A stretch of 64,000 nucleotides of DNA from an uncultured Veillonellaceae bacterium (GCA_963805085.1 CAWDTA010000002.1:2016001-2080000); one strand, 5' to 3'; numbered from the stretch's first letter, positions 1 through 64,000 are shown. The notes: generated from the letters alone by a model not told the origin. Numbers and translations: made by a program.

Positions 1-2
1 AC

Positions 3-293
3 GCTGAAGGACGTCGCGTTTCAATGGTAGGTTTTATGGCGCCACCGCTCAAGCCTACCATAAACTTTTTTGTGCTTACGCGAGAGCCGATGTCTATTTG
101 TCCGTTCTGTTCTAGTGATGCCGATTGGCCAAGTGATATTGTGATTGTAAAGCTAAGTGAACCAGTGACATCGCTTCCGTTTGATCGACCCATTCGCGTG
201 ACAGGTCAATTGGAACTCGGAACGCAAGTCGATGGCGAGACTGGTTTTGTTAGCTTAGTGAGAATTCAAGCAGATAATTTAGAAGCACTATAA
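3..293 (+). CDS. DUF3299-like protein, 5'-partial
   Basis: The frame is open from the window edge. The GFMAP...FVL...CPFC...IRVTGQL pattern resembles DUF3299 proteins encoded next to ABC ATPase/permease pairs. Confidence 0.55.
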   Translation, partial: AEGRRVSMVGFMAPPLKPTINFFVLTREPMSICPFCSSDADWPSDIVIVKLSEPVTSLPFDRPIRVTGQLELGTQVDGETGFVSLVRIQADNLEAL

Positions 294-333
294 GTACCGT
301 AGCCATAAAAAAAGGAAGTGCGAGGGGAACTGT

Positions 334-1008
334 ATGCTAGAAATTAGAAATGTAATCAAACAAATCAATACGCCAAGCGGCGAAAGTTTGACCATTGCTA
401 AGGTGGATGAACTAAATGTTGCAGCGGGAGAACAAATGCTACTCGTGGGCCCAAGTGGTTCAGGAAAAACAACGTTACTCCATATGATTGCAGGTTTGAT
501 TGTACCCACAGGCGGTATGATTCAGTGTGATGGGGTAGTGTTGTCTGATTTATCATTAAGAGAGCGCGACCAGTGGCGAGCAAAAAATGTTGGTTATATC
601 TTTCAAAAGCTTAATTTACTTGATGGTTTAACAGTAAGCGAAAATATCGGCATTGCCGCTCGTTTTGCTGGACGAAAAGATAAAGCACAAATTCGTAAAG
701 AAACCTTGGCTTTACTTGATCTAGTCGGACTAACCGATAAAGCCAATAGTAAACCGAATCGCCTGAGTGTTGGAGAGCAGCAGCGCGTGGCGGTTGCTAG
801 AGCAGTGATTAATAAGCCAAAACTTATTTTAGCCGATGAACCAACAGCGAGTCTTGATCAAGCCAATGTATTCATTATTTTAGAATTATTAAAAAAACTA
901 TGCCACGAAAATAATAGCAAATTATTACTAAGTACACATGATCAAATGGTAATGTCGCAGTTTAAGCTTTGTTATCAAGTTAGAACCCAAGAGAAGGTGA
1001 CGGCATGA
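334..1008 (+). CDS. ABC transporter ATP-binding protein (LolD/MacB-like)
   Basis: Walker A GPSGSGKT, signature LSVGEQQR, Walker B ILADEPT, H-loop STHD. Confidence 0.93.
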   Translation: MLEIRNVIKQINTPSGESLTIAKVDELNVAAGEQMLLVGPSGSGKTTLLHMIAGLIVPTGGMIQCDGVVLSDLSLRERDQWRAKNVGYIFQKLNLLDGLTVSENIGIAARFAGRKDKAQIRKETLALLDLVGLTDKANSKPNRLSVGEQQRVAVARAVINKPKLILADEPTASLDQANVFIILELLKKLCHENNSKLLLSTHDQMVMSQFKLCYQVRTQEKVTA

Positions 1009-2222
1009 CTCATTTGCTTATCATTTGGCGGAATCTTTGTCAGAAACCTTTGCATAGTCTTTTGAGTATTGCTGTTATTGCGAGTTCGATTGCGATGACA
1101 ATTGTAGTAATGTTACTTTCATCTAGTATCCAGCAGGGGTTGATCAAAGCGGCAGAACCGTTTGATTTAATCGTTGGAGCAAAGGGAAGTCCCAACCAAT
1201 TGGTGCTAAATACTGTGTTTTTACAAGATGTACCGATTGGTAATATTGACTATGATTTGGTCGAGAAGTTAGAAAAAAATCCCTTAGTACAGTCGGCAAT
1301 TCCGATTGGCTTTGGCGATAATTATCGTGGCTTTCGTCTCATCAGTACCGAAGAACGTATTTTTGAGCATGTGATAAAAAACGGTCAACCACCTTGGCTT
1401 CAGCTCTCGCAAGGAAGAAAATTTACAGGCGCTTTTGAAGCGGTGCTTGGAGCGAAAACAGCAGTCGCAACTGGGCTAAAACTTGGCGATCAATTTACTT
1501 CTTCACATGGTGTGATTGCAGGAGGTGGGGAAGAGGAACATGTGGAGAAATTTACGGTTGTTGGGATATTGAAAGATCTAAATGGTCCTTATGATAGTGG
1601 AATTTTAGTTCCACTCGAAAGTATTTGGCATATGCATGAGCATGGCCACACGCATGCTGAGGTAACAGGACATGAGGAACATGAGAATGAAAAAAGCACA
1701 ACGGTCATTTTAGTAAAACCGAAAGGCTATGCTGAAGCGATGAAGCTATATCAACAGTTTCAAAAAAATCAAGAAGCCCAATTGATTTTTCCCGCACAAG
1801 TCGTAGTCCAATTGTTTGCAATCTTGGGCGAAGGTCAAAAAATATTGCAGATGATCGGCAATGCGGTACTAGCGATGGCAATGCTGGTAAGTGCGTTTTC
1901 TGTATATTGGTCGGCAATCAGCAGGACTAGAGAGCGGGCGATTTTACGGGCGATTGGAGCGGGAAATCGCGATATTTTAGCCATTGTCTTTGGTGAAGGG
2001 GCATTTTTAGTTGTTAGTGGTACGCTTGTTGGTGCTCTTTTAGGACATGGCATTTTTTCACTTATTGCCGATATCTTACAAAAGAAAACGGCAATCGCCA
2101 TCGTTGGTACTTTTTCTATGGTTGAACTGAATATGCTGATCGCGGTGGTTTTAGTGGGGCTGATTATTAGTATCGTCCCTGCCGTTCATACCGCAAAAAA
2201 AGATGTAGCAGATGATTTGTAA
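1005..2222 (+). CDS. FtsX/MacB-type ABC permease with His-rich loop
   Basis: N-terminal TM helix, periplasmic domain, RERAILRAIGA motif, three C-terminal TMs and a HMHEHGHTHAE..HEEHE segment. ATGA overlap with the ATPase. Confidence 0.88.
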   Translation: MTHLLIIWRNLCQKPLHSLLSIAVIASSIAMTIVVMLLSSSIQQGLIKAAEPFDLIVGAKGSPNQLVLNTVFLQDVPIGNIDYDLVEKLEKNPLVQSAIPIGFGDNYRGFRLISTEERIFEHVIKNGQPPWLQLSQGRKFTGAFEAVLGAKTAVATGLKLGDQFTSSHGVIAGGGEEEHVEKFTVVGILKDLNGPYDSGILVPLESIWHMHEHGHTHAEVTGHEEHENEKSTTVILVKPKGYAEAMKLYQQFQKNQEAQLIFPAQVVVQLFAILGEGQKILQMIGNAVLAMAMLVSAFSVYWSAISRTRERAILRAIGAGNRDILAIVFGEGAFLVVSGTLVGALLGHGIFSLIADILQKKTAIAIVGTFSMVELNMLIAVVLVGLIISIVPAVHTAKKDVADDL

Positions 2223-2240
2223 TAAATAGAGTAAAGCATA

Positions 2241-2293
2241 AAAATAGGAACGCCCAGCTTGCAGTTTAGTCATGCATGGGTGTTCCTATTTTT
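2241..2293. terminator. Bidirectional intrinsic terminator
   Basis: AAAAATAGGAACGCCCA...TGGGTGTTCCTATTTTT between convergent genes. Confidence 0.7.
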
Positions 2294-2317
2294 GCTTTTG
2301 TTTCTATGTAGTATCAT

Positions 2318-3085
2318 TTAAGCGTACATATCTGCAAGCAGACCTAACGAAGAGGAAGAAGAGGTCAGTGATGTTAAATCAGGAAATGGTACGAGGTTAC
2401 TGGTGTTATTGATCGCTAGTGTTATTTTGGAGTAGGCTTGATCAGCAAGACCAGTTGATCCGCCAAGTGCTGACGTTACGGCATCGTAATTATTGTTCAC
2501 TGCATCCGTTAATGCAGTTTGATCCACCGTCATTTGCCCAGATTTATCAACAGTAATGCCAATCGAAGACAGTACATTACTTGAATTTTTCGTACCATTA
2601 GAAAAAGAGTTCGCCAGACCAGAAAGTGCTGTAGACACATCGGAATTCTCAGTGAATAATTTCGTAGCATCGTTATAGTCATTTGCAAAAGACGTAATAC
2701 TATCTACGATATCACTGGTAGAACTTTTAGAACTGTTGAGTGTTTCGGCGAGCTTCGACGAGGAAGATTTTAAACTGGTCGCGGCTGAAGCAAAAGAAGA
2801 ATAGAAGTCATTAGAAGTCTTTGTATATTCTTTCATCGTCGCTAAAATAGCTGTTTGGTTTGAGGAACTGTCAGAAAAAATGCTTTTCCACAAAGAGCTG
2901 TCGCTAGTTGAAGAAAGCGAATCAAGAAGATAACTGTTTGGAGAGCTTGAGGAACTGGAGCCGAATAAATAACTGTTGGAGTTGGAAGCTGAAGTATCGG
3001 CAGATTTAAAGATACTATTCGATTTGCTCGTTGCATACTTCAAATAAGACACACTGCTTTGTGAAGTTACCGAATTAACATTCAT
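2318..3085 (-). CDS. Ser-rich protein with FliD (flagellar cap) C-terminal-like region
   Basis: SFANDYN and LSSIGITVDKSGQMTVD..L motifs resemble the FliD C-terminal domain. SD AAGGAGG precedes the ATG at 3085. Confidence 0.55.
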   Translation of the reverse strand: MNVNSVTSQSSVSYLKYATSKSNSIFKSADTSASNSNSYLFGSSSSSSPNSYLLDSLSSTSDSSLWKSIFSDSSSNQTAILATMKEYTKTSNDFYSSFASAATSLKSSSSKLAETLNSSKSSTSDIVDSITSFANDYNDATKLFTENSDVSTALSGLANSFSNGTKNSSNVLSSIGITVDKSGQMTVDQTALTDAVNNNYDAVTSALGGSTGLADQAYSKITLAINNTSNLVPFPDLTSLTSSSSSLGLLADMYA

Positions 3086-3434
3086 GAAAATCACCTCCTT
3101 TAGGATAGATTCTTGCCTAATATATCGTCATTTTTTACTTATTACTTAAATTTAAATGATGTCAATGCGTGGTGATTACATCCATAAATTCACCTTTATT
3201 ACTAAAATTTTTGATAAAATAATCCATTTATATTTTTTATATAGCATGATTTCGACAAAATAGCAAGAGTGATTGTCTGAAAAGATGATGTATGAATGCT
3301 GTTATAACTATTTATAAAAATAGAAGAGGCATATTTATCAGGCGTTGATAAGAAAAAGTTGACATAATTTTTTCGGGAAAATTGTCATTAATTCGTTTAT
3401 GGTTATGTTATAATTATAGTAATTATGAATTATT

Positions 3435-5312
3435 TTGCTTCAGAGAGAGTGGTGCATCGTAGTGAAAAATTTCAAGCAGTTTGATGTAGAAAGCTACCGC
3501 ATTTTAGCTGAATTAAGTGAAGCAATCACGTTTGAATGGGATGTTCAAATAGATAAATTTTATGTTTCATCGCAGTGGAAACTTAAATTTGATTATGAAC
3601 CAAGCTATGATCACTTTAGCCAAAATATTCGTCAGGCATTAAGGATACACCCGACGGATAGAAGAACAATTGTTCGATATGTTAATCAGGTGAAAAAGAA
3701 TATAGAAGGTTTTTTGCAATTAAACAATTATGCAGAATTTGAAGTACGACTTCTACATAATAAACAAGAATATATTTGGTGTAAAATTCGCTTAGTACTA
3801 AGATGTGGTGATGCTAATCAACCTGAGCGAGTATTTGGGATGATTACGGATATTGATGCGGAAAAGAAAGAACATCAAAAATTGCTTTGTCAGGCACAAA
3901 AGGATGTGTTGACCGGATTATATAATAAAGCTACAACGAATCAGCTGATTGAGGAATATATAGCAGAGGTCACTATGCCAAATAAGAAGCAGGCTTTATT
4001 TATTATAGATATTGATGGTTTTAAAGATGTAAATGATCATTTGGGACATTTGTTTGGCGATGCGGTGATCGCTGATTTAGCACATAGTATTAGTAGAACT
4101 TTTCGTGATTCCGATATTGTAGGTAGAATTGGTGGTGACGAATTTATTGTTCTACTAAAAAATATACCTCAAATGGATATTATTTTCTTAAAGGTGCAAG
4201 AACTTCTTAAGAGCCTAAAACGGTCTTATGATAGTAACGATAAAACTTATGAGGTATCTGCCAGTATTGGTATAGCACTATATCCTGACCACGGTGATAC
4301 CTTTGCTACCTTGTTTCAGAAAGCGGATCAGGCTTTGTATTATGTAAAAGAACATGGTAAAAATAATTTTTATTTTTATTATGAGGAAATGCCGCAAGTT
4401 CAATATGAGAATAAAAGAAGGACCGCGAGTGCTGATGAAAGCAATGTCCCAATATCAAAATCATTTCATGAGAATGTCATTGAGTATATTTTTAAAATAC
4501 TATATCGAAGTAAAGATGCAAATACAGCAATTCATTTAATTTTAGAAGTGATTGGCTTGAAGTATAATGTAAGCAGAGCGGTTATTCATGAAAAAACAGA
4601 GGACTCTTTATATTCTAATACGTTTGAATGGTGTAATAAGTCAGTACCCTCAATTCAAGCGGAGCAGCAAGGAATATCAGCAGAATTTGTTGAAAGAGTT
4701 CATCCGTATTTTGATAAAAATGGTGTGTTTAGTTGTGCAAATATTAATCTTTTATCTGATGAACTGAAGATATACTTTAAAGATAGTCCAGTCAAATCAT
4801 TACTGTATTGTCACATGATTGATGGAGGAATGGTTAGAGGGGTTATCGGTTTTGAATATTATAAGCATCCTCGCATCTGGGCTAATGCTGAAATCGAGGT
4901 ACTATCTTTTACTGCGGAGATTTTAAGTACATTCTTACTTAAAAAGCGTGCGATAGACAAATTAAAACTTTCGCATGTGCATGCGCTTGAAATTATGGAT
5001 CATATTGATTCTTTTATCTATGTCATTGATAAAAATACCCATGAAGTGCTTTTTTTAAATAAGAAAGCAATTGAGTTTTTTGGTAGTCATCATATGGGCG
5101 GATTATGCTATGAATTCATCAGTTGTGAAGATGGTCCGTGTTCGTATTGCCCGATGCTTCAAATTACAGAATCAATTGAGCAGGTGAATAAGGAAGTTTA
5201 TTTACCGAAGCGAAAGCTGTGGATCAAGGCAGCTGTTTCAACAATTCAGTGGAATGATGATCGGGAAGTTTGCTTACTCCATTGCCATGATATTACAGAA
5301 TATAAAAAATAG
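3435..5312 (+). CDS. Sensor diguanylate cyclase (PAS-GGDEF-GAF-PAS-like)
   Basis: DVLTGLYN, IDIDGFKDVNDHLGHLFGD and RIGGDEF motifs, with an RxxD I-site (RDSD). Confidence 0.9.
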   Translation: MLQREWCIVVKNFKQFDVESYRILAELSEAITFEWDVQIDKFYVSSQWKLKFDYEPSYDHFSQNIRQALRIHPTDRRTIVRYVNQVKKNIEGFLQLNNYAEFEVRLLHNKQEYIWCKIRLVLRCGDANQPERVFGMITDIDAEKKEHQKLLCQAQKDVLTGLYNKATTNQLIEEYIAEVTMPNKKQALFIIDIDGFKDVNDHLGHLFGDAVIADLAHSISRTFRDSDIVGRIGGDEFIVLLKNIPQMDIIFLKVQELLKSLKRSYDSNDKTYEVSASIGIALYPDHGDTFATLFQKADQALYYVKEHGKNNFYFYYEEMPQVQYENKRRTASADESNVPISKSFHENVIEYIFKILYRSKDANTAIHLILEVIGLKYNVSRAVIHEKTEDSLYSNTFEWCNKSVPSIQAEQQGISAEFVERVHPYFDKNGVFSCANINLLSDELKIYFKDSPVKSLLYCHMIDGGMVRGVIGFEYYKHPRIWANAEIEVLSFTAEILSTFLLKKRAIDKLKLSHVHALEIMDHIDSFIYVIDKNTHEVLFLNKKAIEFFGSHHMGGLCYEFISCEDGPCSYCPMLQITESIEQVNKEVYLPKRKLWIKAAVSTIQWNDDREVCLLHCHDITEYKK

Positions 5313-5579
5313 CTGAAAAAATGAAGGACTGCTTTTATGCAGCATTTCATTTTTTAGGTAAAGTAGCTAGGAACTCTGTGGAGATGAGCGGAGATAAGAG
5401 GAACTCTGTGGCTATCTACTTTAACGGCAGATTGGCAGGAATAGGCAGGAATAGGATGATTTTGGGCGGTTCGCCAGTGCCGTAGGATCAATGATATAAT
5501 AGATTTGTAAAGCAACGAGGCTTTACAAATAAAAACAACGCAAGATCAAGTTGTTTATATAGGTAAGGGGTTAGATATT

Positions 5580-5930
5580 ATGCTACAGTGGTGTGCGTTA
5601 TTTTTAGCAATCATTACTGAAGTAACTGGCACGACGATGATGAAGATTGTCGGGCAAAATGAATCCATTGGTGGATATCTGTTATTACTTATGATGGTTG
5701 GGTTATCCTATTTTTTATTATCGAAAGCAATTGTGAAGATCCCACTTAGTGTTGCGTATGCAACCTGGGAAGGTATGGGGCTCATTGTCATGACAGGTAT
5801 CGGTTATATTTTGTTTCAAGAAGTTTTGTCGGTTTCGAAAATTTTGGGGGTTAGTTTTATTCTATTAGGAATGATCCTATTAAAGAAAGGCATGGTTAAT
5901 GCTAAAACAGCGGGTGATAAAAATGAGTGA
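5580..5930 (+). CDS. mdtJ: SMR-family exporter subunit, MdtJ-like
   Basis: Four TMs, conserved TM1 Glu (IITEVTGT), LSVAYATWEGMG. Confidence 0.7.
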   Translation: MLQWCALFLAIITEVTGTTMMKIVGQNESIGGYLLLLMMVGLSYFLLSKAIVKIPLSVAYATWEGMGLIVMTGIGYILFQEVLSVSKILGVSFILLGMILLKKGMVNAKTAGDKNE

Positions 5931-6243
5931 TGGTATTTTATTTTTATCAGTATCGATTGTATTAGATGTTATCGCCAATATATTTTTAAAAAAATCGGAT
6001 GGTTTTAAAAATAAAAGTTGGGGCTTTGGTGCGGTAATCTTGATTATTATTGCATTTGCCACATTATCTCAAGCAGTAAAAACGATGGATTTGAGTGTAG
6101 CCTACGCGCTATGGGGAGCAAGTGGTTTACTGCTTACCACAGGTTTAGATGTTGCGTTTTATGGCGTTAAATTAAAAAGCATGGCGCTCGTTGGTATCGT
6201 TTGTATGATGACAGGTATCGTACTCATTCAAAGTTTTGCCTAA
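5923..6243 (+). CDS. mdtI: SMR-family exporter subunit, MdtI-like
   Basis: ANIFLKKSDGF and LSQAVKTMDLSVAYALWG closely resemble MdtI. Overlaps its partner gene. Confidence 0.7.
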   Translation: MSDGILFLSVSIVLDVIANIFLKKSDGFKNKSWGFGAVILIIIAFATLSQAVKTMDLSVAYALWGASGLLLTTGLDVAFYGVKLKSMALVGIVCMMTGIVLIQSFA

Positions 6244-6374
6244 GTAAAAATTCGTATTTTAGATATGCTGGATAGGCTTAGGTTATGGTTATCATCATAG
6301 CAATAAATTTCATAAAGTTGTGATTGCTAAAAGCTTGCAGAAATATGTTTTTCTGCAAGCTTTTATTTTTATAC

Positions 6375-6455
6375 AAAACATATTGACAAAGTATGCTTAA
6401 TAGGTTATTCTTTAAAACATAAGATTTATAAAAACATATATGATAAGTATGTTTT
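6375..6455 (+). promoter_or_regulatory. Sigma-A promoter with two AAAACATA-N9-TATG operator-like palindromes
   Basis: TTGACA (6383)-17 bp-TATTCT (6406). Palindromes at 6375-6399 and 6431-6455 have identical spacing. Confidence 0.6.
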
Positions 6456-6469
6456 AGGAGGCGAATATC

Positions 6470-7678
6470 ATGTCACATTCTAAGGAGCATTTTCATGAAC
6501 AAGAAATAGATTTTGATCAAGAACATGATTTTGATGGTTTAATTTCAAATAAATGGAATTTTAGAAAGGAACGGGTTGGACGTGATGACGTGATTGCTAT
6601 GTGGGTCGCGGATATGGATTTTGAAACTTCACCAGCAATTCAAAAAGCAATTGTTAAAAGGGCCAAGCGCGGTATTTATGGCTATGCTGCCGTCACAGAA
6701 GAGTACACCAATGCGGTAATTGGGTGGTTCCAAAAGCGTCATCAATGGACGATTGCACCAGAATCTATTAGACAAACCCCGGGTGTGATCACAGCGATTC
6801 ATCTTGGTATTCAAGCATTATCAGAACTGAATGATTTTATTTTGATTCAGACACCAGTATATCATCCTTTTTTTCGCGTGATTAAACAGACTAAGCGTCA
6901 AGTATTGGAAAATCCGTTTATTCGGACGGAAAAAGGCTATGAAATAGATTTTGAGGATTTTAAGCAAAAGATTATTGAGTATAAGCCAAAAGTATTTATT
7001 CTTTGCAATCCGCATAATCCAATTGGCAAGGTTTATCGTAAGGAAGAGCTGATCAAGCTGGGAGAAATTTGCCTGCAGTATGATGTAAAAATGATCGTGG
7101 ATGAAATCCATTGTGATCTTGTATATTCTGCCGCAAAGCACATTCCATTTGGGACACTTGGTGATGCGTTTGCAAGGAATGCAATCATCTGTACAGCACC
7201 AAGTAAATCCTTTAATTTAGCTGGCATCAGAAATTCCAATATTATTATTCCTGATGAAGACCTGCGCGCGAAATTCCAAGCGGTTTATGATTTTGTTGGT
7301 ATTCCAAGACCTAGTTTATTTCCGCTGGTTGCAACACAGGCAGCCTATGAAAAAGGGGAAGAATGGTTTGAACAAGTGATTGCGTATATCCAGCAGAATC
7401 GCGATTATGCAATCGAACGTATCGAAAAGAATTTGTCGAAATTAAAAGTAAATCATCCCGAAGGTACATATTTCTTATGGGTAGATTTCAGTAATTATGG
7501 CTTAACCAAAGAAGAGCTAGAGATGTTCTTAATCGACAAAGCTGGAGTCTGGTTTAATCAAGGCTATATTTTTGGATCACAAGGGATAGGCTTTGTCAGA
7601 ATCAACATCGCTTGCCCACGTAAGACGTTAAAAAGAGCATTAAAACAACTTGAAGATGCATTAAATGATTTGAAGTAA
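6470..7678 (+). CDS. MalY/PatB-family PLP-dependent C-S lyase
   Basis: MWVADMDF, LCNPHNPIG, DEIHCD and SKSFNLAG (PLP lysine). Confidence 0.9.
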   Translation: MSHSKEHFHEQEIDFDQEHDFDGLISNKWNFRKERVGRDDVIAMWVADMDFETSPAIQKAIVKRAKRGIYGYAAVTEEYTNAVIGWFQKRHQWTIAPESIRQTPGVITAIHLGIQALSELNDFILIQTPVYHPFFRVIKQTKRQVLENPFIRTEKGYEIDFEDFKQKIIEYKPKVFILCNPHNPIGKVYRKEELIKLGEICLQYDVKMIVDEIHCDLVYSAAKHIPFGTLGDAFARNAIICTAPSKSFNLAGIRNSNIIIPDEDLRAKFQAVYDFVGIPRPSLFPLVATQAAYEKGEEWFEQVIAYIQQNRDYAIERIEKNLSKLKVNHPEGTYFLWVDFSNYGLTKEELEMFLIDKAGVWFNQGYIFGSQGIGFVRINIACPRKTLKRALKQLEDALNDLK

Positions 7679-7685
7679 GAGGAGA

Positions 7686-8546
7686 ATGAAAGATATGAAT
7701 TTATTGACGGACAGAAAAAAATACGGGAGTTTATTTTTAGCGTTTTTATTGATCATGGGGCTAGCGATTACTACCGGTTGTGGTTTAGGCGAGAATAATA
7801 AACCAGAAGCTAAAAAAGATACAAAAGAAGTAAAAACCTATCAAGTCGCAACGCGAGGAACGTTTAGACCTTTTACTTATATGGATGAAAAAGATCAGTT
7901 AACTGGTTATGATATAGAACTTTTACGCGAAGTTGAAAAAAGAAATCCTGATATTAAATTTGAATTTAAAACGATGAGTGTAGATGCGGGTTTTTTAGGC
8001 TTGGAGTCTGGTCAAGTTGACATTGTTGCCAATCAAATCGTTGCAAATCCAAAGAGAGCTGATAAGAGTATTTTTACAAAAGAAGTTAACAATTACACAA
8101 GCCGTAAACTTGCTGTAAAAGGTGATAGAACTGATATCACTACGATTGATGATTTACGTGGTAAGAAAGTTGCTGTTACTAGTAGTAGTGAAGTGACGCG
8201 TCAACTGCAAAAATATAATGAGACCGCAGAGCCTAAAATAGAATTGGTCTATACGGACAAAGGGACTACAGAAACCTTGAATTTAGTAACGACTGGACGT
8301 GTGGATGCATCGCCGACGTATGAAGTAGCTATTGATGAAGCAAAAAATACACTTGGGCTTGATGTAAAGGCTGTTGGTCCTACCATCGCTAGTGATGCTA
8401 CCTGCTATGCTTTACGTAAAAACGAAAGTTCGCAAGCCTTAGCAGATAGGATTGATGCGACAATCAAAGAAATGCGTGCGGATGGCAGCTTGAAAAAATT
8501 ATCTGAAAAATTCTTAGGCAAGGATTATACTGTTCCACAAATGTAG
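7686..8546 (+). CDS. Polar amino-acid ABC substrate-binding lipoprotein (cystine-type)
   Basis: Lipobox TTGC, GTFRPFTY..GYDIEL, DLRGKKVAV. Confidence 0.88.
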   Translation: MKDMNLLTDRKKYGSLFLAFLLIMGLAITTGCGLGENNKPEAKKDTKEVKTYQVATRGTFRPFTYMDEKDQLTGYDIELLREVEKRNPDIKFEFKTMSVDAGFLGLESGQVDIVANQIVANPKRADKSIFTKEVNNYTSRKLAVKGDRTDITTIDDLRGKKVAVTSSSEVTRQLQKYNETAEPKIELVYTDKGTTETLNLVTTGRVDASPTYEVAIDEAKNTLGLDVKAVGPTIASDATCYALRKNESSQALADRIDATIKEMRADGSLKKLSEKFLGKDYTVPQM

Positions 8547-8603
8547 GAAAAGCAGAAGTTTATAAGACAATCTGGGAGCATGAACTAGAAAGAGGTGTGA
8601 AGC

Positions 8604-9302
8604 GTGGGCAGTTATTTTAGTGTTGATTATATGATCAAAGCTTTTCCGACGTTGTTATCCTATATTGATGTTACAATTATAGTCACAATCGTAGCGGAAC
8701 TATTTGGGATCGTGATTGGTTGCGTCGTTGCTTTCCTTCGCATTCATAAAGTGAAGGTATTGAATCAGGTGTGCCTTTTATACCTTTCGTTTATTCGCGG
8801 TACACCATTTTTGGTTCAGTTATACTTAGTATGCTTTGGTTTGCCTCAATTATTACACGGTTTGGGATATCAAGATATCCGTTCAATACCGGGACTGTTA
8901 TTTGTCTTTCTTATCATGTCGATCCATACTGGTGCTTATATTGCTGAAATTATGCGTAGCAGTATTTTAGCAGTCGATAAAGGGCAATTGGAGGCAGCGC
9001 ATTCCATTGGCATGAGTACGTATCAAGCGTATATTCGAATTATCTTGCCGCAAGCGTTTCAATTGGCAATTCCGGCGCTCGGCAATAATGTGATTTCAAC
9101 GTTAAAGGGAACGTCCCTGATTTTTAACGTTGGTGTTGTCGATATGCTGAGAAAAGCTGATTTAATGGGCTCTTATAGCTATCGTCATTTAGAGTTATAT
9201 GTAGATATCGCTATTATTTATGTGCTCTTGTGTTTTGTGATACAAGTAGCGACATATTTCTTGGAACGTCGCAGCACACTAAGTAAAGAATTGGCTTCGT
9301 GA
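8604..9302 (+). CDS. Amino-acid ABC permease
   Basis: RGTPFLVQL and EAA loop GQLEAAHSIGM. Confidence 0.9.
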   Translation: MGSYFSVDYMIKAFPTLLSYIDVTIIVTIVAELFGIVIGCVVAFLRIHKVKVLNQVCLLYLSFIRGTPFLVQLYLVCFGLPQLLHGLGYQDIRSIPGLLFVFLIMSIHTGAYIAEIMRSSILAVDKGQLEAAHSIGMSTYQAYIRIILPQAFQLAIPALGNNVISTLKGTSLIFNVGVVDMLRKADLMGSYSYRHLELYVDIAIIYVLLCFVIQVATYFLERRSTLSKELAS

Positions 9303-9339
9303 TTTAGTTGATTAGAAAGAAGAAAGAGGATAATCAATT

Positions 9340-10056
9340 ATGAATAGTATTATTGATCCCTATTTTTTGATGGAGATATTTTGGAAATTGGTAGGCTATA
9401 TCCCAATGACCTTAGGATTAGCGATTACGAGTATGGTTCTTGCCAGCGTATTAGGACTTTTTATGCTGATCATTCGGATGAAGAAGATTCCTGTTTTAAG
9501 TAAATTGGCTGATCTATATGTTTTGTTAGGTAGGGCGTTGCCGACGATGATTATCCTATATATCGTATTTTTCGCTTTACCGATCGCTCTAATGATTTTC
9601 GCTGAAAAGACTGGACAAAAGATCGAAATTAATCAAGTTCCTGCAGTCGTGTTTGCCGTTATTGGTTTGACGATTCACACAGGGGCATACTTAACTGAGG
9701 TTTTTCGCGCTGCGGTGCAATCAGTAGAAAAGGGCCAAATGGAAGCAGCGTATTCTATTGGTATGACTTGGTGGCAAGGTTTTTATCGTATTATCTTTAG
9801 GCAGGCAGCTGTTTTTGCGATGCCATTGATGGCAAATCAATTTCTTAATTTAATCAAAAATACATCCATTGCTTTTATGATTACCGTAATGGAATTATTT
9901 GGGGCGGCTAATGTGATTTGTGCGGACAACAACCGTTATTTAGAAGTTTATATCGTTGTGGCGTTCATTTATTGGGGGATGAGTATTCTTTTTGAAAAAT
10001 TATTCCTAGTAGTTGAGCATAAACTCGCGGTGTTTCAGAAAGGAAGCAACTCATGA
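9340..10056 (+). CDS. Amino-acid ABC permease
   Basis: EAA loop [17 protein letters not shown]. Confidence 0.9.
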
Positions 10057-10808
10057 TTACATTTAAAAATATCCATAAATCTTTTGGTACCAATGAAGTG
10101 CTAAAAGGGATCAATGCTAGCGTACCCACAGGCTCGGTGACTGTAATCTTAGGACCAAGCGGCTCGGGAAAGACGACGCTTTTACGGTCCATTAATTTTC
10201 TGGAAAAGGCCGACCGTGGCGAAATTATTTTAGATGATTTGCACATTGATGTGGAAAAGGTAACCAAACAAGAAATTCACGAGATTCGTCAACGGACAGC
10301 AATGGTTTTCCAGTCTTATAATTTATTTAAAAATAAGACAGCACTTGAAAATATCATGGAGGGGTTAACCGTTGTCAAGAAGATGTCAAAAGCTGTAGCG
10401 AAGGAGAAAGCCTTGGTTTTCTTAGAAAAAGTGGGGCTGGGGAGTAAAGGCGATTTTTATTCACACCAATTATCTGGCGGTCAACAACAACGTGTAGGAA
10501 TTGCTAGAGCTTTGGCACTTAATCCTGAGGTGATTTTATTTGATGAGCCAACTTCAGCTCTTGATCCCGAACTCGTGGGTGAAGTGCTGGAAGTTATGAA
10601 AAAAATAGCGCAAGAGGTCAATTGTACGATGGTCGTAGTTACGCACGAAATTGGTTTTGCCCGCGAAGTAGCCGATCATGTCATTTTTATGGATGGTGGC
10701 GTCATCGTCGAAGAGGGGGCACCACAAAAAATTCTCGTGTCACCAGAAAATGAGCGCACAAAGCAATTCTTGGCGCGTTATGTGTCATTTACGGAATATA
10801 ATATTTAA
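10053..10808 (+). CDS. Amino-acid ABC ATP-binding protein
   Basis: [27 protein letters not shown]. Confidence 0.93.
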
Positions 10809-10843
10809 TGAAAAAATAGCAAGGATAGTTGGAGGAAGAAAAA

Positions 10844-11494
10844 ATGACGACGAAATCAAAAGAAAATCTTTGTCTTACTTGTACGGACTGTGGGACAGCG
10901 AGCTGTAGCAAAGGAGACGGGCGGTATCCAGAGTTTTGTTTAACGACCCAGTTGACGGATAAAGAAATCGAAAAAATCGTAGATCTTTATAATAATGATG
11001 AAGAAGTACGCAAAATTGCCATTGCTGGGGCTGAAGTGGAGGGCGGATTCTATGGACAATATACAAGAGTCGAAGAAATTATGGAATTTGCCAGAAGAAT
11101 CGGCGCAAAAAAAATTGGTATCGCCACTTGTTCTGGACTAATGAATGAAAGCAGAATCTTTGCGAAAATTTTGAAAGTGCATGGTTTTGAAGTTTTTGGT
11201 GTAGCTTGCAAAATTGGTGCGATACCAAAAACGAAGATTAATATACAAGAAGAATATATTAGAACGCCGGGTGCAAGTGCCTGTAATCCAGTGATGCAAG
11301 CAAAACTGCTCAATAAAAATAAAACAGATTTAAATGTTGTTGTTGGACTTTGCGTGGGACATGACAGCCTGTTTTATAGATATTCCAAAGCAGTAACGAC
11401 CACTTTGGTTACAAAAGATAGAATCACTGGGCACAATCCAGTAGCAGCGCTTTATACGGCACAAAGTTACTATAAAAAATTATTAAGCGAATAA
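10844..11494 (+). CDS. DUF1847-family Cys-rich metal-binding protein
   Basis: TRVEEIMEFA..KKIGIATC, CNPVMQA, GLCVGHDSLF. Confidence 0.75.
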   Translation: MTTKSKENLCLTCTDCGTASCSKGDGRYPEFCLTTQLTDKEIEKIVDLYNNDEEVRKIAIAGAEVEGGFYGQYTRVEEIMEFARRIGAKKIGIATCSGLMNESRIFAKILKVHGFEVFGVACKIGAIPKTKINIQEEYIRTPGASACNPVMQAKLLNKNKTDLNVVVGLCVGHDSLFYRYSKAVTTTLVTKDRITGHNPVAALYTAQSYYKKLLSE

Positions 11495-11889
11495 AATCAT
11501 AGAACCAATTTTACTTAAAATTGTTAACAAAAAATTGTTAACCATTTTTTGTGCGATTTTCTTTACTAAGCTAGGTAAAAGGTGGTAATATTACTGTAAT
11601 TACAAAGGAAAAATAAAAAAATTAAAATTAATAAAAAACAAAAAATTTAAGGCTTTTTGCCATAGAAAATTAACTATAGTGTGAAAAAGTAGACTTAAAA
11701 GTTTAATATTATGCACTATTTTTCACAAATGCATAAATTATACTTATTTCTGTTTATTCTGAATTTAGCATAATTATGGTTTATGTAAAATAAATGTTTT
11801 ACTTATCGTAAAAAACAGTGTAAAATAATACATAACGGATGTAATAATTTACATACTATAGTTATCATAAATTTCTAGGGGGATTTTAA

Positions 11890-13176
<1,287 letters not shown>

Positions 13177-13187
13177 TAAGCTAGGAG

Positions 13188-13234
13188 ACAGCGTAAAGCA
13201 TAGAAGATACTTCCATGGCTTTGCGCTGTTTTTT
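13188..13234 (+). terminator. Intrinsic terminator after eno
   Basis: ACAGCGTAAAGC...GCTTTGCGCTGT followed by a T-tract. Confidence 0.7.
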
Positions 13235-13372
13235 TGCAGTTACTAAACTATATAAAGATAAGCAATTTTTGTCTTGGGTAACATGTTACGTGAGACTTAA
13301 ATATATAATATTTTTATGGTGATTTACATCTCTAAGGCTTAAAAAAATTTAGTAATAGGGTAGGGATTTTGA

Positions 13373-14785
13373 ATGCTAAAGAAAACAAAAATCGTTTGTA
13401 CAATGGGGCCTAGTGTTGAAAGACAAGGTGTTCTTGATGGTTTAATCGAAAATGGTATGAATGTAGCACGTTTTAATTTCTCTCATGGAACACATGAAGA
13501 GCAAGGCGAGCGTATGAAAGCAGTAAGAGCAGCAGCGAAAAAAGCTGGTAAAGTTATTTCTATGATGCTTGATACTAAAGGACCCGAAATGCGTCTTGGT
13601 AAATTTGCAGCAGGTAAAGTGCAATTAGTAGAAGGTAAAAAATTTACTTTAACTTATGAAGATACGGATGGCGATGAAACTCATGCTTCTGTTAGTCATA
13701 AGGCACTTTATAAAGAAGTAAAACCGGATGATATTATCTTACTTTCTGATGGTCTGGTTAGTTTGCATGTGGATGAAATCGTTGGCAAGGATATCGTTAC
13801 GACTGTTTTAAATAGTGGTCAAATGGGAAATTTAAAACGTGTTGCTGCTCCGGGTGTATCCGTTAGCTTACCGCCAATCTCTGATCGCGATGTACAAGAC
13901 ATCCTTTTTGGTATTAGTCAAGATATGGACTTTATTGCAGCTTCCTTTATCCAACGTGCTGCGGATGTTCATACAATTCGTAAATTGATCAAAGAAAACG
14001 GCGGGCATATGGAAATCATCCCTAAAATCGAAAATATGGAAGGCGTAAACAATATCGATTCCATTATCGAAGCTTCTGATGGTATCATGGTTGCTCGTGG
14101 TGACCTTGGTGTTGAAATCCCAGCAGAAGATGTTCCATTGATCCAAAAAATGATCATCGATAAATGTAATAAAGTTGGTAAACCAGTTATTGTTGCAACA
14201 CAAATGTTGGAATCAATGATTACGAACCCTCGTCCAACAAGAGCAGAAGCAAGTGACGTTGCTAACGCAATTCTTGATGGTACGGATGCAATTATGTTAA
14301 GTGGTGAAACTGCTAGCGGTGACTATCCTGTTGAAGCAGTTCAAACCATGAATAAAATTGCGCAACGTATTGAAGCATCCTTAAAATACAAGAAAATGTA
14401 TATGAATAAAGGTTTTGAACTTCAAGAATCCACTACTTCCGCAATTGCACATGCGACAGTACAAATGGCTTATGAATTAGACGCAGCTGCAATTATCACA
14501 CCAACACAAAGCGGTTACACGACAAAAGTTGTTTCAAAATACCGTCCAAAAGCAGCAATTGTAGCGTTCTCTGAAGATGAAGTGATTGCTCGTCATCTAA
14601 ACTTACGCTGGGGTGTATATTCCATCGTTGGTAAACCATGGCATAGTGTAGATGAAATGATTTCTAGTGCAACACAAAGTGCAGTGAAAGAAAACTATGT
14701 GAAAAATGGTGATATCACTGTTATTACTTCAGGTATTACTTATGGACAAGGTAATACTAGCATGATTCGCGTATACACTATCTAA
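13373..14785 (+). CDS. pyk: Pyruvate kinase
   Basis: KTKIVCTMGP, RFNFSHG, MVARGDLGVE, DAIMLSGETA. Confidence 0.98.
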   Translation: MLKKTKIVCTMGPSVERQGVLDGLIENGMNVARFNFSHGTHEEQGERMKAVRAAAKKAGKVISMMLDTKGPEMRLGKFAAGKVQLVEGKKFTLTYEDTDGDETHASVSHKALYKEVKPDDIILLSDGLVSLHVDEIVGKDIVTTVLNSGQMGNLKRVAAPGVSVSLPPISDRDVQDILFGISQDMDFIAASFIQRAADVHTIRKLIKENGGHMEIIPKIENMEGVNNIDSIIEASDGIMVARGDLGVEIPAEDVPLIQKMIIDKCNKVGKPVIVATQMLESMITNPRPTRAEASDVANAILDGTDAIMLSGETASGDYPVEAVQTMNKIAQRIEASLKYKKMYMNKGFELQESTTSAIAHATVQMAYELDAAAIITPTQSGYTTKVVSKYRPKAAIVAFSEDEVIARHLNLRWGVYSIVGKPWHSVDEMISSATQSAVKENYVKNGDITVITSGITYGQGNTSMIRVYTI

Positions 14786-14973
14786 AACTTTAAATACGAG
14801 GACAGACAGGTGTCGGGCAGGCGATAAGCACTCATCTGCGTTGTTGCATAAATGTGCCTAGCAGCTAAGTACTTCTCAACAGCCGGCAACCTATCTTCGT
14901 ACTAGTTTAGAAGTGGTACGAAGATAGAAAAAAATTCTTTATTCGTACAACGTTTATTTGTTTACATGATGGG

Positions 14974-15005
14974 ATAGACTGTTGCTAAGGCAACAGTCTA
15001 TTTTT
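14974..15005 (+). terminator. Intrinsic terminator after pyk
   Basis: ATAGACTGTTGC-TAAG-GCAACAGTCTAT-TTTT. Confidence 0.75.
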
Positions 15006-15084
15006 ATCTTTGCTTTTCTTGCGAAGGTGAGATGGTTTATGGTATTATAGTATGTAATATATTTATTTAAGGAGGTGCGTAATC

Positions 15085-15315
15085 TTGATCCAAGCATTAA
15101 TGATATTAGATGCTGTTGTTTGTATCGCGCTTATTGCATCCGTTGTCTTGCAATCAAGTAAAAGTTCAGGTATGGGCGGTTCGATCTCTGGTGGCGCGGA
15201 TGCGGTTTTCGGTGGTAAAGCCAAAGGTCTTGATGCTTTCTTAATTAGAGTAACAATGATCTTGGCAGCACTATTTGGAATTATTACATTACTAATCGCA
15301 AAATTATCGATATAA
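15085..15315 (+). CDS. secG: Preprotein translocase subunit SecG
   Basis: Two TMs around LQSSKSSGMGGSISGGA. Conserved position upstream of esterase-rnr-smpB. Confidence 0.93.
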   Translation: MIQALMILDAVVCIALIASVVLQSSKSSGMGGSISGGADAVFGGKAKGLDAFLIRVTMILAALFGIITLLIAKLSI

Positions 15316-15594
15316 TGAAATAATGTAGCTGTTAACGCTTTAGTTTTACCTCGTGTAGAAATTAGAGCGTTTTTGGTATTTATAGGGCTTAAAATGGAGT
15401 ATTGCAAGTAAATAATTTTGTAATGCTCCATTTTAATTTAAAAAGTTTATTTTTACATTATTTTGTAGTTTTTTTGTTGGATAAATTGCATAAACTACAT
15501 ATAAGATAGAATCACATATAAGAAAAATTTTCTAATTTCATAAATAGATAGTATAATAGAAATAAAGTTGATTTTGGGGCCGGAGGTAGCAGGA

Positions 15595-16344
15595 TTGGCA
15601 GCAATATTAGATGGAGCAGAACCATTCATATTATTTGGAGATAAACGAGGCGTTTTATTGGTGCATGGGTTTACTGGAACGCCAGCGGAAATGTTTTTGC
15701 TAGGAAAGCACCTAAACGAACAAGGGTATACGGTACTTGCTCCGAGATTGTGTGGACATGGGACAAACCTTGAGGAAATGGCAAAAACAGATTGGGAAAA
15801 TTGGTATCATTCAGTCTGTGATGGCTATCATTTGCTAAAAAATATTTGCGATGAAGTAGACGTTGTTGGGCTATCAATGGGGGGCATCCTTTCCCTAAAA
15901 CTTGCAATGGAGTACGAAGTAAATACGGTAGTGACACTCAGTGCGCCGATCCATGTAGCCAATCGAGGGGTTGAGCTATTACCACCAATCGAAGAATGTA
16001 CTGGTAAGTATGTACCCAAAAAACGACGTAAATTTACCGATGTCGCACAGCAATATTGCATTACCTATGATCGCACTCCCATTGTCTGTGTGCATCATTT
16101 GCTCAATGTGATCAAATCAGTTTCAGCAGACTTAGGTAATTTAAAGAATCAAGTATTAATCGTGCAAAGTACAAACGATCATACTGTAGTCGCAGATAGC
16201 GCAACTTTTATTTATGATCATGTTGGTAGTGAAAAGAAAGAACTCTTTTGGTTAAATGAGTCAGGACATTTGGTCACCTTAGATATGGAAAAAGAAAAGG
16301 TATTTGAAAAAATAGTAAACTTTCTTAAAGAATCAGTAAAATAG
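15595..16344 (+). CDS. Alpha/beta-fold carboxylesterase (YvaK-like)
   Basis: HGFTG and GLSMGG nucleophile elbow, SGH. Lies between secG and rnr. SD GGAGG precedes TTG 15595. Confidence 0.88.
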   Translation: MAAILDGAEPFILFGDKRGVLLVHGFTGTPAEMFLLGKHLNEQGYTVLAPRLCGHGTNLEEMAKTDWENWYHSVCDGYHLLKNICDEVDVVGLSMGGILSLKLAMEYEVNTVVTLSAPIHVANRGVELLPPIEECTGKYVPKKRRKFTDVAQQYCITYDRTPIVCVHHLLNVIKSVSADLGNLKNQVLIVQSTNDHTVVADSATFIYDHVGSEKKELFWLNESGHLVTLDMEKEKVFEKIVNFLKESVK

Positions 16345-16370
16345 AATCAAGGGTAATGGAGGAAGTTCTT

Positions 16371-18728
16371 ATGTTAAAAGAAAAAATCTTAGACTATATG
16401 CGCAATGAGACGTATAAACCTTTGACGGCGGAAGATTTAGCGGAAGGTTTAGAGCTGACTGGTGATGACCTAAAAGAGTTTTGGGGTCTCTTGGACGAGC
16501 TCGAGCAAAATGCTGACATTATTAAAACGCGTCATGATAAATATGGCACACCAGAACGGATGAACTTGGTCGTAGGTAGAATGAGTATGACCAGCAAAGG
16601 GTTTGGCTTTGTTATCCCCGAAGTTCGTCAAACACCAGAGGAAAGTGATGTGTTTATTCCAATCGCCCTTATGTTAAGTGCGATGAATAACGATCGGGTT
16701 GTTGCTAGAGTGAATCGTATGGGTGGTACGGGAAAAACACGTGAAGGTGAAATCATCCGCGTTGTTAAACGGGCCAATACGAAAATCGTTGGTACCTTTG
16801 AAAATAGTAAAAGCTTTGGCTTTGTTGTACCAGATGATACAAAAATCGCCCAAGATATCTTTATTAGTAGAGATAACTTTCTAGGTGCAAAAATCGGGGC
16901 AAAAGTAGTGGTGGAGATTACAAAATGGCCAGAACCCCGCCGTAATGCCGAGGGAAAGATCATCGAAGTTCTCGGTTATGTGGGCGATCCAGGTCTTGAT
17001 ATATTATCCGTCATCAAAAAACATGATTTACCGATGGAATTTCCTGCGGCAGTAGAAGATGCGGCCAATCACACACCAACGGTGATTAGTCCAGCGGAAA
17101 TTGAAGGTAGACATGATTTACGCGATTTTAAAATCGTGACCATTGATGGTGATGATGCGAAGGATTTGGATGATGGTGTTTATGTAGAAAAACGTGCAAA
17201 CAATACCTTCTTCCTCAGCGTGCATATTGCCGATGTTAGTTATTATGTGCGCGAAAATATGCCACTTGATGAGGAAGCATATGCCCGCGGCACTAGTATT
17301 TACTTAGTAGACCGTGTATTGCCGATGTTGCCACCACGTCTCTCTAATGGCATTTGTAGCTTAAATGAAGGCGAAGATCGCCTAGCAATGTCGATTGAGA
17401 TGGAAATCGATGCAAGTGGTAAAGTTACTAGACATGAAATTTTCCCAAGTGTAATCAAAGTATATCGTCGTTTGACGTACAATATCGTAAGGAAGATACT
17501 CGTAGATAAAGAAGAAGATCTTCGCAAAGATAATGAAGATATCCTAGAAGAGCTAGAAGATATGGAAGCGCTTTGCCACGTTCTTAGAAAACGTCGCATG
17601 AATCGCGGTGCGATTGACTTTGACTTCCCAGAAATAAAAGTAAAATTAGATAGTGAAGGCAAACCAATAAAATTAGTTAAACGCGTTCGTTCTTTATCTG
17701 AGTCGATTATCGAAGAATGTATGCTCGTTGCCAACGAAACAGTGGCAGAGCATATGTCAAAACTAAAAGTGCCATTTATCTATCGGGTGCATGAAGAGCC
17801 AGATGCCGCTAAGTTAGAAAAATTGAATGCACTCTTAGCGACCTTTGGACAACATGTGATCAAAAAACAAGACGAGGACATCGATCCCGCTTTATTGCAA
17901 AAAGTATTAAAAGAAGTAGCTGGACGCCCCGAAGAGCGGATTATCAGTACGGTCATGTTACGTTCCTTAAAACAGGCACGTTACGAAGCGCAAAACCTCG
18001 GTCACTTTGGCCTTGCGGCAGAGTTCTACACCCATTTTACTTCACCAATTCGTCGTTATCCTGACTTAATCGTTCATCGTTTATTACGTGAAACCTTTAA
18101 AACAGGAACAATCCCGCAAAAACGCCAAGATAAATTCAAAACGATTTTACCGCAGATTGCGGTGCATACCTCGGCGCGTGAACGTTTGGCTGCGGAAGCT
18201 GAACGCGAAACTGTTGATATGAAGAAAATCGAATACATGGCACAATTTATTGGGGAAGAATTTGATGGTATTATCAATGGTGTTACTGCCTTCGGTATTT
18301 TCATTGAACTTGAAAATGGCGTAGAAGGCTTAGTCCGTGTATCGAGTATGGAAGATGACTATTATCAATATGTGGAAGAGCAATATGCGCTGATCGGTGA
18401 ACGGACGAAAAAAGTGTATCGTCTCGGTGAACCAGCACGCGTTATCCTAACGCAAGCAAATGTTGAAACACGCACGATTGATTTCATTTTAGCGGATAAT
18501 GGAACCTATATTCCGATGCCGATTGTTCAAAAGCCAAAATTTGTGTTCAAAGAAGGCCAAGAAAAACCAAATGATAAGAACCCAAAATTAAAAACGACGG
18601 ATAAGCAGCAAGGTGATAAATACTATAATAAATTTAAAAATAAATCGAAATCTAAGAAAAAAACGGTACAGGCACATCCAGTAAAAGCAAAATCTAAAAC
18701 GAAAACAAAACATAAAAATAAAGTATAA
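16371..18728 (+). CDS. rnr: Ribonuclease R
   Basis: TIDGDDAKDLDD, HFTSPIRRYPDL, S1 domain and Lys-rich tail. Confidence 0.97.
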   Translation: MLKEKILDYMRNETYKPLTAEDLAEGLELTGDDLKEFWGLLDELEQNADIIKTRHDKYGTPERMNLVVGRMSMTSKGFGFVIPEVRQTPEESDVFIPIALMLSAMNNDRVVARVNRMGGTGKTREGEIIRVVKRANTKIVGTFENSKSFGFVVPDDTKIAQDIFISRDNFLGAKIGAKVVVEITKWPEPRRNAEGKIIEVLGYVGDPGLDILSVIKKHDLPMEFPAAVEDAANHTPTVISPAEIEGRHDLRDFKIVTIDGDDAKDLDDGVYVEKRANNTFFLSVHIADVSYYVRENMPLDEEAYARGTSIYLVDRVLPMLPPRLSNGICSLNEGEDRLAMSIEMEIDASGKVTRHEIFPSVIKVYRRLTYNIVRKILVDKEEDLRKDNEDILEELEDMEALCHVLRKRRMNRGAIDFDFPEIKVKLDSEGKPIKLVKRVRSLSESIIEECMLVANETVAEHMSKLKVPFIYRVHEEPDAAKLEKLNALLATFGQHVIKKQDEDIDPALLQKVLKEVAGRPEERIISTVMLRSLKQARYEAQNLGHFGLAAEFYTHFTSPIRRYPDLIVHRLLRETFKTGTIPQKRQDKFKTILPQIAVHTSARERLAAEAERETVDMKKIEYMAQFIGEEFDGIINGVTAFGIFIELENGVEGLVRVSSMEDDYYQYVEEQYALIGERTKKVYRLGEPARVILTQANVETRTIDFILADNGTYIPMPIVQKPKFVFKEGQEKPNDKNPKLKTTDKQQGDKYYNKFKNKSKSKKKTVQAHPVKAKSKTKTKHKNKV

Positions 18729-18940
18729 GAGCATTTAAAGAATAGATGAAATGCAATGAAAATCAACAAGTCGGCAAGAGACGAATCTATAGATTGTGCT
18801 GATTCATAGACCGCAATGAAGGCTAAACTCCCTGCGGTCAAACAGAAAGCCTTCAAAGCTACGTGGTAGTAAGGATTCGTCTGTGTTGCCTTTATTGAAC
18901 GATTTTCTTTTGCATCTCATCTATATTTAAGTGTTTATAG
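18724..18940. repeat. ~215-bp imperfect fold-back element (MITE-like)
   Basis: Outer arms ATAGATGAAATGCAATGAAAATC / GATTTTCTTTTGCATCTCATCTAT and inner arms GGCAAGAGACGAATC / GATTCGTCTGTGTTGCC. Confidence 0.6.
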
Positions 18941-19042
18941 TTTGGTCTAAAGAGTAACAAAAATGAGATTTATTTGCTGCGAAAATACATATTTGTTATA
19001 ATGGACGTAAAGTTAGGTGCAATGCACCGCTGAGGTGAGAAA

Positions 19043-19519
19043 ATGGGAAAAGCAAATGAAGGCATAAAGATTGCATCAGAAAATCGTAAAGCAAGACATG
19101 ATTATCATATTCATGAGGCTTTTGAAACAGGCATGGTATTGACCGGAACAGAAGTAAAATCCCTGAGAGCCGGTAAAGCCAATTTAAAAGATAGTTACGC
19201 AAACATCAGAGAGGGCGAAGTATATTTATATAACATGCATATCAGTCCGTATGAAGAAGGCAATCAATTTAACCACGAACCACTTCGTCCGCGTAAACTA
19301 TTGATGCATAAATCGGAAATCGTCAAACTGTTTAGTCAAACTCGGGAAAAAGGGTTTACGCTAATACCGCTGAAGATATATTTCAAACATGGTATGGCGA
19401 AACTAGAACTGGGTCTTGCTAGTGGTAAGAAAAACTATGACAAGCGTCAGGATTTAGCTGACCGCGATGCAAAACGTGAAGTCGATCGTGCGCTAAAAGA
19501 CAGACAACGTGACTATTAA
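19043..19519 (+). CDS. smpB: SsrA-binding protein
   Basis: [34 protein letters not shown]. Confidence 0.98.
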
Positions 19520-19620
19520 AAAATGCTAGAATGACAGTATCAACCAATTGTATTTTGATACTCTTTGTGTTATACTATCAGTTACGGTACAGAAAAATGA
19601 TACCGTCAACTACTTTAATC

Positions 19621-19974
19621 GGGGGCGTAATGGTTTCGACGGGGGTAGGTGTAGCATAGGTAGCGAGTCGGGGGTTCATCAACCCGTTAGTAAGGTGAAA
19701 CTTTTATTTAAATATAAAAGCAAACAACGAATACGCTTTAGCAGCTTAATGCTAACCTCTTTCTGACCTAATCCTGCGGGGTTGGAAAAGAGGTCAATTA
19801 GCGGGATACCTGATAGCCAATTCTCGGAGGCTTGACTGGGAAATATATCGAGATAGTATCTGCGAAGCCTGCTTGTGGGCGTCAACGATGTGAATTTCAA
19901 AGCACAAGAAGCACTCGGAGAACCCTATGAGACAATGCTTTCGGACAGGAGTTCGATTCTCCTCGCCTCCACCA
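19621..19974 (+). ncRNA. ssrA: tmRNA, tag peptide (A)ANNEYALAA at 19720-19749
   Basis: 5' GGGGGCGTAATGGTTTCGAC, 3' GGAGTTCGATTCTCCTCGCCTCCACCA, internal GCA AAC AAC GAA TAC GCT TTA GCA GCT TAA. Directly downstream of smpB. Confidence 0.97.
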
Positions 19975-19995
19975 ATTAAATACTGAAATAAATTG

Positions 19996-20020
19996 AACCC
20001 GCGAATTTCGCGGGTTTTTT
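19996..20020 (+). terminator. tmRNA terminator
   Basis: AACCCGCGAA-T-TTCGCGGGTT-TTTT. Confidence 0.8.
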
Positions 20021-20478
20021 GCTGTGCTTTTTTGTAGGTATCTGTTATTTAATGCATAATGTGACTTAAACAGTAGTACCATGCCCGCTTTTAGTTCATC
20101 ACAGATGGAAAATACAGTCTTGTGGCTGTTTTTTACAAGAATCGTTGCCGTCTCCCGATTCGTTCTATTCATTGAATACGAGAAATAGTTAAAATCATTC
20201 GTCTACTTACCCATCGAACTTTGATTACAAATAAATGAAAAAATGTCATATGTTAGAAGGAAATTATTTTGATATAGCGAATGTAAAGAGTTAAGTTGAT
20301 TTTTTCAATATGATACGTGCTAAGATGTTTGCTCCTTGGCGTAACGTAAATAATGGACTACCATAAATTGGGCTTAGAAGGGATAAAACACGGAACATGT
20401 CCTCATTTTTTATTCAGGGATCTATTTCAATTGTAATCATAAGTTGACAAATCATGATTTCAGAAGGAGTGATCACCA

Positions 20479-22023
20479 TTGTCATGGAAAAAAGTTTTAG
20501 CAGCGAGTCTAATTGCTGCCGCATTGTCATCAGGAGTACAGGCGTCACCGTCTGATTGGGTCTCGCCCAATGTACCGCTGTCGAGTCCACTTTACGGCTA
20601 TATTGAAAAATTCGATGGTTTAGGATATCTCACGTCTATGACAACAGGAACTAAGCCCTATACTCGGATGCAGATGGCTAAATGGGTGACCGAAATTCAG
20701 GCCGAGTCTTCAAAGCGTCCACTGCCGGAGTATCTTTTCGGCATCAAGAAAGAAATGGAACGTGACCTACAGTCGGAGTTAAAGGTGTTGACCGGAGACA
20801 AAGCGGACGTTTCTTTGTCATTAAAAGAAGTTCGTTTAGAGGCGGCCTCCTATACCGGCGATTCGTTACGGTACAGAGCAAATACCAATAGTGGTCCTAT
20901 GGCAGGGTATCAACCTCTTAATGTCAATAATAACGGTTACCGGTATGGAAGTCATGGAAATTTGATAACATCGGCCTGGCTTGCCGGCAAGGTTGGTGAA
21001 AATACGGTAGTGGCTGTGGAGCCGCGTATGAGTTATGATCCTGACCAACATGCCGATGCCGATTTGATTTCCGGATATGTTAAGACAAGAATCAATGGTA
21101 CGGCGATTCAAGTTGGCAAGGATCCGATTTTTTGGGGACACAGTGAAACCGGGTCGCTGATTCTGGGCAATAATATGGAAGCATTGACGTCGATAAAATT
21201 TTCTAATCTGGAACCGTATACTACCCGAGGCTTTCTTCGATTTTTAGGAGAAATGAACTTTACTGGCCTATACAGTGAGTTGGAAAACGACAGAACCCGG
21301 TTAACTTCCAACGAAGTGGACAAGCCTTCCTTTGTCGCTCTGCGCGCTGACTTTACACCAAAGCGAAATGTTACATTAGGACTATCTTTTGCATCTATGG
21401 TGGGTGGAAAAGGCAAAGGGCTGAGCCAGGGTGATTATTGGGATTGGCTGTTGGGATGCAATGCAGATGCCGCACAGGACAAGTGGAATACGATCGCCGG
21501 TCTTGACTTCAAAGTACGAATGCCGCAGTGGGGCGGCGTACAAGTTTATGGCGAATTATACGGTGAGGATCAGTCTAATTATATGCCGTCAAAACCAGCC
21601 GAACGGGGTGGCGTTTATATCCCGCGCTTGAGTAAGGATGGTTCATGGGATATGCGGCTGGAATATGCTCATACAAGTGATTCTTGGTATACACATCAGC
21701 TTTATACCAGCGGATACGTTTACGAGGGGAATATCATCGGTGATCCGATGGGGCATGATGCTAAGCAGTTTTTTGTAAAAGTCGGTCATTATTTGGATAA
21801 GAACACTCAACTTTCGCTGAATGTCAACCAGGTTACGATGGAGCAGAGCATGCCTGTCAAGCAAGTGGTCAACTCCTACTGGTTAGGGTATCAGACTCAG
21901 CTTCGGAAGGGAGTATTTCTTGATGGCTCCTTGGGAATCTCTAGGGTAAGCAATGCCAATTTTACTAATGGGCATGACGATACCGATCACTTTGTTAGCG
22001 TGACTTTGCGTAGGATGTATTGA
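20479..22023 (+). CDS. Capsule assembly Wzi-family outer-membrane protein
   Basis: Signal peptide, TKPYTRMQ helical N-domain, GKDPIFWG...GSLILGNN, YGELYGED, alternating beta-strand C-terminus. Confidence 0.75.
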   Translation: MSWKKVLAASLIAAALSSGVQASPSDWVSPNVPLSSPLYGYIEKFDGLGYLTSMTTGTKPYTRMQMAKWVTEIQAESSKRPLPEYLFGIKKEMERDLQSELKVLTGDKADVSLSLKEVRLEAASYTGDSLRYRANTNSGPMAGYQPLNVNNNGYRYGSHGNLITSAWLAGKVGENTVVAVEPRMSYDPDQHADADLISGYVKTRINGTAIQVGKDPIFWGHSETGSLILGNNMEALTSIKFSNLEPYTTRGFLRFLGEMNFTGLYSELENDRTRLTSNEVDKPSFVALRADFTPKRNVTLGLSFASMVGGKGKGLSQGDYWDWLLGCNADAAQDKWNTIAGLDFKVRMPQWGGVQVYGELYGEDQSNYMPSKPAERGGVYIPRLSKDGSWDMRLEYAHTSDSWYTHQLYTSGYVYEGNIIGDPMGHDAKQFFVKVGHYLDKNTQLSLNVNQVTMEQSMPVKQVVNSYWLGYQTQLRKGVFLDGSLGISRVSNANFTNGHDDTDHFVSVTLRRMY

Positions 22024-22155
22024 TCTTTTCGGGTATATAATGAAACACATCCTACAAATGAGTCAAGTGACGATTTTATAACTCATTAAATGGGCGTATA
22101 ATATCTTGACGAATATACCAATTTATGCTATTGTGAACTCATAAAATTATTGTTT

Positions 22156-22196
22156 AGGCAATGAAGCCTCTCCTGTTTAAAGGGGAGGCTTTTTGT
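22156..22196 (+). promoter_or_regulatory. Leader terminator overlapped by an ANTAR-like hairpin
   Basis: The AGGC-AATGAA-GCCT hexaloop hairpin overlaps the 5' arm of terminator AAGCCTCTCCT/AGGGGAGGCTT-TTT. It lies downstream of a TTGACG promoter and upstream of the ORF at 22228. Confidence 0.4.
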
Positions 22197-22227
22197 TTTT
22201 TGTCTTAATAGAAAAGGAATAAATTTT

Positions 22228-22593
22228 ATGCAACAAGATATTAATTTAGCACTTTGTTATGATAAAAATACAATATATATAGTTGGTAATGCTAAAACAC
22301 AACAGAGTAATCCCATTACTATTCAATATGGACAATTTTTTATCGGTTTTGTTATTAATAAAGAAAATGGCATAATTATTGATTGCGATGTCTCATCGAC
22401 CATCAATACAACAGCTAAATTTATTCGTAGCTTGCTTATCGGTAAAAACATGAGGGATAATTCAGAAGTAATTAAGCAAGAACTTGAAAGTCGTTATTTT
22501 GCATCATCACAAAAGGCGATTTTAGTAGCCTATAAAGATGCTCAAAAAAAGTTTATCTGCTTTCAAAAAGGTGGACAAATAGAGTTATCGTAG
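22228..22593 (+). CDS. DUF3870-family protein
   Basis: IYIVGNAK...NPITIQY...F.RSLL.G...RYFASSQKAILVAYKDA pattern. Confidence 0.7.
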   Translation: MQQDINLALCYDKNTIYIVGNAKTQQSNPITIQYGQFFIGFVINKENGIIIDCDVSSTINTTAKFIRSLLIGKNMRDNSEVIKQELESRYFASSQKAILVAYKDAQKKFICFQKGGQIELS

Positions 22594-22896
22594 TAAGTTT
22601 AAATATTATGATAAATTTTCTATTCTGGTATAGAATGTTTCTGTATTGTGATGAATACCATATATCGTATGATTGCTATGTAGTTTATGCTGCTTTGTTC
22701 ACACATATGTTTGCTTATAAACAAGCGTAGAAGTAAATGAAATCCAGCAAGATAAGCTCTCCTAAGGGGATCTGTCTTGCTGGATTTTTATTATTTACGA
22801 CAGATTAATTTATTTTACTATTAAATTTAGGGAGTGATAAGATGACGGAATTGTGGGACTTAAAAAAGTAACGAAAAAGAAGGAGGAACTTGTACT

Positions 22897-23670
22897 GTGA
22901 AAATTACTGAGTTTAAAATTAGTAAAGTAAGTATTCCCCTCAAAAAAACGTTTAAAACGGCTTTACGGCAGGTGAATTCGGCGGAGGATATTATCATCAA
23001 GGTAATTACTGATACAGATGAAGTTGGCTATGGCAATGCACCTCCGACAGCAGTTATCACCGGTGACAGTCAGGACTCGGTAATAGCTGCCATTCGTGAA
23101 GCTGTGGGATATGATATTAAAATTCGTCTTGATGCCAACCAAGGCTGGAGTCCGAAAGAGGCGGTCCGAACTATTCGCAAATTTGAAAATATGGGACTTG
23201 ATATTGAATTAATTGAACAACCAGTAAAAGCCCATGACTTTGAAGGACTAAAATATGTAACTGATAACGTGGAAACCAATATTATGGCAGACGAATCGGC
23301 CTTTGGACCTTATGAAGTATTCCAACTTCTATCCATGAGAGCTTGCGATCTGATAAACATTAAATTAATGAAAGCCGGTGGACTCCATAATGCTATTAAA
23401 ATTGCGAGTATGGCTGAGACCATGGGAGTGCAGTGTATGATGGGATGCATGCTTGAGAGTAAGATAGGAATTACAGCAGCAGCCAGTATCACTGCCGGGA
23501 AAAAAATAATCACTAAAACAGATTTGGATGCGGCCGTATTGTTAGCCTCAGATCCAATAGTGGGGGGCGTAAGTTTTTGTAGAAATCAGATTCTTATGCC
23601 CGAAACTCCTGGTTTAGGAATTACAGATATAGAAGGATGGCAAGAAATAGATATAAAAAATTATAAATAG
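22897..23670 (+). pseudogene. L-Ala-D/L-Glu dipeptide epimerase with in-frame internal deletion
   Basis: The N-terminal FKTALR..PT.VITG segment is joined directly to AIREAVG..RLDANQGW. It is 257 aa against about 350-370 typical, and the KxK motif is absent. Confidence 0.7.
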
Positions 23671-23688
23671 AAAGGGTGAAATAATTGT

Positions 23689-24996
23689 ATGGAAACTGCT
23701 GGATTTAATATTTGGTGGGGATTATTGGGGCTATTGCCACTTGGGGTTTATGTAATTCTTGTTTTTCGTGATATGGACCCCCTCCCGGTTACAGTTTTAT
23801 GCGTCATTATAGGTGCTATTCTTACAAGTCAAAGCTTAGTGTCATTTGCTACTGTTATGGCTAATGCTATGGGATCATTTTTGGCATTAGTCGGTTTGAT
23901 TATTATGTTAGGGCGCGGTCTAGGAGAAGTACTGACAGAGACAAAAGTTAGTCATGCGCTGGTACATAAAATTATCTATAGTGTCGGTGTTGATACTGAA
24001 AATAAAGCGATGCTTGGTATGATGATAGCCTGTCTTGTTGTTGTAGGGCTGCTCGGCACCATGGCTGGAGGAAATGCTATCTTGGCGCCGATTATATTAC
24101 CAATTGCCGCAACTGCTGGCTTGACGCGTAGCACTGTTGGGGTGCTATTTCAAGCCTGTGGCGAAGAAGCACTTATTTTGGGACCGTTTACGCCACCGGT
24201 GATTGCTTTACTTGGCTTAACACACACCAATTATGGTGAAATGCTACTAAAAGTTGCTTTGCCAATTGCAGCTGTAACGTTAGTTACTACTTGGATTGTG
24301 GTACATCGTATTCAGAAAAAAACGAAAGGCAAAAATGATTATGATATCCCAGAAAATGTTGATAAATTCATACCCACTCATAGGCAAAATTGGACAAGTG
24401 TATTTTTTATAGTTACGTTTATCGCTGCTGTAGTATATGGTATTGTGATGAAAGCTGGTACGGCCTATGTTATTGTCGTTATGCTTAGTTTATCGCTAAT
24501 TACCGGCGTAGCTGGTGGATTAAATATTGATAAAATTTTTAAATTAATTATTAAAGGAATGGCCGGAAATGTAGGATTATTCATTTTATTTCTTTTTCTT
24601 GAGCCATTTATGAATTTTATTGAGCAGGCTGGAGGATTTAAAGCACTAGGACTGATTTTACAACCATTGGTTAATATGGGTGGTAAGCCTTTTGTAGCAA
24701 TTATTGGCGGATTGACTGGTGCATTTGGATTAACAGGTGCTACCGTCGCAGTAATGAAGATGCTAAATGATATGTTTGGCACATTGGTAACGCAATATGG
24801 TGTATCAATGGCTGCATGGTCTGTTGGCTTAGTAGTAGCTACTCGTGTTGCGAATTTTGTATACCCGGGTTCTAATATGTTTAGTTCGATGGGATTTGCC
24901 GAATCAAAAGATATTAAGTCCATGATTAAAAATGGTGTTATTGTTGCAGCAATGCAAATTGTATTTCTTATTATCTATGCCAATTTATTTTCTTAA
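23689..24996 (+). CDS. Ion-transporter-superfamily (NhaC/GntP-like) permease
   Basis: About 11-12 hydrophobic segments. Follows the epimerase in the same direction. Confidence 0.65.
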   Translation: METAGFNIWWGLLGLLPLGVYVILVFRDMDPLPVTVLCVIIGAILTSQSLVSFATVMANAMGSFLALVGLIIMLGRGLGEVLTETKVSHALVHKIIYSVGVDTENKAMLGMMIACLVVVGLLGTMAGGNAILAPIILPIAATAGLTRSTVGVLFQACGEEALILGPFTPPVIALLGLTHTNYGEMLLKVALPIAAVTLVTTWIVVHRIQKKTKGKNDYDIPENVDKFIPTHRQNWTSVFFIVTFIAAVVYGIVMKAGTAYVIVVMLSLSLITGVAGGLNIDKIFKLIIKGMAGNVGLFILFLFLEPFMNFIEQAGGFKALGLILQPLVNMGGKPFVAIIGGLTGAFGLTGATVAVMKMLNDMFGTLVTQYGVSMAAWSVGLVVATRVANFVYPGSNMFSSMGFAESKDIKSMIKNGVIVAAMQIVFLIIYANLFS

Positions 24997-25266
24997 AACA
25001 AGAAATCAATTTAGATACAGAATTGGCAAGTTGAAATAGGAGTAGTAGTTTGTAATATAAATGAAGGCTTCTTGCCGAGAGTACAAATGAATGGTGTTAT
25101 CTGAAGTCGACAGAGGTTTATCGAAAAATAAAAGTTCAATAGGAGAAAATAAGAACTTTTAATTAATTGAATTGAGTAAATTATAGCATGGGTATAACCA
25201 AGTCGATTAACGAATCACTGAGTTCAATCGTTGAACTTAAATATATTATATGAAGGGGAATTTATA

Positions 25267-26160
25267 ATGATAAAAGTGGTAGTAGAAAAAATGGTAGCCT
25301 CATTAATGTTTATGTGTATTATGATTGTTTGTCTGTTTACGCTAGTTTTACCCAAGGTAGCAAGTGCTGCAGGAACAATTTCTGAAAAATGGTTGAGCCA
25401 GCAGGTTACAACTATGCCGATTGAAAAAGGTGTAAAGTATGCCATTTATGTAAAGCCTTTAGGAGATGATGGAAAGGCCGTAATCCTCAATTCCCACAAG
25501 ATGGCTTCAGCAAGCTTGATTAAAATCCCTATCATGATTGAAGCATTTAACCAAAAAAATCAGGGAAAACTGGATTTTAACGAACCAGTAGTTATTAAAC
25601 ACTCACAAGCGGTAGAAGGAGGTTCTGTCTATAATCTTCCTGATGGAACCATCCTTACGATCGGACAAATTCTTGATTTAATGATTGTCCAAAGTGATAA
25701 TACCGCTGCTAACATCTTAATTGACAAACTAAAAATGGAAAGTGTCAATGCTATGATTAAAAGCTTAGGGTGCAAAGAGACGGTCTTGCAAAGAAAAATG
25801 ATGGATTTTGAAGCTGTCAAACAAGGTAGTCAGAATTATACTTCGGTAAATGATATAGCAAATATATTGGATAAACTATATTCATCACAATGCCTTGATC
25901 CTGAAAGTGATAAGGCTATGCTTGATATTATGCTAAGACAAGAAGACAATACGGTAATTCCAGCTCAACTGCCACATGATTTGAAGATAGCGCACAAAAC
26001 AGGAGAGTTAGACGGTATGTATTATGATTGCGGTATTGTCTACGGTCATAGTCATGACTATATTCTCTGTATTATGGCTGAAAATGTAAAAGATGAACCG
26101 CATGCTTTATATGATATGTCATCTTTGTCGATTGCAATTTATGACCAGATTGGTCGGTAA
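25267..26160 (+). CDS. Secreted serine hydrolase, class A beta-lactamase-like fold
   Basis: SASLIK (SxxK), SDN and HKTG motifs, with a signal peptide. Confidence 0.82.
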   Translation: MIKVVVEKMVASLMFMCIMIVCLFTLVLPKVASAAGTISEKWLSQQVTTMPIEKGVKYAIYVKPLGDDGKAVILNSHKMASASLIKIPIMIEAFNQKNQGKLDFNEPVVIKHSQAVEGGSVYNLPDGTILTIGQILDLMIVQSDNTAANILIDKLKMESVNAMIKSLGCKETVLQRKMMDFEAVKQGSQNYTSVNDIANILDKLYSSQCLDPESDKAMLDIMLRQEDNTVIPAQLPHDLKIAHKTGELDGMYYDCGIVYGHSHDYILCIMAENVKDEPHALYDMSSLSIAIYDQIGR

Positions 26161-26173
26161 GATATAAAATAAA

Positions 26174-26377
26174 GTGCGACAACTAATCAACGGCAGTATC
26201 ATGATGTCAGAAAAGAAATGGCAAAATCTAATGAAAAAAGTGGATAATGCGGTTGATACCATAAAAGACAATAAAAGTGAGCAGGAACGAGAAGAGAAAA
26301 AACAGTTGGAAGAGAAAAATTTGATACAAAAAGATACGATTGCTGTCAGTTTCCAAAAGCATAAAACTAACATTTAA
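26174..26377 (+). CDS. Small hypothetical protein or gene fragment
   Basis: Charged 67-aa ORF with no recognisable motif. Confidence 0.3.
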   Translation: MRQLINGSIMMSEKKWQNLMKKVDNAVDTIKDNKSEQEREEKKQLEEKNLIQKDTIAVSFQKHKTNI

Positions 26378-26569
26378 TTTTTTTGATCCAAAATTAATTC
26401 AAACATCCGGCTATACTGCTTTTCTTCCTGCAATCGGGAAAAGAGATTAAGAACAGAAAACAAAATGCCTATGCATGAATAAGCATTTTGTTTTCAGATT
26501 AATGCAACCCCTAGCTATAAGGAAAGCGGGGAGCGTTGGCACAATGCCACCGCTCCCCGTAATTTTTTA

Positions 26570-27445
26570 TTAATATGCCAGTACCTCATAGCCCGTTTCG
26601 GTTACGAGCACTGTTTTTTCCCATTGTGCAGAAGGCTTTCCATCAGCAGTGCGAACAGTCCAATTATCGTATTTATTTGTTACTATTCTGGACTTTCCCA
26701 TATTTATCATAGGCTCTACAGTAAAAACAAGTCCTGGAACTAAGAGCATTTCCGTCCCTTTTTTGGACACATAACTGACCCAAGGATCTTCGTGAAATTG
26801 CAAACCAATACCGTGCCCACCGATTTCTCGAACAACAGAATATCCATTTTTCCTTGCATGGTCATGAACCACTTGCCCAATATCTCCGAGAAATCCCCAC
26901 GGTTTTACTTGTTCAATGCCCAGCTCCATACACTCTTTCGCAACATCAACCAGTTTTTGTTTCTCGGCGGAAACAGCACCAACGCAAAACATGCGTGAAG
27001 AATCTGAAAAAAAGCCGTTGTAAATTGTAGACACATCAATATTTGTAATATCGCCGTTTCGCAGGAATACACGAGCAGAGGGGATACCATGACAGGCAAC
27101 ATCATTGATTGAGATACACACACTTTTAGGGTATCCGTTGTAATTAAGCGTTGCCGGAGTGCCTCCGAGTTCTTTTGTTTTTTCAAAGATGAGTCGGTCA
27201 AGTTCTTCCGTGGTTACTCCCTCAACGACGTAATCCTCGATGAAATCCAGTAAGGCAATATTTCGTTTACTGCTTTCCCGAATACCTTCAATCTGTTGTT
27301 TCGTTTTAAGCAATTTTCGATGAGGTACTTCATATCCCTTTAAACGATAGTTTTTAATTCGTTCCTCAATAGGGAGATGACATTTCTTATATTTTTGACC
27401 GCTGCCACACCAGCAGAGATCATTTCTTCCAAACTTGTCAGACAT
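26570..27445 (-). CDS. map: Type I methionine aminopeptidase with N-terminal SEC-C motif
   Basis: GRNDLCWCGSGQKYKKCH, CISINDVACHGIP, GHGIG..FHEDP, FTVEPMIN, SAQWEKT. Confidence 0.92.
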   Translation of the reverse strand: MSDKFGRNDLCWCGSGQKYKKCHLPIEERIKNYRLKGYEVPHRKLLKTKQQIEGIRESSKRNIALLDFIEDYVVEGVTTEELDRLIFEKTKELGGTPATLNYNGYPKSVCISINDVACHGIPSARVFLRNGDITNIDVSTIYNGFFSDSSRMFCVGAVSAEKQKLVDVAKECMELGIEQVKPWGFLGDIGQVVHDHARKNGYSVVREIGGHGIGLQFHEDPWVSYVSKKGTEMLLVPGLVFTVEPMINMGKSRIVTNKYDNWTVRTADGKPSAQWEKTVLVTETGYEVLAY

Positions 27446-27487
27446 TTTATCTCCTCGCATTTATAAATTCGGAGAGAGCAATATGCC

Positions 27488-27835
27488 CTATGGACTAAGT
27501 GCGCCAAGAGAAATACCGCAAACTTTCCGATATTGCCGTGGTGAACATTGAAACGCCTGTGAAAAGGCTCTTGTAAACGCTTCAGATGACGAGTACCCAT
27601 ATCGAAAAGCAATATCGGTTATTCTGTCATTGGTTATGCAAAGATCATAAGCGGCGGCTTTTAATTTACATTGGGCAAGAAATTGTTTATATGTTATCCC
27701 CATGTGCTCACGAAACTTTGTAGAGCAGTAATACGGTGAATAACCAACATATGATGACATATCTTGCAGGCTTGGGTTTTCCGTTATATTATTTTCTACC
27801 CACTTTGCCATTGCTTCTATTGTTTGTACAGACAT
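27488..27835 (-). CDS. Single-domain AraC/MarA-type regulator
   Basis: GYSPYY..KF, ITDIAFRYGYSSSEAFTRAF...SPRQYR. Confidence 0.85.
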   Translation of the reverse strand: MSVQTIEAMAKWVENNITENPSLQDMSSYVGYSPYYCSTKFREHMGITYKQFLAQCKLKAAAYDLCITNDRITDIAFRYGYSSSEAFTRAFSQAFQCSPRQYRKVCGISLGALSP

Positions 27836-28080
27836 TTGCTTCACTCCTTTTTCCAGTATATCAGTCGCCAAAGTAAATTACTTGATCTGAGTTGCACATA
27901 TGAGATAAGGTGCCTGCCGATAGTCTCCGTAATTTGACTGCAGCAGGAGTTTACGGAGGTCTTTAATTATAAATAATCGGAATTGACTATCTGTAAAATT
28001 TATTCAATTGTATTATATGTATTATACAAAAATTTGATTAATAACTCTACTCTGGCAAACCGTTTTATATACCAAAATGA

Positions 28081-28106
28081 AACATAAGGGACGTTCCTTT
28101 TTTGAC
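28081..28106 (+). repeat. REP-like site, family 1 (left of RAYT)
   Basis: AACATAAGGGACGTTCCTTTTTTGAC. Confidence 0.7.
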
Positions 28107-28142
28107 AACAAAGTGATATAGTTGTTGTAAGAGGTGATAAAA

Positions 28143-28884
28143 ATGTCACGAGAAGCAAGAAAATTAAGTGAAAGTGGATTTTATCATATAGTATTTCGAG
28201 GAATCAATCATCAAAATATCTTCGAAGACGAACAAGATTTTGAATATATGCTAGAGATATTCAAAAAAATTAAAACAAGAAATGCAGTTTGAAATACATG
28301 CATATTGCTTAATGACAAATCACGTACATATTTTATTAAAAGAAAGTCAAACAGGAGACATATCAACAATATTAAAAAGGTTACTAACAAAATACGTAAT
28401 GAAATTTAATAAAAAATATCAAAGAAGCGGAGCTTTGATAGGAAGTAGATATAAAAGTAAAGTGGTAGAAGTAGATGAATACTTTATTCCATTGATAGTA
28501 TATATACATCAAAATCCATTAAGAGCAGGAATCGTAGAAAAATTAGAAAACTATAAATATAGTAGCTACTGTGAATATCTAGGTGAAAGAAAATTTGTCG
28601 ATGTACAACTATCCTTAGAAATGTTAGGAAAAAAAGAATGGATTAAAGTACATCAGCAATTGGTAGAAAATAAATTTCAAGTCGAAGGTCGGAAAAAACT
28701 AAGTGAAGAAGAAATTCGGCAGAAAATCCTAAAAGATACGGATAATATAGAACCGCAAAGAATAGGAGCACTAGAAAAAACAGAACGAGATAGAATACTA
28801 CAAAAGTTAAAAAATTCTGGATTATCAATAAGAGAAATAGAAAGATCGACAGGGATATCGAGAGGGATTGTAACTAAAAGTTGA
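28143..28884 (+). pseudogene. REP-associated tyrosine (HUH/Y1) transposase, RAYT/TnpA-REP type, +1 frameshift
   Basis: ATG 28143 reads MSREARKLSESGFYHIVFRGINHQNIF. An A7 run at 28263-28269 shifts the frame into AYCLMTNHVHIL (HUH), RYKS, YIHQNPLRAG, YKYSSY and a C-terminal HTH-like tail. Confidence 0.85.
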
Positions 28885-28928
28885 CGAAAAAGGAACGTCC
28901 CCTAGTGTCTCTAGTGTCTCTAGTGTCT
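28883..28928 (-). repeat. REP-like site, family 1 (inverted, at RAYT stop) plus CTAGTGTCT x3
   Basis: GACGAAAAAGGAACGTCCCCTAGTGTC followed by a tandem 9-mer (28902-28928). Confidence 0.75.
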
Positions 28929-29214
28929 ACAGGGGCTAGAGGACGTAACTTATATTAATGGAAAACTTAAGGCAAGGATGATCTACTCTGCCGAAATCAT
29001 TAAACCTGGCACGTTAGGAAGGAATATTGCTCCATATATGTCGGAGGTTGAGTTGATCAAGGGAGAAAATATTTGGCTAATAAGTTCATGGAAGCAAATC
29101 AAGGGTGCGGCAGATGATTTAGAGTATTTTCGAGATGTTCTAGGCAAAATTGATAATGCTAAAAAACGTTATGGCGTAGAGGACTTAGCGAATTGGGATG
29201 GCTTAAAAGACTGA
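28929..29214 (+). pseudogene. Probable 5'-truncated hypothetical gene between two REP-like sites
   Basis: The frame is open upstream of ATG 28978 back toward the tandem repeat (GLEDVTYINGKLKAR). The stop TGA lies inside the next site. Confidence 0.45.
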
Positions 29215-29232
29215 GTGCCGGTTCTTTTTTTC
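29209..29232 (+). repeat. REP-like site, family 1
   Basis: GACTGAGTGCCGGTTCTTTTTTTC, followed by AAGGATACAAAA as at 56298 and 60425. Confidence 0.65.
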
Positions 29233-29364
29233 TGAAACAAGGATACAAAAGAAAAACATTTCCTTATTAACCTAGGTATAACTATTTTAGAAAAGAGTTG
29301 TATCTAGTTAATAAGGGGATGGATACACAAAAGGCAATGTATAGACATGAAAGGTGGTTTAGCA

Positions 29365-30312
29365 ATGAAGATTCTCATAGTCGGTTATTTTACCGAGACC
29401 TCAAAATCAAATATTGCAAGGCATTTTCCGAAAGACTGGGACATTGTAATTGTCCCGCCTGGAAAAGAAATGCTGCATCATATTGAAGATTGTCAGGTAA
29501 TCATACCTGAACATATTAAAGTGGATTACAGTCTGCTCTCTACAGCAAAAAAATTAAAATTGGTACAGACGGGTGCAGGATTTGATAATGTAGATATCGA
29601 TGCCTGTACGCAGCTTGGCATTTGGGCGGCCAATGCTGCAGGAGTGAATGCACAGGCAGTGGCCGAGCACGTAATGGCACTGATATTGTCTTATTATAAA
29701 AACATACCGTTTCTTGATGCTTTCATGAAAAACAAGATGGATGAAAATCAATTGAACTATACAGGGAGTGAATTAAAGGGCAAAACGATTGGAATTATCG
29801 GCTTGGGGGCCGTCGGTAAAAAAGTAACTGAGTTTTGCAAGGTTTTTGATATGAATGTGTTGGCTTATGCTAGAAATACCGCTCAACAATCTGACAGTTT
29901 TGTGAAAATGACGGATTTCGATACTCTTGTAAGCACGTCGGATATAGTAAGTGTACATATACCCCTGAATCAGCAAACCAAACAGCTGATTAACAAAACA
30001 GTATTCAAGAAAATGAAGAATACAGCACTTTTTATCAATACAGCCCGCGGTGGGATTGTCAATGAAAGAGAATTAATAGATGCATTAAAAAGCAGGGACA
30101 TTTCAGGTGCATGCCTAGATGTGTTTGAAACTGAGCCGCTTCCAATTGACAGTGAACTCCGAAACCTAAGTAATGTAATACTTACTCCCCATACGGCAGG
30201 AATGCCTGACGGTCTCAAACTTCATAAAAAAAGATATGATTTTTTTGTGAATAATATAAAACGTGTAGAAAATGGTGAAGAGCCGGAAAGCAAGCTCAAC
30301 CAGTTATTATAG
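29365..30312 (+). CDS. D-isomer-specific 2-hydroxyacid dehydrogenase
   Basis: GAGFDNVD, GIIGLGAVG, INTARG, LDVFETEP, TPHTAG. Confidence 0.9.
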   Translation: MKILIVGYFTETSKSNIARHFPKDWDIVIVPPGKEMLHHIEDCQVIIPEHIKVDYSLLSTAKKLKLVQTGAGFDNVDIDACTQLGIWAANAAGVNAQAVAEHVMALILSYYKNIPFLDAFMKNKMDENQLNYTGSELKGKTIGIIGLGAVGKKVTEFCKVFDMNVLAYARNTAQQSDSFVKMTDFDTLVSTSDIVSVHIPLNQQTKQLINKTVFKKMKNTALFINTARGGIVNERELIDALKSRDISGACLDVFETEPLPIDSELRNLSNVILTPHTAGMPDGLKLHKKRYDFFVNNIKRVENGEEPESKLNQLL

Positions 30313-30329
30313 TTTTGGTACAATAAAAA

Positions 30330-30782
30330 TAAATTACTTCACCAGGGATGCTTTATGGAGATTTGGATATTGAATCTATTAAACAAGGTAAATCCAAAAT
30401 CAGGAACAAAGGTATTGCTGAAATATTCAATCGAATGAAGATTATTGAGGAATGGGGAACAGGAATCAACAGGATTATATCTGGCTGTAGAGAATATGGT
30501 TTGCTAGAACCGGAATTTAGTGAACTTGGCGATAGTTTTAGAGTGAATATTTTTAGAAAAACCACCCTTAAAACCACTGCAGATCAAAATGCAAAAAAGC
30601 TAACGGATATGCAGAAAAAGTTGGTTTCATTGATACAGTCCGATGCTAAAATTTCAAAAGAAAAAATGATGAAAAAGTTGGGGTTGACGGAGTACAAAAT
30701 AAAGAGTGAAATAAAGGCTTTGAGGAATGCTGAAATCATTGATCGAGAAGGCGGTAGTAAAGGAAGATGGATTATAAAATGA
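30330..30782 (+). pseudogene. C-terminal fragment of an HATPase_c_4 / RecG-C + HTH transcriptional regulator
   Basis: ITSPGML..RNKGIAEIF...IEEWGTGI...REGGSKGRW. The usual N-terminal domain is missing. Confidence 0.6.
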
Positions 30783-30820
30783 GGCAGGATTCCATTGTCA
30801 TTACTAAGGAGGGAAAAATA

Positions 30821-31480
30821 ATGCGATGTATATTAGCTATTACAACTTTTTTGATTGTTGTGTGCTCCACTAATGTGATGGCAAGTGGTCTTGTTGAGAT
30901 ATGTGCGAAACCTACCTGTCATCCGCTGGGCAAGATTGAAGTCGGTATGGTTTATGACCAAATCCAATTCAAAGAGCCTGATGGCGAAATCATGCAGTTT
31001 CAGGAGAATAACGAAAACAAAGTCTTTACGGTTTGGCATAATGGAGAAGTTATAAAGCAGTATTATGGTTTACATGTACCAGTAGTCAAGCAAATAAAAA
31101 ATAACGATACAGGTCGGAACTTTTATATTTTGTATTGTACGCTCTCTGTATCGACAAAGAAAAATGCACATATAATTATTGGTTATGACCAGGTACAGAA
31201 AAAATGTGTTGAATATATGAATACGTTGGATTATTTTAAACCAAGCCAAGGATATGATGAGGTCAAGTGTTATATTGGTTCACCTGATCGGTTCATCCTA
31301 TATGCCCATCGATTATATGATGGGCATATCGAGGGATATCAGTTGACATGGGATGAGAAAGTAAATGATTTTAGAAAAGAACCTTTTGAAATTGATGAGC
31401 ATAAAACGATACAGGCGGCTTTAGATAATACCAAATTGACGACAGAACCTTTAAATAAACTAGGAATTTTTCGGAAGTAA
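30821..31480 (+). CDS. Hypothetical exported protein
   Basis: SD AAGGAGG and signal-peptide-like MRCILAITTFLIVVCSTNVMA. The stop abuts a REP-like site. Confidence 0.6.
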   Translation: MRCILAITTFLIVVCSTNVMASGLVEICAKPTCHPLGKIEVGMVYDQIQFKEPDGEIMQFQENNENKVFTVWHNGEVIKQYYGLHVPVVKQIKNNDTGRNFYILYCTLSVSTKKNAHIIIGYDQVQKKCVEYMNTLDYFKPSQGYDEVKCYIGSPDRFILYAHRLYDGHIEGYQLTWDEKVNDFRKEPFEIDEHKTIQAALDNTKLTTEPLNKLGIFRK

Positions 31481-31535
31481 GAACAGGGAAGGTTCTATTG
31501 ATTCACATTCTTGTTGAAGACAAAAGGGACGTTCC
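31481..31535 (+). repeat. Two REP-like sites, family 1
   Basis: GAACAGGGAAGGTTCTATTGATTC (31481-31504) and GACAAAAGGGACGTTCC (31519-31535, right arm missing). Confidence 0.6.
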
Positions 31536-31596
31536 GTGCGCCAAGCTAAGGGTACATCATATAGCGGGTGGGAACCCCGCTGAACAAGGTCCAGTA
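31536..31596 (+). mobile_element. Possible group II (IIC-like) intron 5'-end remnant
   Basis: Starts GTGCGCC exactly where the REP-like site is cut, followed by the hairpin AGCGGG-TGGGAAC-CCCGCT. Confidence 0.4.
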
Positions 31597-31635
31597 TTCT
31601 AAAGAAATATTTAAAAGTTGACGGAAAAGGGACGT

Positions 31636-33242
31636 CAGACTGTGCGAAAACGCTCAGGCTTCAGTCTAGATATTAGTCCAAAATGCTAAAATTATATAAA
31701 AATAACGGTAATACTCTAGTAATAATTCTTAACCCTATTTGATTGCTGCTATTATTTCCCTAGTTCCTATAATATTGAGCACACGTTTTAGGTTATACAT
31801 TAAACAATGCATAACCGCTTCACCTTTCACTTTTTCAATTCCACGCAGCAGAAAATGCGTATATCCTAGAGTACGTTTTATTGTACCAAAGGGATGTTCA
31901 ACTATCATTTGTCGTTGCCTGTAAAGTTTTAAATTATTTGCTAGTCGTTCATCCGTACGTGCCATTACTTTCTGATGTTCTCCCTGTACTATTTGTCGAC
32001 CACGTTTATTTTTTGTACACTCATCTTTATGTGAGCAAGTCTTGCAGGCTTTACTTCGATAGAGTTTTTCTCTTGCATCATTTTTGCTTACATTGCATAG
32101 AATTTGACCTTGAGGACAAACGTAATGATCATTCTCTGAATCGTACTTAAAGTTATCCAAAATATAATTTGAATTTCCTGTAGTCGAAGGTGGCTTTTGT
32201 TTAGATACAATTGTAATTATGTTTTCTTTTTCACATTTTTCGAGGCATTGTCCGGTATAGTAACCTTTATCAGCTAATACAGTTATTTCTTCTACATTAA
32301 GTATTTGCTTTGCTTGTGTTGCCATTGCATAAAGTTGCCCTTGATCAGCCGGATTATTGATAACATCTGCAGCAATGATTATGTGATTTTTCGCATCAAC
32401 AGCAGTTTGCATATTATATGCCACATCAAATCCCATATTATTAGCACCCATAAGTCTAGCATCTTTATCTGTCAAAGACATTTCTCCGTTTTGCCTAACC
32501 TGTTGTTTGATTTCGACCAAATCATGAATACGCTGTGTCGCATTAGCTAATTTTTCTCGTATTTCTTCCTTGTTATAAGTAATGGTACTACTGCTATCGT
32601 TTTAATCGTTATTTTCTAATAGCTCCAAATAGCGTTGAGCAGCTTGTTCAAAATATGCTAACATTTTTTCAATTTTACCTTTGGTCAAATTTTTCTTACG
32701 AGCGTTATTAGCTCGAAATTTACTGCCGTCTATAGCGACGATTTCTTTACCCAATAGACCAAGATCATTACATAAGAAAGAAAAATGCTTAAAGATATTT
32801 TTTAGTAAAGATATATTATCCTTCCTAAAGTCAGCAATAGTACGATAATCCGGCTTTAGCTCTTGAATCAACCACATCAATTCTATATTTCTTTTACACT
32901 CATTTTCTAGTTTACGCGAAGTTCTTATGCCATTGAAATATCCATAAAGATACAACTTAAGCATATCAGCAGGATTATATGGTTTACGTCCTGTAGCTTT
33001 TGTGATTGCATATTTAAATCCAAATTCGTTTAAATTCAAAGTGTCGACAAAGGCATCTAATACACGTACTGGATTGTCTTCGCTTATCATTTCATCAGAT
33101 GACATAGGTATAAGATTGATTTGATTTCTGTTAGTGTTATTAGAAATATACCGTCCCATAATTCACCTCAAAGCATGAAATATTATAATCTTATTATAAC
33201 ATTTCAGCTATTAATATCGCTCTATCGTTTTCGCACAGTCTG
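31636..33242 (-). mobile_element. IS1182-family insertion sequence
   Basis: Perfect terminal IRs CAGACTGTGCGAAAACG / CGTTTTCGCACAGTCTG flanked by ACGT on both sides. Ends are ambiguous by a few bp because the target is palindromic. Confidence 0.88.
31735..33159 (-). pseudogene. IS1182-family transposase with in-frame nonsense codon at 32602-32604
   Basis: GRKPYNPADMLKLYLYGY, PDYRTIADFRK, AIDGSK, DKDARLM, LADKGY, RQMIVEHPFGTIK. The two ORFs share one frame. Confidence 0.88.
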
Positions 33243-33246
33243 ACGT

Positions 33247-33292
33247 CCCTGACTGTCCACTGACTGTCCAAAAAGGAACGTCCCTTAGTGTC
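33247..33292 (-). repeat. Right half of the IS-split REP-like site, CTGACTGTCCA x2, and a further family 1 site
   Basis: CCCTGACTGTCCACTGACTGTCCA then AAAAGGAACGTCCCTTAGTGTC (33271-33292). Confidence 0.72.
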
Positions 33293-33298
33293 TTCCTA

Positions 33299-33536
33299 GT
33301 GGATGATAAACTTGAAATGCTGTTTATTAATCCTGTATCGCGTGGCAATGGTATAGGCAAAGAGTCGCTTATTTATGTGATAGAGCAGCAAAAAGTGAAA
33401 CGAGTAGATGTTAATGAGCAGAATGTTCAGGCGGCTGAATTTTATAAGAACATGGGGTTTGGTGTCCGTAAATCGTTCTGAATTTGATGGTGCCGGGAAG
33501 CATTATCCTATCTTGCACATGGAGTTGAAATGCTAA
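33299..33536 (+). pseudogene. 5'-truncated, frameshifted GNAT acetyltransferase (YjaB-like)
   Basis: KLEMLFI.P..RGNGIGK, VDVNEQN.QA..FY..MGF, then RSEFDGAGKHYPILHMELKC in another frame. Confidence 0.72.
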
Positions 33537-33561
33537 CGAGCTAAATTTTAAATGGTAAATA

Positions 33562-33583
33562 GACAGAGAGAACCGTCAATTTG
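33562..33583 (-). repeat. REP-like site, family 1 (inverted)
   Basis: GACAGAGAGAACCGTCAATTTG; reverse complement ...TGACGGTTCTCTCTGTC. Confidence 0.65.
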
Positions 33584-34202
33584 TATATTTGGTTAAAGTC
33601 ACAAAAACCACTAGTTACCTGAGTTTGAAGGGGAGTTGGTGGTTTTTTTTGTGCTCTTGAGAAGGAAATTTTCACCTCTACCATGTAAAACACGGCTTAT
33701 GAAGGAGGTAAATAAAAACTCTTGATTATTCTTTAACGCTTCCTTTTAAAGCGTTAAAGAAAGTGGATTTTGTATGATTAATAATATATTTACAAAATAA
33801 AAAGTGAGAGTTGAGGTCTTTATTGACTTAGGTTCTTACTTTTTTATGTGACTATTTGATGAATACTCTAGGGCAAACTGAGCCAGCGTGGCTCAGTTCA
33901 AAAACGGAATAGTGGATCCGCCACACCGAGATATGCATTTGATGAAAAATCTAGAAATTGAGTGAAAGTCACGTAGACCTGGTCGTTATTTTAAGATTAG
34001 AATTATTGTCTCATAATTTTCTAATGAGTTGTGGTCTAATTGCTATTGGGATTATATAGGAATAATATTACAAAGTTACAAGTAGAGATTATAATTAAAA
34101 TATGAACTTAGATAATATATTGAATGAATTTTACATATAAAGTAAATATTGTACAATACTTACAATGCAAATAAACTGAAAAATATATAAAGAGGTGTTT
34201 AA

Positions 34203-35066
34203 ATGAGTAGTAAGTACAAAGCAAGTATAATAATTCCAACATACAATCGAAGGCATTTGCTGACCTTAACGTTAAAGTCACTCTGTCAACAAACCTTACC
34301 AAAAGAAGATTTCGAAGTAATCATAGTAGATGATGGTTCTACCGATGATACTAAAGAAGTAGTTGCTGATTTCTCAAATTCGTTAAATACAAAGTATATT
34401 TATCAAGAGAAAGATGGATTTAGAGTTGCTGCTGCGAGAAATAAAGGTATATTAAGTTCCGAGGGTAATATATGTATTTTTATAGATTGTGGAATTTTAT
34501 TAGGAACTACTGGTGTGGAAAAAAACGTTATATGTCACAGGTCAGACAATGAGAAAGCAGTTTTAGGATATATTTACGGTTTTGATGAATATAATGAAAA
34601 CGAAAAATATTTGTTAGATTTGAATATTGATCCCTTTAATGTTGATCAATATTTTGAAAGACTTCAAAACGATCGAATACTTGATTACAGAGACGACGTA
34701 TACCAAGAAATTGGAGATGATTTAACAACTTGGTCTGCCCCATGGTCTATATTTTTTACGGGATATGTTTCTGTCAAAAGAGATACTCTTATAAGGGTTG
34801 GTATGTTTGATGAGAGTTATACAACTTGGGGATGTGAAGACACTGATTTGGGTCTTTCCTTATATACAAATGGCGTTCAAATAGTTCTAGAACGTGATCT
34901 AAAATGTATTCATTATCCTCATGAAAAATCGAGATTCTCGGTTGGCGAAGATGCTATAAAAAAGAAAAAAGAATACTTGCATAAAAAATATAATTTAAAA
35001 TCTACCGAATTAGCTTTAACAACCCCAAGTCGTCAATTAAACCAGTTAATGTTTAAAAGTGTGTAG
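34203..35066 (+). CDS. GT2-family glycosyltransferase
   Basis: SIIIPTYNR, VDDGSTD, ARNKG, FIDCG, FDESYTTWGCEDTDLG. Confidence 0.9.
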   Translation: MSSKYKASIIIPTYNRRHLLTLTLKSLCQQTLPKEDFEVIIVDDGSTDDTKEVVADFSNSLNTKYIYQEKDGFRVAAARNKGILSSEGNICIFIDCGILLGTTGVEKNVICHRSDNEKAVLGYIYGFDEYNENEKYLLDLNIDPFNVDQYFERLQNDRILDYRDDVYQEIGDDLTTWSAPWSIFFTGYVSVKRDTLIRVGMFDESYTTWGCEDTDLGLSLYTNGVQIVLERDLKCIHYPHEKSRFSVGEDAIKKKKEYLHKKYNLKSTELALTTPSRQLNQLMFKSV

Positions 35067-35296
35067 ACTTATAGGATATATTAAGTTCTTAGGGGCTTCT
35101 AAAGCTTTCGAATCTAATGATACTTATGCTAGTAAATTATAATATATTTAGAGAAAAAAATTTAATGGAAACTACTAAGTAGAGTCTATGAATTTAAATG
35201 TCAAAAAAATTATAGCATTCTCAATTTACTGCGAATGCTTATAAGATTAAAAAATATGAGCTATATTTTTTTATTAGCTCTCTCTGGAGGATAAAA

Positions 35297-36154
35297 ATGT
35301 CGTTATTTACTATGAAACAACTCTTAGACGATGCGTATCAAAATCATTATGCTATTCCAGCATTCAATTTTGATAACTTTGAATTATTAGTGGGGGTTTT
35401 TCGCGGGGCGGAGGAAGCGCAGACACCTGTGATCATTCAAATTACGGAACCTGCAATAGAATGGTTAACTTTGAAAAATGTAGTATCTGTTGTAAAAAAT
35501 GAGGTAGAACGGTGCGGTTTACCTGTTGCGCTACATCTTGACCATGCAAGTAATTTCGATTTAATAAAATCATGTGTAAAAGCTGGATTTACCTCAGTAA
35601 TGATTGACTATTCTGATAAGGATATAAAGCAAAATATGGAGATGACTCGACAAGTAGTTGATTTTGCTAAGAAATTTAATGTATCAGTTGAGTCTGAGGT
35701 CGGTGTAGTATCAAATATTAATGAAACTAAAGAACTAAGTAATGACTTTACTAGTTTTGATCAAGCAATTGATTTTTGCCAATATACTCAAATTGACGTA
35801 TTAGGTATTTCAATAGGTAATACACACGGGATGAAAAATAGAACAGCTAGTCTAGATATAGAAAGACTAATACGTATAAATGATAAACTTCAAAAGCCTC
35901 TAGCACTTCATGGAAGTTCAGGTGTAAAGGAAGACGACCTTGTTAAGGCTACTAAATTTGGTGTTACAAAAGTAAATATAGAGACTGAATTAAGGGTAGC
36001 ATTTAAAAAAGCAATTGAAGAAATATTTAGAGATAAACCTAATGAAATAAAACCCAGAAATATTATGGCACAAGTACGCCAACGTATCAGTGAACACGTT
36101 ATCGAACATTATAAGCTGTTAAATTCATATGGCAAATGTGCAAATTTTAAGTAA
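35297..36154 (+). CDS. Class II fructose/tagatose-bisphosphate aldolase
   Basis: LHLDHA, GFTSVMID, VESEVG, IGNTHG, LALHGSSG, KVNI.TE. Confidence 0.9.
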   Translation: MSLFTMKQLLDDAYQNHYAIPAFNFDNFELLVGVFRGAEEAQTPVIIQITEPAIEWLTLKNVVSVVKNEVERCGLPVALHLDHASNFDLIKSCVKAGFTSVMIDYSDKDIKQNMEMTRQVVDFAKKFNVSVESEVGVVSNINETKELSNDFTSFDQAIDFCQYTQIDVLGISIGNTHGMKNRTASLDIERLIRINDKLQKPLALHGSSGVKEDDLVKATKFGVTKVNIETELRVAFKKAIEEIFRDKPNEIKPRNIMAQVRQRISEHVIEHYKLLNSYGKCANFK

Positions 36155-36242
36155 TATGTTTTTGAAAGCAAGTAGTGAAAAGTACCATGGAGTTTTTCCA
36201 ACAACATAAAATTTGATTTTTATAATTTAAGGAGTGGATGAG

Positions 36243-36602
36243 ATGGAAGCGATAACTAATGAAATCAATAATATTCAAGATTTATGCTTGGATATATATG
36301 GGCGATATGATATAGATAAATCTATGTTATGGATGGCGGAAGAATTTGGAGAGGTGATAGCTGCAATACGAAAGGGAAAAAGTAAAGATGATATATGCGG
36401 TGAAATAGGTGATCTAACGGCATGGATAATTTCAATATGTAATATTTTAGATATTAGCTTATCTACTGCTTTAAAAGGGACTTTTAAAAAAGAGGTAAAT
36501 AGGCAGTTGCGGACTTATGGAAAACTTAAATATGCACAAAATGAAGCAGCTAAAATTCTTCTGTTAGATATGTTTAATAATTATAAAGAAAAGAGTGTAT
36601 AA
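36243..36602 (+). CDS. MazG-like all-alpha NTP pyrophosphohydrolase
   Basis: WMAEEFGEV..AIRK...GEIGDL.AW (EExxE...ExxD). Confidence 0.8.
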   Translation: MEAITNEINNIQDLCLDIYGRYDIDKSMLWMAEEFGEVIAAIRKGKSKDDICGEIGDLTAWIISICNILDISLSTALKGTFKKEVNRQLRTYGKLKYAQNEAAKILLLDMFNNYKEKSV

Positions 36603-36605
36603 GCA

Positions 36606-37199
36606 TTGATTAATATAGGACTAGCTAAGGGTGTTGTTAAAAGCAAATCGCTTAAACTAATAGAAGAATTGGTAGGTGAAAAAACAGATAAAAATAAACT
36701 CAGCTTTTGTAATGAAGATTTTAGCACTTTTTTACTCAAGCACAGGGATATTCCCCAATTAATTGAAAAGGGGATCATTGATATAGGTATTACCTCAGAA
36801 GAGTGGATTGAGGAAAATGGAAGCTGCGTAGATATAATTGAAAAATTAGACTGGTGTGATACAAGAGTAAGTTTAATAAGTCCAGTGGAAAGTTCAGTTT
36901 TGGCAGGTGATCATCCTATTCATTGTGTTACCGAGTTTCCCAAAATTGCCGAGAAGTTCTTTAAAACGATAAATAGGAGTGATGTAAAAATTGAATTTAT
37001 ATCGGGCTCTTCGGAAGCGCTCGTCCCACGATTGTATGATTGTTGTATAGATTGTGTTGAAACAGGGAGTACACTAAAACTTCATAATCTTTATGAAGAG
37101 TACGTAATATTTAAATCCAAAATTGTATTAGTAACTAACATTAAAATTAAAAACAAAAATCAAGATATGATAGAAAGAATTAAGGATATAATCAAATAA
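36606..37199 (+). CDS. hisG: ATP phosphoribosyltransferase, short form, divergent
   Basis: IGLAKG, DIPQLIEKGIIDIGIT, GSSEAL, D.VETGSTLKLHNL PRPP-binding motif. 197 aa, no C-terminal regulatory domain. Confidence 0.78.
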   Translation: MINIGLAKGVVKSKSLKLIEELVGEKTDKNKLSFCNEDFSTFLLKHRDIPQLIEKGIIDIGITSEEWIEENGSCVDIIEKLDWCDTRVSLISPVESSVLAGDHPIHCVTEFPKIAEKFFKTINRSDVKIEFISGSSEALVPRLYDCCIDCVETGSTLKLHNLYEEYVIFKSKIVLVTNIKIKNKNQDMIERIKDIIK

Positions 37200-37208
37200 A
37201 GGATAAAG

Positions 37209-38543
37209 GTGTATGATGTGCAGTCATTAAGAGAGGTTGCTGCTGATGTAATAGAAAAGATTGTAATTAAAAGTTACCCCTTTTTATCTCTTGGTAAACC
37301 TATATCGTTAATAATGGATCAATTCGCTACCAAAGAATATGATCGTTTATTACAAGCAGCATTAAATATTGGTTATAGTATACAGGTTCTTTCGGTAGAA
37401 GGAGAAAGAGATGGAGTATTCTGTTCGGAAATGCAAACGTTTGAGGAAAGTTCAAAAAAACCAAACTTAATTATAGTTGTTGACCCCATAGATGGGACCC
37501 TTACCGGCTCTCGAGGTGGGGCTAGATGTTTATCTGTTATAGGTATATCTGAAAATAAAAAGGGAAAGTCGTTTAAAAAATTACCTGATTGTCTATCGTG
37601 TTTCTCTGTGGGAAGTCAAGAAAATAACAAATTTCTAGAACATCTCTGTGTGAATGGAAATAAGATAGGCTTGAATAATTTTGAAAAGGACTTTATGACA
37701 CTTAATATTTCTACGTTACATAGGGCGGAGACGAAAGAACTTTTTTCTAACTTATTAGGTTTAAGCGTAGAAGAATTCGAAAAGAAGTATAGATTTTCAA
37801 TTGGTGAAAGAACATTATATAGGCCTAATCTGGCATATAAAATGATTATCTTTGTGGGGGATACTTCTGTTTCTTTACCTTTAGAAACTAAAAATTTTAT
37901 AGGAAGAACAGGTATTGCAGAAGCAAGATTAGAGTCTAGTATGTGGAAATATTGGAGAGGTTTAATAGTATCGGGAAGTAAAATGAAACGGTATGAAGGC
38001 GGGCCAATTAAATATCTTATTGATAGAATGAATTGCGCCAACAATCAAAAAGATATAGATATAACGAGTTTGTTTGAAGAAAGTGAAATGAAAGCGATGC
38101 TGAACTATGGATGGAAATTAGGTGAGATTGCTTCCTTTTTAGAAAAGGATGAATTTACACCAGAATTTAAGTTGATATGCATTGCTTCCATTTCAGGAAC
38201 ACGTGATAGATATTTGAAATCAATGCAACTCGGGAATCTTAAGCCTTGCATGTTTATTCCGGAGAAAAACTCTATACTTTATGAGACTTGGATTGTCGAA
38301 GATGGTCTTCTGAAAAAGGAAAAAAAGGAATGCATAATTAATACCATCAATGATGATAAATGGTCAAAGTATATATTAGATTGGTATAAAAAGGGAAGTT
38401 GGTCAGAAGTGTTTGCTAGGGCTAGCAAACACATTGAAAATAGTTCTGATCAATATCAGGTATTAAATTTTTTGGCTAGGTTAGAAAGAGGAGAAAGCTT
38501 GACGAAAAAGGATGTTAAATATGCTTACAATGAGTTGCAGTGA
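37209..38543 (+). CDS. Divergent GlpX/FBPase-IMPase superfamily phosphatase-like protein
   Basis: SVEGERD and IVVDPIDGT match the GlpX GEGE.D and DPxDGT metal-binding motifs. The remainder is not recognised. Confidence 0.55.
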   Translation: MYDVQSLREVAADVIEKIVIKSYPFLSLGKPISLIMDQFATKEYDRLLQAALNIGYSIQVLSVEGERDGVFCSEMQTFEESSKKPNLIIVVDPIDGTLTGSRGGARCLSVIGISENKKGKSFKKLPDCLSCFSVGSQENNKFLEHLCVNGNKIGLNNFEKDFMTLNISTLHRAETKELFSNLLGLSVEEFEKKYRFSIGERTLYRPNLAYKMIIFVGDTSVSLPLETKNFIGRTGIAEARLESSMWKYWRGLIVSGSKMKRYEGGPIKYLIDRMNCANNQKDIDITSLFEESEMKAMLNYGWKLGEIASFLEKDEFTPEFKLICIASISGTRDRYLKSMQLGNLKPCMFIPEKNSILYETWIVEDGLLKKEKKECIINTINDDKWSKYILDWYKKGSWSEVFARASKHIENSSDQYQVLNFLARLERGESLTKKDVKYAYNELQ

Positions 38544-39363
38544 ATTAAATGAACTGGAAAAGCTGGCTGTAGAACTACGTATTTTAATACTTAAAATGAT
38601 AGAAAAAAGTGGATCTGGTCATATAGGGGGTTCTTATTCCTGTCTTGAAATTTTAATAGCGCTATATAAAAAAATTATGAAACAGGATAGTAAAAATGCT
38701 AATTGGCAGAAGAGAGATCGATTTATTTTGAGTAAAGGCCACGCGGAAAGCGCTTTATATGCAGTCTTATACTCGGAAGGATACTTTCCGGCTAAATACA
38801 CTGAGACAATGAGAAAAATCGGATTTCCACTACAGGGTCATCCAAGTGCAAAATGGCTTAATGGCGTTGACTATTCAACGGGCTCACTTGGTCAGGGGTT
38901 GTCTTTTGGTGTAGGACAGGCTATTTGTGGAAAGAAACAAGGATTCAATGTATTTGTGATAGTTGGAGATGGTGAATTGCAAGAAGGTCAGATATGGGAA
39001 GCAGCTTTAACTGCGCCTAAATTCGAATTGAACAACTTGACTGTTTTTGTTGATTGTAATAAATTTCAACTAGAAAGTCCAACGCAAGTTACGGGTAATA
39101 TCGAAACGCTAGATCGAATGTGGAGTAGTCTGGGATGGGATGTTGTTCGAGTAAATGGTCATGATTTTATGGATATTGTTAACACATGCAGTAAATACCA
39201 GGATAGGCCAAGGATAATTTTAGCTGCGACGATAAAAGGTAAGGGTGTTTCATTTATGGAGAACAACAATGAGTATCATGGTAAAGGCTTAAGTAATAAG
39301 GAAATACAATTAGCTTTTATCGAATTATCGAAACATTATAATGAATTGTTGCGGAAGGATTAG
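38512..39363 (+). CDS. Transketolase-like, N-terminal subunit
   Basis: SGHIGGS.S, DRFILSKGHA, LQGHP, TGSLGQG, GDGELQEGQIWEA TPP motif. True start may be 38521 or 38530. Confidence 0.92.
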   Translation: MLNMLTMSCSELNELEKLAVELRILILKMIEKSGSGHIGGSYSCLEILIALYKKIMKQDSKNANWQKRDRFILSKGHAESALYAVLYSEGYFPAKYTETMRKIGFPLQGHPSAKWLNGVDYSTGSLGQGLSFGVGQAICGKKQGFNVFVIVGDGELQEGQIWEAALTAPKFELNNLTVFVDCNKFQLESPTQVTGNIETLDRMWSSLGWDVVRVNGHDFMDIVNTCSKYQDRPRIILAATIKGKGVSFMENNNEYHGKGLSNKEIQLAFIELSKHYNELLRKD

Positions 39364-39364
39364 G

Positions 39365-40297
39365 GTGAAAAAATTGGAGGCACTTAGAGATGCAATAGGT
39401 ACACAATTGGTTAATCTGGGGAAAAAAATTAACAAATTAGTAGTTATTGATTGTGATATGGCTAAACATACAAGACTAAGTAATTTCTTTACAAATTTCC
39501 CTGAGCGAGGTTATCAGGTAGGGATTTGTGAACAAAATGCTATAAGCGTTGCAGCTGGAATCGCTAGTTGTGGTGATATACCGCTAGTTTCATCCTTTAG
39601 TGCTTTTATTGCAACACGATGTTGGGAGCAAATAAGACATAGTATAGCGTATAACAATACTAATGTAAAAATATTGGCAACTCATGGGGGATTATCCGCT
39701 GCAGAAGATGGAGGATCTCATCAATGCTTGGAAGACTTTGCTTTAATGAATGTATTACCTAACATGGTAGTGTTAGTTCCAGCAGATCCAGAAGAAGCAA
39801 GACAAGCAATAACTTTTGCGTTAGAGTATACTGGTCCTGTTTATATAAGAATAGGAAGAGATGCTGTAGATACTATTATGCCTAATCATTACAAATTTGA
39901 ACTGGGCAAGGCAATATGTTTAAGTGATGGGGAAGAAGTTGCAATCATTTCGACAGGAGAAATTACTCAAGAAGTTATAAAAGCAAAAGAATTATTAAAA
40001 GAACATAACTTAAATATAAAGGTAATACACGTTCCGTGTTTAAAACCAATCGATTTTTCAACCCTCACATCGTTGGTTGGAGATAGTAAATATATAGTTA
40101 CAGTAGAAGAACACTCTATATATGGTGGGCTAGGAGCCATTATTGCTACTAACTTTTTAGGGGAAATAACCCCTCTAAAGTTTAAAAGCATTGGCATGGA
40201 AACATTCGGAGAAAGCGGGAAAAGTGGAGAGTTAAAGGGAAAATATGGTTTAGATTGTATCGGAATTGCAAAAACTATATTGGAGTTATTGGTTTAA
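39365..40297 (+). CDS. Transketolase-like, C-terminal subunit
   Basis: GICEQN, EDGGSHQ..ED, GPVYIR, TVEEHS..GGLG. Confidence 0.92.
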   Translation: MKKLEALRDAIGTQLVNLGKKINKLVVIDCDMAKHTRLSNFFTNFPERGYQVGICEQNAISVAAGIASCGDIPLVSSFSAFIATRCWEQIRHSIAYNNTNVKILATHGGLSAAEDGGSHQCLEDFALMNVLPNMVVLVPADPEEARQAITFALEYTGPVYIRIGRDAVDTIMPNHYKFELGKAICLSDGEEVAIISTGEITQEVIKAKELLKEHNLNIKVIHVPCLKPIDFSTLTSLVGDSKYIVTVEEHSIYGGLGAIIATNFLGEITPLKFKSIGMETFGESGKSGELKGKYGLDCIGIAKTILELLV

Positions 40298-40375
40298 CTT
40301 GTGGAAAAGCCTCTAACAGTATACTTGCGTTATCTTAGTCAGGGGTATGTTCATAAAAAAGACGGAGGAAATATA

Positions 40376-40978
40376 ATGTTTAACATTAGTAATATCGTAA
40401 CATACGATAATCTTAATCCTATTGAAAAAATTGAAGCGATTTACGAAGATAATACGTTTAAATATACATATAAATTGGAATTTAACAATCAACAGGAAGA
40501 ATTAGATTTAAGAGAAGTAATTCTTCTTAGTTTATATTCAATAGATACAATGCTAAAAAATGAAGGAGGAGCCCAATATAATTATTATATTAAAGATGAC
40601 AACTCTATAAAATACTTAATTGAGAATGCTTTTAATATAGTTATTGATAAAACTTTATTTTTACAAAGCCTTTTTGTATTAGACGAAGCAAAGTTAATAT
40701 ACAGATTTACTTGTGCAAAAAAATTCCAAGAGAACAATCTTACCTTAAAGCAATTAAGAATTAATAGTTGGGGAAACGAATATATTAAAGTTCATGACTT
40801 GATAGGAAAAAGAAGAAGTATAATTGCAAATTTATGCTTAACAGCTAAAAGACATTATAATGAAAAGGAAATGTTATATGACAGACTTATGCAATTGTTA
40901 CTTTCAGATATTAACGAACATGTCAGTAAAGAAATTAGAAATATAAATGAAAATTTAAATATAAAGCTATTATCTTAA
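40376..40978 (+). CDS. Hypothetical protein
   Basis: SD GGAGG, 200 aa, no motif recognised. Co-oriented within the cluster. Confidence 0.6.
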   Translation: MFNISNIVTYDNLNPIEKIEAIYEDNTFKYTYKLEFNNQQEELDLREVILLSLYSIDTMLKNEGGAQYNYYIKDDNSIKYLIENAFNIVIDKTLFLQSLFVLDEAKLIYRFTCAKKFQENNLTLKQLRINSWGNEYIKVHDLIGKRRSIIANLCLTAKRHYNEKEMLYDRLMQLLLSDINEHVSKEIRNINENLNIKLLS

Positions 40979-41141
40979 AGTATTTGTTCTACTGAAGGGA
41001 TTGCTTCTTCAAAAAAATAACATTTATGACAAAAATAAATAGGATTTTTAATAAAGATGTAGAAATGTAATAAAATCATACTAAATACTGTTGGTATAAT
41101 AACTGGAACTAAAAAGTTAAATGATAAAAGGAGTTTTAAAC

Positions 41142-42173
41142 ATGAGTGAAAATTTGAAATATGACGTAAACATTGACTTAGCAAATAAAACGAAACAAGA
41201 GTTAGCAGAACATCTAGAAACTGCTGATAGAAGAGTGCTTAATAAAATTGGCGCATTTTCAGCTTTATATGAAATTAACTTTCCCGAATATAATGAACCC
41301 GTTCTTGTAATGAAGACAGAGGAACCTGGTTCTAAACAATTGATAGCTATGCAATATGATAGGATCGAAAGCGTATGTTATGACATGATAAATCATCTTA
41401 TTAATGATTGCATTGTAATGGGTGCAAAGCCGTTAACTGTTCAAGATGCTATTATTTGTGGGAAGATGGATAGTGATATTATAAAAAGATGTGTAAAAGC
41501 TATGGCAGAAGCTTGTAAACAACAAGATTGCGTTTTAACAGGCGGAGAAACCTCAGAGCAACCGAGAGTAATTGAAAATGGAACTTATATTTTAACCTCG
41601 AGCATAGTTGGTATTGTTGAAAAAAGTAAAATAATTGATGGTTCTAAGATAAAAGAAGGGGATGTTGTATTAGGGTTAGAGTCCAGTGGAATTCATACAA
41701 ATGGATACACGTTAGTTAGAGCAATAATTGATAACCATCCGAGTATAAAAGAGAAGCGCATAGGTGGAAGGAATCTTATAGATGCTATATTAGAGCCCCA
41801 TAGGTGTTACTATAAAACCATTAAAGATCTCTTTAAGGGAGATAGTATAACAGGACTTGCACATATAACTGGTGGTGGTATTAAAGAGAATCTCAATCGA
41901 ATATTGCCCGAAGGTTTAGATGCGGAAGTTGATCTTTTAAAGTATATTATTAGTGATTTATTTAAGGTTTTGAAAACTGTTGGAAATATAGAAGATGACG
42001 AAATGCTAAGAACATTCAATATGGGAATAGGGCTGGTTATTGTTACAGGTGAAAGAGATAGAGACGCGATTATTAAACATTGTACTGAGCAAGGAGTTCC
42101 TTGTTTTGAAATCGGAAAGATAATTAAGGGAAATAAAAAAGTTATCACTACAGGTCAGTTTAGTTGGGATTAA
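41142..42173 (+). CDS. purM: PurM (AIR synthetase)-like protein, divergent
   Basis: NDCIVMGAKPL, GGETSEQP, SSGIHTNGYTL, AHITGGGI.EN..R.LP, RTFNMGIG. The canonical DGVGTK is replaced by EEPGSK. Confidence 0.82.
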   Translation: MSENLKYDVNIDLANKTKQELAEHLETADRRVLNKIGAFSALYEINFPEYNEPVLVMKTEEPGSKQLIAMQYDRIESVCYDMINHLINDCIVMGAKPLTVQDAIICGKMDSDIIKRCVKAMAEACKQQDCVLTGGETSEQPRVIENGTYILTSSIVGIVEKSKIIDGSKIKEGDVVLGLESSGIHTNGYTLVRAIIDNHPSIKEKRIGGRNLIDAILEPHRCYYKTIKDLFKGDSITGLAHITGGGIKENLNRILPEGLDAEVDLLKYIISDLFKVLKTVGNIEDDEMLRTFNMGIGLVIVTGERDRDAIIKHCTEQGVPCFEIGKIIKGNKKVITTGQFSWD

Positions 42174-42227
42174 AATTAAGTTTGCACATAAAAATATCTG
42201 ACTAAATATTTTTCAGGAGGTTTTTTT

Positions 42228-42935
42228 TTGAGATTATATATCATACGACATGCAGATCCTGATTATCCCAATAAAACGCTTACCCCTGATGGGCATCTAG
42301 AAGCGCAGGCATTAGCTAAACGTATGGCTAATCTGGGCTTAGACCGTATTTACTGTTCTCCGAAAGGTCGAGCGCTCCATACAATGCAATATATCGCTGA
42401 TGCCATAAATATGGAAGCTAACATTTTGAATTGGACAGCAGAATTAGATAGTCTTTGTTTTGAAGCTACTCCACCTTGGCATGTTGATACTGCTTGGGAT
42501 TTTCCTGGTGAAGTGTTTTTAAATCATAAAACGCTTCCTACCCATTCGGATTGGGATAAGCAAGCTGAATTAAAAGCTTTAAATACGAAAGAAGTATTTG
42601 AAGACCTAATAAAAAATTCTGATGAATTCTTAGAGACATTAGGGTTTGAAAGACAAGGAACAAGATATAGAGTGGTTCGCCCTAATTCTGAAAAAGTTGC
42701 TGTATTTACTCATGGAGGATTTATCCTCACTTGGTTGGCGCATCTTTTACAAATACCATTGACTATCACTTGGGCAGGTTTTTGGTTAGCACCATCATCG
42801 GTAACTACTATCCTATTTGATCAACGTTCTCCCGAATGGGCTACACCTCGTTGCATCGGTCTGGGTGATACATCACACCTTTATGAGGCGAAACTGGATA
42901 TTAAGCCGAGAGGAATCAAAGCAAATTTTGATTAA
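42228..42935 (+). CDS. Histidine phosphatase (phosphoglycerate mutase-like) family protein
   Basis: IIRHA, SPKGRA.HT, FTHGG. Confidence 0.85.
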   Translation: MRLYIIRHADPDYPNKTLTPDGHLEAQALAKRMANLGLDRIYCSPKGRALHTMQYIADAINMEANILNWTAELDSLCFEATPPWHVDTAWDFPGEVFLNHKTLPTHSDWDKQAELKALNTKEVFEDLIKNSDEFLETLGFERQGTRYRVVRPNSEKVAVFTHGGFILTWLAHLLQIPLTITWAGFWLAPSSVTTILFDQRSPEWATPRCIGLGDTSHLYEAKLDIKPRGIKANFD

Positions 42936-43030
42936 TGTGAAGCGAATACTAGATTCTTTATTCGTAAGCGTCAGACAAGGCAGTGGATAAAAAAAGAGCA
43001 AAACCTGATGTATGCCAAAAGACTGCGAAA

Positions 43031-43053
43031 GACTGAGTGACGGTTCTTGTGTC
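43031..43053 (+). repeat. REP-like site, family 1
   Basis: GACTGAGTGACGGTTCTTGTGTC, with a degenerate copy at 43119-43150. Confidence 0.78.
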
Positions 43054-43180
43054 TACATGGTCACCAATAAAGTGGTATTTAGCTAGAGATTGGGAAGAAT
43101 ACTCATAATAAAATTCTAGACTGAGGACGGTCTGCAGTGCAGTCTCTTTGCCTAGAATGGGCATTGAAAAGATGAATTAT

Positions 43181-43241
43181 TAAACAAATAGAGCATGTAC
43201 AAAATTCAAGAATATCTTGAAATGTACATGCTCTATTTGTT
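43181..43241. terminator. Long hairpin at xre 3' end (copies near 45438, 56350, 60478)
   Basis: AAACAAATAGAGCATGTAC...GTACATGCTCTATTTGTTT. Confidence 0.7.
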
Positions 43242-43454
43242 TATTTCTGGTTTGTCCGTTCTACCGACGAGGTAATCAAGCGAAACATCAAAATGATTTG
43301 CTAAAGCAAGGAGAACCTCAAAACTTGGTTTAGATTCATTTTTTTCATACAAAAATATAATTCTACGTTTTACACCTATTATCTCAGCTAAATCTTCAGC
43401 TTTTAAGCTATATTCTTTTCTTAGGTAGTTTAATCTTTCACCGAAAGAAGACAT
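43233..43454 (-). CDS. XRE-family HTH regulator
   Basis: FGERLNYLR...LAEIIGV...YEKNESKPS...FDVSLDYLVGRTD. Confidence 0.88.
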   Translation of the reverse strand: MSSFGERLNYLRKEYSLKAEDLAEIIGVKRRIIFLYEKNESKPSFEVLLALANHFDVSLDYLVGRTDKPEINK

Positions 43455-43481
43455 AAAATCACATCATTTCAAATAAATATA

Positions 43482-43531
43482 TTGACAGTGCAATTTAAAT
43501 GCACTAAAATAAAAGTGTATTTAAATTGCAC
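43482..43531 (+). promoter_or_regulatory. Divergent promoter with two 17-bp palindromic operators
   Basis: TTGACA-17-TAAAAT, with GTGCAATTTAAATGCAC (43488) and GTGTATTTAAATTGCAC (43515). Confidence 0.7.
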
Positions 43532-43615
43532 ATTTTAAACCGTGCGGAAAATTTCAGATAAGACAATGTAAGTATATCATTTTTAGTAAACCATTACATT
43601 TGTGATGGAATAAGA

Positions 43616-43846
43616 TTATTTTCTATTTGGATTATCTGATCTGCCCACAAGATAATCAAGCGAAACATCAAAGTAGTCTGCAAGAGCAATAAGAGTGCTA
43701 AAGGATGGCAAATTCATACCCTTTTCAAATTGTGTGATACTACCTTTGCTTTTTAGCCCTAGAGCATCGGCTAGTTTCTGAGTTGAAATTTCTTTTGTTT
43801 CACGAAGCAATTTTAATCTAGTAGAAAAAATATTTTTATCATCCAT
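43616..43846 (-). CDS. XRE-family HTH regulator
   Basis: FSTRLKLLRE...LADALGL...FEKG..LPS...FDVSLDYLVGRSD. Confidence 0.88.
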   Translation of the reverse strand: MDDKNIFSTRLKLLRETKEISTQKLADALGLKSKGSITQFEKGMNLPSFSTLIALADYFDVSLDYLVGRSDNPNRK

Positions 43847-43857
43847 AACAAAACCTC

Positions 43858-43913
43858 TTGACGGTTAGTGTAACTAACCATTATAATATAAATATAGGTT
43901 AGTAATACTAACC
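43858..43913 (+). promoter_or_regulatory. Divergent promoter with two 17-bp palindromic operators
   Basis: TTGACG-18-TATAAT, with GGTTAGTGTAACTAACC (43863) and GGTTAGTAATACTAACC (43897). Confidence 0.7.
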
Positions 43914-44149
43914 GAAAGATGAGCGAATTAGTTATTCTTAAAATAGTTAAAACAAAAAAATAAAACGGAACTGACCAATCTATTATTAGTCAGCAATGTA
44001 GTAGTCTATTAAACTTAATTATACCCGATATTGGATATAGTTCCTAGTAAAATCAAGAAAATGACAGAAATTAAGCTTGTATTATCTGCATCTGTACATA
44101 AAGAACTCTAGTGATTGATAACAAAATAACAATTGGAGGGGGATTTACT

Positions 44150-44443
44150 ATGGTAAAGAGTGTGTTTGATTTGTTGGCTTCTACGATAAAGCATGAAAAA
44201 TTAATTGATTTACAGCTGGAGAAATATTCTAGTGAGTATTACTATGCGAATGAAAAAGTTCTTGCGTATCAGAAAAAAATCAAGAGTGCATTGCCAGTGG
44301 AGTTGCAGGACAATTTGATGGCGCTTGATGATGAATATATTGGTATGCTGAGTAGCGGGATGGACGTATATTATCGGCAAGGATTTTCCGATGCAGTTCA
44401 GCTGATTATGGAGTCTTTAACTTGGGCTCCAACGAGAAGTTGA
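44150..44443 (+). CDS. 97-aa repeated hypothetical protein (orfX copy 1, DUF6809-reminiscent)
   Basis: SD GGAGGGG and C-terminal YYRQGFSDAVQL. Near-identical paralogs at 46436 and 57000. Confidence 0.72.
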   Translation: MVKSVFDLLASTIKHEKLIDLQLEKYSSEYYYANEKVLAYQKKIKSALPVELQDNLMALDDEYIGMLSSGMDVYYRQGFSDAVQLIMESLTWAPTRS

Positions 44444-44753
44444 ATGCCAAAAATATAAATGGTAGAGCAAATTCGTTCATACATGAACTGTTACAGCTTT
44501 GGGGTATGATTAACGAAAACTTTATAATAAGCAAAAAGTCCAGCTAAACATAGAAGTTAGCTGGATTTTTATTATAATATTTACTTTTTTTTGACACAAA
44601 ATCATTGTTTTCTGACACCATCTTTACGGTAAATCATGTTAATATCAAGGTGAAAATAATGATGAAGGCGATGACGATGATGGATTTTAAAGGCTCTTTA
44701 CAGGTGAGTCATTCGATAGTCTTATTATCAATTTTAAAAAGAAGGTGAATGTT

Positions 44754-44840
44754 ATGACAGAGGCCTTACCTCTCTTTACATTTTGTTTAGGATTTTGCAT
44801 TGGCTTATTGTTATGGCCAAAACTTATAGGATTTAAATAA
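44754..44840 (+). CDS. 28-aa hydrophobic peptide (possible type I toxin, family B)
   Basis: SD AAGGTGA, MTEALPLFTFCLGFCIGLLLWPKLIGFK. Duplicated at 60181. Confidence 0.5.
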   Translation: MTEALPLFTFCLGFCIGLLLWPKLIGFK

Positions 44841-45029
44841 ATGACTTTATTTTTACACCAGAACCAAGCTTTACATAAACTTAATAAATAGAAAGTGAAA
44901 TTGTTAAATTAATAAGAAATAGGGGAAGGGATATTGGTTCATAATGAAATGTGTACAGTCAATTATTTTGATTCATTCTCCAAGCTTTTTGACTTTTAAA
45001 AATGAGTATGATAGATTTATTAAAATATA

Positions 45030-45266
45030 ATGATTGGAGTTGAAAAAATGATTAAATTTTCTTGCTAATTTTACAAAGCATAATAAGATTGTGCGAGCAG
45101 AAAACGCTGCTTGTTTTGTTGTGCTTATGCAAGAAAGTTACTAATTTTTTCACTTAGACAATATAACCTCGCCATGCCTACTATGAGGCTGGCTTTGCTG
45201 TATTTATGAGCTGTAAGAATTAACTTTTCTTGCAGCTCATAATTTTTTTATGCAGGAGGATAAATT
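45030..45266 (+). promoter_or_regulatory. Ribosome-dependent attenuator leader of an ABC-F gene
   Basis: uORF MIKFSC (45048-45068) with SD GGAG, several hairpins, and terminator TATGAGCTGTAAGAA/TTCTTGCAGCTCATA-T7 before the SD. Confidence 0.55.
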
Positions 45267-45353
45267 ATGTCTTTAATAAACATTTCAAATCTGACCTTTG
45301 GTTATGACGGCAGTTACGATAACATATTCGAAAAGGTAAGTTTTCAAATAGAT
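45267..45353 (+). pseudogene. First 29 codons of an Lsa-type ABC-F ribosomal protection gene
   Basis: MSLINISNLTFGYDGSYDNIFEKVSFQID matches Lsa-family N-termini. Similarity stops at the REP-like site. Confidence 0.7.
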
Positions 45354-45354
45354 A

Positions 45355-45378
45355 GACTAAGTGACGGTTCTCTTTGTC
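45355..45378 (+). repeat. REP-like site, family 1
   Basis: GACTAAGTGACGGTTCTCTTTGTC. Confidence 0.78.
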
Positions 45379-45576
45379 TAAAATAGTCATAAAAATAAGT
45401 GTATTTTTTAAGAAAAGTTGTTAGATTATTTCACATTAAACAAATAGAGCATGTACAAAATTCAAGAATAACTTGAATTGTACATGCTCTATTTGTTTAT
45501 TTCTGGTTTGTCTGTTCTACCAACGAGGTAATCAAGTGAAGAATGACAGTTCTCGCGGTTGTAAAGGATTGAAGTA

Positions 45577-45975
45577 TTAATTCTTTTTGTTTTTTTCTTT
45601 CACATGCCAAAAACTAAATTCTAATGCCGTCCGTAGTTTAGCCTTGTCCTCAGCATCAAGGTGATAAATCTCACCATCGAACATAATTTCTGCTTGTTCG
45701 AGGAACATTGCCAAGTCTGTGAGAGCTTTTTTATTTTCAGATGATTCAGAGGGGGTAGGCTGGTTATCTAATATTTCATCAGCAGTAACATTGAAAATTT
45801 TTGTAAGTTGGTTTATGTGATCAATATTTAATTTTCTGCCACCGCGACCAGTTTCTAAATCATAATAATATTGCGGAGATATATTCATTAATTTTGCAAT
45901 TATATTGCCTGAACGTAATGCTTTATCAGGGTGTGTTTGGCGAATTTTCCTCAAGTTATTAGGTGATTCACTCAT
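45577..45975 (-). CDS. XRE-family (ImmR/cI-like) repressor
   Basis: NLRKIR...IAKLMNISPQYYYDLETG...FNVTADEIL, C-terminal IMFDGE..L..EDK..L..ALE. Confidence 0.8.
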   Translation of the reverse strand: MSESPNNLRKIRQTHPDKALRSGNIIAKLMNISPQYYYDLETGRGGRKLNIDHINQLTKIFNVTADEILDNQPTPSESSENKKALTDLAMFLEQAEIMFDGEIYHLDAEDKAKLRTALEFSFWHVKEKNKKN

Positions 45976-46435
45976 AAGTTATAACCTCGCCTTTTCGTCT
46001 ATTTGTTGAATCGAGATAATAGTATTATCAAATATAATTTAAATCATCGAATTGATGATAATAAGAGTAAATGAAAGTAAATTGACAAAAAACAGAGGAT
46101 TAGTTATAAAATAGACATCAATTGATTAGTATGACATTTGAAAAGTATCGTCAATTTGTTTATAATAATAAGTAATTAATCAGCAATATGTTGACTGATT
46201 GATTTTTAAATAATAGGTGGGAGCTCATTTTCATCTACATTTTCTAAAATAAATACATAAATATTCTAAGATATCTCAAAAAGTAAAAATCTATATAAAC
46301 TTAATTATACCCGATATTGAATATAGTTCCTAGTAAAATCAAGAAAATGACAAAAATTAAGCTTGTGTTGGATGTATCTGTACATAGAAAACTCTAGTGA
46401 CTGATAACGAAATAACAATTGGAGGGGGATTTACT

Positions 46436-46729
46436 ATGGTAAAGAGTGTGTTTGACTTGTTGGCTTCTACGATAAAGCATGAGAAATTGATTGATTTACA
46501 ATTGGAGAAATATTCTAGTGAGTATTATTATGCGAATGAAAAAGTTCTTGCGTATCAGAAACAAATCAAGAGTGCATTGCCATTAGAGTTGCAGGAAACT
46601 TTGATAGAGCTTGATGATGAATATAGTAGTATGCTGAGCAGCGGAATGGACATATATTATCGGCAAGGATTTTCCGATGCAGTTCAGTTGATTATGGAGT
46701 CTTTAACTTGGGCTCCAACGAGAAGTTGA
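46436..46729 (+). CDS. orfX copy 2
   Basis: Near-identical to 44150-44443. Confidence 0.72.
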   Translation: MVKSVFDLLASTIKHEKLIDLQLEKYSSEYYYANEKVLAYQKQIKSALPLELQETLIELDDEYSSMLSSGMDIYYRQGFSDAVQLIMESLTWAPTRS

Positions 46730-46883
46730 ATCGAATTTATAAATCACAACAATAAGAAAACCGTAACATATACATTTCGCTATATGTTACGGTTTTCTTA
46801 TTGTTTACCTATTGTTCCGATGATATAATGCTGTTAGGCGTACGAAACGGAAGCGGTTGTTAATCTGCCCTCACGGGGGTGAT

Positions 46884-46949
46884 ATGTTGGAGCAGGAAAT
46901 ACTTGTATTATTCTTGATTCTGCTTATCTTAAAAGAGACAAAAAAATAA
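46884..46949 (+). CDS. Type I toxin-like 21-aa peptide (family A, copy 1)
   Basis: MLEQEILVLFLILLILKETKK. Promoter TTGTTT-17-TATAAT with TG (46801-46829), SD GGGGGTGA. Confidence 0.65.
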   Translation: MLEQEILVLFLILLILKETKK

Positions 46950-47041
46950 CCGCTATCCTCGTCGAAAAGCGCTAGCGGTTATTTTGATATAAAATTAGCC
47001 TAAGCCTTTGTCAGACGACCGTTTCCAGTACGTCTTTTTAT
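46940..47041 (-). ncRNA. Putative antisense antitoxin RNA (copy 1)
   Basis: Minus-strand TTGACA (47071-47076)-17-TAAGAT promoter. The terminator hairpin AAAATAACCGCT..AGCGGTTATTTT overlaps the toxin stop. Confidence 0.55.
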
Positions 47042-47363
47042 ATTCTTATCTTATAACAGGCAAAGTATACTGTCAAGAAGATTTAGTCTTTAAAAAACAT
47101 TCTAGTAAGTAATATCATGCTAGTGGAAAGGTACTATTATTGGCAAGGATTTTCCGATGCAGTTCAGCTGATTATGGAGTCTTTAACATGGGCTCCAACG
47201 AGAAGTTGAATCGAATTTATAAATCACAATAATAAGAACTCCGTAACATATACATTTGGCTGTATGTTACGGAGTTCTTATTGTTCACCTATTGTTTCGA
47301 TGATATAATGCTGTTAGACGTACGAAACGGAAGCGGTTGTTAATCTGCCCCTAAGGGGGTGAT

Positions 47364-47429
47364 ATGTTGGAGCAGGAAATACTTGTATTATTCTTGATTC
47401 TGCTTATCTTAAAAGAGACAAAAAAATAA
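47364..47429 (+). CDS. Type I toxin-like peptide (family A, copy 2)
   Basis: Identical peptide, 480 bp downstream. Confidence 0.65.
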   Translation: MLEQEILVLFLILLILKETKK

Positions 47430-47522
47430 CCGCTACTCTCGCCTAAAAGTGCTAGCGGTTATTTTCATATAAATTTAGCCTAAAGCCTTTGTCAGACGAC
47501 CGTTTCCAGTACGTCTTTCTAT
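47420..47522 (-). ncRNA. Putative antisense antitoxin RNA (copy 2)
   Basis: Same architecture as copy 1, with a different hairpin loop. Confidence 0.55.
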
Positions 47523-47703
47523 ATTCTTATCTTATAACAGGCAAAGTATACTGTCAAGAAGATTTAGTCTTTAAAAAGCATTTTAGTAAGTAATATCATG
47601 CTAATGGAAAGGTACTATTATTGGCAAGGATTTTCCGATGTAGTTCAGCTGCTTATGGAGATTTTGACTTGGGCTTCAACGCGGAGCTAAAGTAAAAATA
47701 GAA

Positions 47704-47724
47704 GACTAAGTGATGTTTTCTTGT
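47704..47724 (+). repeat. Degenerate REP-like site, family 1
   Basis: GACTAAGTGATGTTTTCTTGT. Confidence 0.45.
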
Positions 47725-47941
47725 ATAATAACAGAGGAAGCATTAAATTAGAAGGCGTGAGAAGATGCATTATGGTCTGAATCGCTTAAACGATTATTTG
47801 TTTAAAGAGATTTTGGCAGGAATTCTGCTTTTTTTAGGGAACTTTCTAATGAAATATAGTACATTGGAATGAATTGATAATGTGTCGTAGCATACGGTTG
47901 ATACTATAAACCATCTAAACAGAAATAAGGAGTTTTGTCTG

Positions 47942-48634
47942 ATGTTTAGTCCAATAAAGAATACAAAAGTCTATGAATTGGTATTTGAACAAATGAAACA
48001 TATGATTGTAAATGGAACCTTAAAACGGGGAGACAAGCTGCCTTCAGAAAGAGAACTGGTGGAGCAGCTTCAGGTCAGCAGAACATCTATACGCGAAGCA
48101 CTACGAGCGCTGCAAATCATTGGCTTAGTAGAGTGTAGACATGGGGAAGGAAATTATATTAGAGAGAAATTTGAAAATAGTTTGTTTGAGCCGCTATCCA
48201 TTATGTTTATGTTGCATGAGAGCACTCCGAAAGACATTATTGAAGTTAGAATGATTATGGAGTTAGAAGCAGTGGCCACGGCGGCAAATAAAATTACGGA
48301 TGAAGAGCTTGTAAATTTGGCGATATTAGTAAAGAACTTTAAGGATTCGCAAAGCGAAGACGAGAATGTCAAGATTGATAAGAAGTTTCACTACGAAATC
48401 GCGCGAGCTTCTGGAAATTTTCTTCTGTTTAATATATTAAATGTGATATCTGAATTAATAGATTCGTTTATTGATGATGCTAGAAGAAAAATCATCATCA
48501 ATGAAAAAAATATAGAGCTGTTGGCGAAACAGCATGAAGATATATATGAGGCATTGCAAAGGCGCAATCCTCAAGAGGCTATTGCGGCCATGAAAAGACA
48601 TTTGGATATTGCTAATGAATATATGCTTAAATAA
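47942..48634 (+). CDS. FadR/GntR-family regulator (LutR/LldR-like)
   Basis: GDKLPSERELVEQLQVSRTSIREAL, FCD domain D.KFH..IA.ASGN. Confidence 0.92.
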   Translation: MFSPIKNTKVYELVFEQMKHMIVNGTLKRGDKLPSERELVEQLQVSRTSIREALRALQIIGLVECRHGEGNYIREKFENSLFEPLSIMFMLHESTPKDIIEVRMIMELEAVATAANKITDEELVNLAILVKNFKDSQSEDENVKIDKKFHYEIARASGNFLLFNILNVISELIDSFIDDARRKIIINEKNIELLAKQHEDIYEALQRRNPQEAIAAMKRHLDIANEYMLK

Positions 48635-48730
48635 AAAATTGGAAAATCAACTGCGTAATGGTAACGCAGTTGATTTTTTTTACTAGTAATAGTGGAAAAT
48701 TTTACAATAACATGGTAATATATGAATAAC

Positions 48731-48741
48731 TGGTCATACCA
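48731..48741. promoter_or_regulatory. FadR-type operator
   Basis: TGGTCATACCA palindrome upstream of etfB. Confidence 0.6.
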
Positions 48742-48784
48742 TAATACCAATATGGTTCCTGAAAAACAAATAGGGGGTAAACGT

Positions 48785-49573
48785 ATGGACATTTTAGTAT
48801 GTGTAAAGCAAGTACCAGAAACTTCAAAAGTTGAAGTCGATCCAGTAACAGGAGTATTAAAACGCGATGGTGTAGATTCCAAAATGAACCCGTACGATTT
48901 ATATGCGTTAGAAACAGCCTTGCGGATAAAGGAAGAGGTCGGCGGAACGGTAAAAGTGATAAGTATGGGGCCGCCGCAGGCCGCAGAAGTAATTAAAGAG
49001 GCGTATATGATGGGCGCAGATGCAGGTGTTCTACTGTCAGATCGCAAATTTGCCGGAGCGGATGTCTTAGCAACCGCGTATACCATATCACAAGGTGTTA
49101 GAAAAATGGGTAATGTAGATCTAATATTGTGCGGTAAGCAAACAACTGACGGCGATACTGCGCAAGTTGGACCAGAAATGGCGGAATATTTAGCAATGCC
49201 GCATATCGCAAATGTCATAAAAATTGAGAAGATAAAGGATGCTTCGCTGATAGTAGAAATGGATATGCCGCATACGGTTGAAGTAGCAGAAATACAATGT
49301 CCATGTTTATTAACGGTGGAAAAAGATATTTATCAGCCACGGCTGCCTTCTTATAAGAAAAAACTATCTACGAAAGATTGGGACGTCAGCATATTTAGTT
49401 TACATGATTTTGCCGATCAAAACGAAAAAAACTATGGATTAAATGGGTCGCCTACGCAGGTTGAAAGAATATTTCCGCCTGCCGTAAATACCGACAAAGA
49501 AATTTGGAGAGGAGCAGGCGTGGAATTAGCTGATAAGTTGACGAGTAAACTGAAAGAATTAAGATTTGTGTAA
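48785..49573 (+). CDS. etfB: Electron transfer flavoprotein beta subunit
   Basis: VCVKQVP, MNPYD..ALE, SMGPPQA, CGKQTTDGDTAQVGP. Confidence 0.95.
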   Translation: MDILVCVKQVPETSKVEVDPVTGVLKRDGVDSKMNPYDLYALETALRIKEEVGGTVKVISMGPPQAAEVIKEAYMMGADAGVLLSDRKFAGADVLATAYTISQGVRKMGNVDLILCGKQTTDGDTAQVGPEMAEYLAMPHIANVIKIEKIKDASLIVEMDMPHTVEVAEIQCPCLLTVEKDIYQPRLPSYKKKLSTKDWDVSIFSLHDFADQNEKNYGLNGSPTQVERIFPPAVNTDKEIWRGAGVELADKLTSKLKELRFV

Positions 49574-49585
49574 TAGCAGCGTACT

Positions 49586-49662
49586 TGATTATATAGTGAT
49601 TATATAGTGATTATATAGTGATTATATAGTGATTATATAGTGATTATATAGTGATTATATAG
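49586..49662. repeat. VNTR, TGATTATATAG x7
   Basis: Seven perfect 11-bp units between etfB and etfA. Confidence 0.95.
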
Positions 49663-49725
49663 TGCACATGTACTGGTCTGACGTATGACCACTGCTGATA
49701 AAATCGTTGCAAGGAGGAGAATACT

Positions 49726-50916
49726 GTGAGCAGATTAATTGTAAATCAGGAAACAGTAAATGCATTACAGATAAATGAGTTAGTTAAACTATGTCCTTTT
49801 GGCGCAATTGAAGAAAAGGGTGGCAAGATAGAAGTAAACGCCGCTTGCAAAATGTGCAAGCTTTGCGTTAAAAATGGACCGGCTGGGGTAATGAAATTTG
49901 TGGAAGACGAAGTGCCAACAATCGATAAAAGCTTATGGAAGGGTGTCGCTGTTTATGTAGATCACGTGGATGGCGACATACATCCTGTAACTTTTGAGCT
50001 TATCGGTAAAGCCAAAGAGCTGGCGGCAAAGGTAAATTATCCTGTTTACGCGGTCTTCATCGGGCATAGCATTGCGGATAAAGCTGAAGAACTCTTGCAT
50101 TATGGAGTAGATGAGATTTTCATATATGATTTTGCCGAATTAAAAGATTTTAGAATTGAGCCATATACAGCAGCCATGGAAGAGTTTATAAAAAAAGTAA
50201 AGCCTTCTACCTTATTGGTTGGTGCTACAACAATCGGAAGATCGCTCGCGCCTAGAGTTGCGGCACGATTTAAGACAGGTCTGACGGCTGATTGCACTAT
50301 TCTTGATATGAAGGATAATACAGACCTTGTGCAAATAAGACCGGCGTTTGGCGGTAATATCATGGCGCAGATTATAAACCCCAATCATAGGCCGCAGCTG
50401 GCGACAGTACGATATAAGATAATGAACGCCCCAGAAAGATTGCCTGAGAGAAAAGGCAAGATAACGCCTTGTTCTATGAATACAGACACGTTACACTCCG
50501 CGATTACCGTATTACAGGTAACACAAAAAGAAGTGGAAGCAAGTATTTCCGACGCGGAAGTAATTGTCGCAGTCGGCAGAGGTATAAAATCGGAAAAAGA
50601 TGTAGCGATGATTAAAGAATTAGCTGAATTGCTTGGCGCACAGGTAGCGGCAACACGCCCGCTTATTGAAGCAGGTTGGGCGGAGACCAAGCGTCAAATT
50701 GGCTTAAGTGGCAGAACCGTAAAACCAAAACTAATTATTACCTGCGGCATATCCGGAGCGGTACAATTTACGGCAGCCATGAATCAGGCGGATTGCATAG
50801 TCGCGATTAATCAAGATCCCAGGGCTGCGATATTCAATGTGGCGCATTATGGTATAGTCGGCGATATATATGAAGTAATTCCTCACTTAATCAATAATTT
50901 AAAAGAAAAACATTAA
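49726..50916 (+). CDS. etfA: Electron transfer flavoprotein alpha subunit with N-terminal Fe-S domain
   Basis: CPFGAI..CKMCKLC, GLTADCT, RPAFGGN, QIGLSGRTVKP, GISGAVQF. Confidence 0.95.
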   Translation: MSRLIVNQETVNALQINELVKLCPFGAIEEKGGKIEVNAACKMCKLCVKNGPAGVMKFVEDEVPTIDKSLWKGVAVYVDHVDGDIHPVTFELIGKAKELAAKVNYPVYAVFIGHSIADKAEELLHYGVDEIFIYDFAELKDFRIEPYTAAMEEFIKKVKPSTLLVGATTIGRSLAPRVAARFKTGLTADCTILDMKDNTDLVQIRPAFGGNIMAQIINPNHRPQLATVRYKIMNAPERLPERKGKITPCSMNTDTLHSAITVLQVTQKEVEASISDAEVIVAVGRGIKSEKDVAMIKELAELLGAQVAATRPLIEAGWAETKRQIGLSGRTVKPKLIITCGISGAVQFTAAMNQADCIVAINQDPRAAIFNVAHYGIVGDIYEVIPHLINNLKEKH

Positions 50917-50936
50917 CTTGTATTTCTTAGAAATAG

Positions 50937-52367
50937 ATGGCTGGAGGTAATAAAATGGGAGACATTTGTAAGCAGGAATATAATAAATTAGATCAGAAAG
51001 ATATTGCTTTTCTACTCGATCTGCTTGGTAAAGACAGAGTATATACAGGTACGGAGATTAATGAAGACTACAGCCATGATGAACTTGGCGGAATAAGCAA
51101 AATGCCGGAAGCTGTTGTTGAAGTGTCAAGTACAAAAGAAGTAGCAAAGATTATGGAATATGCTTATGAGCATAGCATTCCTGTCGTGCCCAGAGGGTCT
51201 GGTACAGGGCTTGTTGGAGCATCTGTCGCTATTTATGGTGGGATTATGATCGATTTAACGAAAATGAATAAAATACTCGAAGTCGATGAAGAAAACTTAA
51301 CGCTAACCGTGGAGCCAGGCGTTTTGCTCATGGAGATTGGCAAGTTTGTCGAGCAGTACGATCTCTTTTATCCCCCTGACCCTGGTGAAAAGTCAGCTAC
51401 GATCGGCGGAAATATTAATACAAATGCCGGCGGCATGAGAGCAGTTAAATATGGTGTAACAAGGGATTATGTAAGAGGTCTTACGGTAGTGCTGCCAACA
51501 GGAAAAATTTTAGAAGTTGGTGGCAAGGTTGTTAAAAATAGCTCAGGATATAGTATAAAAGATCTTATTTGTGGTTCAGAAGGGACGTTGGGTATTGTAA
51601 CCCAAGCCGTGTTAAAGTTGCTGCCGTTGCCGAAAAAAGCCATAAGTTTGTTGGTTCCATTTTCCACCCTTGAAAGAGCCATCAATACAGTCCCTAAGAT
51701 CATAAAATCAAAGTCGATACCAACAGCTATTGAGTTTATGCAAAGAGAAGTTATTATTGCGGCAGAGGAGTATTTAGGCAAGAAATTCCCCGATAACTCA
51801 GCAGATGCCTATTTGCTGTTAACTTTTGACGGAAACAGCAAACAAGACGTTGAAAAAGAATATGACAGAGTGGCTAGCATCTGCTTAGCTGAAGGAGCCT
51901 TGGATGTCTATATTTCTGATACGGATGAAAGAAAAGAAGCGGTGTGGTCGGCGCGGGGAGCCTTTCTCGAAGCGTTGAAAGCCACTACCGAAATGGATGA
52001 ATGTGACGTTGTAGTGCCCAGAAATAAAGTTGCAGAATTTGTTAAATATACGACTGAACTACAGCAACAGTTTGGGATGAGAGTAAGAAGTTTTGGGCAT
52101 GCAGGCGATGGAAATTTGCACGTATATGTATTGAGAGATGATTTGCCACAGGAAGAGTGGCAAAAGAAATTGAAAGCGGTTTTCGCTTGTATGTATAAAA
52201 AATCTGTGGAGTTAGATGGATTAGTATCCGGGGAGCATGGCATAGGTTATGCGAAAAAAACGTATTTGTTTGAGCAATATGGCAATGATTACATGGGTCT
52301 CATGCTGAATATTAAGCTGGCCTTTGACCCTAAAAATATTTTAAATCCGGGCAAAGTTTGTCAGTAG
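50937..52367 (+). CDS. FAD-linked ETF-dependent lactate dehydrogenase (LctD/GlcD-like)
   Basis: [48 protein letters not shown]. Context matches an lct operon. Confidence 0.88.
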
Positions 52368-52494
52368 GCTGCCAAGTATCTGGTTAGAAAGCCCTTTAGA
52401 GTGGCGCGCTGCGTTCTTCTTGCTTTAAACTATTCCGGACGCACCGTTTTCTATAGTATTTCAAACTATCTATGAATACGGGAGGAAGAATACC

Positions 52495-54018
52495 ATGAAT
52501 ATGTATTTGCTTTTTATGATTGCATTGATACCAATCGTTTGGCTAATGGTTTCATTGGTAGGGTTAAAGATAGCAGGGCATAAAACAACCCCGCTTAGCC
52601 TTGGTATAACGCTTATGCTAGCAATAACTGTATGGGGAATGCCAGCAATCGATGCGGTGAGCGCAGGACTAGAGGGAGCGGCTATGGCCATATGGCCGAT
52701 TATGATTGTTATTATTGCCGCTGTATTTATTTATAATCTGTCGCTGTACACAAAGGGGATGGATGTTATTACGAGTATGATGACAGGTATAACAACAGAT
52801 CAAAGAATATTAGTGCTTATCCTAGCATGGGGGTTTGGCGGATTTCTTGAGGCTATTGCCGGTTTTGGGACGGCTGTTGCTATTCCGGCCAGCATTATGG
52901 CGGCACTTGGCTTTGAACCTGTTTTCGCGGCAATTATCTGTCTAATTGCCAATACTACGCCAACCGCCTTTGGCGCTATAGGGCTTCCGGTATCAACACT
53001 TGCCCAAGTTGCCGGTCTTGAGGTAAACGAATTAAGTTATGCGATAGCACTTCAGCTTGTACTCTTAATTGTTATTGTTCCCATGGTATTAGTTATGATT
53101 ACGGGAAAAAGTGTCAAGGCCATTAAGGGGGTTTTTGGCATCTCGCTGGTATCAGGGTTAGCGTTTGCTGTTCCGCAACTGCTAGCAAGTAAGTATATGG
53201 GCGCGGAACTTCCAGCCATTCTCGGTTCTGTAGTGTGTTTAGTCACAACAATTGCTTGGGCTAAACTATATCATAAAGATAAAGCACAAAAAAATGCAAA
53301 AAAGATATCCACGAGGCAAGCATGCATGGCTTGGCTGCCATTTGTCTTAGTATTCCTCATTATAATTGCCACAAGCTCGTTATTTCCCAGTATCAATAAA
53401 ATGTTAGCGGCAGTGCAAACTGCAGTAAACATTTACAGCGGTCCTGGCGGTCATCCCTATTCCTTTGTCTGGCTCGCTAATCCAGGTACGCTTATTATCT
53501 TTGCAGGGATTATCGGAGGCTTGCTGCAAGGAATAAAGCTTACTGAAGTAGTTGGTGTCTTAGGGAAGACGGTTAGGCAAATGACCAATTCCGCCATTAC
53601 TATAGTTTCTATTGTAGCACTGGCAAAAGTTATGAGTTATAGTGGCATGATCAAGTCAATAGCCGTAGTTTTAGTTTCGGTAACAGGCTCAGCCTATCCC
53701 CTCATAGCGCCTGTTATCGGAGCACTTGGCACTTTTGTAACAGGCAGTGATACATCGGCAAACGTATTGTTCGGCGGGCTGCAAGTCGAAGCGGCTAGAT
53801 CACTCTCGTTGAATCCCTATTGGTTAGCTGCAGCTAATGCGGCAGGCGCAACTGCAGGCAAGATGATATCACCACAAAGCATTGCTGTTGCCACTGCTGC
53901 TACAGGACTTGCGGGTGCAGAGGGCAAAATATTATCAGCTACTTTACGCTTTTGTATGGTTTATGTAATTATATTAGGCATCGTGACATTCCTAATGGAA
54001 CCGATTTTTGTAGACTGA
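52495..54018 (+). CDS. L-lactate permease (LctP family)
   Basis: FLEAIAGFGT, ANTTPTAFGAIG.P, GSDTSANVLFG.LQ, GKMISPQSIA. Confidence 0.92.
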   Translation: MNMYLLFMIALIPIVWLMVSLVGLKIAGHKTTPLSLGITLMLAITVWGMPAIDAVSAGLEGAAMAIWPIMIVIIAAVFIYNLSLYTKGMDVITSMMTGITTDQRILVLILAWGFGGFLEAIAGFGTAVAIPASIMAALGFEPVFAAIICLIANTTPTAFGAIGLPVSTLAQVAGLEVNELSYAIALQLVLLIVIVPMVLVMITGKSVKAIKGVFGISLVSGLAFAVPQLLASKYMGAELPAILGSVVCLVTTIAWAKLYHKDKAQKNAKKISTRQACMAWLPFVLVFLIIIATSSLFPSINKMLAAVQTAVNIYSGPGGHPYSFVWLANPGTLIIFAGIIGGLLQGIKLTEVVGVLGKTVRQMTNSAITIVSIVALAKVMSYSGMIKSIAVVLVSVTGSAYPLIAPVIGALGTFVTGSDTSANVLFGGLQVEAARSLSLNPYWLAAANAAGATAGKMISPQSIAVATAATGLAGAEGKILSATLRFCMVYVIILGIVTFLMEPIFVD

Positions 54019-54035
54019 GTGACGGTTCTCTTTAG
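54013..54035 (+). repeat. REP-like site, family 1, containing the permease stop codon
   Basis: GACTGAGTGACGGTTCTCTTTAG. Confidence 0.75.
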
Positions 54036-54248
54036 TACTATAAAAGTGTGAACACTAAATGAAAGAATTTAGTCGTTCACACTTATTTTTATTATAATAA
54101 GTGGAGTATATGGTCAGACGTCCGGTTCTGTGGATTTCGCATCCGTGAGACAAACAGTCTGCCATCCACTAGTTATAAATCTTTGATTAAGCAGGTTGGA
54201 ACCACTTATTGGCTTTCGTGTAACGGACTAAAATGAAGAGTAATAAGG

Positions 54249-54699
54249 GAAACATGGGGACAGGGATTATGTTTTCTATGATACATCAGATCATTCAAGA
54301 CAGCTGGCTCTATAGGGAAGGTAAGGAGATCATTGATCTCCTTTAATTTTTACCAGACTTCTTATAATAGATCCTAGGGTGATTGTCAGCGCTGCAACCA
54401 CAATAATCAGTGTAAACTCATTCGTATATTGTATATGTAATTCTACAGCTGCCAATGTTATCAAAATTAAAGTATATATTCCCATAATGTTATTGGGCCA
54501 TGGGGATAGAATATATTCTTCCGAACCCAATAAAATTCACCTACCTTTCTTTTATGTATATCCTACGCAGCTTCATTGCTTTCTGCGCTTATCCGACTGC
54601 ATTTTGGGGGTGCCTATGAAACATGGGGACAGGGATTATGTTTACTAGAAAAGAAGTAAAACAAGCCCCCTGTCCCCATGTTTTCTGTCCCCATGTTTT
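54249..54699. repeat. REP-like family 2 cluster
   Basis: GAAACATGGGGACAGGGATTATGTTT at 54249 and 54618, inverted AAACAAGCCCCCTGTCCCCATGTTTT at about 54659, and CTGTCCCCATGTTTT x2. Confidence 0.8.
54330..54530 (-). CDS. Small two-TM hypothetical protein between family 2 direct repeats
   Basis: SD AAAGGTAGGTG upstream on the minus strand. Hydrophobic 66-aa ORF. Confidence 0.45.
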   Translation of the reverse strand: MGSEEYILSPWPNNIMGIYTLILITLAAVELHIQYTNEFTLIIVVAALTITLGSIIRSLVKIKGDQ

Positions 54700-54900
54700 T
54701 GTGGAAATGAAAAAGAGATTTCTACAAAGTTAGAAGGATGGAATTATGTTGAATCTGAGGAAGATATGCTTACTTTTATGGAAACATTTAACGTATTTCA
54801 TGATTCTTTATTAAGAAATTTAAATTACATAATTAAATTACATAAGTGGTTCTGGAAAAGGTGAAAAAGGAATTAATGTCACATCCACATCGCTGCCCAC

Positions 54901-55224
54901 TTATACCATATGTTGCTCTCCCCATCGAAACATGAGTTCCAATATTGGGATTAGCGTTTTTCCTTCTTCAGTCAGCCAATATTCAACTTTGGGCGGAACT
55001 TGGTTGTATTGTTCTCTATGAATTAGTTGGCTTTTCTCCAATTCTTTTAGTTGATGACTTAATGTCTTATGTGCTATCGGTTGTAATGTATCTTTTAATT
55101 TATTATATCTTATTATCTTGGCCTTATGTATTTCCCATAATATAATCCATTTCCATTTTCCTTCAAGAATAGATATTGTATAATACATTGGACATTTTTT
55201 GTATTTCTCATCAAAATTCTCCAT
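54901..55224 (-). CDS. HxlR-family winged-helix regulator
   Basis: CPM...I.EGKWK..IL, LS.QLKELE, YNQVPPKVEYWLT..G. Confidence 0.9.
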   Translation of the reverse strand: MENFDEKYKKCPMYYTISILEGKWKWIILWEIHKAKIIRYNKLKDTLQPIAHKTLSHQLKELEKSQLIHREQYNQVPPKVEYWLTEEGKTLIPILELMFRWGEQHMV

Positions 55225-55346
55225 GATAGACTCCTTTACTCACCTTTGGGTTAGTATCTAACAAACTTGTGCATACTATACTCATTGCCCATAATGATAT
55301 ACAATGCAGTACATAAAGTCAAAATAAATGAGAGGTGTGATACAAA

Positions 55347-56144
55347 ATGAATTTAATTACCGTTGATCAGGAAAAGTGCATACAATGCGGGATTTGCGCG
55401 GCAGAATGCCCGACTGTAGTCTTACATATGGGAGAAAAGGGACCGGAGGCGGTTAACCCAGATTACTGCATGGCCTGTGGGCATTGTGTAGCTGTGTGTC
55501 CTCATGCCGCTATTAACAATACACTGACACCGCTGGACCATCAGCTTGCTATAACAGAATTTCCTGTGTTGAACAAGGAATCCGCCGGGCGTTTTCTTCG
55601 GTCGCGCCGCTCCATTCGTTCCTATAAGAAAACGCCTGCGTCCCGGGAACAGCTGCGAGAGCTTGTCGAAATGGCCCGGATGGCTCCCACAGGAAGCAAT
55701 CGGCAGGGTGTATCCTATATTATTGTTGAAGACGGAGAAATTGTTGAGAAGGCCGCTGTGGTGATAATCGAATGGTTGGAAAAAAATCTAACACACCCGT
55801 ATTTTAGCGTTTTTATCCAGGAATTCCGGGAAAAGGGTATTGACACCATTCTACGCGGCGCGCCGCATCTTATTTTGGCAATTTCCGCCTTGGATTTTAA
55901 GCAAGGTCGTGAAAATTCCATCTTTTCGCTGGCATACCTAGAGCTATATGCACCTGCTCTTGGATTAGGTTCTTGCTGGGCAGGAATTTTTGAGATGTGT
56001 GCTTTTAGCGGTCATGAGCCGTTACTGAAGTTATTCAACATTCCCGAAGGTAAAAAGATAACTGGAGCCGTTATGGTTGGCTATCCCAAATACCGTTATC
56101 AGAGACTGACAGACCGCAATCCATTGGAAGTTGCCTTTTTGTAA
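55347..56144 (+). CDS. Nitroreductase with N-terminal 2x[4Fe-4S] domain
   Basis: Two CxxCxxCxxxCP motifs, RRSIRSY, APTGSNRQ, GLGSCWAG. Confidence 0.92.
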   Translation: MNLITVDQEKCIQCGICAAECPTVVLHMGEKGPEAVNPDYCMACGHCVAVCPHAAINNTLTPLDHQLAITEFPVLNKESAGRFLRSRRSIRSYKKTPASREQLRELVEMARMAPTGSNRQGVSYIIVEDGEIVEKAAVVIIEWLEKNLTHPYFSVFIQEFREKGIDTILRGAPHLILAISALDFKQGRENSIFSLAYLELYAPALGLGSCWAGIFEMCAFSGHEPLLKLFNIPEGKKITGAVMVGYPKYRYQRLTDRNPLEVAFL

Positions 56145-56297
56145 ACGAGAGGCGAAAGGTAGTCTAAATTCCTTACTAATTTCAAACAGACGTTTTTTAA
56201 CGTTACAGATCGTAGACCAAAGGTACTTTACGTAAAGAGTAAAGTACCTTTGGAATTGCAAAATTCAAATTTTTTAAAGAAACTGATGTGTATTTAA

Positions 56298-56320
56298 GAC
56301 ATAGTGACGGTTCTTGTGTC
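56298..56320 (+). repeat. REP-like site, family 1
   Basis: GACATAGTGACGGTTCTTGTGTC. Confidence 0.78.
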
Positions 56321-56498
56321 TAAAAGAAGGATACAAAAGAATGAATTATTAAACAAATGGAGCATGTACAAATTCAAAAAAAACCTGAATTGTACATGCT
56401 CTATTTGTTTATTTCTGATTTGTCCGTTCTACCAACGAGGTAATCAAGCGAAACATCAAAGTGATTAGCTAAAGCAAGAAGAACCTGTCCTTGTTATT

Positions 56499-56699
56499 TT
56501 ATAATTTATCTACATTAATGTTATTGAGCTGTTCTTTTGATTCTTGGTCTTTCAAATAAAAAGCAATTGCGCATTCTATTTCTTTGGCTGTTGATCTTCT
56601 GTTCTTTTTAGCTGATTCTGCAAGTTCGTTAAATAAATCGCCATTCATTCGTAATGTAAAACGTTTTTCTTCCATTTTTAGCAAGCGTCCTTTCGACAT
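56499..56699 (-). CDS. Arc-like ribbon-helix-helix regulator
   Basis: KRFTLRM..DL..EL...AKKNRRS..KEI. Repeated TGACATCA/TGATGTCA boxes upstream (56705-56798). Confidence 0.78.
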   Translation of the reverse strand: MSKGRLLKMEEKRFTLRMNGDLFNELAESAKKNRRSTAKEIECAIAFYLKDQESKEQLNNINVDKL

Positions 56700-56999
56700 T
56701 GATTTGACATCATTATAAAGTAAAAGCGTACATTTCTATTATGACTATTGATGTCATAATGACAATGTGGTAGTATGACATCAATAATATGTGACGTCGA
56801 AATTAAGACAAATAATAAAGCAAACTTACTTCTTAGTATATCTTAAAATAAAAATCTATATAAACTTAATTATACCCGAAATTGGATATAGTTCCTAGAA
56901 AGATTAAAAAAATGATAAAATTTAAGCTTGTATTATCTGTACCTGTACATAAAAACTCTAGTAATTAATAACCAAATAATAATTGGAGGGATATTTACT

Positions 57000-57293
57000 A
57001 TGGTAAAGAGTGTGTTTGATTTGTTGGCTTCTACGATAAAGCATGAAAAATTGGTTGATTTACAATTGGAGAAATATTCTAGTGAGTATTATTATGCGAA
57101 TAAAAAAGTTCTTGCATATCAGAAAAAAATCAAGAGTGCATTGCCATTGGAGTTGCAGGAAACTTTGATAGGGCTTGATGATGAATATAGTAGTATGCTG
57201 AGCAGCGGAATGGACATATATTATCGGCAAGGATTTTCCGATGCAGTCCGGCTGATAATGGAGACGTTAACTTGGGGGCCGACGCGGAGTTGA
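57000..57293 (+). CDS. orfX copy 3
   Basis: Near-identical to copies 1 and 2, with the same upstream block. Confidence 0.72.
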   Translation: MVKSVFDLLASTIKHEKLVDLQLEKYSSEYYYANKKVLAYQKKIKSALPLELQETLIGLDDEYSSMLSSGMDIYYRQGFSDAVRLIMETLTWGPTRS

Positions 57294-57594
57294 AAGTGAT
57301 ACATATTTAGTAATTAAAATAGAAAAAATAAAGAAAAGAGCACTAATATTGCATAGCACTTTTTGCTTTAAGTATGTTGGAAATGAGTCGGAGAATTGGA
57401 ATTGCCTGCAAACCGTCTTTGCGATTTCTCCTAGGCAGCTTTGAAATCCCCTTTCCTAGAATTATAGGTATATAACGCAGGGGAAAATGACAAAACTATG
57501 AGAATGATAAATGAACAGCAATGCAAAAAAGGATGCATACTGATTCTATTAGTATATTGAGTCGAATCTTATTCCTAATCTAGGAGGATCGTTT

Positions 57595-58563
57595 ATGCCA
57601 AAAGAGATAACGCACTGGGCGATTGCAACGACAGCAAGAAAAAACGTACATTATAAACGTATCAAATGCGTAATTGATGAGAACTATGCCTCGTTTTTAG
57701 CCGGAGCAGTTGCCTATGATATTCCGTACTATTCTAGAGGCAAATCTTCTCGCATTTTGGCGAAAAAGGCTGCTGAACTCCACGGGGTAGAAACATGCAA
57801 AGTATGGAAACCTATAATAAATTTACTCCAGAACTATTCGATAGACGAAGATGGTGGCATTCCTGATGTTATGCTTTCCTTTATACTAGGTTGTATTAGC
57901 CATGTTATTATTGATAGCTGCTATCATCCTTTTATTTATTACTTTACAGGAAATAATTATGACGAAGATATCCATAAAAGAAACAAAGCGGTATTTAAAC
58001 ATCGGCAATTTGAGTCTCACTTAGACTTGTATTATCTACGAAAGCTTAACTACACTGGACCCACCAGCGCAAAATATATATTCAGTCAATTACGAGGTTC
58101 GATAATGACTGATTTTTTATCGTTATTGTATTTCAGTAATGATGTTAATAAGAGAATCGAAATGACGCAGGAATGCTTAAATGACTATATAAAGACCCAG
58201 GGGTTATTCAATAATAAGATTTTGAAGTATGCGCTGAAACTTTTAGGTATCGTAAATGTGGAAATGAGGAAACGTAGTGCATTATTTTATCCTAAGACCA
58301 TTGATACCGCATACTATCGACTGTTTGAGAATAACAGTCAATACAGACATCCTGCTTCTGGGGAATTAATCGAAGCCTCTCTTGATACGATTTACAACAA
58401 GTGTATTACTGATATAGTATCAAGTTTTTCCAAACTCGACTGTTGCAGGACTCGAAATGAATATATTGAAACCATCCGTAGGTTTTCTGAGGTATCGTTA
58501 GAGAGTGGAAAGGAATGTACAAGTCCTTCATTAATGAAATACTTTTCGGATAATTCTAGATAA
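57595..58563 (+). CDS. Zinc-dependent phospholipase C-family-like protein
   Basis: N-terminal MP...THW, GA..YD, LHG, SH...D...HPFIY, H..FE..LD. Confidence 0.68.
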   Translation: MPKEITHWAIATTARKNVHYKRIKCVIDENYASFLAGAVAYDIPYYSRGKSSRILAKKAAELHGVETCKVWKPIINLLQNYSIDEDGGIPDVMLSFILGCISHVIIDSCYHPFIYYFTGNNYDEDIHKRNKAVFKHRQFESHLDLYYLRKLNYTGPTSAKYIFSQLRGSIMTDFLSLLYFSNDVNKRIEMTQECLNDYIKTQGLFNNKILKYALKLLGIVNVEMRKRSALFYPKTIDTAYYRLFENNSQYRHPASGELIEASLDTIYNKCITDIVSSFSKLDCCRTRNEYIETIRRFSEVSLESGKECTSPSLMKYFSDNSR

Positions 58564-58832
58564 AATCGGCAAAGTAGGTTTTTAGTTGCTGCCGAAACTT
58601 CACTTTCTGGCAATATTCATGGAATGTCGGTAGCGGTGAGCTTAGGCAGTGGTCATGAACGATTGACGGTAATTGGAGGTACCGAAGCCAAGCTAGATCT
58701 AGGGGTGTCAAGATTGAAATTCGGGATTTGGCCCCTGGGAGAAGAGTCTACTTTCCGCGATATAAATACTGCTTAAGCTAGCCTATAATATGTAATTTAA
58801 TGCTATTTTGTTATTCAGAAAGGAGTAGCATC

Positions 58833-59513
58833 TTGAAAAAACTATTTATTGCGAGCCTCATTTTAAACTTGCTTATAATACCAACGTGTATAGTAATTTT
58901 AGTGAGAAATCATTACCCAAAACAAACTACAACAACGATAATGGAATCAGACAATTATAAATACAGACTTGATATGTTTAACACTTTGCCAATGGAAAAG
59001 CAAAGTATTGTATTTTTAGGTGATAGTCATACAGAGCGTTGCGAGTGGGCAGAACTTTTTCAGAATTCAGATATAATTAACAGAGGAATTGATGGTGACA
59101 CTACCGAAGGTTTATTCAGTAGAGTCCATAATATAACAATATTAAAGCCTAATAAGATTTTTATTATGATTGGCGTTAATGATATTTTAGCTCATACCCC
59201 TTCAGTAACAACAATAGAAAATTACAGACAAGTGATAGAAGCGATTAGCTGGGAATCGCCTAATACTAAAATATACCTACAAAGCGTACTACCAATATCC
59301 GAATCTATAAATAAAGAAGCAAACGCTGATATCGTAGCTTTCAATAACGAAATACAAAAATTGGCACAAACTTATAATGTCACATACATTAATCTGTATG
59401 ATAAATTTTATACACGAGACGGACTAAACGAAGCATTAAATTATGATGGACTACACCTAAATGGAAAAGGATATTTATTGTGGCGTGAACTTATAACAAA
59501 TTATATAGAATAA
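58833..59513 (+). CDS. SGNH/GDSL-family esterase
   Basis: FLGDS, NRGIDG, IGVND, DGLHLN. N-terminal membrane anchor. Confidence 0.88.
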   Translation: MKKLFIASLILNLLIIPTCIVILVRNHYPKQTTTTIMESDNYKYRLDMFNTLPMEKQSIVFLGDSHTERCEWAELFQNSDIINRGIDGDTTEGLFSRVHNITILKPNKIFIMIGVNDILAHTPSVTTIENYRQVIEAISWESPNTKIYLQSVLPISESINKEANADIVAFNNEIQKLAQTYNVTYINLYDKFYTRDGLNEALNYDGLHLNGKGYLLWRELITNYIE

Positions 59514-59720
59514 AAAACGGTTTTTTTTATACTTTATAAACACTCGTAGATGTAATTCCTTCGACACGTTATAGATTCTTCTAACAAGTCATTAAACTCG
59601 ATTGTTATATAAGAAAGTTCGATGATAAACACTAATAGGATGGAGCTCTAACTAAATGTTTCTTTTATAATCGATACGGAGAATCGTATATTGAAAAGGG
59701 GGGATTTTCAAGGTCGCGGA

Positions 59721-59733
59721 TCGCCTCCACCAA
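59721..59733 (+). repeat. Copy of the tmRNA 3' end (attR-like)
   Basis: TCGCCTCCACCAA is identical to 19963-19975. The downstream GTGAATATGAAATA resembles TTAAATACTGAAATA. Confidence 0.6.
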
Positions 59734-59829
59734 GTGAATATGAAATATGGAATATTGCTGGAATATATAAAGTGAGCCGTTAAGACTGATAAGGTCTTAA
59801 CGGATTTTGACGTTTATAGTACGCTTACA

Positions 59830-60264
59830 TTGGAGGGGTATTTATTATGGTAAAGAGTGTGTTTGATTTGTTGGCTTCTACGATGGAACATGAAAATTCG
59901 TTCATACATGAACTGTTACAGTTTTTGTATGACCAAATGACGAAAATTTTATAATAAGCAAAAAATCCAGCTGAACATAGAAGTTAGCTGGATTTTTATT
60001 ATAATACTTACTTTTTTTTGACACAAAATCATCGTTTTCTGACACCATCTTTACGGTAAATCATGTTAATATCAAGGTGAAAATAATTATGAAGGCGATG
60101 ACGATGATGGATTTTAAAAGCTCTTCACAGGCGAGTCATTCGATAGTCTTATTATCAATTTTAAAAGGAAGATGAATGTTGTGACAGAGGCCTTACCTCT
60201 CTTTACATTTTGTTTAGGATTTTGCATTGGCTTATTGTTGTGGCCAAAACTTATAGGATTTAAA
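59830..60264 (+). repeat. Duplicate of 44133-44837 with most of orfX deleted
   Basis: The orfX 5' fragment (ATG 59847) is fused to the block starting AAATTCGTTCATACATG that matches 44469 onward. Confidence 0.85.
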
Positions 60265-60300
60265 AAAATAACCGCTACTCTCGTCGAAATAAAGTGTTAG
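60181..60300 (+). CDS. Family B peptide copy extended into the family A hairpin
   Basis: MTEALPLFTFCLGFCIGLLLWPKLIGFKKITATLVEIKC. Confidence 0.4.
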   Translation: MTEALPLFTFCLGFCIGLLLWPKLIGFKKITATLVEIKC

Positions 60301-60424
60301 CGGTTATTTTGATATAAATTTAGCCTAAGCCTTTGTCAGACGACCGTTTCCAGTACGTCTTTTTATATTTTTATCTTATAACAGGCAAAGTATACTGTCA
60401 AGAGGATTTAGGATTTAGGCTTTA

Positions 60425-60447
60425 GACAGAGTGACGGTTCTTGTGTC
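60425..60447 (+). repeat. REP-like site, family 1
   Basis: GACAGAGTGACGGTTCTTGTGTC, preceded by GGATTTA-GGATTTA-GGCTTTA. Confidence 0.78.
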
Positions 60448-60477
60448 TAAAATAAGGATACAAAAAAATGAATTATT

Positions 60478-60758
60478 AAACAAATGGAGCATGTAAAATT
60501 CAAGAATAACCTGAATTTCACATGCTCTATTTGTTTATTTCTGATTTGTCCGTTCTACCAACGAGGTAATCAAGTGAAGAATGACATTTTTCGCGAATGA
60601 AAAGGCTTGAAGTATTAATTATTTTTATGTTTGTTTTTTTTATATGCTAAAAACTAAATTCTAATGCCGTTTGTAGCTTAATCTTGTCCTCGGTATCAAG
60701 GTGATAAATCTCATCATCGAATATAATTTCTGCTTGATCAAGGAACATTGCCAAGTCC
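60478..60758 (-). pseudogene. 3' remnants of two XRE genes
   Basis: Matches 45438-45718 (hairpin, xre tail and C-terminal half of the ImmR-like gene). Confidence 0.75.
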
Positions 60759-60801
60759 GATTCTGAAGATATAAACAGCTAGCTACCTGAAACGATTCAA
60801 G

Positions 60802-62844
60802 TTACTTGGACGGCGCGCAATCAAATAATTGTCGTGAGCGTAAGGCAAACATTGCAGTAGCAGGCTGCTGAACATCTGTATCTGTCGATGCATCAGTGGG
60901 CTGGGGCTCTTGCCAAAGTTCAGAAGGCACTTCTTTGCCATGAGAAGTAATCCAAGTATTTAATTCTGGCTGTGATTTAGTGAACATGGAAGAAATCAGA
61001 ACGTAACGTACTTTACCCTCGTTTACCATCTGCTCGAAATCCGCAGCAGAAAGAATATGTTCCATGCCCACAAATCCACCGATAGCCATAACAGCTTGGC
61101 CCGTATCTAGGATAAATTGGGAAGCTTCGTTAGCATTGCTTACTGCTAAAAAAAACTTTTCCCCGTTCTTATTATCCATTAAGAACTTTTCAAGTTTAAC
61201 TGTATCGGAATCCCTATTACTACTACTTGACAGCTTAGGCATAGCCATACCCCGGACGTTTTGTTGTACTACTTTGGGATCAAGGTCTGGGCCAGCGTAG
61301 GGAAGAACCGAACTACCGCCGTAAATGATTGGGGTCAATGCCCAGACTACCTGAGGAATAAAGACTGTAATGACTGCAATCGCCATCGATGTACGCAGCA
61401 AAGTAGGTCGGCGCAGCGCGTATAGCAGCAAACTCAGAGCAATTATACTAGCGAATCCGAGCACTGGAAGTAGCCAGTATCGCCATTCATCAAACTGCCA
61501 GACCATCGCTGCCTCAACCGCCAGATTTAACGTTAATGCTAACGGTATGAACCAGCGATTACGGCTACTTGGCTGAAATATGTCAAAGAGTTCTTTTAGC
61601 CCAATACCAACTAAGGCTGCTAACGCTGGAGCCATCATTACAAGATAATATCGGTGATAATCCACTGCAATACTAAAGAAAATTAATTGTGGCAGCAACC
61701 ATCCCCCCCAGAGAAGCAGGGAAATCGTCTTAGCTCGCCCATTAGAGGAATAATCAGACCGCCTCTGCATCGCGCCCGTAAAGAAACCGATTAGGCCCAA
61801 AGGCAAAAGCCAGCTGATTTGTCCACCGATTTGACGTTGAAATAACCTTAAGATACCCGGATTTCCAGTCTCAAAAGAGAAAGAGGCCACTCCGTCTCCA
61901 ATTGAACTCGGTCCACCAAAACCGTCAGCTATTGGCATTGGACCTGGTGTCCCCGGACCGCCTGCAGGATTCGATACTGTTGGTCCAGATGCAGTCCCAC
62001 TTGTATTTCCAGATACTGGTGCACGACTTTGTGGTGTAACTCCCGGTATCTGTACACCTTTGCCAAGGAAATGCATAAGACCATTGTAACCGGTTGCCAA
62101 TTCCAATTCAGAATTAGTTTCACTGCTGCCGACATAGGGACGCTGGCTTTCCGGAGTCAGATCAACTAATAGTGACCACGATAAGGCCACCACCACCAGC
62201 AGCACCGTAGCTCCCCCCAGATTCAATAATCTGTATATTACACTGCGTCCTCCAGCTACAAGGTAAACTAGCCATAAGGCTGGCAAAACAAGAAAAGCTT
62301 CCAACGTCTTGATATTATAGGCTAGCCCCAAGATAAACATGGAAAGATAAAGCCATCTGATCTCATTCCGTTCGACCGCGATAATCATGGCCCAGGCAGC
62401 GAACAGTACCGTCATTGTCAGAAGACTATCAATCGTATTATTACGATTGGCCGCTACTGCTATTGGCATCACTGCTAGGGTAAATGCTGCCGACAACCCG
62501 GCTTTGTTTCCCCAATGACGTTTCACAAGATAGTAGATAATCGCCACTGATAGTATCCCGGCCAGACCTTGTGGAAAAATAATACTCCATCCGTAAAAAC
62601 CGAAAAAATAGGCGCTGAGGGTCTGTAGCCAAAAGCCCAATGGTGGTTTATCCACGGAAATGAAGCCCCCAGGATCAAAAGAGACAAAAAATAAATTGTG
62701 AGTATTCATCAGCATACTCTTAATACTTGCGGCGTAGTATAAATTGGCAAAGCCCTCTTGATTGATTCGCAAGAAATTCATTAATGCTGCTAATAACAGT
62801 ATCGAAATAAGCCATACTTTATCCTGAGATTCTCTTTTTATCAT
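60802..62844 (-). CDS. ArnT/PMT-family (GT-C) membrane glycosyltransferase
   Basis: N.YYAASIKSM, FDPGGFISVDKPP, NTIDS, EL..GYNG, Gly/Pro-rich loop, VMAIGGF.G. Confidence 0.85.
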   Translation of the reverse strand: MIKRESQDKVWLISILLLAALMNFLRINQEGFANLYYAASIKSMLMNTHNLFFVSFDPGGFISVDKPPLGFWLQTLSAYFFGFYGWSIIFPQGLAGILSVAIIYYLVKRHWGNKAGLSAAFTLAVMPIAVAANRNNTIDSLLTMTVLFAAWAMIIAVERNEIRWLYLSMFILGLAYNIKTLEAFLVLPALWLVYLVAGGRSVIYRLLNLGGATVLLVVVALSWSLLVDLTPESQRPYVGSSETNSELELATGYNGLMHFLGKGVQIPGVTPQSRAPVSGNTSGTASGPTVSNPAGGPGTPGPMPIADGFGGPSSIGDGVASFSFETGNPGILRLFQRQIGGQISWLLPLGLIGFFTGAMQRRSDYSSNGRAKTISLLLWGGWLLPQLIFFSIAVDYHRYYLVMMAPALAALVGIGLKELFDIFQPSSRNRWFIPLALTLNLAVEAAMVWQFDEWRYWLLPVLGFASIIALSLLLYALRRPTLLRTSMAIAVITVFIPQVVWALTPIIYGGSSVLPYAGPDLDPKVVQQNVRGMAMPKLSSSSNRDSDTVKLEKFLMDNKNGEKFFLAVSNANEASQFILDTGQAVMAIGGFVGMEHILSAADFEQMVNEGKVRYVLISSMFTKSQPELNTWITSHGKEVPSELWQEPQPTDASTDTDVQQPATAMFALRSRQLFDCAPSK

Positions 62845-62963
62845 ATTATTTGCCTCCTTTGTACATATATAGTGTTAGCAAAACCATTTATTTTACCCTA
62901 GTGATTTACAAAAACTTTAGATTAAAAACAAAAAATGTGCATACTAAATGCGTCAATATAAAT

Positions 62964-63006
62964 TAATCTGACCCCAAAAAGTTAGACAAAAATTTATTAA
63001 GCAACT
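62964..63006. mobile_element. Isolated IS3-family terminal repeat remnant
   Basis: CTGACCCCAAAAAGTTAGACA resembles IS3/IS150-group ends. No transposase is adjacent. Confidence 0.45.
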
Positions 63007-63338
63007 ACTCTTCGGGAGATTCTAACTCTGAAGGTTGCCACTGTGAAGTATGGATTCTTGTCATTGAGAAAGAGTAGATGTAAAGGCTGATTTTTTGATT
63101 TGATTAGTACACATTAGATAAAGTATATTTCTATATTGACTTATTGTTGACAATCCATATGGTCTTTTAATGTATGATTGGTTCCTCGTGGCATTTGCCT
63201 ATTTCTTAATGATTTAACAGTTATCCCTTTAACGTTTATGATGGTCTATCAATTCTCTGCATTATGAAAAATTTTTCCTGGAGCGTATAAGCACACCCGA
63301 ACATATAATACATGACTTGAGAGGGGGGATATTGTCAA

Positions 63339-64000
63339 ATGGAAAGATGGATGGAAGAATACCACAATAAGCCACCTGAATGCTATAAGAGATGCATTGA
63401 CTCTTTTAATGTTGAACACCGTATATATGAAGAAGTATGTTGCTACCATATGGTTCGCGTCTGTCCTCGCTGCGGCTCCGAACATGAGTATTATCATCGC
63501 CGTTGTCCGCACTGCGGTTTGGAAATATTTGAGTTGATGAAGATGGAACATCATGAAGGATTCATGCCTGGGTGCAAGCATGAGATGATGGAATATAAAA
63601 ATGAAATTGATACACAACTGCTTCCTTCAACAACAAGCCAAAAGGGGGCTTCTGTCAGGGACTTCTTTTTCAAAGATACATCATTTAATTTCGAAACGTT
63701 GCGTGCAGCTGGATTCGCGGTTGACAACGGCGCCGATATCAACGAAGTGTTCTTGACCGTTGCTGCAATCACGGAGGGCGATGAAGAAGCATGGATGCGG
63801 GAGTGGAAAGCCACCGCAGACCGTATGTATGAACGGGGTAAATATTCCTTCGTACATGGAGACAAGATTAGCGCACGGGAGGCACTCTTGCGTGCTTCGG
63901 CCTACTATCGCAGCGCTGAATTTTACCGTCGCAAGGATCCCCTAAACGATCCGTACGTTCCTGAGCTGTTCGGTCTTTCTCGCGAGGCTTTTGTGAAGGC
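63339..64000 (+). CDS. Cys/His-rich N-domain in frame with an alpha/beta hydrolase N-terminal region, 3'-partial
   Basis: SD GAGGGGGG, ATG 63339, open to the window end. CPRCG...CPHCG, then FFFKDTSFNFETLRAAG...GADINEV...AREALLRASAYYRSAEF. Confidence 0.65.
   Translation, partial: MERWMEEYHNKPPECYKRCIDSFNVEHRIYEEVCCYHMVRVCPRCGSEHEYYHRRCPHCGLEIFELMKMEHHEGFMPGCKHEMMEYKNEIDTQLLPSTTSQKGASVRDFFFKDTSFNFETLRAAGFAVDNGADINEVFLTVAAITEGDEEAWMREWKATADRMYERGKYSFVHGDKISAREALLRASAYYRSAEFYRRKDPLNDPYVPELFGLSREAFVK

Follow-up and report, generated by a model that had tools for sequence, protein, structure and literature searches.

End sequences of several RAYT families at the boundaries of variable gene blocks in an uncultured Veillonellaceae bacterium

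Background

RAYT (TnpA_REP) genes flanked by inverted REP sequences or BIMEs form units called REPtrons, with examples in E. coli, Pseudomonas and Stenotrophomonas. Short sites also bracket gene modules in the pdif modules of Acinetobacter plasmids, where 28-nt sites alternate in orientation. One account of RAYT genes describes flanks made either of GTAG REPs or of long TIRs (PMC3733652), while Group 1 RAYTs, which occur in Clostridia among many classes, are characterized in part of another as IS-like, with low-copy flanking repeats (Bertels et al. 2017; PMC5581495). REPs are in addition described as targets of insertion sequences, the IS110 family included, in passages of two articles (PMC1525189, PMC11208160), and as targets of IS110-family and other ISs in a preprint (bioRxiv 10.1101/2025.01.17.633520).

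Here we analyse a 64,000-nt stretch ("the window") from an uncultured Veillonellaceae bacterium (GCA_963805085.1 CAWDTA010000002.1:2016001-2080000), whose nearest named relatives appear to be Pelosinus. A sequence-only reading had listed 16 positions in it as copies of one site around a RAYT gene, and had proposed an integron-like system in which these sites capture or shuffle gene cargo. We find that the motif is several distinct families of end sequences of small RAYT-type transposase genes.

Results

Chance recurrence of the motif is excluded. Its core, GKGACGKTYCT, matches 8 times in the window, where 100 shuffles gave 0.07 on average, and the full consensus of the sequence-only reading matches 5 times (28883 on the minus strand, 43031, 45355, 56298 and 60425) against 0 in 200 Markov simulations, with 24 matches across the whole genome. 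When all 16 listed positions were read individually, in a classification that is our own, 5 fitted that consensus exactly and the other 11 deviated, and they fell into several end-sequence families, not the single one tied to the window's RAYT gene that had been assumed. Class B (GGGACGTTCC) comprises 28081, 28883, 31519 and 33271 (+, -, + and -); class A (AGACnnnGTGACGGTTCTnnnTGTCT) comprises 29209, 43031, 45355, 54013, 56298 and 60425 (all +) and 33562 (-); three plus-strand sites (31481, 43119 and 47704) are degenerate, and 31620/33257 belong to a single class-B-like site that an IS1182-family element has cut in two. Degenerate as it is, the site at 47704 is a synteny breakpoint. The weak match at 31481 is conserved with the same gene in the relative G004, and so is probably not a mobile site.

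In each RAYT unit a gene for about 250 aa is flanked on either side by the unit's own motif, the two copies being inverted; the motif consists of a short stem enclosing a conserved G-G/T-G-A-C-G/A loop. The stems are weak and the loops measure 13 nt, with predicted hairpins of -2 to -4.9 kcal/mol (z-scores -0.35 to -2.7); the sites are 26-30 nt long, and the class A site, at 28 nt, allows a reading in which 6 nt separate two imperfect inverted arms of 11 nt each. Sites do lie downstream of genes, and a T-run or separate terminator hairpin follows several copies, but the weak stems, the 13-nt loops, the inverted placement on both sides of transposase genes and the exclusion of chance leave a next to negligible probability to readings of the motif as a transcription terminator, as a regulatory operator or as a product of chance.

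The genome holds 24 matches to PF01797, made up of 5 identical IS200-type and 19 RAYT-like loci, the latter with family-specific inverted motifs (A to F) in their upstream and downstream flanks. The paralogue families have 2-5 copies each; identity between families is 26-49%, with 33-36% for the pair RAYT-A and RAYT-B. Class A is the cognate end of RAYT-A, which is encoded outside the window with intact copies on other contigs, and class F is the cognate motif of a further RAYT-like paralogue at C2:709244. Two copies each of RAYT-A and RAYT-B are intact; three of the five RAYT-A loci are truncated. Homologues of RAYT-B in Pelosinus and Proteocatella records (75-88% identical) and in two other Firmicutes records (37-38%) have a matching motif upstream, and four of seven homologue loci have an inverted copy downstream, the other three running off the contig end or being cut by other DNA. 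RAYT enzymes appear linked to solo sites by association only.

The window's RAYT gene does lie between inverted copies (28085-28109 and 28880-28904; 25 nt, 88% complementary), as had been noted. It had also been cast as the enzyme of the cargo-bracketing sites, a role that is not supported: it is a class B pseudogene, whereas those sites are class A, with their enzyme encoded elsewhere. Alignment with two intact paralogous copies (C2:1948640, C2:1951288) places the frameshift at one extra A in the run 28263-28269. Against the NCBIfam model REP_Tyr_transpos, RAYT-B and RAYT-A each score 75.6 bits (cut-off 80). In the decayed second RAYT-B unit (Table 1), the IS1182-family element has perfect 25-nt terminal inverted repeats (31628-31652 and 33226-33250), which include part of the motif, and is inserted between GGGAC and GTCCC of the palindromic core of the class-B-like site. 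The intron fragment of this unit shares 93% identity with C2:641771-641837, a segment upstream of a GIIM maturase match; an Rfam search of the fragment returned no match.

Table 1. Features of the window, with positions counted from its first letter
Feature	Position	Strand	Basis
Class B site, left end of RAYT-B unit	28081-28109	+	inverted repeat; same end in two other genomic copies and in Pelosinus and Proteocatella homologues
RAYT-B pseudogene, Y1 HUH transposase with C-terminal HTH-like tail	28134-28884	+	Pfam Y1_Tnp, 32.2 bits; ORFs show NHVHILL, YIHQNP
Class B right end, contains RAYT stop codon, then three 9-nt direct repeats TAGTGTCTC	28880-28929	-	inverted repeat; comparison with genomic copies
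Class A site, subtype A2, variant GTGCCGG	29208-29233	+	read
Weak motif match abutting stop of 237-aa ORF	31481-31503	+	read; comparison with G004
Class B site, left end of decayed second RAYT-B unit (31519-33296)	31519-31535	+	read
Group II intron 5' fragment (GTGCGCC...), directly 3' of GGGACGTTCC	31536-31590	+	similarity to genomic copy
RAYT 3'-end remnant (...AAAAGTTGA) and first half of class-B-like inverted site	31591-31627	+	read directly
IS1182-family insertion sequence, transposase in two ORFs	31628-33250	-	inverted repeats; DUF772 and DDE_Tnp_1_6
Second half of split class-B-like site with direct repeats, and further class B site (33262-33296)	33251-33296	-	read
GNAT acetyltransferase 3' part, 5' part lost	33297-33481	+	Pfam; intact 144-aa gene in G004
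Class A site, subtype A1, inverted; left boundary of 9.4-kb block	33561-33586	-	inverted repeat, read
Cargo block (HisG/PurM)	33587-43029	+	domain searches
Class A site, subtype A2; right boundary of 9.4-kb block	43030-43055	+	core match, read
Degenerate A2-like site; counterpart of G004 site preceding shared downstream module	43119-43148	+	read
Repeated module: palindromic terminator, two XRE-type HTH genes (-), DUF6809-like gene (+)	43163-44443		repeats, domain matches
ABC-F-type gene leader and first 29 codons (from 45267), cut exactly at next site's left edge	44989-45353	+	homology
Class A site, subtype A2	45354-45379	+	core match, PWM
Decayed class A site	47704-47730	+	read; homology start
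Lactate-utilisation block: GntR/FCD regulator, EtfB, EtfA, FAD-linked oxidase, lactate permease	47942-54018	+	domain matches
Class A (A2) site, left 19 nt only, cut by IS110 end	54012-54030	+	read; intact in G001
IS110-family left-end non-coding fragment, inserted in class A site	54031-54247	+	similarity
Three class F sites	54250-54275, 54619-54643, 54659-54683	+, +, -	inverted repeats
Class A site, subtype A2, then terminator/HTH module	56297-56322	+	core match, direct repeat
Class A site, subtype A2, then terminator/HTH module	60424-60449	+	core match, direct repeat

Within the window, class A sites stand alone at gene-block 3' ends and point the same way, apart from one inverted copy. Site copies overlap stop codons at 28884, 29214 and 54018 and abut one at 31480, and they bracket the HisG/PurM and lactate blocks, all as the sequence-only reading had it. 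Three unrelated genes terminate in GAC TGA within a site; these letters are the last codon and stop of the 78-aa gene fragment 28978-29214 and of the lactate permease, which is full length (Pfam positions 3-521 of 522). The further proposal that genes are truncated at sites holds for the GNAT gene, intact in G004, and the ABC-F gene, which runs on in the congener G001; fragment 28978-29214 had no match in a Pfam search. The HisG/PurM block encodes GT2, class II aldolase, MazG, HisG-like, split transketolase, AIR-synthase-like and His_Phos proteins, along with two ORFs that match no family, and matches nothing in 25 relatives except over a stretch of about 100 nt (window 38936-39060; 63-89% identity, 8 hits in 6 genomes). 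Further full or partial copies of the terminator/HTH module start at 45435, 56317 and 60444.

Breakpoints were compared with G001, G004 and contigs of four metagenome runs, a set that includes a genome of another family. Homology breaks at or inside the sites at the lactate block, the HisG/PurM block and the truncated ABC-F gene, and the proposed coincidence of sites with rearrangement joints is borne out. The lactate block is 96-99% identical in G001; in that genome and in contigs of three of the four runs its homology sets in at 47711-47717, within the decayed class A site (G001 and run X6 from 47715-47717, after GTGAT; X2 record 10 from 47711, its upstream letters lying outside the view), and ends at 54033, in a class A site. 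Beyond the block the DNA differs among G001, X6, X1 and the window, the change in the first three coming directly after ...GTCTA. Breakpoints at sites lie at 45354, 47716 and 54030-54033 in G001 and at 47711-47715 and 54033 in contigs of X1, X2 and X6. Homology to the ABC-F gene ends at 45352-45354 in 6 genomes, G001 continuing past the junction (about 220 nt further displayed). G004, with breakpoints at 33590 and 43163, keeps the GNAT gene and A1 site on one side and an A2-like site with the downstream module on the other (83-87% identity), and the DNA between these flanks is wholly different from the window cargo. Since the end sequences sit exactly where accessory blocks differ between relatives, they look like recombination joints. 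A fixed base of exchange did not emerge: at least three positions are used (left edge, after GTGAY, after GGTTCTC, right edge), and junctions also vary in position relative to rlmD.

An IS110 element, an IS1182 element and a group II intron have all inserted at the sites, and these elements, by targeting them, account for part of the breakpoint signal. Two IS110 copies, with ORFs that match DEDD_Tnp_IS110 and Transposase_20, have left ends 88.5-89.4% identical to the IS110 fragment; the same left end, also seen in run X6, follows a class B site at C2:1472412, where IS110 lies between GTTCCT and TTCTGTCACC. In the window the insertion comes after GGTTCTC. Group II intron 5' ends come directly after the site in the window and at two of the three genomic loci with a GIIM match. 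Insertion of bridge-RNA-guided IS110, IS1182 and introns exactly in or after sites, together with the identity of the 54030 breakpoint as an IS110 junction, the RAYT-B pseudogene, the truncated RAYT-A loci and the degeneracy of many sites, fits a view of the sites as passive relics of old RAYT units, mere targets for other elements and short repeats for host recombination, with RAYT in no present role. We consider this quite improbable, given the intact RAYT-A and RAYT-B copies, the breakpoints with no IS beside them (45354, 47716, 33590 and, in G001 and X6, after GTCTA) and the conservation of cognate ends around paralogues across genera, which argues that the enzyme uses them.

Scanned with a class A PWM, the genome yields 55 hits and its shuffled version 3; of the 55, C1:313-348 kb holds 13 and C2:2045-2105 kb holds 11, with 3 gapped variants besides. 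None of 41 strong sites is centred in an ORF of at least 150 aa, and such ORFs cover 79% of the genome; class A sites are therefore extragenic and clustered in variable islands, not evenly spread as a refutation of the cassette idea would have had them. All 11 A2-subtype sites are on the G-rich strand, which we take to be the lagging-strand template. Co-oriented site arrays with different cargo also occur in G001, G004 and G019, and class B modules, in 9 co-oriented copies over 40 kb, have similar arrays with other cargo in G001 and G004. At rlmD, four copies of a unit (A2, rlmD 3' end, inverted A1) alternate with single- or few-gene cargo, some of it defence-like, and with an "empty" inverted doublet whose start coordinates are 33 nt apart (leaving about 4-8 nt between site edges); other doublets near it enclose 1.5-22 kb, and the array has no integrase.

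This alternating orientation, the 28-nt reading with two 11-nt arms around 6 nt, and two full-length PF00589 genes in the genome would suit class A as dif-like sites for a tyrosine recombinase, in Xer-type modules resembling pdif, which would explain the rlmD array. Yet in every RAYT paralogue family the gene has the family's own motif at both ends, a link to RAYT and not to Xer; the window sites are direct repeats and do not alternate; any likeness of class A to the host dif site would be conjectural, and these sites are not known to have an Xer link. We rate this reading as very improbable.

Discussion

Our best explanation, held with evenly divided confidence, is a REPtron-like, multi-family RAYT system that marks module boundaries, in a mosaic without a dedicated integron-type platform. 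Family-specific RAYT ends would populate a hypervariable region that the tmRNA gene immediately precedes. In trans, RAYT enzymes may disperse their own ends like REP/REPIN elements; the ends are then preferred landing sites, as seen for IS110, IS1182 and group II introns, and probably also sites of illegitimate or short-homology recombination, while adjoining repeated modules (terminator/HTH/DUF6809, rlmD 3' ends) could supply homology for exchange. Together these steps would yield a cassette-like mosaic. The weak predicted hairpins and the merely associative tie between enzyme and solo sites count against this explanation, as do several regularities, taken up next, that seem too orderly for debris.

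A true HUH-driven cassette system, in which RAYT-A acts in trans on ssDNA to excise and insert class A-bounded blocks, is possible but unlikely. Its cassettes would take the form of cargo plus A2 between direct A2 copies, or of doublets (inverted A1, cargo, A2), and would assemble, downstream of ssrA and rlmD, into arrays like those of integrons. The direct A2 copies at block 3' ends with their uniform strand speak for it, as do the different DNA right after ...GTCTA of the lactate block in G001, X6 and X1, the unrelated cargo between common flanks in G000 and G004, the integrase-free alternation and empty doublet at rlmD, the class B arrays, and the stop codons of three unrelated genes inside a site. 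The strand bias, recurrent arrays, empty doublet and GAC TGA ends fit a dedicated cassette mechanism better than passive accumulation. Against it, a search of 300 genomes of the class with two rlmD-array cassettes, scoring two candidates per genome, turned up no cassette in identical form at two loci, junctions vary relative to site and rlmD, IS110 and IS1182 explain part of the breakpoint signal, and the strand bias is confounded with gene orientation and duplicated array units. The 2-hydroxyacid dehydrogenase gene by site 29209, moreover, has spread among families without sites, being about 90% identical in genomes of four other families with no such site nearby; circles are beyond what contig data can reveal. 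Of the integron-like proposal, the extragenic sites at joints in variable islands stand, whereas the platform does not: a search for integron features found no integrase, attI or array/common promoter, junctions vary, and other elements explain part of the pattern.

Among known systems, IS200/IS605 elements and their non-autonomous PATEs would, by analogy, share Y1 HUH chemistry on single strands, hairpin ends, absence of obvious target duplication and strand bias; here, however, the ends are inverted rather than same-strand subterminal hairpins, the protein is larger, and the genome's 5 identical true IS200 copies are a separate family. As in reports of REPs as IS targets, an IS110-family element lies at a fixed place in class A and B sites and IS1182 in a palindrome core, which explains the breakpoints at 54030 and 31628/33250 but not those without an adjoining IS. 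Like pdif, short alternating sites bracket modules in the rlmD array, but the motif is cognate to RAYT genes. Integron arrays and CALINs (attC clusters without integrase) are matched by co-oriented short folded sites at block 3' ends, some over a stop codon, by cargo that varies between relatives and is partly defence-like, and by a group II intron at a site; they differ in that IntI, attI and Pc are absent here, the 26-30 nt sites bear no relation to attC, many blocks comprise several genes and bring their own regulators, junctions are not confined to a single base, and the associated enzyme is an HUH protein, not a tyrosine recombinase. Group 1 RAYTs, which the system resembles by traits rather than phylogeny, are duplicated in some cases, have flanking 16-mers of low abundance (about 12) and behave like ISs; in the portion of that article drawn on here, cargo-bracketing sites are not part of the description (PMC5581495). 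As in the REPtron, inverted copies of a short palindromic motif enclose a gene resembling Y1 HUH transposases, further copies of the motif lie elsewhere outside genes, and there are several paralogues, each with its own motif. Unlike REPtrons, the present units encode proteins of about 250 aa with a C-terminal HTH-like tail, just below the NCBIfam RAYT cut-off, in 2-5 copies per family, and their sites, numbering tens rather than hundreds, have weak stems and a conserved 13-nt loop and are concentrated in variable islands, at block boundaries.

Classes of RAYT end sites in the window

In the sequence-only reading of this DNA, 16 positions between 28081 and 60447 were listed around a RAYT gene as copies of a single site and proposed to form an integron-like cassette system. 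Recurrence of the motif beyond chance was borne out: the core GKGACGKTYCT has 8 matches in the window against 0.07 expected, and the full consensus has 5 against none in 200 simulations. Those 5 are the only positions among the 16 that fit the consensus exactly; the rest do not, and when all 16 are read, the supposed single family separates into at least two different motifs whose common part is only GACG-T-C-T. Class A has the form AGAC-nnn-GTGACGGTTCT-nnn-TGTCT, with subtypes A2 (AGACTGAG/TAAG/ATAG...) and A1 (A[G/T]ACAAGG...). Class B has the form GACAnAAGGGACGTTCCTTTTyyGwCAmC and is often followed by two or three direct repeats of 8-9 nt. The hairpins predicted for the sites by DNA folding are weak, so no argument is rested on hairpin stability; a stem is inferred because the flanking arms differ between classes yet remain complementary.

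As a separate observation, the GAC TGA of the A2 site provides the terminal Asp-stop of three unrelated genes: a 78-aa fragment (29214), a full-length lactate permease (54018) and, in a genome of another family (G004; locus L002, position 9473), a gene that we take to encode a TetR-type regulator; the congener G001 is also listed (G001:C95). The place of the stop codon is occupied by TGA, TAA or TAG in A2 variants and by AAG in A1.

Features of the window and of related loci (bare coordinates are window positions; C1 and C2 are contigs of the same genome)
Feature	Position	Remarks
tmRNA gene	19621-19974	Rfam
Class B sites	28081+, 28883-, 31519+, 33271-	
Window RAYT	28134-28292 and 28282-28884	two ORFs
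Class A sites	29209+, 43031+, 45355+, 56298+, 60425+	
2-Hydroxyacid dehydrogenase gene	29347-30312	
Weak match	31481	accompanies the adjacent gene in G004
Group II intron start GTGCGCC	31536-31590	directly after GGGACGTTCC
Split site	31620/33257	two halves of one class-B-like site, palindromic core split by the IS1182-family element
IS1182-family element	31628-33250	perfect 25-nt inverted repeats; DUF772 and DDE_Tnp_1_6; transposase in two ORFs
Class A site	33562-	subtype A1
Nine- or ten-gene cluster	34203-42935	
Degenerate class A copies	43119 and 47704	
Tandem units of ~480 nt	46655-47700	three units
11-nt repeats	49575-49684	between the EtfB and EtfA genes
Class A site	54013+	left part only
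IS110-family left-end fragment	54031-54247	shares 88.5-89.4% identity with the left ends of two IS110-family copies
IS110 loci at sites	54031-54247; C2:1470760-1472412; C1:313674-315145	
rlmD-downstream array	C1:310549-347883	L007, L008
Class B array	C2:1439302-1478605	L035, L036

RAYT genes and their cognate ends

The RAYT gene of the window lies between inverted class B sites, and its two ORFs jointly encode a Y1_Tnp protein with NHVHILL and YIHQNP. Compared with two intact 249-aa copies located 92-95 kb upstream, it is frameshifted by one extra A in the run at 28263-28269, and with PF01797 the window fragment reaches 32.2 bits where an intact copy has 53.6 bits. Naturally intact genes include RAYT-B at C2:1948639-1949388 and RAYT-A at C4:178276-179028 and near C2:538 kb. 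NH(V/A/I)H(L/I)LL and YIH(Q/K)NP are kept in all 13 aligned full-length paralogues, and the family has the Y1_Tnp fold with HUH motif and catalytic tyrosine. RAYT-A and RAYT-B, the paralogues cognate to the two site classes, each score 75.6 bits with the NCBIfam RAYT model NF047646, below its curated equivalog cut-off of 80, and the window RAYT-B scores 27.6 bits with the NCBIfam IS200 model against a cut-off of 55.

The genome (G000; 4.21 Mb, 37% G+C, five contigs) contains 24 PF01797 matches, namely five identical IS200-type genes and 19 RAYT-like loci. In the flanks of these 19 loci, each paralogue family has its own motif inverted at both ends (classes A-E), the inverted copies of a repeated extragenic palindrome by which membership of the RAYT group is recognized; a class F motif was found upstream of a broken RAYT-like gene. 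Identity between paralogue families is 26-49% (33-36% for RAYT-A against RAYT-B). The closest named records with the same RAYT gene are from Pelosinus species, which suggests an organism of Negativicutes type. Records from Pelosinus and Proteocatella contain RAYT-B homologues of 75-88% identity with the same ends, homologues of 37-38% identity in two other Firmicutes records have a related motif with arms that are different yet still complementary, and the downstream inverted copy is visible at 4 of 7 RAYT-B homologue loci. These matching or related ends indicate that the pairing of enzyme and motif is conserved.

Since the cargo-bracketing sites in the window belong to class A and the window RAYT is a class B pseudogene, RAYT-B is not their cognate enzyme; this is the chief point on which the initial view, with the window RAYT as the enzyme of these sites, had to be given up. 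In the plasmid collection, RAYT-B has distant relatives only, all below 60% identity (24.9-38.3% in the 12 matches listed), with the annotation "transposase" where annotated. RAYT-B / RAYT-A units, together with their sites, were also observed among polymorphic-toxin-like C-terminal fragments and small immunity-like genes at C2:1946112-1948145 (L012) and in G019, another compared genome (L030).

Genome-wide distribution of class A sites

A position weight matrix built from genomic class A copies has 55 matches in G000 and 3 in the shuffled genome. Thirteen fall at C1:313-348 kb and 11 at C2:2045-2105 kb, where three further gapped variants were missed by the matrix; most matches outside these two islands flank RAYT-A genes. 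None of the 41 strong class A sites is centred in an ORF of at least 150 aa, such ORFs covering 79% of the genome. Class A sites are therefore extragenic and concentrated in the two islands, not spread evenly through the genome. All 11 A2-subtype sites are on the G-rich strand, a bias that cannot be separated from gene orientation or from the duplication of array units. One short inverted doublet was found, at C1:342487/342520, its site edges about 4-8 nt apart; the other inverted doublets enclose 1.5-22 kb, and there is no short REPIN-like doublet within the window. Scanning metagenomes for a 20-nt pattern of class A gave no more than 4 stretches, which is not enough for a census of junctions; two of them repeat the context downstream of rlmD.

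Arrays elsewhere in the genome and in relatives

An array downstream of rlmD was observed in G000 (Table). It includes four copies of a unit in which the final ~420 nt of rlmD, terminator included, stand between an A2 site and an inverted A1 site; the rlmD portions are 84-89% identical mutually and to the resident gene end, and alternate with cargo of one to few genes, including a 5823-aa ORF and what are presumably a DUF1016-like gene and ATPase-type, defence-looking genes. One doublet in the array, that at C1:342487/342520, is empty (site starts 33 nt apart), and no integrase was found in the array. The junction of A2 with CAGAYG is identical in all four G000 copies. In G001 it is displaced upstream by 15 nt, in G004 by much more, and in a metagenome record it falls at another place. 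These differences suggest that the shared junction in G000 may be inherited, not enzymatic, and the rlmD 3' copies were dropped as proof of one-base site-specific integration. The 3' part of rlmD is also duplicated in G004, with a 572-aa gene in between that we assume to be DUF262-like.

A second array, of class B, was observed to have nine co-oriented modules over 40 kb of accessory genes. Each module comprises a terminator, ~50 nt resembling a RAYT 3' end, the site, and 8-9-nt direct repeats. In both G001 and G004, class B modules occur among other genes, with several matches 1-5 kb apart in each; in G019, co-oriented class A sites separate orphan genes of toxin-like and immunity-like character, and RAYT-A itself forms one of the cassettes. 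When the rlmD and class B arrays were compared with five genomes each, only inter-cassette modules and repeats were common and cargo differed, and no further breakpoints could be mapped.

This cassette-like architecture, recurring across genera, is what a dedicated HUH cassette system, the main rival explanation, has in its favour. We consider such a system unlikely, however, because a dedicated platform is absent and no identical cassette was found at two loci in a shallow search, which sought a second context for two rlmD-array cassettes in 300 genomes of the class with two candidates scored per genome. An integron would have the tyrosine recombinase IntI with attI beside the array; only 3 PF00589 matches exist in G000 (C5:313 kb, C2:943 kb and C4:2.6 kb), and none is near C2:2.04-2.14 Mb or C1:0.31-0.35 Mb.

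Setting of the window

The window corresponds to G000:C2:2016001-2080000. Core genes, including those for pyruvate kinase and RNase R and an ORF that we take to encode SmpB, make up its first third. The tmRNA gene, the sole hit in the window at Rfam gathering thresholds, marks the start of the variable region; beyond it the DNA is a mosaic of accessory character, and no integrase was found after it.

Three further features of this variable region were observed. The 11-nt unit TGATTATATAG is repeated about 8 times, and 66 nt (six units) are absent in contigs of three runs, so its copy number differs among relatives. Each of the ~480-nt tandem units contains the 3' end of a DUF6809-like gene and a perfect 25-nt stem (46748-46805), and one unit is missing from one metagenome contig. 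The nine- or ten-gene cluster encodes GT2, class II aldolase, MazG-like, HisG-like, split transketolase, AIR-synthase-related and histidine phosphatase proteins, together with 444-aa and 225-aa proteins without a Pfam family; against 25 relatives it has no match except one ~100-nt stretch (38936-39060), and it is possibly a pathway for an unknown small molecule.

Breakpoints in relatives

The lactate block is present on one contig of G001 with 96-99% identity. Homology starts at 47717, within a decayed class A site (AGACTAAGTGAT followed by GTTTTCTTGTAT in the window, ...GGGGACATGAA followed by GTTTTCTTGTAT in G001), and stops at 54033, where G001 has an intact A2 site and then unrelated DNA. 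Metagenome contigs from four independent studies were compared with the window, the parts lacking contig cover (55.3-56.0 kb and after 60.7 kb) being left out of the evidence. A 6556-nt contig of run X6 matches 47715-54033 and is unlike the window on both sides, continuing past 54033 with GTCTATGGCAAT..., which differs from G001; a match in X2 begins at 47711 and one in X1 stops at 54033. One X1 contig joins 54030 to the terminator/HTH module through 10 other letters, and another lacks 44915-45352 and differs in the left arm of the site. On its right, the lactate block is followed by 3-4 different contexts; its left context is related.

Two other boundaries behave similarly. An ABC-F gene starting at 45267 is cut after 29 codons, precisely where the A2 site at 45354 has its left edge; in G001 the gene continues past this position, and six other genomes match only to 45352-45354. 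Around the HisG/PurM block, G004 matches the window up to 33590 on the left (dehydrogenase, 237-aa gene, intact GNAT and A1-like site) and from 43163 on the right (A2-like site and terminator/HTH/DUF6809 module), and has 6.6 kb of other genes between these shared flanks against the 9.4-kb block of the window.

The expectation that breakpoints would map to the sites held in every comparison made, but the expectation of a fixed base did not. Breakpoints occur at the left edge (45354), after GTGAY (47716), after GGTTCTC (54030, an IS110 junction) and after GTCTA (G001, X6 and the rlmD units), which contradicts integron-type recombination at one fixed site position and also weighs against a dedicated HUH cassette system.

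One adjacent gene spread without sites, a further difficulty for that rival. The 2-hydroxyacid dehydrogenase gene was observed to be ~90% identical in genomes of four other families and 82% in a fifth, the homology being limited to the ORF and ~35-60 nt upstream of its start and ending at the stop codon. No class A site was found around the gene in the five other genomes (L001, L003-L006), which counts against its site-borne transfer; the pattern points to a recent single-gene transfer.

Other mobile elements at the sites

Three unrelated mobile elements target the sites: IS110, IS1182 and a group II intron. The IS1182-family element has the DDE transposase domains and terminal inverted repeats of its family, and the ORFs of the two IS110 copies match PF01548 and PF02371, in keeping with the DEDD transposase of theirs. 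One IS110 copy interrupts a class B site, with GGGGACGTTCCT on one side and TTCTGTCACC on the other, and in an X6 contig the IS110 left end comes after ...GGACGTTCCT. At the three loci listed in the Table, IS110 was observed to enter class A or B sites at a fixed place, after GTTCCT / GGTTCTC, and a guide RNA for the site motif may be encoded in the long non-coding stretch at its left end. The stretch 54031-54700, tried as an IS200-type miniature element, was dropped, its start being the left end of the IS110 copies.

Scanning 31400-31700 with Rfam by E-value yielded no match; the intron is assigned from its GTGCG start and from a genomic counterpart, to which it is 93% identical and which has a GIIM match downstream. 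Two other copies, at C2:641837 (-) and C2:1596341 (+), have 5' ends directly after related motifs, and intron 5' ends (GTGCGCC) follow RAYT-end motifs of three different classes. Class C introns insert after terminators or attC sites, and the placement after RAYT-end motifs is likened to that. Insertions of IS110 and IS1182 explain the breakpoints at 54030 and 31628/33250, not the others; that other mobile elements cause part of the breakpoint signal tells against a dedicated HUH cassette system. REPs have already been published as IS targets (PMC1525189, PMC11208160), with which the sites here agree.

Discussion

Because the junctions vary, no platform is present, other elements contribute and no identical cassette was found in the shallow search, we classify these loci as REPtron-like, a RAYT system of multiple families. 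Its ends mark the boundaries of blocks in the variable islands and probably promote them; we hold this reading with about even confidence. A broader proposal, which we likewise regard as unlikely, is that in Negativicutes and related Firmicutes diverse RAYT-type HUH enzymes would act in trans to excise, insert and shuffle blocks bounded by their cognate hairpin ends. Arrays of accessory and defence genes would then be built at fixed places in the chromosome (downstream of ssrA; within rlmD or beyond it) and would constitute a single-strand, HUH-based analogue of the integron.

The significance lies in a Firmicute-type genome where no fewer than six RAYT-like families have ends of their own, located exactly at the boundaries of blocks that differ between relatives; these blocks include a lactate-utilisation operon, a cluster of 9.4 kb that looks biosynthetic and, elsewhere in the genome, genes of defence-like type. 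If the enzymes do move or join DNA at these ends, gene blocks would have a new route of exchange, and the enzymes would be a source of sequence-specific joining activity on ssDNA; if they are inactive there, the sites would still be a clear case of REP-like sequences on which mobile elements of three unrelated kinds land. With intact enzyme genes and defined sites available, the claim is directly testable. In the literature searched, we found no account of gene cassettes bounded by RAYT ends or of an array anchored at rlmD, of a single Firmicute-type genome whose enzyme/end families number six or more, or of ends concentrated in islands and repeatedly at cargo boundaries across genera.

RAYTs have mostly been seen as domesticated single-copy enzymes spreading non-coding REPINs in Proteobacteria. 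Precedents in kind exist for RAYT genes flanked by cognate repeats, for Group 1 RAYTs of IS-like behaviour, which occur in Clostridia (PMC5581495), and for REPs as IS targets. Unlike Group 2/3 RAYTs, which are single-copy, vertically inherited and accompanied by hundreds of REP/REPIN copies, the G000 families have 2-5 copies each, with 55 class A and ~16-18 class B sites. IS200/IS605 elements have a TnpA of ~130-165 aa and same-strand subterminal hairpins without inverted ends, whereas here a 250-aa protein is associated with inverted ends. Finally, attC sites are imperfect palindromes of 57-141 nt with GTTRRRY core sites, from which the sites described here are set apart by both their shorter length (26-30 nt) and their cores, GACGGTTCT or GACGTTCC.
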